The position numbers were made by a program, and so were the translations under genes. 39,929 bases of DNA. Source: Chrysochromulina tobinii. Taxonomy: Eukaryota. Positions 1 through 39,929 of this stretch are shown here, piece by piece; positions within the stretch are counted from its first letter, which is position 1, and the number at the start of each line of letters is the position of its first letter. The stretch covers positions 1-39,929 of the forward strand of contig JWZX01003328.1 of the NCBI GenBank assembly GCA_001275005.1, read 5' to 3'. Below the pieces are notes generated by a model. The model was not told the origin of the DNA. It made no database searches and was given only the letters and a program-made list of their open reading frames with translations.

Positions 1-1134
1 CGCCGCTGAAGTTGTTGCTGGCCGTGGCGAGCGTCGTGGCGAGCTTCGGCCTGCCGCGGTGATGGGTCACGTGCTGCACGAGGCCGCTCTCTTTGGGTAT
101 CCGAAGTTCCGTCAACTGCGTGTGTGTATGTACCGGTAGGTGACGGTCAGGGGGGTGGGGGAAGGGGGGATGGGGGATACAGTGAGGGTGAGGCAGAAGG
201 AGGGTGAGGGTGAGGGTGAGGCAGAAGGGGGGTGTGAGGGGCGAAGGGGTGTGTGAAAGGAAGGCTTCTCTCGAGCGGGCGAGCGCCGTGTCGAGCGTGC
301 GAGCGCCGTGTCGAGCGGGCGTGCACGCACAATCTTGGTGTGCCATCCCACGCACAGCTGCGGCTCGTCGAGTTCGAAGAGCACGGAGCTCGTCTCCAGA
401 TCGGGCCGGCCGCCCGGCGCGTACTTGTCGGCCGAGATCCCGAAGCCGAGCGGCGCCGGCCACGAGGACCAGACGCACAGGGAGCCGTGAGCTGGGTCGA
501 TCTCGAGCGCCGTGATGAGCGCCGTGGCGAGGGCGAGGTGTGGTCGGCACTGCTCGCGCTCGGTGTACACAAACCAGCCCTCGGTGGGCAGCCACTCGAT
601 CGCCGACGCTGTGAAGCGCACGGCCGTCGACCCGCACTCGACTCGGCCGACACAGACGCGCCTCATTTGGAGAAGGAGGGCCGCGCCCGCTGGCGTCGCC
701 GACGCGGCCACCGCCGGCACGACGCTCGCCTGCGCCGCCGGTATGGCGCTCGCCGCCGGCGCCGGCGCCGGCGCCGACGCGCGCGGAAGCGTGCCGCCGG
801 CCGGTGTGGAGGAGGCAGCTCGGGACGATGTCGCCGTCGAGGAAGCCATCCGTGCTGAGGCGAACGGCGCCGCCGCCGCGGCAGCGCTGGGAGCGCTGCT
901 GCTACTGCTGGGCGCGCTGGGCGTACCTTGCCGCTGGCCGCCGGCCGCCAGCGGCCGCACGTTGGCTGGCTTGAGAGCGATGGTCTCGCCGCTCGCATCG
1001 ACCTGCACGTGGGAGCGCTGGCTCTCCTCGTCGCACCGGAGGACGCGCCCAGTCTTCCCATTCAGGTCGGCGCGCTTCTCTAGCGAGTGGATCTCGACGG
1101 CGTCGCCCGGCAGTGCTGTCCAGGCCCCTTCCAT
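1..1134 (-). CDS. Hypothetical protein, 3'-truncated by the window edge; N-terminal SH3/KOW-like beta module, Ala/Ser/Pro linker; exons 1134-331 and 115-<1
   Basis: ATG at 1134 (MEGAWTALPGDAVEIHSLEKRADLNGKTGRV...LKPANV). Donor ATT|GTGCGT at 330 and acceptor ...ACGCAG|TTG at 116 join to an open frame LTELRIPKESGLVQHVTHH... that runs off the window. Confidence 0.6.
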
Positions 1135-1660
1135 CGGTGAGCGAGGGTCAAGTTGGTAGGAAATGTCAGTACGCCGGGGTGTGGAGTTGGTGGTGGCCGC
1201 ACGGTCGCCGCCGAATTGGGCGCGCTTGAGCCTTTGTGTTTCGTCACCTGTGAAGAGCACTTCACGAGCGGCACGAGCGGCACGGCGTCGCGCGCGCGCG
1301 CGCCAGCGGCCGATAGAAGGTGTTCCGTTTCAGGGCTCTCGGCCAGACGATCCGCACCCGCAGGCTCTCTCTTCAGGAGAGGACCATCGATCCGCTGCGG
1401 ATGCTGTGACGTAGGTGTGAGGGAGATTTCATGTGAGTGCAACGGAGTGGCGAAGCACAAGACACGAGGTTTTTGCGTCCGCTCTCTCTACGAATACGGT
1501 CTACATGTGACGCGCAACATCGCCTTGTCACTATAACATTTCACTAAAAGAGAAATATAGGAGTCGATTCTACCCACAAGGTGGAAGGCATCGGTCGACT
1601 GGCCGCTCTATGAAACCGCCACGCGGGGCTAACCACGCCTCGTGACAGCGAGATCAAAGT

Positions 1661-2206
1661 TCAACACACCTTCTCGAGCGTGCTGAGCGCCTCGTGCTCT
1701 GCACGTGGCGCTGCGGCTGCGAGCGCGTCCAGTTCCGCCGACGACAGCCCGAGCCGGCCCAGGAGCTCACGAGGGGAGACGACCTCGCGTCCTTTGCGCA
1801 GCACGGCGCGGCACAAGCCGGCTGCCACTGGCGGCGAGTCCGCACCGGCCGCGTGGAACAGCTGCAGAAACCACATCGACCTCTCGTCGGCACCATGCAC
1901 GGTCGAGTGGATTTCGAAAGGTTGCAGCGGCTTGAGCTCCTTTCGGAAACGGGTGAAGGCTGAGGCGACGACAAAGGAAGCGCCCGACCTGCCCAAATGC
2001 GTCGCGAAGCCGGTCGCCACACCCATCTCCCATCTCGCCAGTTCGAGGTGCACGAGGTAGCTCGCGTTATTCATGTGGAGGAACTGATCGATGTCGAAGA
2101 GAGCGTTGACCCGCGCGCGGTAGATGTGCGTCGCGCCCATCTTGGAGGGCTGCAGGGCGCCGCGGAGGCAGGTGGAGAGCACCCTCGGCACATGGAGCAG
2201 CACCAT
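1661..2206 (-). CDS. Hot-dog fold acyl-CoA thioesterase (4HBT/THEM6-like)
   Basis: Motif DIDQFLHMNNASYLVHLELARW followed by RFRKELKPLQPFEIHSTV; likely start MVLLHVPR at 2206. Confidence 0.85.
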   Translation of the reverse strand: MVLLHVPRVLSTCLRGALQPSKMGATHIYRARVNALFDIDQFLHMNNASYLVHLELARWEMGVATGFATHLGRSGASFVVASAFTRFRKELKPLQPFEIHSTVHGADERSMWFLQLFHAAGADSPPVAAGLCRAVLRKGREVVSPRELLGRLGLSSAELDALAAAAPRAEHEALSTLEKVC

Positions 2207-2697
2207 ATTTGCCGACTGATTGAGAAGTGATCGACTTGTGGAATCCGACCGGCATGATTCCACAGAGTGCACAGACCACTGCCACACAATTGTTTCTGGA
2301 TACTACCACAGCGTCACGCAACACAAAATTGTTTCAAAGAGACGAGAGGAGACGAGGCACGAGCTCCGACGGCCACGGGCCGCAGGACACCGGATCACCA
2401 GACACCACGGCACACGTGTGCTCTGAAGCACCTCCGTCCCAGATGCTCCGTTCAATGCTCCGTCCCCAAGGCCGACTACAGACCCACGATGCAGTGACCT
2501 CATCGTAATTCCCGCTCCACCCCCTCCGCCCTCATGTGCTCCGCCTCGCGCCTCCTGCCCCCCTCGCCCCTGGCCACCTTCCGCGCTTGCGCTCCGCTCC
2601 TGCTCCCTGCGCGTGCCCCCCCTGTCCGCGCTCTCGTGCACCTCCCCCCTGACTGCACCCCAGCCACACACAGCGACCCTCATCATCAGCCCCCTGC

Positions 2698-5134
2698 TCA
2701 CGCCGTCCATCTCATCACGGGTGGTGCTCGACATGCCTCTTCCTCCTGTGAGAGCGCCGCCGCACACCGGCGCGTCTCAGGGTGCTCCGGCCCAAGGACG
2801 GTCCTCATGCGCTCGAGGGCCGCTTTCAGCGGGCGGAGCCCTCCGCCTGCCGCGCACTCGAGCCGGGCGTGGACGGCCTCGAGCAGCAGCGTCGTGTCCA
2901 CCGTCGGGCCCAGCGCCGCACGCGCCGTGCTGAGCACGCGTGCATCCACGAGCGCGCGGGCGCTCTCGATGCGGCCTTGCGCGCGGCGCACGTCTGCGAG
3001 CCAGGCTTGCGAGCGCAGCTGGGTGCGCTGGCCCTCTGCGAGCGTCGCGGCGCAGCCGTGGTGTGCTTCGAGGAGCAAGGTCTCGGCCTCGCCCAGCCGG
3101 CCCTGGTCGTGCAGGAGCCGCCCGAGGTTGTTAATCGAGGCGAGGGTGTCCGGATGACGATCACCGAGCGTCGCACGCTGCGCATCGAGCGCCTCGCGCA
3201 GCAGCCCGCCCGCCTCTTCGAGCTTGCCCTGGTCCTGCAGCAGCAACCCCAGATTACTAATCGAGATGAGGGTGTCCGGATGCCGATCGCCGAGCGTCGC
3301 ACGGCTCACCTCAAGGTCCTCGCGGAGCAGCACACCCGCCTCGTCGAGCTTGCCCTGATCGTGCAGCAGCCCCCCCAGTTTACTAATCGAGGTGAGGGTG
3401 TCCGGATGCCGATCGCCGAGCGTCGCACGCCTCGCCTCGAGCGCCTCGCGGTACAGCACGCCCGCCTCGTCGAGCTTGCCCTGGGCCCGCAGCAGCCCCC
3501 CCAGATTAGCAATCGAGGCGAGGGTGCGCGGATGCCGATCGCCAAGGGTCGCACGCCTCGCCTCGAGCGCCTCGCCGTACAGGACGCCCGCCTCGTCGAG
3601 CTTGCCCTGGGCCCGCAGCAGCAACCCCAGATTGTTAATCGAGGTGAGGGTGTCCGGATGCCGATCGCCGAGCGTCGCACGGCTCGCCTCGAGCGCCTCG
3701 CGGAGCAGCATGCCCGCCCCGTCCAACTTGCCCTGGGCGTACAGCAGCGTCGCCAGATTATTAATCGAGATGAGGGTGTCTGGATGCCGATCGCCGAGCG
3801 TCGCACGCCTCGCCTCAAGCGCCTCGCGGTACAGCACGCCCGCCTCGTCGAGCTTGCCCTGGTCCTGCAGTCAGCGCCCCCAGATTATTCATCGAGGCGA
3901 GGGTGTGCGGATGCCGATCGCCGAGCGTCGCACGGCTCGCCTCGAGCGCCTCGCGGAGCAGCCCGCCCGCCTCGTCGAGCTTGCCCTGGTCCTGCAGCAG
4001 CCTCCCCAGCCGATCCTGCAGCGCCGACGTTGCCCGCTCCTCGCGCGGCATGCGCGCCAGCGCCGCGCGGCCCTCGGCCGCGAGCCACTCGCGCAGCGAC
4101 GCGCACACCGTCGCCGTCACCGCACCGATGCCGCCCTCGAGCTGCGCCACCTCGGCCAGGATGTAGTCGCGGTCATCGACCATGGTGATCTGCGCGTCGG
4201 CCGCGTCGATGCCCGCCACGATGCCCGCAATCTCGCCGAAGCGCCTCGTCAGCAGCTCCGCGAAGCCGTCCACGTCCGCGGGCGCGAGCACCACATGTAG
4301 CGTCGCGCCCTTGGCGAGCGCCTTGACGAGCTCGAACAAGCACCACGCGCGCGTCATCGCGCCCGGCCCGCGGCGCATCCAGCGGGCAGGCGGCGCGCCG
4401 CGCTCGGGCAGCAAAAAGGGCTGATCAGGCGCGGGCCACTCGGCCGTGAGCGGCGAGCAGTACAGGAGGATCTCGCCGATGGCCGCCATCGCATCGGCAA
4501 AGACGTGGTCCGTGTCCTCCTTGCGCGCCGTGTGCGCCTCGCTGCCCCGAGGGTAGCGGCCGGCATCAAACTCGCCCGAGAGCAGCGTCTGCGAGGCCGC
4601 AAAGATGTCGATCCGCACGTAGCGCGTCACGCCGTCGGCGGCCTCGAGCTCGGCCAGCCTGCGCTCGATGGCGTCGAGCATGTCGCCCAGCTTCGTGCCC
4701 TCCCACGAGTACGAGAAGAAGGTGGTCGCGAGGCCGATGAGCGCGTCCGCCACTTCCCCGCGCGCCTCGGCCGTGAGCGCGAGCGTCTCGATGAGCGAGA
4801 GCCCCGTCGAGCGCGTGAGCGCGCACACGCTCCACTCGAAGCCCTCCTTCTTGATCAGGTCGCCCATCAGCATGCTGAGCGCGCCGCGCGCGCGGTAGAA
4901 GCGCCGGATGGCGCGCAGCATCTTGCGGCTGATGCCGCGACGGCCGCTCGGCAGGCGGCGCGCGTGCGGGCGCGCCGGCACGTCGAGCGTGCCCTTGGGC
5001 ACGCGCGCCGCCGCGATCGCGTCGAAGAGCGCGTCGGCGAGGGAGTCGGGATCGCTCCGGATCGATGCCTTCCGATCGACAAAGCGCAGCCCATTGCGCC
5101 GCCTCCGGATCACAGCCGACAAAGCGCAGCCCAT
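2698..5134 (-). pseudogene. HET/TIR-like domain + kinesin-light-chain-type TPR array protein (~811 aa if repaired), split by a +1 frameshift at 3871 (pseudogene or sequence error)
   Basis: ORFs 3815-5134 and 2698-3837 join into one frame when the extra base at 3871 is removed (compared with sister repeats). N-terminal motifs TFFSYSW, IDIFAASQ, TRAWCLFEL; seven LGDRHPxTL 42-aa repeats. Confidence 0.75.
3100..4010 (-). repeat. Tandem 126-bp coding repeat array (about 7 full TPR units of 42 aa)
   Basis: Near-identical units such as ggatgccgatcgccgagcgtcgcacg recur with 126-nt period; unit consensus QGKLDEAGxLxREALEAxRATLGDRHPDTLxSIxNLGxLLxx. Confidence 0.95.
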
Positions 5135-5435
5135 TCATGAGCCCATTGCGGAGCCCCGAATCGCGGAACTAGAGGGCTTCCAAATTTGGGTGGGCGAAGC
5201 TAGCGACCATGTACGTAAGGAGTGTGTATTCTGAGCGGGCAGAACATGTAACAGTGCCGTAGCACCGGTTGTCGCGTCTGTCGTGTTAACGTTCACACAC
5301 GACACACACACCTCAGATTACCGCGTACAAAGTAGTGAGAGTTGTAGCAGAGTACCGTACAAGTGCTGTCAACGCAAGGCTTGATTGACATAACAAGGAA
5401 CAAGCGAAGCAATCCCATCGGAAATACACCCAAAG

Positions 5436-7159
5436 CTACGCCTTGTGGGCTCGCAGATGTGACATCGCGTGCTCCCGCAGCAGCTCGCGCAGCTCCACGG
5501 GCATCTCCGTCGACTGCCAGCACGTCACCTCGGCCGTGGCCGCGGCGAGCTCGCCTGTGGCGTCGCTCACGAGAAGCTGCAATTTCGCCAGCTGTGGGCC
5601 TAGGGCCGGGTCCTCGATCGAAGCGCCCTCGTGAGAGACGGAAGCGGAGAGACGTGCCCGGTTCAGCAGCTCCTTGAGCACGGCGGCCGCTGCTTTGGCC
5701 GCCGCTGGGCTCGGCGGCACGGCTGGCGGCGGCGGCGGCGGCGGCAGTGCAGTGCCCCCCCCAAGGAGAACCTCCGTCGGGGACGGTGCATTGGGGCTCT
5801 CGGACTCGAAATAGCCGACGCCCGCGTAGAGGGTGCCACGGGCATGTGTTGGCAGTGGTCGCAGATGGCTCGGCGAGACGCCCTCGCCCGTGCCCATTTC
5901 GCTCTCGTTCGAGTCGCTGCCCTGAGCGACCCCCGTTAGGCGCTTGAGCTCGCTCTCGCTCTCGCTGCTGCTCGAGGCATGCCTAGCGCCCTGTTGGGCG
6001 GCGAGGCGTGTGACGAAGCATCCCTTGGTACGCAGGGGCGCGTTCTTGCTCAGCCGCCACGGGTACGTGACCCAGCCGCCGCCCAGGCGCGCCGCGGCGT
6101 GGAAGCGCTTCAGGAGCGTCGGCTGATCGATCGACGTGTTCGCCGTTGCCTCGAGCACCTCGGCGAGTGTACGCCCTACAAAGGCAGGTGAGGCGCCGTG
6201 CGCGAGCAGGAGGCCGTCTGCCGTGCACACGAAGCCGTACATGCCATGTGCATGGCTGTCGGGCTGCGGGGGCTGGGCTGCCGGCGGCACCAGAGCGTAC
6301 CCGACCCCCGCATAGAACTCCTGTCCCCACTGTGTCACCTTCGAGATCCAGGCTCCCTTGTGCTGCAGCTTCTGGGTGGAATCGTTCCTCCATGCGTAAC
6401 TCACCTAATGAGGGAGGTCATCAGAGGTCATCAGAGCTGTGTGGAATCGTTCCTCCATGCGTAACTCACCTAATGAGGGAGGTCATCAGAGGTCATCAGA
6501 GCTGTGGAATCGTTCCTCCATGCGTAACTCACCCAATCGCCGCCCGCCTCGGCGGCTTGCTTGAAGCGCTCGTGCAGCGCCTCGCCGTCCACCTCATGGT
6601 TGCTCGTGAGCTCGAGCACCTCGCTCAGCGTCTTGCCGACGAACCGCTGATCGGCGCCGTGCGCTACGCACATGCCTGATTTGTAATTGAACACGAATCC
6701 GTAGAAGCCGGCGGTGCGATCGAGGCAGAACTTGACGCTCTTGCGCTCGGACTTGGGCGAACCAACTTTGGTTCCGAGGCTGTCCTCTGCCTCGGAGCCT
6801 GCGTCAGAGCTTGGCAATCCGCTGTCGAGCTCGGCTGAGGTACTGCGGCGGCGGCGGCGGCGGAGTGCCGGCTGCACGATTGGCTTCGTGGCCGGTTCGA
6901 GCGGCTTCGAGTCGACGAGCCAGCCCCACTGATGAGCCCTCGCGTCATCCAATACTCCGCGGTCGTTCTTGTGCTCGTCAGTCACTGAGAAGGATGGGCG
7001 TCTGCGAGGCGGTCTCTCTGACTCTGGTTTGATATCCTCCTCCTCCTCCTCCTCCTGCATCCATAAATGGTAAATGATGTAGGCGGCTACAGCGCCGGCG
7101 GCGACGGCGCCAGCGGCCACCGTCGCAGCTCTGCGCCACCGCGTGCTCGGTCGACTCAT
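5436..7159 (-). CDS. N-terminally membrane-anchored protein with two tandem single-Cache-like sensory domains (~531 aa); exons 7159-6533 and 6404-5436
   Basis: Hydrophobic segment AATVAAGAVAAGAVAAYIIYHLW. Two copies of YGFV..G..AHGA...FVG[KR]TL.EVLE...F..AA..GG.WV.Y.WR....KG......YAGVGY. Splicing TGG|GTGAGT...CATTAG|GTG restores GGDW-VSYAWRNDSTQKL. Confidence 0.75.
6405..6532 (-). other. Spliceosomal intron (128 nt) made of two tandem units (63 + 65 nt), each = 29-nt copy of the downstream exon start + CTGATGACCT-repeat 3' splice cassette
   Basis: GTGAGTTACGCATGGAGGAACGATTCCAC occurs at 6504-6532, 6441-6469 and, as the exon, 6376-6404. Each intronic copy is followed by (AC)AGCTCTGATGACCTCTGATGACCTCCCTCATTAG. 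Confidence 0.85.
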
Positions 7160-7302
7160 GAGACGCGAGAGACGTCTCCCTGACCCACACGCTAGTGTCT
7201 CTTTCGCTGCGGAATTCTTGAAAGCATTTTGGAGTGGGGGGAGTGCTTTCATACATGTGAATGGGTCGCCTCCCTCGTTTTTGTGAATTCCTTCAGGACG
7301 CC

Positions 7303-8661
7303 ATGGCGCCCCTCGCTTTCTTTCTCCTGTTTGTTGCCGCGAGCCCGCTCGTCACATGTGCGCTTGCCGATGGCGGCAAAAGTCCGCCTGCGCGGCGCCT
7401 GAAGGCCAACAAGTACGCCCAGTTTTCCAAGGCGGACGAGGTTCGGCGCTCGCTGCGCTTCTCGAACGTGGACGATGCCTTCGGTGATGAGGTCACAGCA
7501 GAGCAAGCCAAACCAACGGCTGAGCCGCTGCGCGAGCGCGAAAAGTGGGCCTACCCAGACGCAGCGCAGGTTGACCAGCGCGACCCGACTACCTTTGGCT
7601 TCACGGAGATCGGCGTCGTGCTTGGCGCCCATGGCACACGCGGCGAGCTCAAGGTCTTGTCAGACTCAGACTTTGCTCACGAGCGCCTGTGCCACGCCGG
7701 GCCAACGTGGATGCGGCGCCCACGGCGGCGTGCGCCACGCGAGGAGCGCGTGCTGCGCGGGCGCAAGGGACCGGGCACCAATGTGTTCCTCGTGACGATC
7801 GAGAGCGTGCGCAGTCGTGAGGTGAGCACGCAACGTTCACTGCCGCTGTGCACCCCGCGTGCTTCGCCCTTTGCCCGTGCTGCGATCCTCTCAGCGCGCG
7901 CCCACGCGCTCTTGTGTGCACCTTCGACGCAGGCGGCCGACGCGCTCAAGGGCTCGACGTTGCACGTGCGTCGCGAGCTGCGCCCGGAGCTGGGGGAGGA
8001 TGAGTTCATGTTGTGGGAGCTCGAGGGATTGAAGGTGTACCTGGCGCTGGCTGTTGGGAAAGATGGTGTGGCGAGAGAGGAGGCGTCGAGCGCGAGTGCG
8101 GAAGGGCACGCATCAGCTCCAATGGATGGCGCCGTGACGGGCGCCACTGGTTCTCGATCTGCGGACACGACCAGCTCTGTGGCGGACGGTGCGCTGGCGT
8201 ACGTTGCAGGGGCATTTGTTGGCGTCGTGAGCGGACTGATCCCGCGCGAGGAGCTCACTGGCAGCCGCGAGCTCGGTAACGACCTGCTCGAGATCACCCT
8301 TTGCTCGTCCGTGCGTGGCGCCACCGCCGAGGGCGAGGACGAGGACGATGAGAATGACGTCGAGGATGCGTCCGTTGATGACGCTGATGACGAAGACAGT
8401 GACGTGAGCGCATCCGACCACGAAGGCGGCGAGGCGGGCGGTGACGAGGAGGACGGCGACGAGGATGAGAGCGTGCTCGTACCCTACGTCCCGCAGATCG
8501 TGGTTGACGTCCGGCTCTCTGAGGGCTATTTGCTCATCGACCCGCCGAAGGGGTTGCTCAAGATCTGCATTCAGCCCAAGCGGCGCGTACGCGTCGTCAT
8601 CCGTGGCTTGTTACCGGAACGCGCGCAGAGCCTCCTCGTACGCGAGAGCAGTAGTAGCTGA
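7303..8661 (+). CDS. rimM: Ribosome maturation factor RimM, probably plastid-targeted; exons 7303-7821 and 7933-8661
   Basis: IGVVLGAHGTRGELKV, SRE|AADALKGSTLHV, DEFMLWELEGLKV, NDLLEI, LVPYVPQIVVDVRLSEGYLLIDPPKGLL. Signal-like N-terminus MAPLAFFLLFVAA; 111-nt GTGAGC...GCAG intron. Confidence 0.9.
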   Translation: MAPLAFFLLFVAASPLVTCALADGGKSPPARRLKANKYAQFSKADEVRRSLRFSNVDDAFGDEVTAEQAKPTAEPLREREKWAYPDAAQVDQRDPTTFGFTEIGVVLGAHGTRGELKVLSDSDFAHERLCHAGPTWMRRPRRRAPREERVLRGRKGPGTNVFLVTIESVRSREVSTQRSLPLCTPRASPFARAAILSARAHALLCAPSTQAADALKGSTLHVRRELRPELGEDEFMLWELEGLKVYLALAVGKDGVAREEASSASAEGHASAPMDGAVTGATGSRSADTTSSVADGALAYVAGAFVGVVSGLIPREELTGSRELGNDLLEITLCSSVRGATAEGEDEDDENDVEDASVDDADDEDSDVSASDHEGGEAGGDEEDGDEDESVLVPYVPQIVVDVRLSEGYLLIDPPKGLLKICIQPKRRVRVVIRGLLPERAQSLLVRESSSS

Positions 8662-9191
8662 AATGCGCCCATCGTGGTTGGCCCACGAGGAGTAGCACAC
8701 ACCCTTGCATTTGGTTCTACATTAATTCTACACGTAGTAGATTAATTTTAATTACTCGGACCGTCTTCGCGTCTGCGATCTCGGTTCTCGAGCTCGCCGG
8801 TCGGCTCCGCAGCGGCCTTTCCGCGCACGGCGCAGCTCGCCCGGCTTTGATTCATCAGCATTCAGATTCACCGTCAACAGGCGGACGCGCCGATCGCCGA
8901 TTGCCCGAGTGCCGAGATGGCAGTTGGCAGATGCACGTCCTTGTCGCTTGTGGCCGTGGGACCTGGGACGGTGGGAGTATTCCCTGCGTTTTGGAACTCC
9001 CGGGTGCGAATGCCATGGTGAATGCACTCGCCTTCCCGTTTTGTTCCACATTATGTTCAACAGGGGAGTCGGTCCGGGCGCGGGCGCGACTCCCCCATGA
9101 CGCATGAGGTTCACGCTCGAGGCCTCGAGCATCACGCGACGCACGTGTGGCTGCCAGGCTCGAGGAGCGTCGACGGGTGGCTGCTAGCACT

Positions 9192-9219
9192 ACTGAACTG
9201 AACTGAACTGAACTGAACT
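9192..9219. repeat. (ACTGA)n pentanucleotide microsatellite
   Basis: actgaactgaactgaactgaactgaact. Confidence 0.9.
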
Positions 9220-9356
9220 ATCTCGAGACCTGAGAGGAAAGCTTTGTGTCAATTTGTGAATTCGAACGTTTTGGGAAGTTGCCAATCGTGCTTCTTGGTC
9301 GCCCGCGCGAAAAACGTCCCTGCTAAAACGCCTCCCGTCAGCACTTTCCGTCCAAG

Positions 9357-10076
9357 ATGTACAATGCGAGCACAGCTCTTTTGTCTGCTAGGTTGGCAGA
9401 GCCTTGCCCATGGTGGTCCATGGGCCCGCGCCAGGCGTCGGGGTCCTCCATGCGGTCCGGGATTCGCAAAGGGAGGAAGGGCGCGACATTGCCCCGCCGC
9501 AACAGCCTCTCACCTCCTCCCTTGCTGCGACAGGCAACCGTGACGCGAGACGATGCGGTTGCCGCGAAGTTCTTACTATCGCCTGATGCTCAGCAGCCCA
9601 ATCTCATCCTCCGGCTCAAGAGGGAAGGAAAAGAGTGGAAGTGCGTCTCCTTCCCACAGTTGCCCCCGCAATCACCTCCGGAGCGCACAGCCTGCTTGCC
9701 CGGCCCATGAATCCCACCGTATCTGTCGCCTGCTCACGCCCACCTGCACAGGTGTAGTCCTTCGACCTCGCCGAGCACGGCAGGGCCGCTCGTCTCACCT
9801 GTCGCACAGCGCCGCGAGCCACGTGCGACGTGGAGTCCGATGAGGCCTGCGTCATTCGGATGCAGCCACGAGTGCACGCGCGAAGAGAATGACCACGAGC
9901 TGAATGATGCTGGTATGCAAGAACGTGAAGTATGGGGTGCTACGCCGATGCGGCTGCGACAACAGCTGTCCGTTGGAGTACCGCGCGCGCCGCAATCTGC
10001 TTCAAGGATCCAATTTCAGTACACAGTTTCGAGCCCGCGCCCGGGCGCGGCCGGCGAGGCCGCGGCAGGCGCGTGA
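9357..10076 (+). CDS. Possible small spliced hypothetical gene (structure uncertain)
   Basis: Exon-like segment ATVTRDDAVAAKFLLSPDAQQPNLILRLKREGKEWK is flanked by a pyrimidine-rich ...GCGACAG acceptor and a GTGCGT donor (~9641), with a ...TGCACAG acceptor near 9751. No recognisable domain. Confidence 0.25.
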
Positions 10077-10341
10077 CCCCACGTGAGCTTACAGCTTTAG
10101 ATCAGTACGCATATTATTAACGGTATGCAAATTATTGTGTGTTTAACGTCGCTATCCCGGGAGGTCTGTCCTTCGATTACTGAGGGTAGTTCGAGATCAG
10201 ATAAAACTCATTGTCACGTCCATGCCAATCTGACGTGATCGGGCGTTGCGAATCGGCGCAGTTCTCGGGAGATCGGGATCGCGCCTCTGAGACTTGCAGT
10301 CAAAACGCTCAGGACACATTTCGAGGTGCTGCCGACAGGGC

Positions 10342-11802
<1,461 letters not shown>

Positions 11803-12362
11803 TTGGTGCGAAAGTCAGTGCGTGACGATTTGTTCCGAGAACGCGAATGTCTTTCGGCAGTCAAAGTATTTATGGTCACCCAACTCCCAACAATCGGCGT
11901 CATAAGGAGGCAGTATCCACTAGCTCGAGGACCCCTGGACCCCATCACCACAACCAAACTCGAGCCGCCGGGCCGGCCTCAAAGGCCGGCCGCGCTAAAT
12001 CGCATTTAATCGCTCAGCCTTATCTAGATTCTAGAAGCCATATTTTAGGACGCCAGGCGGCCAGAGCGTCCAAAAGAAGGCGCATCTTCGCGTCTTCGGA
12101 TCCCCATCGCGTCCCTCCGCCCACGGTTATGAAAAAGGCCATACACACGAAGAGGCCGCGTGTAATGATTTTCTGATGACGTGTTCAAATCGATTGATTG
12201 ATTCATCTCAAATCGTGTCCACGTCATTTTCGAAAGAGTTTTTTATTCATTAGGAGGATTCCAATTAGGGAAACGCATCTCATACTACTGCGCAGTAGCA
12301 CCTCCCGAGAGCGAGCGGTCACAGCCTTGGATGGCGGAATTGTTGGCGAGCTTATTTCGGTA

Positions 12363-13769
12363 ATGGACGTCGACGCGGGACGAGAGCCGCACCCGGGTCA
12401 ATTGGTCTTTCAACCGTCGACGTCGGACGAGTCTTCCGCGGCTGCTTTCCTCGCTGGAGTAAAGTATGCCGGGAGGGGCGCCGCACGACAGAAGAGAGAT
12501 AAGGAGGCTGCAGGCATGCAGGAGGAGGAGACTGGAGATGGTGCGCCCGCCTCCTCTGACGCCGATACGGCCCACGCGGCCTCCGTCCTCGCGCACGTGC
12601 GCGGCGCGCTGGAGGCCCATGACGCGGATGTCGATTGTGACAAGGGGGAAACCCCAGATGGGACGATGCCACCAGCCAAGCCGCGCCGAACGCGCCAGAG
12701 CTTCTCATGGCGCCAGGTGGCCGTACTCGAGCAAGTCTTCGAGCAGGATCCCATGCCGCTCCAACTCCTGCGCGTCCAGCTCGCCGAGCGGCTGGGCGTG
12801 CAGCCTCGCACCGTACAGGTGTGGTTCCAAAACCGGCGCCAGAAGCAGAAGCAGCTTCAGCAAGCGATGGGCCAGAACCCGCCCTCGTTCCGTGCGTCGC
12901 ACCCGCGGCTCGTCTCGCTCCCGCCGTTGCAGCATGGCGGGGGCTCCTTCGCCGTCCCGCAGTCCAGTGGCGTGCCAGTTGCCACGGAGTACATGCCTGC
13001 GCCGGGGGCGACCATGGTGGCAGCGCCCCTGGGCCAGTACCTGTACGCTGCCTTCCCGCAGGCGCAAGGCCCCATCGTGACTCCGCCTCAGAACTCTTAC
13101 CTGCAGCCGCAGGTTGGCCCATCGCAGCTTCGATCGGCCAATGAGACGGCAGCTGAGACTGTGGACCATGCGACAGCGGCTGTCGCGGCCGCCGTGGCTG
13201 CGGCAACAGCCTCGGTGATGGTGGGGGCGGCGGCGCCGCCATCAAAGGGCGGGACGCCACTGCCCGCGGTGCCCATGCCAGGGTACGCTGGCATGCAGTA
13301 CTACTCGCAGCTGCTACAGCAGCACCCGCAGCATGCGGCTTCGGTGCAAGCTGCTCAATACGCCGCGCAGCAAGCCGCACACGCGGCCGGTGGCTCTTTT
13401 GTGCCCGGTCCGTCCTCCCAACCGCCCCTCGGCTACATGACTGTGAGCAATGGCCCGGGCAGGGATCGCCCGTTCGGGGCGATGGGGGCGCAGATGGACT
13501 CGCCGATGGTGCCGGTGCCGGTCTCGCAACTGACGAACACTCCAACCGTCTCGATGGCAATGCCGCTCGCACAAGGTCAACCGCAGTCGCGGCCGCCACC
13601 GCCGGGTCAGATCCAGTTCTATGGGACAGCATTTACGCAATTACCGACTGCGGCGAATGTCAGGGGGCTGTCACAGGGTCGGCCGACGATGCTGCACAGC
13701 GTGACCCCCGTCAACCCAACGCCCTTCATGGACGCACCCGGCGTGCACCCGCCAGCAGCAGTGCCGTAG
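12363..13769 (+). CDS. Homeodomain transcription factor with Q/P/A-rich C-terminus
   Basis: KPRRTRQSFSWRQVAVLEQVFEQDPMP...LAERLGVQPRTVQVWFQNRRQKQKQ (WFQNRR helix 3, Q50 class). Confidence 0.9.
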   Translation: MDVDAGREPHPGQLVFQPSTSDESSAAAFLAGVKYAGRGAARQKRDKEAAGMQEEETGDGAPASSDADTAHAASVLAHVRGALEAHDADVDCDKGETPDGTMPPAKPRRTRQSFSWRQVAVLEQVFEQDPMPLQLLRVQLAERLGVQPRTVQVWFQNRRQKQKQLQQAMGQNPPSFRASHPRLVSLPPLQHGGGSFAVPQSSGVPVATEYMPAPGATMVAAPLGQYLYAAFPQAQGPIVTPPQNSYLQPQVGPSQLRSANETAAETVDHATAAVAAAVAAATASVMVGAAAPPSKGGTPLPAVPMPGYAGMQYYSQLLQQHPQHAASVQAAQYAAQQAAHAAGGSFVPGPSSQPPLGYMTVSNGPGRDRPFGAMGAQMDSPMVPVPVSQLTNTPTVSMAMPLAQGQPQSRPPPPGQIQFYGTAFTQLPTAANVRGLSQGRPTMLHSVTPVNPTPFMDAPGVHPPAAVP

Positions 13770-14387
13770 GCTGTGCATCGAGGGGCATACGGGTGTTGCG
13801 CCCCACCCGCCGGGGTTGTGGCTGCCCAATCCGCCCAAGTCGGCGGGATGAGGGGTATGTGCCAGTGTGCACTGCGCTCCGCTCGATGAAGCTGCCGCGT
13901 GCCGCCTGCAGCGGATGCCAGCGACGATCGACAGCGGATACAAGCCATGTATCCATGTACAATGCTACAACCCTGTTGGTGTGAGGAGTGAGCATCAGCA
14001 CATGAGGACATACAATGCCTCTCCGAGGCTCTCGCCGGCGGCTAATGATGATGTACACCGTGTAGGTGGCACAAGCTAACCCGTCAAGAAGCATGCTAAC
14101 GTCAAACGTGAGAGCAATTGCGTGACGATTGGTCAGTGGTGCGGCGGTGTTTGCTCTGTCCTGTGAGAGACGCTGCCCGCTGCGACACCGCGCCATGGAA
14201 ACGCCGCGGATGTCCCCGGAGGCGTCCCCAAACGCACAGTCGCATTCACAAATCACAATGTCAATGAGATAGGAGGGGCGCAGGATTCGCGTTGTGCGAT
14301 GCGTCAGGATGCGTGTTGGTGTGTTGTGAATGTCTGTGCGTGTTGGTGATGTGTTGTGAATGAATGACTAGCTGCTGGCGACGCTCG

Positions 14388-17300
14388 ATGTCGACTGCCG
14401 ATATCATCGGTTCCCTCCTCGCGTCGGCGGCGGACGCTCTGCTCGACGAACCGGCGCGGCGCCATGCGCTTGGCCAAGTGAAGCTGCTGCAGGCACCACC
14501 GGAGGTCGTACGACCGGCAGTGCCTCTGTTGCTCCGCTTGCTTGAGGACCCTGCCGCTGATGTGCGCCGGATGGCGCTGGCTCTTGTGGAGGATGCAGGG
14601 CGCTCATGCCCGTCGACCATTCCCGAGCTGCTCCCGGCGCTGCTCACCAGGCTTAGCGACGAGAGTGCGCCCACGCTTAAGCGCGCCCTGGCAGCTGCGA
14701 CGTCGCTCCTCCGACCGACGCTTGTACTGCTGCTTGCTGAGAAGGATGAGGCTGCTGCCAAGGCACTCGAGCCCACCTGGGGGCACCTCCGCAAGCTGCG
14801 CGAGACAGCGGGCACGCTCCTCAACGCCGCGAGCGCCGCCGATTCGGTGCGCACTGCCGCCGTCAAGGCATGTGAGGCGCTGGTGCTCGCCTACACGGAC
14901 GAGCCTGAGGATGAGGGCACGGAGTCAGCGGAGGGGCCGCCTGGCGCCGATGTGACCAGTGGCGGCAGCGGATGGCGCCTGTCGGCGCTGCCTGCTGCAG
15001 CCGCGCTCGAGGATGGCAATGGTGCCAATCGAGGCGTACACGTGGGCGAGGGCGGCACGAGCGGCGCCGAGAGCAGCGGCAACGAAGGCGGCGGCGAAAC
15101 AGGTAGTGAGGGCGCCGCTGCTATCACGGCAAGCGAGGAGAGCAAGCTCGGCAAGCGGCCACCCCATCCGCTGCTCGAGCGCGCGGCACTCGAGGCCGAA
15201 GGCGAAGCTACCCTCACTTTGCTCGAGACGACGCTACTAGCGCCGCCCTCAGCGACAGTTCTGCTGGTGCTGCTCACGTCGATCGCGGCGCTTGCCCGGC
15301 AACGTCGGGTGCTGCTGCAACGGCTGAGCCGCACGCTCGCGGCGCTGTCGCGCGCTCTGCTCGAGCGCGCTGCCTCGCTCGCCGCGCTTCCGTCCCATCA
15401 GGTCGCCAACGCTCAGCAATCTCTACGGGCGGCGCTCCTGACTCTGCTCAAGACGACGCGCGCACGTGAGGACCGTGCTGTTGAGGAGGAGCTCGCGACG
15501 GCGCTGCGCCACCTCGGCGCGAACGAGCAGCTCAAGCATCTGTACAAGCTGATGGGCACCGAGCCCCCCCCGCTGCTCGGGGGGGGCGAGCGAGGCGCGT
15601 CCGAGAGCGCCGTATCGGGCGCCGGATCGAGCGCCGTATCGGGCGCCGTATCGAGCGCCGTATCGAGCGCCGCTGACGGCAGCGGGAGTACCAAGCGTGC
15701 CACTGCCGATGGCACCGAGGGAGGCGACAGCGCGTTCGCAGCAGGTCCGAAGCGCGTTAAGACCGAGGGGGCGCCCACGGCGGCGCTCGCGACGACGACG
15801 ACGACGAGCAGTGGAGGCAGTGCTGCCGCCTCGGCGCGCCTGGGGATGCCGCCGCGCCCGCCGCTGCTGCCCCCCGCGGAGCTCGAAGCTCTCCTCTCTC
15901 GGCTCGGGCCGCATCTCGTGGCGCAGCTCGTGATCGCCTCCATGCCGTGGCTGCCGCCGCGCCCGCCGCCGCCGCCGCCGCCGCCGGCTGGTACCGGTAC
16001 GGCGCTCGAGCGCAAGCCCATGAAGCTCAACGCTCCCATAAAGATGGACGCGGCGGCGTGCGCGTCGCTGGCGGAGGCGGCCCTGGCGAGCCTGATCGGC
16101 GACGATAGGGAAGCACAGCTCGCGGCGAGAGGGCTGGCCGAGGTGCGCGCACTCCTCCTCGGACGACGCGCGGCTGCATGCAAGTGCTCACCACGGCGCC
16201 CTCCTCTCCCCACAGGTGCGCGCACTCCTCCTCGGACGACTCGCGGCCAAGCAGCGCGCCGATGGCCCTTACTGTCACGCACTCGCTGCCCACGTGCTCG
16301 CGGCGCCAATGGAGCGCCTACCGGTGGCTCTCGCCTGGTTGCATGCAGAATTCGCCGAGCATGGGAGTGGCGCGACGGAGGTGGGCGGTGCTCAAGGCGG
16401 CGCCGCGAAAACGGGGGAGACGGCGTCGCCCAGCCGGTACGATGTGCTCGCCATGTCGCTGCTGCCGCGGCTGCGCCGTGCCCTGCCGCCCAATGCACGC
16501 GCCGCCGTCCAGGTGCTCTTGGATGTACCCAAGCTCATGTCCGAGTGGCTTTCAAAGCTCATTGAGCTCGAGGGGGAGGAGATGTGGCGACCGGGGCTCG
16601 CGGCCTACCGCGAGCTGGCGATGCAGCGCGACGCGCTCGGGCCGGCGTGCCTGCGCGCGCTGCTTCAAGTGGCGACCTCGGCTGGGGAGTCGGCTGGGGA
16701 GGCTGAGAGGCGCGCACACGCGGTCAAGATCGTGACGGCTCAGCTGCTCCCTTTACCTCGCTTCGCTTCGTTGATTGGCGGCTTTGCCGAGGCGCAGCTG
16801 CGCCGCCTCGTGGGCGCGTCCACCACCGCCCATCCGACGGCCAGCTGCGTCGGCGACGGGATGGACGTGTCATCGGACGGCGAGATGGCCGAAGACTCGT
16901 GGGCCATCAAGAGCCATCAGGAGGGCGAGGAGAACGAGGACATCCTCACGGCGCATGTGCAGCTCTACCTCGCAGTGGTTGCCAAGGAGCCCGCACGGCT
17001 GTGGCCTCTGCTCGCGCACTTTGGCGGCGCCTCGGCCGGCGCGCAGGCGGTGCTGGTGCGGAACGCGCCCCTGCTCGTGCCGCACATCGACCCCGTCGAG
17101 TTGGCGTCCCTCCTTGTGAGAGCGATGCGTGAGATACGGCCCCTTGACCCTAGTGCGCCGCTGATCCTCGCTCTACTCACGGCCGTGGCCGCCGGCTCGC
17201 CTACCGGTTCGCCGCCCGCACCGCCTGCACCGCCCGCGGCGCTCGTCGAGGGCACGCTTGAGCTCTGCTGCACCGAGCTGCGCGATGGCCGGTATGCAGT

Positions 17301-17931
17301 GCCGCTCCTACCGTTTGCTCCACGCCCGCTCGTCGAGAGCGTCCTGCCGCGGCTGCTCGGCATGGCACCGGAGACGGCGTCTGCGGCGCTCGCGGCGCTG
17401 ATGCATGCGAAGCCGCCGCCGTTGCCGCCGGCGCACCTGTTGCTGCTGCTGCACCAGCTGCCCTCGGATGGGTCTGCAGGCGTCAGCCTCAAGCAGCTCA
17501 TCGACGGCGTGCAGGCTTGCCTTGCAGAAAAGTCGGTGTTCACGATGCAGGTGGTGGCGGACGCGCTGCAGCTCATCGTGCATCTGGATCCGCTGCCGCT
17601 CATCTTCATGCGCACGACGATCCAGGCGCTCCTCTACCACCCGCTCCTCGCGCAGTTCACCATGGGCCTGCTGCACCACCTCATCTCACGCCAGATCTGG
17701 ACCTCGCCGCGGCTCTGGACGGGCTTCGTCAAGTGCTGCCAGCAGGGCATGCCTCACTCGCTCCCAGTGATGCTCGCGCTGCCCGCGCCGCAGCTGCTCG
17801 AGATTATCGAGCAGCAGCCCGAGCTGCGCCCGATGCTCATCAGCTACGGCGCCATGCATCTGAGCGAGGTTGACGACGACGTCAAGGAGGCTCTCGGGCT
17901 CACCGAGGAGGAGGAGGTGCTCGATATTTGA
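14388..17931 (+). CDS. SYMPK: Symplekin (pre-mRNA 3'-end processing scaffold), ~1156 aa; exons 14388-16142 and 16216-17931
   Basis: N-terminal HEAT-like repeats; C-terminal DPLPLIFMRTTIQAL...LISRQIW...LWTGFVKCC...SLPVMLALPAPQL typical of Symplekin_C. A 73-nt phase-0 intron joins the two long ORFs in frame. Confidence 0.85.
16143..16215 (+). other. Spliceosomal intron (73 nt) whose first 32 nt duplicate the downstream exon start
   Basis: GAG|GTGCGCGCACTCCTCCTCGGACGACgCGCGGC...CTCAC...CCCTCCTCTCCCCACAG|GTGCGCGCACTCCTCCTCGGACGACtCGCGGC (31/32 identical). Confidence 0.85.
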
Positions 17932-18187
17932 GATGGTGGTGCCGGTCGGCGGCCGGCACCACACGGCCACGGGCATCGGCGGGCCGGGAGTTGTTAACAG
18001 CCCATTCACGCAGCTTTATACTCACCGATGTAGCGCGGCTTGTCGGCCCGCGTCGAGCTGTTTAAAGAAGCAGCGCTTGTTCACAGCCAATGGTTTAATT
18101 CGGCACCCAAGACACCGGACCGGCGTACATACAGTGTTGTTCACACCTCAAGTCGACGCAGCACCAGGGCGCGACAAACGTCGCGAG

Positions 18188-18793
18188 ATGCCCACAGACG
18201 CTGAGAGGCTCGCGGCCTGCGACGCGGAGGTTGCATCGCATCGTGCGAAATTTCCGGACGTGGCACACATTGAGCCAGAGACGCTTCGGCAAATGCAGTC
18301 CGATGGGCCGGTGTTGCTGGTCGACGTGCGCAGTGACGCAGAAAGGGCCATCTCAACCATCCCGGGAGCACTGCCGCTCAGCAAACTGCCGCGGCCACTA
18401 CCAGACGACGTCCCGCTGGTGACATTTTGCACAGTGGGCTTCCGAAGTGCACTGGAGGCGAGGCGACTGTTATCGACTGGAGGCGAGGCGTCTGGGCGAG
18501 CCGTGTACAGCATGTCTGGCGTCTTGAAGTGGGCCCACACTGGTGGTGTGTTTGTGGACGCAGGTGGTAACCCAACCCGACGCTTGCACGTCTTCGGTGA
18601 GAAGTGGCAAGCTCTTGCACCCAGCCACGTGGAAGCCATCATTTTCAGCACCGTGAGCCTAGGGCTGTTTCGTGCCGTCCTCCGGGTGCCGATTGTCATG
18701 CTCCAAACAATCGGGCAGCAGTTTCGGCTCGCTCTTGCTCGCCTCCTCGGCCTAGCGCCGCCAGCAGCAACCCACAAGGATCGCTCAAGTTGA
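18188..18793 (+). CDS. Rhodanese-like domain protein
   Basis: LLVDVRSDAERAISTIPGAL, active-site loop VTFCTVGFRS, SMSGVLKW. Confidence 0.85.
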   Translation: MPTDAERLAACDAEVASHRAKFPDVAHIEPETLRQMQSDGPVLLVDVRSDAERAISTIPGALPLSKLPRPLPDDVPLVTFCTVGFRSALEARRLLSTGGEASGRAVYSMSGVLKWAHTGGVFVDAGGNPTRRLHVFGEKWQALAPSHVEAIIFSTVSLGLFRAVLRVPIVMLQTIGQQFRLALARLLGLAPPAATHKDRSS

Positions 18794-19200
18794 ACAGGAG
18801 GGCGTCGCCGGCCCGTGCTTGCAGGGAACATGCAAACAACGAGAAGTGGGTAGTGGTGGCCGTGCTTCGCCGCCGAGCCGGAAACCGTGAACGTGGATCC
18901 GTCGGATCGAACGCGTCGGCGCCTCGGCCCGCGGCCGGCTGCGTAGCAAATGTTCTTAAATAAGTTCGGACAAGCCTGTGCGTACTTTAGCCCACACCAC
19001 CGTTCGGCGCAGCGGCCTTTGCGTCGACCTCGCACGGGACCCGCCACACGGGCGCACACCGGACCGCCGCGCCGGTGCCGTCACGGTTCGGTCTCGTTGT
19101 CAACAATGATGAGCCCACATAGAGCCGACCGCGGCCGTTCCCCATCCCCCGACGGCACGAGAGAGCTAACGACCCGAAGTGCAGTGTTGACCTACATTCA

Positions 19201-19475
19201 TTACTGCGTTGTGGCTGATGCGCTCTCCATACGCGTCAACCACGCAGGCCTCACCATGTGACGGCCACGGCCGCGCGGCGCCAAGCGGACGGGCTGACGA
19301 TCTTCTGCCGCACCGCTGCCGGTCGCCGGCAGACCCCACATAGCCTGAGTCACATTGTAGGCCTCCTCAATCTTATGCTGTCGGAGGGCCTCCTGCTTGG
19401 AGGCCCGCGATGAGAAGTCGAGAGGCGTACCATCTTGGCGCCTCATCATGGGCTCGAGAGGGCCGCCTCCGTCTA

Positions 19476-19521
<46 letters not shown>

Positions 19522-20373
19522 GCCACCGCCGCCGCTGGTAACGCCGCCACACGAAGCCGTGGTGTTTGACGATGGCGCTCCTGACGCGGCGGCAGCCGCG
19601 AGGGCTTCGTACTCGACATAGGCGGGGTCGTCGCCTTCGAAATCGCCTATCTCGCGCTGGCGCGACGCGCCAGGCGCATCTGCATCCACGTCACCCACGC
19701 CGTCGGTCACCTGCTGCCACTGTTGCTTCCGCGCCTCAGCCTCTTGCCGTATTCTTTGGCGCACCTCCTTTGGCGCGAGCTCTGCGTCTCCGTGTGCAAA
19801 CTGGCAGCGCTGGCCTCGCTTGCACTTGCCCTTCCCGCCCTGAAAGAGTGGGCAGCGCTGTAAGAAGAGCCCCTGCCGAGGGCCTGGCGGCGGCATGCCC
19901 GGACCGGTGGAGCCGTATCGTGGAGCAGTACGACCCTGGGCCAAACTAATTGGCGGCCGCCAGGACGCCTCGGGCTGCGCATAACCACGGCGGTCGTCCC
20001 GCTCACGACTGCCATTGTGGCGCTGCGGTGCCACGGGGCCGCCGCGCTCCGGCGAGGGCGAGCGTGAGCGCCGCCCGCGGCCGCTGCTGTCCTCAGTCAG
20101 CTCCTGGAGCCATGCAGGCCGTGTGGCCGGCTGCTGCTGCTGCTGCGGCGGCGGCGGCGTCAAGTGCGCGACGTCGTACCCGGCATCCTTACAGGCCTGG
20201 AGGTAGGCGGCACATGCTGCAGCGTACTCATCCGGTGTCTGATACTGATAGGCAGCGGCAGTGTCGCCCGCATCAGATGGTGGTGGTGGTGGTGCAGCAT
20301 CTTCCTCGGGTGGCGGCGGTGGCAGCTCGTCTGGAGGTGGCGGAGGTGGTACGTCATGACAGTGGTCCGCCAT
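19201..20373 (-). CDS. CCCH zinc-finger, Pro/Gly-rich putative RNA-binding protein
   Basis: CPLFQGGKGKCKRGQRCQFAHGDAEL; RSRSPSP segment; C-terminal GRGRHMVRPAWLT. Confidence 0.75.
19477..19534. repeat. (GCC)n trinucleotide tract encoding poly-Gly on the minus strand
   Basis: Run of gcc codons with two gcca interruptions. Confidence 0.9.
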
Positions 20374-20596
20374 GCTAAAGAAAGCTATTCACAGATTTGT
20401 ACGGGTTTTCGCAAAAGAGAGTGTGAAATACGGATAGAACACACGCGTCTCACGTTCTTTGCAACGTATTTTGGGGGAATTGCGCGACTGTCTTGCGATT
20501 TTTCCCCCGCCGATGTGCCCACGACGGCCACCCGAGCGAAAAAGGGTTCCGCGTTCAATGGTGAAGGGGTTTCTCTCCTCGGTACATGCACTCATC

Positions 20597-21898
20597 ATGG
20601 CCCACGAACAGCTCTTCACCTACACTGTCTCCTTTGGGAGCTTCTACTTGTTTGTCCTGATCTCCTTCCAGATGGTCAAGTCACCTGACTTCAGACGTGA
20701 CCGCGACAGGCTGTCGCGGCTGGTGCACGCCTGCGTCGTTGGTGACGAAGATATCAAGCGGAAGGGAGGCGGAGCTTTCGATGCTGACGAGTCAAGACCC
20801 GAAAGCTTTGCCGCGTCCGCGATGCGGCTGACCGTGTGCTCGGTCGGCATCCAGGTGAGCTACCTGCTCTGGGGTCTGATGCAGGAGCGCATCATGACGA
20901 AGCCGTACGAGACCGGGGAGCTCTTTCGCAGCAGCAAGTTCCTCGTCTTCGCCAATCGCATCCTCGCACTCTTCGCGGCCTGGGCGATGATGTGCTACAC
21001 AGGTGAGCCCGTGGTGCGCTGCGCCAATGGCGCGCCGCTGTACAAGTTCTCGTACTCGTCAGTGTCGAACATCATGTCCTCGGTGTGCCAGTACGAGGCG
21101 CTCAAGTTCGTCTCGTTCCCGACACAGGTGCTCGCCAAGTCGTGCAAGATGGTACCCACCATGCTCATGGGCTACGTCGTGTCGCGCCGCGTGCACGCCT
21201 GCTTCGAGTACGTGGTGGCAATGGGCGTCACGGCGGGCGCAGCCATGTTTAAGCTGTTTGAGACAAACGACGCACCGGTGAAAAACACCGAGCTTTGGGG
21301 CATCATCCTTATCACCGTGTACATGGTGCGTGACTCATTTACCTCCAACTGGCAGTCGGCTGTCTTCAAGGAGTACAAGGTCTCCTCGACAGCGATGATG
21401 CTCTACGCCAACCTCTTCTCCTCGGCGTTCACAGCTCTTGGGCTGGTGCTCACGCTCGAGGGGGTGACGGTGTACGCCTTCCTCGTGGCCAACCCCTCGT
21501 GCGTGCTCCATATCGTCACCATGGCCATCTGCTCCGCTGTCGGCCAGCTCTTCATCTTCTACACCATCAAACGGTTCGGACCAGTTGCGTTCGCGACCAT
21601 TCAGACCGTGCGCCAGTTCCTCTCAGTCGTGCTCTCGATCCTCTTCTTCGCGCATCCGATCAATCTGATGATGGGCTGTGGCATCGCCATCGTCTTCCTC
21701 TCGCTCGGAGCGGAGGTCTTCCATCAGTGGAGGAGGAAGCGCACCTCGCCCGGCCACAAGCCAGAGCCCCTCACGCCGCCCTCTGAGCTCGAGAGCCAGC
21801 GTGACGCGGACAGCATGTCGGATGTGGGCGACCATGCCGGCGATCGCTCAGACCAGCCCTCGGCGGCGCTCCTCCGCCCCTCGGCCGCGCGGTGGTGA
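20597..21898 (+). CDS. SLC35B2: PAPS transporter 1-like (SLC35B2 / UAA nucleotide-sugar transporter family)
   Basis: GIQVSYLLWGLMQERIMTKPY, FLVFANR, SNIMSSVCQYEALKFVSFPTQVLAKSCKMVPTMLMG, DSFTSNWQ, SAVGQLFIFYTIKRFGPV, TVRQFLS. Confidence 0.85.
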   Translation: MAHEQLFTYTVSFGSFYLFVLISFQMVKSPDFRRDRDRLSRLVHACVVGDEDIKRKGGGAFDADESRPESFAASAMRLTVCSVGIQVSYLLWGLMQERIMTKPYETGELFRSSKFLVFANRILALFAAWAMMCYTGEPVVRCANGAPLYKFSYSSVSNIMSSVCQYEALKFVSFPTQVLAKSCKMVPTMLMGYVVSRRVHACFEYVVAMGVTAGAAMFKLFETNDAPVKNTELWGIILITVYMVRDSFTSNWQSAVFKEYKVSSTAMMLYANLFSSAFTALGLVLTLEGVTVYAFLVANPSCVLHIVTMAICSAVGQLFIFYTIKRFGPVAFATIQTVRQFLSVVLSILFFAHPINLMMGCGIAIVFLSLGAEVFHQWRRKRTSPGHKPEPLTPPSELESQRDADSMSDVGDHAGDRSDQPSAALLRPSAARW

Positions 21899-22576
21899 AT
21901 CTCGACCGCCCTTGGCGGCCGGCTTGGAGAGACACACCCGCCGCACCCGGGTGTGTTGGGCGACACACAGCCCCCCCGCGCAGTTTGAGATACGCGTACT
22001 TGTCGCAAGTTGGAGATTTTTAGTAGATAGCAAGGGTCATTCTACAAAAGTTTGAGGTATTTCCTTAATCCTTTGTCGTAAGGTATCTGGATAGCAGCTG
22101 CCCGCTCACGCGTCTCAGGCTACTACATAGAGGGGCGGCCGCGGACCCGCGCGGTTACCGTTAGTCGGAATATAATAATTTATTTAAATCGGCACCGGCC
22201 GGGCCCGGCCGGTTATTCTAGTTTCGATTAGGGCCCGGACGACCCTTACCGACCTGTTTGGCGGAACACGTTTATTCTCGTTTGAATGAGGGTGTACAGG
22301 GTCCGGCTAGGCGCCGGGTAATAACTAATTTGTAACATGCGTACGACATCGGCGTACGACATCTTCGGCGTACTACTGGTCTAGCCTTTCCCGCGGATTG
22401 GATTCCCCAGCTCCACCCCAGCACCCACTGCACGCCTTGTCCCCCATCCATCCCGTGAGCCGTGTGGCTGCCACGCCGGATCGCCCTCGGCCAAAGCAAT
22501 CAGGTAGCTGCCAACCCGTGTGCGCTGCGTCTTCTACGTTTGGGAGGTGATACTAGTAAACATGTGGGTGAATGGA

Positions 22577-24373
22577 TCATGCGCATGGCTGAACACCGAG
22601 CTGGAGCAGCTGCGAGCGCAGCGCATCGAGGGAGCGCCCCATCTGCAGCGTCGCGTCGTGCTGAGCGTCGTGCAGCTCGATGGGTGGACCGAAAGGCATC
22701 TGGACGTCCGCCGTCGAAGACGAGTATGGATGCACGCGTGAGATCACGTGCGCCGAGCCCATGTGCAAGTGCGAGTCGAGCAAGGGCGAGTCGACAGCAT
22801 CATGGACGGCTCGCATCATGGACGGCACCCCCGCCGCCACGCCGAACGCCACCGGACCGCCGCCCGGACCGCCGCGGGTCGAGCCGGCGCTGGTGGAGGC
22901 GACGGCGCTCGGGTGGTATGCTTGCGGCCACGATGGGACCATCACGTGCAGCGCTTGCCCCGGCGCTGGCGGTGCCCGCGACGGCGCCCGCGCGCCCAGC
23001 AGCATCTGTGCCGGTAAGTTTTCCGGCAGATCCTGGGGCTGCTTGGCAGGCTGATCGACGGCCTTGGCAACGTGCCACTGCCACGCGGGCCCCGGCGCCG
23101 GAGTGGTTGGATGCGAAGGTAGCGGCAGCGCGGGTGCCGCCATCATCACCGGCGTCTGATGCCCCTGCATCTGCATCCAGTAATTGTGGGCATGCGAGGC
23201 GACCTGCACGGGTGGGCGCGTGAGTGCACGGGCGTGCGCGTGAGGAGCGCTCCATCCCTTGCCAAACATCTCGGGCTCGTGCAAGAAGCGCGTGTGCTCG
23301 TCTTTGCTCCGCGCCGGCGCGGGCGCTGCGAGGAGAGCGGGTGATCGTTCGTCATGCTCTGGCGATCTCATGCGAGGAGATCGTTCGCCATGCTCTCCGG
23401 AGGCGGCGTTCGCGGCGGCTGAAGTTCCCTCAGCGGCCACCGCCGTGGCAGCCGCCGCGGTGGTGGCAGCCGCCGCGGTGCTTGCTGCCGCGGTTCCGGC
23501 CGCCATCTCGCCATGCTGTGGCAGCGCCGCACCTCGGACCTTCACACCTCGGACCTTCACACCGCGGCCGTCCTTCGCGACTCGGACGTGCGCGACGGCC
23601 GAAGGCGCTGGCAGCGGCAAGGCCGTGGCAACGACAGCCGATGCCGCGGTGCACGCGGCGCCCGCAGTCTCCTGCGTTGGTGAGATCGGCGAGAGATCTT
23701 CCGGAGCCGGAGCGCCGTGGTTACGCAGCTGGAGCAGGCGCGAGAGGTGTGAAGGACGGCCGCGCTTCACGACGGGCGGAGGCAGGCACTTATGGGCGAT
23801 CCCAAACCGGCGGCAGCGCGAGCATGGTTGCTCACGGTCGCAGAGGACCTTGGCCGCACGGCAGGTCGCGCACGGCCGGGGGAGCTCTTCAGATGCACTG
23901 ATGGCTTCCATCTTGACATTGGGGAGCAGTGTCCATTCAGCGGCGTTTTTGGTGCTGGCAGTAGCAGGCAGCGATGCCTCCGCGGTCAACTTGTCAGCCA
24001 AAGCGGCGGCAGCTGCCACCGATTTTCTAACGGCCCCATCTCGGGATTCGGCGGCAGCTGTCGCCAGGTCCGGCGGCAGTCGAATCCCGAGATGGGGCTC
24101 TGATCGCATGCTAGCAGCGGCAGGGACTGCAGCGGCATCGTCAGGTGCTGAGGCAGGTGCGGAGCTGCGCGAAACAACTCGGTACGTAGCGATCTGGACG
24201 TGCTCATTGACTACCATCGGCACGGAGCCACCACACCACCGACCCTTCTTCTGACCCGACCAGTTGGTGGCCAACGGTACGTTCATGATGTCGATCGCCG
24301 ATGCGAGTACATGGAGCGCCTCAGCGCCTTGGTCCACTGCAGGCCCGCCCTGCACCTGCGTGTGAGTTGCCAT
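22577..24373 (-). CDS. Putative transcription factor: Zn(II)2Cys6 binuclear cluster + degenerate SHAQKY-type Myb domain (start uncertain)
   Basis: CATCRAAKVLCDREQPCSRCRRFGIAHKC followed by KRGRP; DEHTRFL...FGKGW...TRPPVQVASHAHNY. The ORF is open upstream to 24748, but the ATG is not securely placed. Confidence 0.7.
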   Translation of the reverse strand: MATHTQVQGGPAVDQGAEALHVLASAIDIMNVPLATNWSGQKKGRWCGGSVPMVVNEHVQIATYRVVSRSSAPASAPDDAAAVPAAASMRSEPHLGIRLPPDLATAAAESRDGAVRKSVAAAAALADKLTAEASLPATASTKNAAEWTLLPNVKMEAISASEELPRPCATCRAAKVLCDREQPCSRCRRFGIAHKCLPPPVVKRGRPSHLSRLLQLRNHGAPAPEDLSPISPTQETAGAACTAASAVVATALPLPAPSAVAHVRVAKDGRGVKVRGVKVRGAALPQHGEMAAGTAAASTAAAATTAAAATAVAAEGTSAAANAASGEHGERSPRMRSPEHDERSPALLAAPAPARSKDEHTRFLHEPEMFGKGWSAPHAHARALTRPPVQVASHAHNYWMQMQGHQTPVMMAAPALPLPSHPTTPAPGPAWQWHVAKAVDQPAKQPQDLPENLPAQMLLGARAPSRAPPAPGQALHVMVPSWPQAYHPSAVASTSAGSTRGGPGGGPVAFGVAAGVPSMMRAVHDAVDSPLLDSHLHMGSAHVISRVHPYSSSTADVQMPFGPPIELHDAQHDATLQMGRSLDALRSQLLQLGVQPCA

Positions 24374-24744
24374 GGTCCCCACCCCCAAGCTGGTCGGGAC
24401 GCCCATAGCACATCGCTTCGTACCGCGCTTGCTCGAATCCAGGGGCAACTCATGCAATGTGTCCCAAGGCATTCTCTGAGACGGTCCGTCACGAGACCCT
24501 TTCGCGCAGCGATTCTCCGTTGGCGTCTCGCGGAAAAGGCCAATCAATTGACGAACTTTTGGCAATATTCTTTGGCTTAAATTGGAAGGTCTGTGATGAC
24601 ACGAATACTCGGCAACCAAATCAAATACCGACGACTCACGCTTATGAACCTTCATTCCGCCGCCGCCGACACTGGTCAGATGTTCCACAGAGCTCCACAC
24701 ATCTTGAAGATCCATCCGATACAAGTACAATTGTATGGAGGGTC

Positions 24745-25584
24745 TCACTGCAGGGACGGCGCGCCGAGGCTCGGGCCGACGCGAGCGACGACCTTAGCAG
24801 CCGCTTGGTTGGTCGCAAGCACGATGAGGTCGGCGATCTGGACGTGCTTGGGGCGCGTCGCGGCGTACATGACATTGTCCGCAATGTCGGCAGCGACGAG
24901 CGGCTCGATGTCCTCATACACCTTGTCGGCCGTCGCTTGGTCGCCGCCGAAGCGCACTACCGAGAAATCGGTCTTCACCATGCCAGGGCTGATGGCGGTG
25001 ACGCGGATCGGGGTGCCCACTAGATCGTGCCGCGCAGCCATCGTGAACGCGTTTACAGCGTACTTCGTCGCGCAGTACACACTGCCTCCTGCATAGGCCT
25101 CGTGCCCGGCGATGCTGCCGATGTTGATGAGGTGGCCACTCCCGCGCGCACGCATTCCAGGCAGGAAAGCAGAACAGAAGGCGATCAGCCCAGTGACGTT
25201 CGTCGATATCATCTGCGCCACGTCACTCATTTTGTTGTCTGCGGCACCGGCAACCCCCAGTGCGAGGCCGGCATTGTTGACAAGGATGTTGACGTTTGCG
25301 TACGCAGGCGGCAACTGCGCGGGCAGCGCCTCGATTGCGGCCACATCCTGCACGTCGAGCGTCACGCAGTGCGGCTCCACGATCGACGGGTAGGCCTCCT
25401 TGAGCGCAGCCGATAGTGTGGCAAGGCGCTCAGTGCGGCGACCGATGAGGACGAGCACCGCGCCCGCCTCCGCAAAGCGCCACGCGCAGGCCTCGCCGAT
25501 GCCAGCGCTGGCACCCGTAATCAACGCAACCTGGCCGCTGATGTCGAGCGTACTATAAAGCGGCTTGGAGGCCGACAAGGACAT
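24745..25584 (-). CDS. Short-chain dehydrogenase, NADP-dependent 3-hydroxy acid dehydrogenase (YdfG-like)
   Basis: TGASAGIG, LVNNAGLALG, GSIAGHEAYAGGSVYCATK, PGMVKTDFSVVRFGGD...ADKVY, HVQIADLIVLATNQA. Confidence 0.9.
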   Translation of the reverse strand: MSLSASKPLYSTLDISGQVALITGASAGIGEACAWRFAEAGAVLVLIGRRTERLATLSAALKEAYPSIVEPHCVTLDVQDVAAIEALPAQLPPAYANVNILVNNAGLALGVAGAADNKMSDVAQMISTNVTGLIAFCSAFLPGMRARGSGHLINIGSIAGHEAYAGGSVYCATKYAVNAFTMAARHDLVGTPIRVTAISPGMVKTDFSVVRFGGDQATADKVYEDIEPLVAADIADNVMYAATRPKHVQIADLIVLATNQAAAKVVARVGPSLGAPSLQ

Positions 25585-25835
25585 CGCGCTCGGAGGCGTC
25601 TGATCGCGTCCGCTTTTGTGGAATGTTGTGTGGATGGGCCCCGGCCCCCGCCGAAACGCAAAACGAATTCAAATGATTGTAAGTTACACATAGAAACAAC
25701 CTCAGTCAGTCAAAGTCAATTTCGTCGCGGTCCCCGCCCCGCGCTCACCACACCGTCTCAGAGGACGGCTCCGCGGGCCCTCGGTCAACACAAGTCAGAG
25801 CGTTACGTTCTCCCGCGCTCGCTCTCGCAAAGCTC

Positions 25836-26879
25836 TCAGCTTGAGCTTCGGCGGAAGAGGCGACGCAGGAATCCCCGCATGGGAGTGGCAGGGACGCCGC
25901 CCATCGATGTGAGAGCGCCCTGCGCCACTGAGAGCTCACGCTCCGTTGGCGCCGCGCCGCGCTCCCGGCCCACCTTGCCCGCGTCCACCTCCTCGTATGT
26001 GCGACCCATTTCAAGTTTCGTCGCGTCCTGCTGCTCGCCGGGAAGCATCTGCTGAAGCACACGGTACGAGGCTTCAACGGCCGCCTCGGACGGGGGCGCC
26101 TTGTCAGATGCGAGCGCCTCCAGCGCCGTGCCGAGCGCGCCGGCCGGGTAGCCCGTCATCGTGAACATCTCAAACGTCTTGCCTGCTGCATGGGGCTCCT
26201 CGAGGCAGCTTACGAGCACCTCGGCCAGGTCGTCAGGGTTGGTGCGGCCGACAGCGACGTCGCCCTGCGAGAGGATCGGGCGGCCCGCCGGCCAGGTGTC
26301 CTTCAGTCCCGTCGGCCGCACGATGCAGTACGGTGCGCCGCCCTCGCGCAGCTTCGCCTCAGCCACCATCTTCTTGTCGAGAATCGCTCCCGGGTTGAGC
26401 CGGATGATCGGGATGTCGGCGGCGCCGACGAGCTTCTTCATCTTCTCCTCACTCCATTGTGGCCGGGACACGCCCGCGCTCGAACACAGCACAACTTTGG
26501 GCGCGTTGCCACTGGCGTTGCCATTGTCAAAGGCCTTGGCAAACTCGGTCACACCGTCGATGTCGATAAGCGTACCATCAGGCTTGAAGCCCGATGCGCA
26601 CCAAATGACGGCATCTGCGCCCTCAGACATGCGTTTGATCGCCGCCGCGCAGTCGTCGCTGGCGAGGTCGCAGAAGACTAGCTCGATGCGGCCATCTCGA
26701 GGCAAAACCTCCAGTGCTTTCGCTCCGTCGCGAACCACTGCGCGCACAGTAGTGGCGGTGCCTTCCCTCTGTAACAGGCGCTGCACGACGAGGCGGCCAA
26801 CGCGACCTGTAGCTCCAGCGACCACCACCGTAGGAGGAGCGAGGGCGCTCATCAGCGCGGTGAGCACTAGCGCAGCCAT
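25836..26879 (-). CDS. NAD(P)-binding Rossmann protein (NAD_binding_10 / atypical SDR), likely plastid-targeted
   Basis: VVVAGATGRVGRLVV, SSAGVSRP, AEAKLREGGAPYCIVRPTGL, SQGDVAVGRTNPDDLA, AGKTFE; short hydrophobic N-terminus MAALVLTALMSALA. Confidence 0.8.
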   Translation of the reverse strand: MAALVLTALMSALAPPTVVVAGATGRVGRLVVQRLLQREGTATTVRAVVRDGAKALEVLPRDGRIELVFCDLASDDCAAAIKRMSEGADAVIWCASGFKPDGTLIDIDGVTEFAKAFDNGNASGNAPKVVLCSSAGVSRPQWSEEKMKKLVGAADIPIIRLNPGAILDKKMVAEAKLREGGAPYCIVRPTGLKDTWPAGRPILSQGDVAVGRTNPDDLAEVLVSCLEEPHAAGKTFEMFTMTGYPAGALGTALEALASDKAPPSEAAVEASYRVLQQMLPGEQQDATKLEMGRTYEEVDAGKVGRERGAAPTERELSVAQGALTSMGGVPATPMRGFLRRLFRRSSS

Positions 26880-27044
26880 GGCTTGTCGGAGTGGGGCACT
26901 TCCGATCTGCTTCGTGGAAACTTCCGTAGTGCACAAGTGGACTGTGAATTTCACACCGTGGAACGGGTCTTATCGTTTGAGTTGTTTCTGACAACACGGC
27001 AGGTTGTGATTACGGGCTTGATTCGTGGTTTCGCTTCATGTGGT

Positions 27045-28286
27045 TTACTTTTGCTTCTTGGACGGAGCAGCAGCCGAAGCTTTGCCGCTGATGCTAACGG
27101 CTGGAGCCTTGCGCTTGCCAGCAGCGCCGCCGCCGCCGCTGCTGCTCCCTGAAGCGCCGGCCTTGGACTTTTTTGCGAAGGCGTCAAAGATCGCTGAGCT
27201 CGGCATGGTCTTTGCTTCTCGGGCCTTGAAGAAGCTATCGATGCGCATCTGCTGTCCCGAGCGGCTGAGCGCTTTGAGCCGCTCGACGACCTTGGCCACG
27301 CGCGCCTCGTTGAACGAGTGGCGTCCGACGAGGAAGGTGGCGAGGCCGGCGTAATCGGGCGTGCCCCAGCTGAGCGTGACGGCCGCGGGGTCAACGACCT
27401 CGGGCTGCTTGAAGGTTAGGCGAACCTCATCGATACGCCACTGATCCGCTGGAGGCAGGTCGACCGCCTTCGCGGCGCCGAGGCTGGCGGCGGCGGCCTC
27501 AATGGAGCCGTGCGTCTTGAGCAGCTTGAAAGCGGTGGTGGGGCCGACGCCGCGGATGGTGCCGCAGTAGTCGCAGCCGCACAAGATGCAGAAGTCGATG
27601 AAGACGTCCATTGACACGTCGAGCTGCGCGAGCAGCGCCTCAAGCTTGATCTCGAAAACCGGCCGCTTGGTCTGCGTGCGGCTCGACTCGGTGTCGAAGA
27701 GGTTCTTGAGCATCGTGACGGCGCCAAAGGTGAGCGCGTCCATGTCCTCGGTCGCGACTGCGTGCACGTGCCCCGACTTGTTCAGTGCCGCGCAGGTCGC
27801 CTCGGCCTCGGAGGGGGCAAGTATCACCGGGCAACCGAGCAGACGCAGCAGCTCCTGGCAGTCGGCATTCATCTGCGGCGTCGCACGCGCTGTCCGATGC
27901 GCCGCCTTCCGAATCTCCTCGGGGTCGCCACTGGCTAGTGCCCTCGCCAGCTCGCTGTCCGCCTCGTCTTTCTTCTCCTTGCGGCCGGCGAGCGTCTGTA
28001 ACTTGAGCTCGGGAGGTTTGCCGTCGAAAACGTAGACGGGCTTGATTCCGGCCTCGAGCAGCTTGAGCGTGCGGCTCAAGAAGCCCTGGATGTGCGAGGT
28101 GACTTCGCCCGAGGCGTTGGATAGATTCGACTGCGCCTCTCCCTGGCGCACGGCCACGAGGAACTGGTATAGACACATGGATGCGTCGATAGCAATCGTG
28201 AGGCCCGTCATGGCCTCGAGCTTGGTTTCTTTGATGGCCAGCGGAGCCGCGTCGGAGATGAAAGGGAACAGTCCTTTGATGCCCAT
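27045..28286 (-). CDS. FEN1: Flap endonuclease 1
   Basis: MGIKGL, IAIDASMCLYQFL, GEVTSH, GIKPVYVFDGKPPELK, APSEAEATCA, ATEDMDALTFG, DFCILCGCDYC, PIP-box QMRIDSFF, basic tail. Confidence 0.97.
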   Translation of the reverse strand: MGIKGLFPFISDAAPLAIKETKLEAMTGLTIAIDASMCLYQFLVAVRQGEAQSNLSNASGEVTSHIQGFLSRTLKLLEAGIKPVYVFDGKPPELKLQTLAGRKEKKDEADSELARALASGDPEEIRKAAHRTARATPQMNADCQELLRLLGCPVILAPSEAEATCAALNKSGHVHAVATEDMDALTFGAVTMLKNLFDTESSRTQTKRPVFEIKLEALLAQLDVSMDVFIDFCILCGCDYCGTIRGVGPTTAFKLLKTHGSIEAAAASLGAAKAVDLPPADQWRIDEVRLTFKQPEVVDPAAVTLSWGTPDYAGLATFLVGRHSFNEARVAKVVERLKALSRSGQQMRIDSFFKAREAKTMPSSAIFDAFAKKSKAGASGSSSGGGGAAGKRKAPAVSISGKASAAAPSKKQK

Positions 28287-28847
28287 CCTGCAGTCCCGTT
28301 CCGTTACAAAGGACGGATCAAACTTGGGGAAGTGGGTCTCTCTGGAATACACGGGACTCACGGATCACACAGACACCCTGTGTATGAAATCATAGCGGAC
28401 TTTTCGTAACGCTTATAAGTGAGCGTCCGAGCTCAAAGACGCAAAAGAAGTGAGTGCAGATACTATCTAAGTTGCTGTTGGGGGCGATCCGACCCTCCCA
28501 CAAGCTACACGCAAATACTTGATACTTGTGGCCAACCACCATGTGATCGCAAAAGTGTGAGCCAGTGGCTTCGCAACTTTCCACACAACGTGAGAAAAAT
28601 GTGGTGCCCGAGTACACATGTAACTCGAGGACACATCGCGCAGGAGGACTCCCAGTGAATCTGACGAGTTGAGATCCCGTCCGTGTGGGTGTTAACACCG
28701 ATCACCGTGTACGCAAGTAGAGTCTCATGCATGCCGCTTAAAGTGCCGGGCACACCGGCAAACGCCAAATCTCCGAGTCGAGGCCGAAAAAGTACCCGGC
28801 CATCAGAGAAACCGAACCACCTCCCCTTGCCCTCCTGCCGATCCTGG

Positions 28848-29961
28848 ATGACGAGTTCCAGAATAGGTGTCGCGACAAGTGCTGCGAACCTGCTGCTGCG
28901 CTCGGCAGCAGCATCGCTCAACCCAGTCTTGGTTCAATGTGCCCTTGACATCGGAGCCAGCCCGCTGAGCACGAGTACTCTTGACCGCACGGCACTCATG
29001 CTGGCAATCATGAATGGTGGTGACCACGCGGCGACGCTCAATGTGGTTATCAGGCTGGTTGCCAGCGATGGCACCGCCGTCAACCATCAGAGCGCAACAG
29101 CTGGGCTCACCGCGCTGATGCTCGCTGCACTTTTGGGGATGCCAGCGGTTGTTCAAGCCTTGATCGAGGCGGGTGCTAAGGTGAGGCTTGACTATACACC
29201 GCCCTGGCCGCATCTGGTGCTGAGCGCAACAGCACCTACCCTGAGGACCACGTGGTGCCGATCGTCCCGCATCCGCCTGCTGTAACTTTGCTCAGGTCGA
29301 GACCGTTTGCCATCGTGGCGAGACTGCCTGGTGCAAAGCGCAGGCAGGGTCCAAGGTGAGCCACTGCACTCGCGCGACGATCATGAGAATATTGGGAGAC
29401 GCTGGCAACCCGCTGTGCAAACCGCCGGAGTCTTCGGTTGCAGTCACGGGGCCCGTGTACCTGCACGGCCTCATGGACGCTGCGTTGATGGCCGCGGTGC
29501 GTGAAGCGCTACACTCGACCCCACCCGAGCAGGTGCATGCGGGCAAATTTTACGCCAAGCGCACATTTGTGCGTGACCGGTCACTGGGCGAGCGCATCCT
29601 TGCGGCACTGCCCGAGGAGCTTGGCTTCCGTGGCTGTGTGTCCGACATGCGATTCTATGATTATCCTCTCGGCGGCTTCATCGCGCCGCATCTTGACGAA
29701 GCACACTGCTGTAAGGAGACTGGTCGCATCTCGACCACCACGTTCCTCCTCTATCTCCTGGGCGTGCCAGAGGGCGAGGGGGGCGAGACTGTCTTTCTCG
29801 ACCGCTTGCCGAAGGACTGCCTTGAAGGCGAGGACCCGCGCGTCTTGCAGTCGTTTGTCCCGGTTGAAGGCTCGATCTTGCTGTTCCCACACGTGATGCC
29901 ACACCAGGGACGCGCTGTTGGAACTCACCGTAAACTGCTGCTGAGGGGGGATTTGTATTGA
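28848..29961 (+). CDS. Ankyrin-repeat + 2OG-Fe(II) oxygenase (prolyl-4-hydroxylase-like) fusion, ~332 aa; exons 28848-29180 and 29296-29961
   Basis: RTALMLA, GLTALMLAALLGMPAVVQALIEAGAK|VE; then MRFYDY..GGFIAPHLD, TFLLYL, GGETVF, LLFPH...HQG, KLLLRGDL. AAG|GTGAGG...GCTCAG|GTC intron (115 nt) joins the frames. Confidence 0.75.
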
Positions 29962-30069
29962 TGGGATGGGTTTGTCCCGGCGCCCCCGGAGTTTTACGGT
30001 TTCGTGAACGCAAAGTTTCACACATGTTGCTCGCCGTCGGCTGCTGCCGTCGGCGAAGGCGACACTGTC

Positions 30070-31395
30070 ATGTCGTTGTCCCGCCTCGTGCTCTTGGCCT
30101 CCGCGGTGGAGATCAGCGCGCGCTTTCAGCCCCATCAAATCCATCTGGCCTTCGGTGGCGAGCCGGACTCCATCGCCGTAGACTTTGCCACGGACGCGGA
30201 CGTGAATTGCACCTCGACGGGTGTGGCGTTTGGCACGTCGCCCGCGGCGCTGAACATGTTTGTGCCCGCCAGCAGCTGTTATTACTTCGCCGGCGCGCTT
30301 CAGTGGCAAAGCCAGGTGAAGCTCACCGGACTGAAGGCGGGCACAACGTATTACTACACTGCAGGTTCACCCGCCATCCAGCACGTTTCATGGTCTGAGA
30401 TGTACTCCTTCGTAATGCCCGATACGTCACCCACGTCGCCTCCCCAGCGGGTCGCCATTTTTGCGGACTTTGGCTACTTTAACAGTGAGTCGCTGCCCGC
30501 GCTCATCGCAGGTGCGTACACGGGCGCATACGACTGGGTCATCCATGCCGGTGACATTGCCTATGACATGGACTGGGACGGAGGCTTTGGTAAGATCGGT
30601 GCCGTCGGCAGCGAATTCTTGCTCGCGGTGGAGCCCATCGCCGCGACTCGGCCCTACATGGTGTCACCCGGCAACCACGAATGCGCCAACAACTTTACCC
30701 ACTACAGGAACCGCTTCGCGGCCCTTACGAATTTCACGGCCAAGGCCAGCGGCTCGCCGTCCAATCTGTTCTACAGCTTCGACTCCGGCCTGGCACACTA
30801 CATCAGCATCGATACCGAGTTGTTCGACGAGTTCGAGGGCGACGAGCTCGTTCACAACATGCTGACCTGGCTCAAGGCAGACCTCACCAAAGCGAACGCC
30901 AACCGTCACATTCGGCCCTGGCTCATGGCGTTTGGCCACAAGTGCAGCTACATGGCTCAAAACAGCTCGCTGTGGGAATCTCTCTTCTACAGCTACGGTG
31001 TCGACATGTACTTTTGCGGGCACGTGCACAGCTACAGGCGCTGGCTCCCATTCAACCCGATGACCAACGTGTATGACACGGCAGCTGCCAACAAGGATGC
31101 GAGCGTCTACACGAACCCGAGAGCAGTTGTGCCCATCGTGACCGGAGCGGCAGGGTGCCAGGAGCCCCCAGCGGCGCACTGCAACAACGACCCGAAGTCC
31201 ACATCGCCCAGCTACTGCGGCAACTACGGATTCGGCATCCTGGAGATCGCCAACGCAACCCACGCACATTGGACATGGAACACGACGGTGCCCCTCAACG
31301 GCTCGTCGGCGCCCAAGTTCAGTGACGACCTTTGGGTGATTGTTGACAATCACGGCCCGCGCACGACGCAGCAAGGCGATGCTAGTGGATTTTGA
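30070..31395 (+). CDS. Purple acid phosphatase (ACP7/PAPL-like metallophosphoesterase), probably secreted
   Basis: Metal-ligand motifs ADFG, GDIAY, GNHE, GHK, GHVH; N-terminal PHQIHLA; hydrophobic N-terminus. Confidence 0.92.
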   Translation: MSLSRLVLLASAVEISARFQPHQIHLAFGGEPDSIAVDFATDADVNCTSTGVAFGTSPAALNMFVPASSCYYFAGALQWQSQVKLTGLKAGTTYYYTAGSPAIQHVSWSEMYSFVMPDTSPTSPPQRVAIFADFGYFNSESLPALIAGAYTGAYDWVIHAGDIAYDMDWDGGFGKIGAVGSEFLLAVEPIAATRPYMVSPGNHECANNFTHYRNRFAALTNFTAKASGSPSNLFYSFDSGLAHYISIDTELFDEFEGDELVHNMLTWLKADLTKANANRHIRPWLMAFGHKCSYMAQNSSLWESLFYSYGVDMYFCGHVHSYRRWLPFNPMTNVYDTAAANKDASVYTNPRAVVPIVTGAAGCQEPPAAHCNNDPKSTSPSYCGNYGFGILEIANATHAHWTWNTTVPLNGSSAPKFSDDLWVIVDNHGPRTTQQGDASGF

Positions 31396-32579
31396 TAGGG
31401 ATTTTGCCGTGTCCGCTTGGTGTCCGACCACATCGCGCATGTGCATAATGTTGAGTGCGTGCGCGCGCGGTCCAAGGCGCGGTCCCGTCTGGTGTATGAC
31501 CCGATCGCCAACCCGCGCCCGATCGAGTAACGATCGAGTCAGAGCCGAATGCCGATCGGATGAGGCGAAAGGGAAAGGATGACATGCGCGTATCGACCAT
31601 TATGGATTAGGAAAGTTTGCTTCCAGGGTGGCCGGACCATACCTATAGGTCCTAGCAGCTGCCAAGCGGCAGGGCGCGAGGATTCGATGGCGACGAAAGA
31701 ACCGACCGAATGACCAACTTTTCCGGTGGGAGGCGTGGTCCCCGGTCCGGTCACGGAAACGCAAACCTTTCCGCTTCCCGTCACCGCGGTACCCGGAGTG
31801 GGATTCCGGATTGTGCCATGGCGTTATGCGGCAAGCATCCGATCCTTCGCAAACTGACGACACGGACGGCCCCTCGGAGCGTCGGAGGCGCGAATTTCGA
31901 ATCGGTGAAATGGGCAATCAAGTTTCGATCGATCAAAATTGCCCATTTTCGTGATCGAATCGGTGGCTGTCTCTCGAAGGAGCCAAGGAGGGGACGGCGC
32001 GCAGCGGACAACGTGGACAATCATGCAGACCGTTTGCTGCGTTGGCAGAGCACATAATAGCATGAATGCCGTACAGCCCGCCGCAGACGGCCGCTCGCGC
32101 CGCACTTTCGCCGCGCCGTCGCCTCGTCCGCTGCTGTCACCGCCATCACCATCGCCACGGTTGCCGCCGCCGTTGTCGCCGCCGCCGCCATCGCCGCCTC
32201 GGTCGCAGCCGACTCGCGCCTCCGCCGCTGTTGCGGCGCGGCCGGTAGCATACGAGCAGACTGCAGCGCATACCAGAGCTCTATCGAGCCCATGCCACGA
32301 GGTACAGCACATCAAAATGTGTCCTGATCAGACCATGAGCAGCAGGTTTGGACACACATGCTCCACCTCCGCCGCCGCTAAGTTAGAGCGCTGCAAAGCA
32401 GCACACGACGCCGAGGCCACTGCCAGAGCGTCTTTCGTCGTCGAGGATCCACGGATCGTTCTTCGTTGGTCGATGGTGCCTAAAGTACGAGGCTGTGCGT
32501 TGAAGTCGCGCGGCCAAGAGCTGTTTTCAGCTCTCCGCGAGGCTCGCGGGCCGCGTCAAGGTCGTTGGCATGGCGAGGT

Positions 32580-35500
32580 CTATTTTGTGTCTGATTTTTC
32601 TCGAACTGCTGTGACGGCCCGCTGGTTGTCGCGTGCGACGAGCTGCTCGTAGTAGACGCGCACGCCTTCAAGGTTGGCCGGGTCCGCCTCGTACTCGATC
32701 GCCTTCTTGAGCCGAATAAAGAGCCACTCAGCCATCGAGTTGGAGGTGATGCGCTCATACGCGGTGTTGAAGATGGCGATGAGCAGGTTGAGGAGCACAA
32801 AGTACGAGGTGACGATGAAGGACCAAAAGAGTGCGGAGGCTCCCAGCTGCACGCTGGGCGAGAGTGGCTCAATCATATCGAGGCTGGCGCCGCCGGCGAG
32901 CCACAGGCACATCTGGGACACGATGGACATGTAAGAGTAGTCGAAGGAAAGGCCTTGGGAGAGCGACGCGAGGTACTCGGACGAGACGCCAAAGTGGATG
33001 AGCGAGTAGAAGCCGTTGGCAAAGCCCACGAGCACGATGCCGAGCACAACCGCGAAGCGCACCGAGTCCGAGAGCATCTGGGTGACAGTGATCAACAGCG
33101 GGCCGAGCACCTTGAAGATAGCGACCAAGTTGAGGATCGAGAGGGCGAGGGTCACTTGCAGCGCGCCATCGAACAGCGCGAGGACCTCGGACAAGGACTG
33201 CACGAGGTCATTGTTATTCTCAAGGTCCACGGACGTGGCTACGCGCCACGCGGTCACGACGGGCACGAAGGCGAGGGAGTACAGGTCGAGTGCCTCGAAG
33301 AAGTTGAGGGATGCGGGTTTTGAGCGCAGACGGCGCAGCTGGTCATTGCCGAAGAGGGCCCAAGAAACCGCCGAGGCGCTAGTGGCCGCGTAGAAGAGGG
33401 GCGTCCCCGGCTCGCCCACGCTCGCGACGAAGACGGAGAACGCCATGGCGGAAAAGATGCCAAAGCGGTTTCGGTAGCGCTCGCCCGCGAAGGTGGACCA
33501 TTTACGCTCGAGTAAGTCGAGCATCAGAGGAGTCTCGAGGAGCTCTTTGCGCTCATGGCGCAAGATGAGCTCCTCGATGGTCACAGGCTGCCCCTTGCCA
33601 TCACGCAAGACGAGCGGCTTAAGCGGCTTGAGCAGTTTCGAGTCGGGCGCGGTTTCGAGTCGTTTCGAGTCGGGCGAGTCCGCCGCTGGCACGCCCTCGC
33701 CGAGCACGCCCGTGCCTTCCTCGGCGCGCGAGGGCGGAGCACTCTGGTCTTCGCTGAGCGGCAGCACGATCCCCCCGAACGAGTACCAGTACAGGTCGTT
33801 GCCCCACCATCGATACTCGAATCGGCTTTTGGCGTTCAGGAGCTCAAGCGCGAGCTCAGGCATCGTCTCGATCGCCATCGAGAGCGGCGAGCGGCCGCCC
33901 TTGTTGATCGCGAAGCCGTCGACGCCCACGCCCAGCAGGAACCGGGCCGCTCCGATGTCACGCGAGGACTCGAGCAGCGTGTGGAGCGGATTGGAGAGCT
34001 CGGCATCCACCTGATGAGGGGGCCCATCAAGAGCAATCAGTGGCAATCGGTGGCACTCAGCGGATGGGAGAGCTCGGCGGAAGGTATACCTCGCGGAAGA
34101 CCGAGGGTGGCAGGTGCTCACGCAGGTACTGGAGCACCTCGAGCTGACCGTTGAACGCGGCCGCATGCACAAGTGAGAAGAGTGGCGCGTCCTGCAGCAG
34201 CCACTCGAGACGTTGGCGCAGGTTGCACCCCGCCTGTCGGAGCATCTCGAGAGCCACCACGTCGCCCTCGAAGCATGCGTGCACTGCCGGCCCTCCCCAA
34301 TAAGTGGGCGGGAAGTTCGGGTCGGCGCAGCCGGAGGCGAGCACGTCTTTCAGGAGCTCGAGGCGCTCTGCCTCGGACACCCCAACCATCGAGCGTCGGA
34401 AGTTGCCCTCGTCGGGTCGCACTAGCAGGCAGAGCGGCGTGCGGCACCACCCTTCGAGCTGCCGCTCACCCGTCGAGCTGTTCAGCATCGCGGGCGGGTA
34501 GACAAAGTTCCAGTCGATCTCGGTGAGCGCGCGGATGGTGTTGAGGTCACCCGTCTTGATCGCATCGAGGAGCAACACCCGCTCCGCTGTCAGGTAGTCG
34601 TTGAGCTCGATCTCATTGCCATACTTCGTCTTGAAGCGGCGGTAAAGATCATCTTGCACGCGCAGCACGTCTACCGCGTCGTCGCCGAAGCCGCGCGACA
34701 GCGAGCCCTGGATGCGGCTCTCGATGACCCCGAGCCTCGCGGCATCCCTCTCGGCGGTGCTGTCAGACCTCCTAGAGCCGCTGTTGGAGGTGGAGGCTGC
34801 CGCCGCGAGCTGTTGGCGCACGTCGCTGTCGAGCAGCCGCATGTACTCAGCAGCCTGCATGTTGGCCACATTGGCGCGATTGGCGGCCTCGTCATAGGTG
34901 CTAAGCCGATCCGAGGCAGCCAAGAGCGCACGCTCGTACTGCAGCGAGTTCCAGATCAGGTCCGTCGCCATCTTGGAGAACTCGTCGAATGAGAGCCTCC
35001 CATCGCCGTTCCTATCGTACTGGTTCAAACGACGCTTGAGGTCTTTCGAGCCGCGAGTGAGCGAGGTAATGCCCACCTGCTCGAAGGCGATGTGCAGCTC
35101 GTTGGGGCCCAGGAATCCGTCGCGCGGCAGCGAGTCGAGCTTGTCGAACAGATCCCGCCACAACACCACCCGCCGTCGCTTGCGTAGCCAGTCGCGGGCG
35201 ACCGCGGTGATGCGCACGCCCGTCTTCGCGTACGCGTTCGCATTCCAGGGGGTCTTGAGCGTGCGCATGAGCACGCTGAACTCATCGAAGTTGAGAACGC
35301 CGTCCTCGTCTACATCGACCTCTCTTATCAGGGTCTTCAGATCGTCGGCAGGTGGGATATCCAGTTCGAGCCGCTTCAGCACCACAAGCAGCTCACGCAG
35401 GTCGATATTTCCATCGCCGTTGATGTCACACTCGTCGAAGCAGCGCTTCCATAGGCGGGCGGACGAGTCCTCGAAGAAGTCGAGCAGGCTCCCGCGTATG

Positions 35501-35697
35501 GACTGCAGGAGGCTGAAAGACCGAGTGCCTTTGTTTGACTGACCGATTGGCTGAGAGGCACTCTCAAGCAACAGCCGGCTGAGCTGCAGGTTGCTCGAGC
35601 TACTCCCACCCGACGCAAGCGCCAGGATCGGCGCCGCGCGGCGTGGCACCGTGATAGGCGGCGCGAACCAGCCGGCCGATGCACAAGCGACCATCAT
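32580..35697 (-). CDS. TRP-like cation channel with four EF-hands and ankyrin repeats, ~1012 aa; exons 35697-34090 and 34010-32580
   Basis: EF loops DINGDGNIDLRE, DVDEDGVLNFDE, DSLPRDGFLGPNE, DRNGDGRLSFDE; ankyrin-like HAAAFNGQLEVLQYL and GRSPLSMAIE; LLERKW; LGPLLITVTQML; S6 VLLNLLIAIFNTAY; TRP-box-like EWLFIR. Confidence 0.85.
34011..34089 (-). other. Spliceosomal intron (79 nt) with an eroded copy of the downstream exon and a CTGAT-type 10-mer 3' cassette
   Basis: GAG|GTATACCTTCC-GCCGAGCTCTCCCATCCG-CTGAGTGCCA CCGATTGCCA CTGATTGCTC TTGATGGGCC CCCTCATCAG|GTGGAT-GCCGAGCTCTCCAATCCGCT. Confidence 0.85.
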
Positions 35698-36625
35698 GAC
35701 GGATTTGTGTGCGGCCACTGTCGGCCGATTCAGTGCGTGCGTCCCATCGGGCGATTCTCGTGCCCGAGAGCGTTTCTCGCGCCTTGAGGAAACTCAATGT
35801 CGCGGCCAAACATGAGCTCGATGCGAAGTCTTGACCTCGCGCCTTGAGGTGTCTCAATGACGTATGACGAGGCGTGCGTACGAGCGCGGCCAAAGTGTCG
35901 AGCCGTTTCAGCGTACGTGCGATCCTTGAGTGAGTCTCAGTGTGAGTGAGATAGTCCTCCTGTCGTAACATAGGGCTTGCTTAGGGGGGCCGGTGGGGTG
36001 CTTTCGAGTGTCGGTCAATGGTGTCGGTCTTTCTGACGAGTCTGTTATCTTGTCTGTTATGTACATGTACTGATCATGTACCCCGAGCGGGAGGAACAGG
36101 GCCAACGTCCAAGCCGCTGGTCGAACCACTGACAGACCCACAGAGCACAGATAGGGTCGAGGAGCACGGAGCGGGGTGCGGGGAGAGGGGGAGTGCTCAG
36201 CCGACTCGACAAACGCACTCGAGCCCTTATCTCAATAAGGGCCTTATCTCGAGCCCGTCCATGCCACATCCTTAACATCCGGTCTGGCAACCTCAACGAA
36301 CCCCACTGGAGTCCCACTCCCCTCCTCAAAACCTAATCCTGCGGGCGAAAACATAGATTCCGGGTAGGCGGCCGTGCGGCCGAGCAAGAAGCTACAAGTA
36401 CTTTCAGTCGAAACAACACAAGCGCAAACGATTACTCCGGCAGCCAGCAATTTAGGAAAGAGTGAGCGAAGAAGAAGCGCTTGCTTGCTTACTTGCTTGG
36501 GGGGGAGGATTAACAGACCTGTTCACAGCGCATTAACAGCCCAGATCTCGCGGGGACACTCATCGCGGTCATCGCGAGGAGTCCAGGTCGCCCTCGCACC
36601 CTTCACGGCTCGCACACCAGCACAG

Positions 36626-37636
36626 ATGCACATCAAGTGTGTCATCACGGCCAGCGCGCAGCCAGGTCGTGCGGCGACGCTCACGCTCAAGCACTCATGG
36701 TCGAAGGAAAAGCCGCTTCCCGGATCGGAGGTAGCTGGCTGGGCGTCACCATGCAATCTTCATCCAGAGTTTCTTGTGCAGCGTACGCTGCAGTACGACT
36801 TGGGGGCACACAACTTCGTGGCGGCCGCCGAGGCCATCCTCGGTCCAGATCTTGCCAACCTCCATAAGGCACCGTTCAAGCCGCCAGCAGACACGCCTCC
36901 AGCGCTGCGCCGTGCGCAGATTCAGGCGCAGGTCAATGGTGGTGTCTCGAAAGCGGAACGCAAGGGCGCGAGAGACCATGCGGTTCACTTCGAGCGCACC
37001 GGCGAGTGGAGCCGCTTTTGTGAGGTGTACGACAGGTTCATCGCCGAGTGGGTCGTACCTCACGTCGGCAACGTTCCCATCCTGTACCAGCGCAAGCCCA
37101 TTCTACGCGTGGTGCTGCCGGACTCGGTACCGCCGACCAAGCCGCACTGCGATGCGGACTATTACCACGACAGCAACGAGATCAACTTTTGGATGCCGTT
37201 CACACGCGTGTGGGGCTCGAACACGCTGTGGAGCGAATCGGCGCCGGGGAAGGGCGACTACGCGCCATTTGAATGTGGGCCAGGTGAACTCGTGCGCTTC
37301 TACGGGAACCGCTGCCGCCATTACACTCTGGCCAACGATAGCGGAGGCACCCGGGTCTCCATTGACTTTCGCGTGATCCCTTTCCACCTGTACACGCCGC
37401 CCACGCCATTCGCCGAGCGCGCGAGTAAGCACGCTCTCGACATTGGTACCTCCAAGAAGGGTTACTACGCCCTCGCGGGCGAAGACAGGCTCGATGCAGA
37501 CGCACGTGCCGCCTTGCGCCGGTGGCGCGACGATGGGCAGCGGATTAGGAAGCTAGAGCAGCAAGACCAGCAAGACGAAGAGCAAGAGGAGGACCTTCAC
37601 CTTGTCCGGTCCATCGCATGTACGACAACGACTTGA
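36626..37636 (+). CDS. Putative Fe(II)/2OG-type (jelly-roll, StrG/PhyH-like) oxygenase
   Basis: YQRKPILRVVLP...HCDADYYH...EINFWMPFT...NTLWSESAPGKGDY...FYGNRCRHYTLANDSGGTRVSIDFRV, giving an HxD...H...RxS pattern. Start uncertain. Confidence 0.65.
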   Translation: MHIKCVITASAQPGRAATLTLKHSWSKEKPLPGSEVAGWASPCNLHPEFLVQRTLQYDLGAHNFVAAAEAILGPDLANLHKAPFKPPADTPPALRRAQIQAQVNGGVSKAERKGARDHAVHFERTGEWSRFCEVYDRFIAEWVVPHVGNVPILYQRKPILRVVLPDSVPPTKPHCDADYYHDSNEINFWMPFTRVWGSNTLWSESAPGKGDYAPFECGPGELVRFYGNRCRHYTLANDSGGTRVSIDFRVIPFHLYTPPTPFAERASKHALDIGTSKKGYYALAGEDRLDADARAALRRWRDDGQRIRKLEQQDQQDEEQEEDLHLVRSIACTTTT

Positions 37637-37690
37637 GTTGTGCAGGAGTCTATCGGATATTAATACACCACACGCATCGAGCTCAAAACC

Positions 37691-38068
37691 TCACTCCGCC
37701 AATTCGCTCTGCTCCGCATCCTTCATGTCGCCAGCCTCCATGTTGGCAGCATCCTCCGCCGCGCTTCGCGCCCTCTCTTGCAACATCGAGATCTCAGTGC
37801 GCAGCTCGTTGACCTGCTCCTGCGTGCGAGCCGCGGCGGGACCCGTTTGCCGCTTGAGAAGCTTCTCGTAGCGCTTCACACGCGTCACCACCTCCGCAAT
37901 TTGCCTTTGCGCATCCTTTATTGCTGCCGTCAGCTCCTCACGCCGGAGGCGATCGGACTTGCTCCCCTTGGCGATAACCGGTCGGCTCGAGCTGCGCGGG
38001 TGCTTGAACATTGTGGTGAACTTGGCCGTCGTGGCGCTCAGGCGCGCCTGCTTCTCCTGCTTGCCCAT
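37691..38068 (-). CDS. Small hypothetical coiled-coil protein (125 aa)
   Basis: ATG-initiated ORF with heptad-like charged sequence (LTAAIKDAQRQIAEV...VNELRTEISMLQER); convergent with the oxygenase gene. Confidence 0.5.
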   Translation of the reverse strand: MGKQEKQARLSATTAKFTTMFKHPRSSSRPVIAKGSKSDRLRREELTAAIKDAQRQIAEVVTRVKRYEKLLKRQTGPAAARTQEQVNELRTEISMLQERARSAAEDAANMEAGDMKDAEQSELAE

Positions 38069-38110
38069 GGTGAGGGCCTCGTCGTGTGCCTTCCACTACG
38101 GTATGGTAGA

Positions 38111-38139
38111 CAAGTCAAGTCAAGTCAAGTCAAGTCAAG
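38111..38139. repeat. (CAAGT)n microsatellite in the divergent intergenic region
   Basis: caagtcaagtcaagtcaagtcaagtcaag. Confidence 0.9.
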
Positions 38140-38267
38140 GATTTCCTTCTGCGCGCACACCTCCCCAGCTGGAGCTTGCACATTCCTTTTCCCTTGCCGC
38201 TCCGAGACGTCTGCCCAAAGACTTGACTTGGAGTTGCCTTATTGAGGTACTTGCCTCCTATTGTTCA

Positions 38268-39368
38268 ATGTCAACACTTGTCTTGTCGATGTCAACGACT
38301 GTGACGACGAAACAAATTCGGGCCGAAATTCCGGCCGAGGGCACGCCGCTCGTTGGGCGAGAAGCCAATAATCGGAAGAGTTCGCGGAGCATCAGCGACC
38401 GCTCCTTGACGGTCGCCGCTGTCATGGCGCTCATCATCGTTGGCGTCTGCAAGGTCCAGCTGACCGCATACCTCTTCTCGTTGGCCAAGTACCCGACGGC
38501 CTACTCCTTTTACACCTGCATCGTGTCCGCGGTCCTGCTAGTTCCCGTCTTCATCCTCGTACCAAGCACGTGGGGGGTGCCGACCAAGGAGATGTTCCTC
38601 GGTCCGCACTACGCGCTCACGCTGATCGTTCTGTTCACAACCTTTGACCTCGGGTTCACAAACATCGCGCTCGCAAACATATCAGCGGCCTTGCAGCAGT
38701 GCATCGCCGCAACCGCCCCCTTTTGGACTATTATGATCGAGAGTCTGCTCCACCGCCGGTGCTACCACCCCATCCTATACAGCACGGTGCTCGGCCTGGT
38801 GTTCGGGGCTGTGCTTGCCTCGGTGGCGACCGTGCGCTCGCTCAGCGTCTTCGGCGCCATCGCCGCGGTCATCGCGGTCATCTGCTCCGCGAGTAAGTTC
38901 GCCTTGACGCACGCGGCCTTCACGCAGCAGAATAGCACCAAGGAGACCAGCATAGGCCCGCTCGCGCTCCTCTTCTGGGTTGACCTCCTGATGATCCCCA
39001 TCTACATGCCATGGGTGCTGATCAACGGCGAGCTGATCGACATGTTCAAGGACTCGAGCATGCATGCGAACGAGTGGTGGCAGTTCACGGGCACCGCCGC
39101 GCTCGGTGGGGTGCGCGCGCTCACGCAGTACCTCATGCTCAGCCTCGTGACGGCCACGTCAACTGCGACGGCCAACATCTTCACGATGGTGCTCAACATC
39201 ATGATCTCGATGACATGGCAGCCGAAAGAGTTACTTGCGGTGTCGCCAGAGCTCTTTGTCGGCATCGTGATCGTCATCTGCTGCAGCGTCCTCTACGTCT
39301 ACCTCAAGTCGAGCAGGGACGCATGCTGCGGCGTAATTCACGAGTGGAACGGCGGAGACAAGGGGTAA
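38268..39368 (+). CDS. Triose-phosphate/nucleotide-sugar transporter family (DMT, SLC35-like) protein
   Basis: About 10 hydrophobic segments; FTTFDLGFTNIALANISAALQQCIAATAPFWT, ICSASK, VTATSTATANI. Confidence 0.8.
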   Translation: MSTLVLSMSTTVTTKQIRAEIPAEGTPLVGREANNRKSSRSISDRSLTVAAVMALIIVGVCKVQLTAYLFSLAKYPTAYSFYTCIVSAVLLVPVFILVPSTWGVPTKEMFLGPHYALTLIVLFTTFDLGFTNIALANISAALQQCIAATAPFWTIMIESLLHRRCYHPILYSTVLGLVFGAVLASVATVRSLSVFGAIAAVIAVICSASKFALTHAAFTQQNSTKETSIGPLALLFWVDLLMIPIYMPWVLINGELIDMFKDSSMHANEWWQFTGTAALGGVRALTQYLMLSLVTATSTATANIFTMVLNIMISMTWQPKELLAVSPELFVGIVIVICCSVLYVYLKSSRDACCGVIHEWNGGDKG

Positions 39369-39568
39369 ACGCTGAGGACGTGAGGAGGCGGTTTAGAGGC
39401 GGTTCCCCCGTACGATACATAGTATGTCGAGTTGAGGTCGGTCGTTTGTATATACACTTTTCAGAAAATGTTTGGCGTGCCCAGCATGCATCGCGACCGG
39501 AAGTGTTGCCTTTTGCGGCCGACAAAACCGACCCAAATTTAGCCACCCATTTGCTTCGCCCGTGACCA

Positions 39569-39929
39569 ATGGCGTCTCAGGCCAAGGAAGGCACCCCACT
39601 GGTAGATAAAGATGATAAGAAGGATGAGAAGGACAGCGGGGCATGCTGCTCCCCAGCCACGGCCACCATCATTGCACTCGCCGGTTTGGTGACGACTGTG
39701 GTTGTCAAGGTGCAGCTCACTGCGTGGCTCTTCTCGATGTCCAAGTTCCCTACCGCGTACTCGTTCTATTCGGCGATCGTGACCGATGTCATGCTCATCC
39801 CCATGTTCCTCCTCTTTCCGAAGCAATGGGGCGTGCCCACCTTGGACATGTTCGGACCGCCCAAGTTCGTCTTCACTCTCATCATCATCTTCACAACATT
39901 TGACATGGCGTTCACCAACATTGCGCTTG
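39569..39929 (+). CDS. Tandem paralog of the upstream TPT-family transporter (5' part only; not in the ORF track)
   Basis: Translation from ATG 39569: MASQAKEGTPLVDK...KVQLTAWLFSMSKFPTAYSFYSAIV...WGVPTLDMFGPP...IFTTFDMAFTNIAL, collinear with KVQLTAYLFSLAKYPTAYSFY...WGVPTKEMF...FTTFDLGFTNIAL. Confidence 0.85.
   Translation, partial: MASQAKEGTPLVDKDDKKDEKDSGACCSPATATIIALAGLVTTVVVKVQLTAWLFSMSKFPTAYSFYSAIVTDVMLIPMFLLFPKQWGVPTLDMFGPPKFVFTLIIIFTTFDMAFTNIAL

Follow-up and report, generated by a model that had tools for sequence, protein, structure and literature searches.

Short introns in a freshwater haptophyte alga that combine duplicated exon sequence with a piece common to other introns

Many short introns of this freshwater haptophyte are made up of two parts, sequence duplicated from the adjoining exon of their own gene and a segment that recurs in further introns. 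The origin of new spliceosomal introns is an open question. Current surveys attribute mass intron gain to transposon-derived Introners and regard gain by break repair or tandem duplication as isolated events (PMC9860276, PMC12130899). What is seen here is a hybrid at the scale of a family, a route that standard surveys would probably miss. It may also be self-propagating and transposase-free, with introns seeding new ones mostly within their own gene, a reading to which we give a little less than an even chance; the donor intron would provide one splice site and the branch point, and the duplicated target exon the other splice site.

The analysis started from a window of 39,929 nt of Chrysochromulina tobinii, the whole of contig JWZX01003328.1, in which the initial annotation had described three introns in unrelated genes as a copy of the downstream exon start followed by an acceptor cassette. 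For FEN1, the best named matches are haptophytes, at 67-71%. All three introns were located at the coordinates of that annotation, although I1 proved to consist of a 63-nt and a 65-nt unit in tandem, both made of copy and cassette (Table 1). The identities it had given were reproduced: 29/29 for I1 (6405-6532, minus strand), 31/32 for the first 32 nt of I2 (16143-16215, plus strand) against the next exon start, and 19/20 for I3 (34011-34089, minus strand), in which an 11-nt remodelled donor precedes a 20-nt copy of exon positions 7-26. Each is in phase 0 at a G|GT junction, and taking them out leaves continuous frames for a Cache protein, symplekin and an EF-hand/ion-transport protein. The N- and C-terminal Pfam domains of symplekin lie in separate frames unless I2 is removed, and the terminal TAG of I1a is an in-frame stop. 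In a scan of all GT/GC..YAG pairs in the window, I1 and I2 gave 22/22 matches, and no such pair reached 19 or more in 10 Markov-simulated windows; I3 was missed by this ungapped scan because its copy is offset. Local alignment of the intron start with the next exon gave scores of 29 (I1), 29.5 (I2) and 17.5 (I3), compared with 5-6 for the four RNA-spliced ordinary introns of the window, which have no significant exon copy at either end. Based on read depth and loose ends, cassette 2 of I2 is a high-copy sequence in both RNA and DNA-like runs, and the degenerate cassette 1 of I3 is also found ungapped in the DNA-like run X15.

Table 1. Coordinates of the three introns, their parts and their host genes in the window
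Feature	Position	Strand	Description
Cache-domain protein gene, host of I1	5436..7156	-	start approximate; ORF unbroken in the sister lineage
Cache-gene exon 2 start	6376..6404	-	29 nt, begins GT; duplicated target of I1
I1b, 65-nt unit	6405..6469	-	29-nt exon-start copy (6441-6469) and cassette 1 (6405-6440)
Cassette 1 of I1b	6405-6440	-	two CTGATGACCT units; terminus CCCTCATTAG
I1a, 63-nt unit	6470..6532	-	29-nt exon-start copy (6504-6532) and cassette 1 (6470-6503)
Symplekin gene, host of I2	14394..17931	+	1139-1142 aa ORF unbroken in the sister lineage
I2 5' half	16143..16174	+	32-nt copy of the next exon start, 31/32; gives the GT donor
I2 3' half, cassette 2	16175..16215	+	likely branch point GCTCAC, C-rich tract, CAG
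Symplekin exon 2 start	16216..16247	+	duplicated target of I2
EF-hand and ion-transport (TRP-like) channel gene, host of I3	32580..35793	-	limits are ORF limits
I3 degenerate cassette 1	34011..34058	-	10-nt repeats; terminus CCCTCATCAG
I3 decayed exon-start copy	34059..34078	-	19/20 against 33985-34004
I3 remodelled donor	34079..34089	-	11 nt replacing the first 6 nt of the exon

The RNA joints in the window comprise the four ordinary introns and I1, across which a polyA RNA contig (run X11) skips 128 nt with CT..AC ends, removing both units at once. Read mapping gave no joint at I2 or I3, and since RNA cover is thin there (0-3.7 at I3, with no listed RNA contig bridging I2), the missing joints count neither way. 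Splicing is shown by RNA at I1, and that of I2, I3 and 41 metagenome sites is predicted from their reading frames. That the structures are assembly artefacts or unspliced repeats is extremely improbable. Repeats can be misjoined in short-read assemblies, and I2 and I3 are without an RNA joint; however, artefacts, which the earlier reading had named as fatal to it, are ruled out because the exon-start copies have diverged, independent assemblies agree to the point of identical loci, and RNA joins across I1. In addition, I3 is intact in another DNA-like run, intron removal restores the frames, and homologues are seamless.

A metagenome scan for the cassette-1 acceptor end, in a sample selected for a following GT, placed this family in introns of many unrelated genes, at at least 142 loci (collapsing homologues leaves 142 independent sites out of 159; loci are numbered with L). 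Among the loci listed, 62 of 120 scorable terminal cassette-1 ends score at least 10 for a copy of the exon start, against 0.5% of 596 swaps. These copies measure 11-55 nt with a continuous spread, shorter ones dropping below the score threshold, and their identity is 0.78-1.0; mismatches to the exon fall at codon positions 1/2/3 in 13/9/12 cases, without bias. The other 58 of the 120 listed ends are below the threshold, many of them looking short or decayed by eye, not by score. Exon-start copies were also found at 13/23 cassette-2 ends (1.1% when swapped), and a flanking direct repeat scoring at least 12 at 86 of 159 isolated cores among the loci listed (1.5% in controls). Shared acceptor pieces between long direct repeats of host sequence, as the initial annotation had proposed, thus occur at many unrelated genes, and its view that the duplicated GT serves as donor is supported. 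Two of its generalizations hold in part. Phase 0 applies to the three window sites, but the 41 confident sites split 21/5/15 over phases 0/1/2, as predicted from where exonic GT is available. The sample was selected for GT, which makes the phases follow GT, and phase was for this reason rejected as evidence for new intron positions. A next exon beginning with GT is common but not obligatory (17/23 cassette-2 ends and 7/15 unselected cassette-1 ends). The family pieces are in sense orientation in 41/41 confident frames.

What was not borne out is the idea of a single fixed portable cassette, as the inserted piece is a variable part of a family intron: its 3' part, its 5' part, its middle or, in a few cases, the whole. 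The sites can be written as T-S-T, where T is the end of the upstream exon (Y) followed by the start of the downstream exon (X), and the intron is X+S+Y. In class X, to which the three window sites belong, only the 3' part is shared; S gives the branch point and AG, and the copy GT. In the mirror class Y only the 5' part is shared; the shared piece brings GT with the branch point, and the intron end copies the upstream exon, from which AG comes. In class Z, AG|GT is within T. A shared piece stands between the copies in every scored site, and AG|GT lies within the repeat only in a minority. Automatic classification counted X 49, Y 6, Z 12 and none 19 but was partly wrong: several of the Z calls are in fact tandem units, and some class-X sites whose donor is remodelled stand among the "none" calls. 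The mirror cases are therefore cited by eye: L001, L026 (two), L043, L047, L056, L064 and L130. Cassette 1/cassette 2 chimeras were found at L026, L127, L130 and L137.

Pairwise alignment of 30 homologous or overlapping pairs provided sites with and without the insert. The locus L029 carries a 79-nt class-X intron, and its 98%-identical homologue L050 has no intron, a single copy of T and a continuous frame; a 57-nt T-S-T insert in L081 is missing from L062/L115. At least one family intron is thus present in one strain and absent from another. An exact junction-string search among the loci for the joined, empty forms of up to 77 duplicated sites gave none. In a sister lineage (proteins 91-96% identical, contigs up to 45,885 nt), the proteins are seamless across I1 in 11/15 members and across I2 in 8/15 listed, a reading made from proteins, not DNA, that assumes an intron-blind gene caller, as UTR-extended starts support. 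At this protein level, the absence of the symplekin intron from a related lineage, which the earlier reading anticipated, agrees with the ORF unbroken across its position, and empty single-copy sites exist for L029 in DNA and for I1 and I2 by protein. One sister-type Cache protein (P0169) begins exactly at the exon-2 GTG and may be an interrupted allele. The comparisons leave gain and loss unpolarised, as L050 and the sister lineage could have lost their introns through recombination between the repeats.

The model that we favour, if only just, is a double template switch. The growing DNA strand would leave the exon, pair through a few matching bases with an existing family intron, copy part of it, often from a neighbour in the same gene, and rejoin the exon upstream of the departure point, so that the target is duplicated. 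Selection would retain products with exact splice junctions in exons, other products persisting only where neutral, and every new intron could become a template for further ones. The T repeats would likely permit unit expansion, as in I1, and precise loss, until the copy decays, as in I3. We infer the template switching, the direction of gain, the enzyme and a DNA rather than an RNA template. This model is preferred over a fixed cassette because of the empty sites, the mirror class, junction microhomology, and the clustering and variant sharing of neighbours. Microhomology at the junction of copy and repeat array, scorable in only 24 sites, most others having filler in between, averages 1.63 nt against 0.42 nt, with at least 2 nt in 11/24 against 7.4% (p=4e-7); filler is present at 7/11 cassette-2 junctions.

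Neighbouring introns share private sequence. The L029 intron and one 448 nt upstream have a private 21-nt stretch in common, in which even the base at a variable site is that of the strain; the insert of L081 is identical to the cassette of its neighbour and has matches of 4 and 2 nt at its ends; and two introns of L102, 202 nt apart, have a private 41-nt end in common. The 8-mer Jaccard similarity of cassettes is 0.126 for neighbours against 0.045 (permutation p=2e-4), and at least 6 nt of exon start are common to neighbours in 5/41 pairs against 2.9% (p=0.009), the neighbour pairs not being independent. Later gene conversion could be an alternative source of this similarity. Family sites occur at 0.73/kb near another site and at 0.075/kb in the window, an about tenfold clustering. 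The three window sites count against the model: they are separated by 9.6 and 17.8 kb, are not all of one type and have no source close by, so that distant jumps or lost sources are needed.

The main rival, which we hold to be possible though rather unlikely, is retro-copying, in which the endonuclease of a non-LTR retrotransposon would nick the target site and its reverse transcriptase would copy RNA there, either that of a family intron or the pre-mRNA of the gene itself (target-primed reverse transcription). An RNA template fits the same junctions, a point against template switching from DNA. Variable duplication, a fixed 3' end and a variable 5' end with microhomology are the pattern of non-LTR insertions, for which 5'-truncated inserts and variable target duplications are expected. 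Class X fits it, with its duplications of 11-55 nt, 3' end fixed at AG and variable 5' end with microhomology; the mirror (3'-truncated) and middle-piece inserts contradict it. The last 20 nt of cassette 1 can fold into a short hairpin; as for terminal inverted repeats, the six sequences folded gave only this hairpin in the last 20-30 nt, the opposite end being host copy. In L029 the target copy is perfect and the cassette is a few bases off its neighbour's, as error-prone copying would give, and a reverse transcriptase acting on the gene's own transcript would yield neighbour sharing as well. However, neighbours share bases past the AG, which are absent from released intron RNA; there is no poly(A) tail, the sense-strand end being a fixed 13-20 nt ending in AG with the repeats internal; and simple local duplications spanning both intron boundaries are often seen at these sites. 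No long upstream sequence common to loci was found in 134 kb of flanks, nor shared non-family sequence upstream of the cassettes of non-homologous loci among the best 25 of 28 residual matches. Non-LTR introners are reported in the 2025 survey (PMC12130899). Within a scope below genome-wide, no autonomous reverse transcriptase or transposase element and no enzyme was seen, and three scans of viral contigs and one of prokaryote genomes yielded either no match or chance ones that lacked both repeats and duplication. A C/D-snoRNA or ribozyme identity of the repeats was rejected, as Rfam on 8 loci gave 16 matches, all below gathering and driven by TGATGA/CTGA words.

Introners likewise form multi-copy families that make spliceable introns at many loci, with one splice site carried and the other from target duplication (PMC9860276, PMC12130899), and families are listed in the survey tables for marine Chrysochromulina MAGs, Emiliania and Pavlovales. 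Their duplications, where given, are 3-9 bp (PMC9860276), and those of dinoflagellate introner-like classes 4 or 8 nt (bioRxiv 10.1101/2020.10.14.339549), whereas here they are variable, 11-55 nt, and take up to half of the intron; moreover, neither end of the copied piece is constant, and neighbouring introns have variants of it in common. Neither the similarity at both ends nor the family-specific short duplication of DNA-transposon Introners was found. As the 2022 pipeline required similarity near both intron ends (PMC9860276), the present introns would be filtered out, and the table of the 2025 survey gives C. tobinii 0 families (PMC12130899). Such a filter would hide families of this type, and the process could be undercounted in other genomes. 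If the reading is right, thousands of young, reversible introns would be invisible to Introner pipelines, and their birth, expansion, loss and ageing could be traced between strains. Parent and daughter introns can be paired within the same gene, and given these pairs and the filled and empty alleles in natural populations, the mechanism is testable by ordinary population genomics. We found no description in the literature of such a family, part intron copy and part exon duplicate.

Mobilisation of a short non-autonomous DNA element by a Replitron- or Helitron-type HUH endonuclease, or by another transposase with variable duplication, is very improbable. Replitron-1 of Chlamydomonas inserts in fixed orientation at RG with variable duplications, as here, and one Replitron locus is recorded in C. 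tobinii (PMC10288648); in the 62 scored cassette-1 sites, base -1 is G in 46 and base -2 is A or G in 48. This RG bias is also the splice-donor consensus, and neither end is fixed across the family. Replitron-1 elements are, moreover, of kilobase size and carry a Rep gene as well as terminal direct repeats; no such element, and none longer than an intron, was found here. In other Replitron families no duplications were seen (PMC10288648).

Related systems are the staggered-break gains of Daphnia, which gave new population-polymorphic introns with a direct repeat of the adjacent exon end and internal repeats (PMC4202315), and the templated insertions of alt-EJ/SD-MMEJ, with microhomology and inserts copied from near the break (PMC7407515). 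The Daphnia exon-intron repeats reported are 4-12 bp, shorter than here, and the filler here consists of intron parts that can be recognised as one family, apparently a propagating one. In tandem genomic duplication of an AGGT-containing exon segment, an exon duplicate likewise gives a splice site and leaves the mRNA unchanged, but there the duplicate provides donor and acceptor alike, with no foreign sequence (PMC3443670). Here the copies are separated by a shared piece that holds the branch point and usually also one of the splice sites, and the event is repeated in many genes.

Finally, a full-length Introner could have been inserted first at AG|GT and one half later replaced by exon sequence, through tandem duplications at the boundary or unequal exchange with an intron-less allele or cDNA, which we consider unlikely. 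The first route is known from the amphioxus "mirages", tandem units of intron end and exon start (or of the 5' boundary) that are skipped in splicing and vary in number between haplotypes, as at I1 and other multi-unit sites. Mirages, however, amplify an existing local boundary (PMC3087553), and the majority here are single-unit sites without an older intron, carrying a piece that also occurs in unrelated genes. Head-to-tail units, 2-6 in number, were found at 17/85 sites, and 68/85 have a single unit without an older intron alongside. Whole family introns with both family ends exist as two clear copies (L034 and the second site of L064), a small minority of the 17 family 5' ends listed in a sample anchored on 3' ends. 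Against such remodelling, L029 and L050 are plainly filled and empty, and L081 holds the middle piece of its neighbour where homologues have no intron. In its favour, tandem units and duplications over either boundary are frequent, at one site of L026 a class-X intron comes immediately after a mirror intron, and unit number differs between homologues (L018 and L134, L081 and L062).

The window is GC-rich and gene-dense, with Pfam matches that include a Cache protein, symplekin, an EF-hand/ion-transport protein and others; haptophytes are the closest named FEN1 relatives (67-71% identity), and the matching RNA came from freshwater and mixed-culture metagenomes, which makes the host a haptophyte of fresh water. 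The three introns I1 to I3 (see the table), which combine a copy of the next exon's start with an acceptor piece (cassette 1 in I1 and I3, cassette 2 in I2), are present as the initial annotation described them, apart from the unit structure of I1. There, the exon-start copy and cassette stand, and what had been read as a single intron consists of two head-to-tail units of 63 and 65 nt, each with a 29-nt exon-start copy and a cassette. An annotation-free scan of the window recovered I1 and I2 at 22/22 matches, and the same scan of simulated windows (n = 10) gave zero pairs at 19 or more matches. Once each of I1, I2 and I3 is removed, the frame is continuous, in phase 0.

Features of the window discussed in the text, in order of position
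Positions	Strand	Feature	Observation
3086-4009	-	Kinesin-light-chain-like array	Seven 126-nt TPR repeats; ordinary
4400-5400		Very high summed depth of DNA-like run X15	Up to 1725
6405-6532	-	I1, Cache gene	Cassette 1
7822-7932	+	Ordinary intron	Spliced in RNA (RNA joint)
9641-9751	+	Ordinary intron	Spliced in RNA (RNA joint)
10570-10850	-	Ordinary intron	Spliced in RNA (RNA joint)
10641-10773		20/46-nt tandem array	Inside 281-nt intron; unrelated to cassettes
11305-11485	-	Ordinary intron	Spliced in RNA (RNA joint)
16143-16215	+	I2, symplekin gene	Cassette 2
about 18070-18137		66-nt replacement	
34011-34089	-	I3, EF-hand/ion-transport (TRP-like) gene	Cassette 1

The X15 depth and the 66-nt replacement point to other multi-copy repeats near both places.

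RNA bears out the proposed junctions in part: I1 is joined across by one contig of the polyA RNA run X11 (128 nt skipped, ends CT..AC; depth 25.8, shorter side 214 nt), which fits splicing or an intron-less allele alike, and no joint at I2 or I3 is listed among the RNA contigs. At I1, contigs of another run, X1, break off and then resume at a repeated 30-mer, and X15 contains I3 ungapped. We infer the splicing of I2 and I3 from their frames, and for I2 also from seamless homologues. None of the four ordinary RNA-supported introns of the window reaches the copy score for an exon copy; the next exon begins with GT at three of them, and one shares 7 of its 8 first bases with the exon start. They are possibly aged family members.

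One metagenome scan, in which the query was the cassette-1 end plus a following GT, found at least 142 loci. Among the matches listed there were 205 unique cassette-1 ends; 154 had both the GT and sufficient flanking sequence, 120 of them being terminal units, and 62 of these 120 have an upstream exon-start copy with a score of at least 10 (versus 0.5% of 596 swapped pairs). In these 62 listed sites the copies are 11-55 nt long at 78-100% identity, and the introns measure 50-269 nt; the other 58 listed ends fall below the threshold and, by eye, many of their copies are short or decayed. Cassette-2 ends, taken unselected from locus flanks, have a copy in 13/23 (versus 1.1%), and the exon after them begins with GT in 17 and with GC in 4. 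A GC donor from the duplicated exon start is also seen in the class-X introns (the copy brings the donor, the family piece the branch point and AG) of loci L005, L023 and L106, the last with an exon start identical to 9 nt of cassette 2. Frames at 77 sites without a preceding unit were assessed with a codon model that had the window as its training set. Among the matches listed, all 41 confident sites are in sense orientation, with phases 0/1/2 at 21/5/15 (exonic GT: 270/80/194), so that the description of the introns as all phase 0 is right for the window's three sites and wrong for the family.

The inserted piece varies, and the idea of one fixed portable cassette is abandoned. The family has a 5' end of the form GTRCG(T/C)TGAT..., an array of 10-11 nt branch-point-like repeats, uniform per site and variable from site to site, and two alternative 3' modules, joined in chimeras at L026, L127, L130 and L137; L137 also has two different cassettes at one junction, with copies of ~18 and ~32 nt. 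In a mirror class, identified by eye (L001, L026 twice, L043, L047, L056, L064, L130), GT comes from the family 5' end and the 3' end of the intron copies the upstream exon. In L039 and L096, AG|GT lies within the repeat, and the 51-nt L066 insert has no exact splice pair. A direct repeat flanks 86/159 isolated cores among the matches listed (versus 1.5% of controls), and the general form of the inserts is a family piece between two copies of a host stretch (T-S-T). Clear whole family copies are two (L034, L064); remodelling of a whole Introner at the same site is a rather improbable origin.

Alignment of 30 homologous or overlapping locus pairs, a comparison that is unpolarised and fits intron gain or loss, gave one clean filled/empty pair: L029 has a 79-nt class-X intron where L050, 98% identical and itself with the neighbouring intron, has a single T in open frame. 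In addition, the 57-nt T-S-T insert of L081, which may be a truncated paralogue, is not in L062/L115 (93% identical). As for the window, proteins of a sister lineage (91-96% amino-acid identity) cross the I2 junction gap-free in 8 of the 15 listed, in agreement at the protein level with the expected absence from related symplekin genes; the other 7 are fragments missing the junction. The I1 junction is crossed in 11/15, three miss it, and one (P0169), which begins exactly at exon 2, may be an interrupted allele. The contigs that encode the crossing proteins reach 45,885 nt. The UTR-extended starts point to a gene caller blind to introns, and on this assumption I1 and I2 are probably absent from the sister lineage. 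The longest contig is 45,885 nt for each of the sister lineage's FEN1, symplekin and Cache proteins (block 4300-22300 of the window), consistent with one syntenic contig. The half-copy intron phenomenon is real, recurrent and polymorphic; an artefact is scarcely credible.

The family works like an Introner, yet it departs from the described DNA-transposon type in two defining tests, and a HUH or other DNA element is very improbable. PMC12130899, PMC9860276 and bioRxiv 10.1101/2020.10.14.339549 describe Introners in which the element brings the acceptor while a duplication provides the donor; their duplications are short, whereas here exon-start copies measure 11-55 nt. The annotation of an Emiliania Introner family gives it terminal direct repeats of 10 bp (PMC12130899), and the 2022 Introner pipeline required similarity near both intron ends (PMC9860276); the cassette-1 end string is absent from the supplement rows examined of both papers. 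As far as the portions seen go, tandem duplication (PMC3443670), mirages (PMC3087553) and break repair (PMC4202315, PMC7407515) each account for one feature, but not for the shared piece. Parts of PMC10288648, PMC8469720, PMC11282704 and PMC11782384 were also compared. Outside subscription papers and the consensus files of the Introner surveys, no published description of the T-S-T intron architecture was found.

At the 24 sites with an exon copy directly next to a regular array, copy and array overlap by a mean of 1.63 nt versus 0.42, and by at least 2 nt at 11/24 versus 7.4%; most sites outside these 24 have filler in between. Cassette-2 junctions overlap by 1.25 versus 0.43, with just 4 scorable. 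Upstream of the donor, the context is CAG-like at positions -3 to -1 only, a pattern for which selection on splice sites is an equally good explanation. The strongest mechanistic clue is local sharing between neighbouring introns. The L029 intron has a private 21-nt stretch in common with an intron 448 nt upstream, and at a site that is different in L050 and L006 it has the base of its own strain. The L081 insert has the same sequence as its neighbour's cassette, and at L102 a private 41-nt end is common to two introns. Cassettes are more similar within 20 neighbour groups (0.126 versus 0.045, p = 2e-4), and neighbouring exon starts share at least 6 nt in 5/41 pairs (versus 2.9%, p = 0.009). 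Near another site, family sites number 0.73 per kb (49 in 66,845 nt, 15 redundant loci dropped) versus 0.075 in the window, a comparison with one window and non-independent, overlapping loci. Against this clue, the window's own three sites have no neighbouring source, and post-insertion conversion could also homogenise neighbours. A long array of variant repeats is common to the unrelated loci L046 and L108 (some 80 nt at 80%), which are a possible distant source-daughter pair.

We lean slightly towards a double template switch via microhomology into a family intron, with duplication of the target; the switching itself, the enzyme and what would have served as template are all things we infer. 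A growing strand would copy the target, slip via microhomology into a family intron, copy part of it and rejoin the target upstream of its exit point, most easily through an AG|GT-like match common to source and target. Selection would retain products in which the junction is exact and a branch point is present, and thus the middle of the family sequence in both classes; daughter introns would then serve as new sources. The main rival, retro-copying by a non-LTR reverse transcriptase, perhaps off the gene's own transcript, is unlikely. Template switching could well amount to a distinct intron-gain mechanism, which we put forward tentatively. The T repeats would also permit unit expansion and, probably, precise loss, until the copy decays as in I3; 2-6 units occur at 17/85 sites among the matches listed, and unit number varies between homologues. 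Plain tandem duplications over the 5' exon-intron boundary are frequent at family introns (L026, L130, L001, L042, L019, L031, L084, L101), pointing to a high local rate of duplication.

Follow-up and report, generated by a model that had tools for sequence, protein, structure and literature searches.

In the window, by which we mean the whole 39,929-nucleotide stretch of Chrysochromulina tobinii DNA analyzed here, a gene for a Cache-domain protein of 531 amino acids carries an intron that cleanly exemplifies a kind of intron gain, with long exon duplications, that is apparently not yet described. A variable stretch of intron-type repeat array plus an acceptor lies between two copies of the start of the downstream exon. 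The intron belongs to a family of at least 21 introns that begin with such an exon copy (here called an echo), with duplications of 11–37 nt, excess microhomology, a single orientation, and at least two kinds of tail. This wider family is a more interesting result than the question of recursive splicing at the focal locus.

On the minus strand, an identical 29-mer occurs three times (6532–6504, 6469–6441, and 6404–6376), and both intronic copies are followed by a cassette of CTGATGACCT x2 plus CCCTCATTAG, as a first-pass annotation of this DNA had described. The intron, 128 nt in all, consists of two stacked units of 63 nt (6532–6470) and 65 nt (6469–6405) that differ by 2 nt and abut at 6470/6469 in CATTAG|GTGAGT; the earlier description of two back-to-back mini-introns holds. 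The repeated family to which the locus belongs had gone unnoticed in it. We take CTGAT in the 10-mer repeats of the cassette to be branch-point-like. Tandem Repeats Finder (TRF) assigns the repeat a period of 65, 2.6 copies, and a score of 304, so it is not due to chance. The target reads TGG|GT, without AG, and the left match to the upstream exon is 1 nt only. The features of the locus are as follows.

6533..7159, minus strand: coding part of exon 1 of the Cache-domain gene, from the ATG at 7159, 209 codons to a phase-0 junction; covered by RNA contigs.
6470..6532, minus strand: first intron unit, of 63 nt, made of an exon echo and a 3' cassette, with donor TGG|GTGAGT; DNA piece 6472–6533, RNA piece 6441–6533.
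6504..6532, minus strand: echo copy 1, 29 nt, the same as the start of exon 2; the target duplication supplying the donor.
6470..6503, minus strand: 3' cassette 1, the 10-mer repeat x2 plus the acceptor CCCTCATTAG.
6405..6469, minus strand: second intron unit, of 65 nt, exceeding unit 1 by 2 nt and joined to it at CATTAG|GTGAGT.
6441..6469, minus strand: echo copy 2, 29 nt, reaching 33 nt if one mismatch is allowed.
6405..6440, minus strand: 3' cassette 2, whose acceptor is the one used in the mature mRNA.
5436..6404, minus strand: exon 2, with 322 codons and a stop codon; the original target is its initial 29 nt (6404–6376).

Both units are real. Two of the 12 DNA runs and four of the six RNA runs containing the stretch were examined, four runs with almost no shared words being left out. 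In DNA run X9, depth was 92.5 over the piece spanning the shared AG|GT junction and 57.7 over the unit-1 piece (6472–6533) versus 44.8–46.1 in the flanks, giving ratios of 2.04 and 1.27. Two different units are expected to yield ratios of 2.0 and 1.19, one unit 1 and 1, and two identical units 2 and 2; the locus therefore holds two different units, neither one nor two identical ones. The first-pass annotation had asked whether raw reads would reveal a single unit and hence assembly stutter. That reading now seems scarcely credible. Among the contigs listed for X9, none is specific to unit 2, and positions 6438–6440 appear uncovered, as a single unit would have it, but the two depth ratios fit two different units, the units differ by 2 nt, and the 63 + 65 nt arrangement is present in two of two assemblies of the locus (which are perhaps not independent of the window's organism). 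The doubling of depth at the shared junction, 2.0 times single copy in X9, contradicts a single unit directly.

Both units are also removed. Contigs of RNA runs X15 and X17 lack precisely these 128 nt, the gap having GT..AG borders when read on the minus strand, and the protein record P0028 reads through the exon junction unchanged. If either unit is kept, translation from the ATG at 7159 ends after 221 or 229 residues, whereas removal of both restores the frame of 531 amino acids across a phase-0 junction, which bears out the earlier statements that removal of one unit leaves a premature stop and that both must go. As to the RNA test proposed with those statements, the 128-nt skip joins the exons in two of the four runs, and unit-retaining sequence is found in two of the four as well. 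In these latter runs, X1 and X14, contigs break at the repeat, and a 93-nt unit-containing contig has depths of 2.8 and 4.4 versus 8.5–10.8 for the exons. Some unit-retaining RNA (or DNA) is thus present in two of four RNA runs. The 93-nt contig is, however, also expected from fully unspliced RNA or DNA because unit 2 is absent from DNA contigs too. Moreover, the 29-mer repeat with its preceding G measures 30 nt, and the contigs were presumably built with a k of 31 and bubble removal; because of that 30-nt repeat, one-unit intermediates are not separable from unspliced molecules in short-word contigs. In assembled contigs alone, stepwise and one-step removal look alike.

Recursive ratchet points are known in Drosophila and human. 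In the focal intron, as at such sites, an acceptor directly abuts a donor consensus (at 6470/6469), and the units could leave stepwise through this zero-length exon, a matter that is independent of the origin of the intron. We rate stepwise removal at slightly below an even chance. Each unit has the length of a normal intron and a donor and acceptor of its own, the internal donor reading GTGAGT; the 93-nt contig is compatible with an intermediate, but equally with unspliced RNA or DNA. Other members of the family speak against a need for recursion. Locus L062 (330–620, minus strand) is an EMP70 gene (E 6e-36) in which an older intron ends in GATTGCAG and is followed by a 75-nt echo unit that starts with AT and contains in-frame stops. 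Its internal junction, AG|AT, cannot act as a donor and would have to be skipped, so only direct use of the distal acceptor would yield a functional protein, and recursion is therefore not required in the cassette family. Because internal AG|GA and AG|GG junctions exist also at L081 and L015, one-step skipping appears to be available. Zero-length exons do have a precedent in a short, 336-nt intron of S. pombe (10.1101/226894). Unlike the recursive sites known elsewhere, the focal AG|GT is a by-product of unit duplication, and such stacking appears polymorphic between assemblies.

P0028 matches dCache_2 over residues 95–178 (E 1e-10), a span that includes the junction at 151/152, and passes the Pfam cut-offs for dCache_2 (41.6 bits versus 26.5) and sCache_2 (33.1 versus 25). 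Ten more distant homologs align contiguously across the W|V of the focal junction; relatives with contiguous proteins are 35–66% identical. Three of these homologs lie on contigs of 22–148 kb, and judging from their presumably unspliced gene calls they are probably intron-less at the focal site. Gain at this position is argued from these contiguous relatives; the scan described below, which picks up sites by their cassette, showed no empty (intron-less) allele. The neighboring gene, divergent from the Cache gene, is RimM-like (7306–8658, plus strand; Pfam RimM E 6e-9) and has one ordinary intron.

A scan for the 30-nt tail, of the form (CTGATGACCT)n-CCCTCATYAG, gave 112 loci with 128 matches, of which 12 were dropped for short flanks, leaving 43 distinct sites. 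The sample consists of 40 locus clusters from metagenome records with flanks of 300–400 nt and is not a genome-wide census; for the exact 30-mer, the Chao1 estimate is about 44 sites. Over the tails, the contig depths add up to far more than a single copy would give, though this sum is a depth value and not a copy number. With an echo defined as a score of 10 or more, a copy of the start of the next exon stands at the intron start at 22 of 43 distinct sites, against none of 212 shuffled pairings. Counted by terminal ends, 21 of 40 have an echo (11–37 nt, median 26), and the 19 that have none scoring at least 10 may be older, longer, or nested cases. The 5' junction falls at repeat registers 1, 2, 3, 6, 7, and 8. 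In 13 clean junctions (the other eight of the 21 were excluded because they did not match the consensus repeat cleanly), microhomology averages 2.46 nt versus 0.70 nt by chance, a value reached in 0 of 100,000 resamples. GT or GC directly follows 35 of the 40 terminal ends. Among 19 outer donors, G occupies position -1 in 16, and eight lack an upstream AG, so the acceptor is supplied by the insert; in at least two of the cases that do have AG, this AG is the acceptor of an older intron.

The tail itself is not one fixed element end. The flanks contain 37 further repeat arrays, 36 sense and one antisense; 17 of the 37 end in the CCCTCATYAG type, and the rest end in different acceptors or have unresolved ends. 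The CATTAG ending seen at the focal locus is the rarer one (29 of 177 ends). Among the 40 clusters, a single cross-locus match in the 5' part was found: L060 agrees over 32 of 35 nt of this part with an intron whose flank is not homologous (L018/L068). Their exon starts agree at 16 of 22 nt, a value among the top two in 780 pairs. L060 and L018/L068 are a possible donor–recipient pair, one case that was found after the fact. In three cases, introns with the exact tail are less than 2 kb apart on one contig (L002/L003, L036/L061, and L025), which hints at local copying or at intron-rich regions; more generally, clustering of cassette introns (eight extra sites versus 0.8 expected, about four of them nested or stacked units) is a hint only. 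In viral contigs, neither the main tail pattern nor that of family 2, described next, had any match.

The same architecture is built with a tail of unrelated sequence, which we call family 2, in the window and at L032. Two further introns of the window are candidates for the echo type.

16143..16215, plus strand: predicted second echo intron, 73 nt, in the symplekin gene; 32-nt echo with one mismatch, ending in the family 2 tail.
34011..34089, minus strand: predicted third echo intron, 79 nt, in an EF-hand/ankyrin/ion-transport gene; diverged 20-nt echo starting 6 nt into the exon, ending in CCCTCATCAG.

An echo is present at two of the five family 2 copies examined (window 16143–16215, L032, L010, L046, and L069), and three of four flank copies are without one and may likewise be older, longer, or nested cases; the family 2 tail is very deep in DNA contigs. 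No splice joint for the intron at 16143 occurs among the RNA contig joints listed. The symplekin exon of the window shares 97% identity with a gene model of Chrysochromulina parva, which places the organism in Chrysochromulina. The motif sought at this intron is absent from that model, which thus lends the junction no support. The intron at 34011–34089, in a gene whose domain layout would be TRP-channel-like, is probably an older, decayed example of the echo type. Three ordinary introns (9641–9751, 7822–7932, and 11485–11305) have no echo (scores 3, 1, and 5), and all three are followed by GT or GC; most introns here look as if they had begun at G|GY targets (n = 3).

Repeats of other kinds also occur in the window. 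At 3086–4009 and 3818–5134 (minus strand), 126-nt tandem repeats encode TPR repeats at a gene end, with a long open reading frame stopping inside the array. The short intergenic segments 5248–5299 and 18090–18135 have very high DNA contig depth and many loose ends, and each may be a dispersed repeat or the end of a small element.

Stacking of units, as at the focal locus, is seen at 13 of 47 sites. By eye, the units share one junction at L001, L003, L004, L017, L023, L027, L031, and L060, which fits unequal exchange between echo and exon; at L005, L036, and L041 the stacked units have different junctions and look like second insertions. At four sites (the L003, L004, L005, and L023 groups), assemblies disagree on whether one unit is present or two. 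Assembly collapse may account for some of these differences, but there is sequence divergence between the alleles as well, and the differences do not all run in one direction. In the focal intron, doubling is likelier than two insertions because the units share their junction, repeat number, and the rarer CATTAG ending. The first-pass annotation had allowed for a unit either duplicated or inserted twice very recently; a recent two-unit intron it is, with duplication the more likely of the two. A separate group of loci (L024, L039, L040, and L044) forms a tandem array of 340–495-nt units, each cassette-ended and with the same stop-containing start, perhaps a runaway amplification of one unit.

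With moderate confidence, we favor an origin of the focal intron in which the exon received a copy of some other intron's 3' end, about 30 exon bases being duplicated in the process so that their GT became the donor, followed by doubling through unequal exchange. The template would be the repeat-array-plus-acceptor end of an existing intron, and the copying would be a microhomology-guided template switch in DNA repair or replication. A nascent strand would leave the exon 11–37 nt past a G|GY, enter the 10-mer array of the donor intron in any register, copy through its AG, and rejoin at the G|GY; the duplicated target at the start of the insert would then supply the donor. Selection would retain those events that fall on a G|GY within an exon or on an acceptor already in place, and later unequal exchange between the direct repeats would produce two or three units.

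Several other origins have to be weighed against this template switch, and the closest runs through RNA: an excised intron 3' end, or a SINE-like RNA ending in AG, would serve LINE-type machinery as the template for reverse transcription at a nick, and the long duplication would result from 5' truncation together with a second, staggered nick. Target-primed reverse transcription leaves a precise 3' end, 5' truncation, a long variable duplication, and 5' microhomology. Because these are also the features of the echo introns, where the insert stops exactly at AG, its 5' end lies at any register of the array, and microhomology accompanies a long and variable duplication, the DNA route is not singled out by them. 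An RNA route predicts nearly the same junctions and is the main rival, yet we consider it unlikely on balance. No poly(A) tail or partner element was seen in the 112 loci, within flanks of 300–400 nt only; the L060/L018 pair suggests a template with exon-like sequence still attached; and random nicking should leave antisense and non-GY copies in non-coding DNA, whereas all but one of the 37 arrays run in the sense direction and GY comes after 35 of 40 ends. Template switching by reverse transcriptase has been proposed for intron gain (PMC3443670), and long variable duplications with 5' truncation flank Dualen and R9 non-LTR insertions (PMC9977147). In PMC9977147, long target duplications are credited to Dualen LINEs and not to Chlamys Penelope-like elements; the main text of the Chlamys paper names no haptophyte. 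In contrast to Dualen and R9, no coding element or tail was found with the echo introns, and their inserts are sense intron ends at G|GY.

Less likely again is that the introns were renewed rather than gained, a tandem duplication across an old 3' splice site having made the echo unit and the old upstream intron having later been lost precisely. Echo units do sit right behind an earlier intron end at L006, L010, L047, and L062, and the outer donor contexts, with their G at -1 in 16 of 19, resemble ordinary exon ends. But the new tail at L010 and L062 differs from that of the old intron, so these units were not copied locally; the focal gene's homologs run through this position uninterrupted; and an extra precise loss would be required at every single-unit site. 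Renewal therefore seems improbable, and more so still does a tiny non-autonomous element of the HUH-endonuclease type (Replitron- or Helitron-like) with one fixed end, orientation-specific insertion at a dinucleotide, a variable duplication, and a fuzzy other end. Replitron-1 inserts in a specific orientation at RG with variable duplications and one fuzzy end, and one Replitron protein is attributed to C. tobinii (PMC10288648); there, the author calls such insertion signatures non-canonical for the group, and Replitron-1 avoids genes, whereas echo inserts make introns. A 7-bp hairpin can form at the cassette end, but it is no better than in shuffles (z 0.02 to -1.04), and the C/T variant is just the Y of YAG. 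Moreover, there are several different tails, no Rep gene was seen in the loci scanned, and terminal direct repeats are absent apart from the array itself. The classic tandem duplication of an AGGT-containing exon segment (the Rogers model) we regard as very improbable. It is an established mechanism that likewise gives an intron beginning with a copy of the following exon (PMC3443670), but it takes both splice sites from the duplicated AG|GT, whereas here the acceptor comes from outside the duplicated segment: the 3' half of the intron is a shared foreign tail, the match to the upstream exon is 1 nt, and many targets lack AG, as do eight of 19 outer donors. The TGG|GT target contradicts it at the focal locus.

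The echo introns resemble several described systems without fully matching any of those compared. The literature compared included PMC8557442, PMC4580454, and PMC11282704 as well as the papers cited here. Some known introners, among them a Symbiodinium example, bring their own 3' splice site and obtain the 5' one from duplicated target sequence (Gozashti et al. 2022, PMC9860276 / bioRxiv 2022.06.06.494994); like them, the echo introns combine a repeated sequence at unrelated sites (the exact 30-nt tail in 40 locus clusters), an acceptor in the insert, a donor from the duplicated target, and an unchanged mRNA. In the same work, the examples cited have target duplications of 4–8 bp, and an example from a marine Chrysochromulina metagenome-assembled genome carries its 5' site. 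Unlike introners, the echoes are variable, 11–37 nt long, and make up much of the intron; no terminal inverted repeats accompany them, and in place of the fixed ends and short fixed duplication of TIR/MITE introners, the registers vary. The 5' end lies variably inside a 10-mer tandem array, which makes the tail low in complexity, and similarity is confined to the 3' end, the 5' part being a locus-specific exon copy. Echo introns work like an acceptor-carrying introner, yet they depart from introners on two counts, similarity near both ends and freedom from simple repeats, and from AGGT duplication on a third. In Daphnia, gains at staggered double-strand breaks leave short repeats around mutually unrelated inserts (PMC3443670 and PMC4202315). 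The echo introns resemble these gains in that direct repeats are read as repair footprints and in that gains recur at one position; they differ in the length of the repeat, an extended copy of exon sequence, and in an insert that is an intron tail competent for splicing and common to many loci.

Published surveys would likely miss such a route. The introner pipeline of PMC9860276 wants similarity near both intron ends and discards repeat-rich families, and a 2025 survey lists zero families for C. tobinii (PMC12130899), from an assembly that may not contain the echo family. Those supplementary files of these two surveys that were searched did not yield the tail motifs, and no description of the echo-intron architecture was found in the literature searched, which was at abstract level and included few subscription journals.

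The origin of spliceosomal introns is a long-open question, and the mass gains known have mostly been traced to transposons with short target duplications. Echo introns point to a class that current introner pipelines filter out. Many of them are young and keep a readable record of the event in the duplication length, the register of the junction, and sometimes a candidate donor; they vary between assemblies, and the genus has a sequenced, cultured species. The mechanism is therefore testable. The stacked units are, in addition, natural test cases for how the spliceosome treats an abutting AG|GT in very short introns. More tentatively, and at less than even odds in our judgment, the 3' halves of ordinary introns may have served in general as a mobile template pasted at exonic G|GY sites, a transposon-free process that would have made a large share of the introns of this genome and would still be active. 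If this is true, units are still being added and stacked in living populations, and the branch-point array and acceptor of any intron could be pasted.
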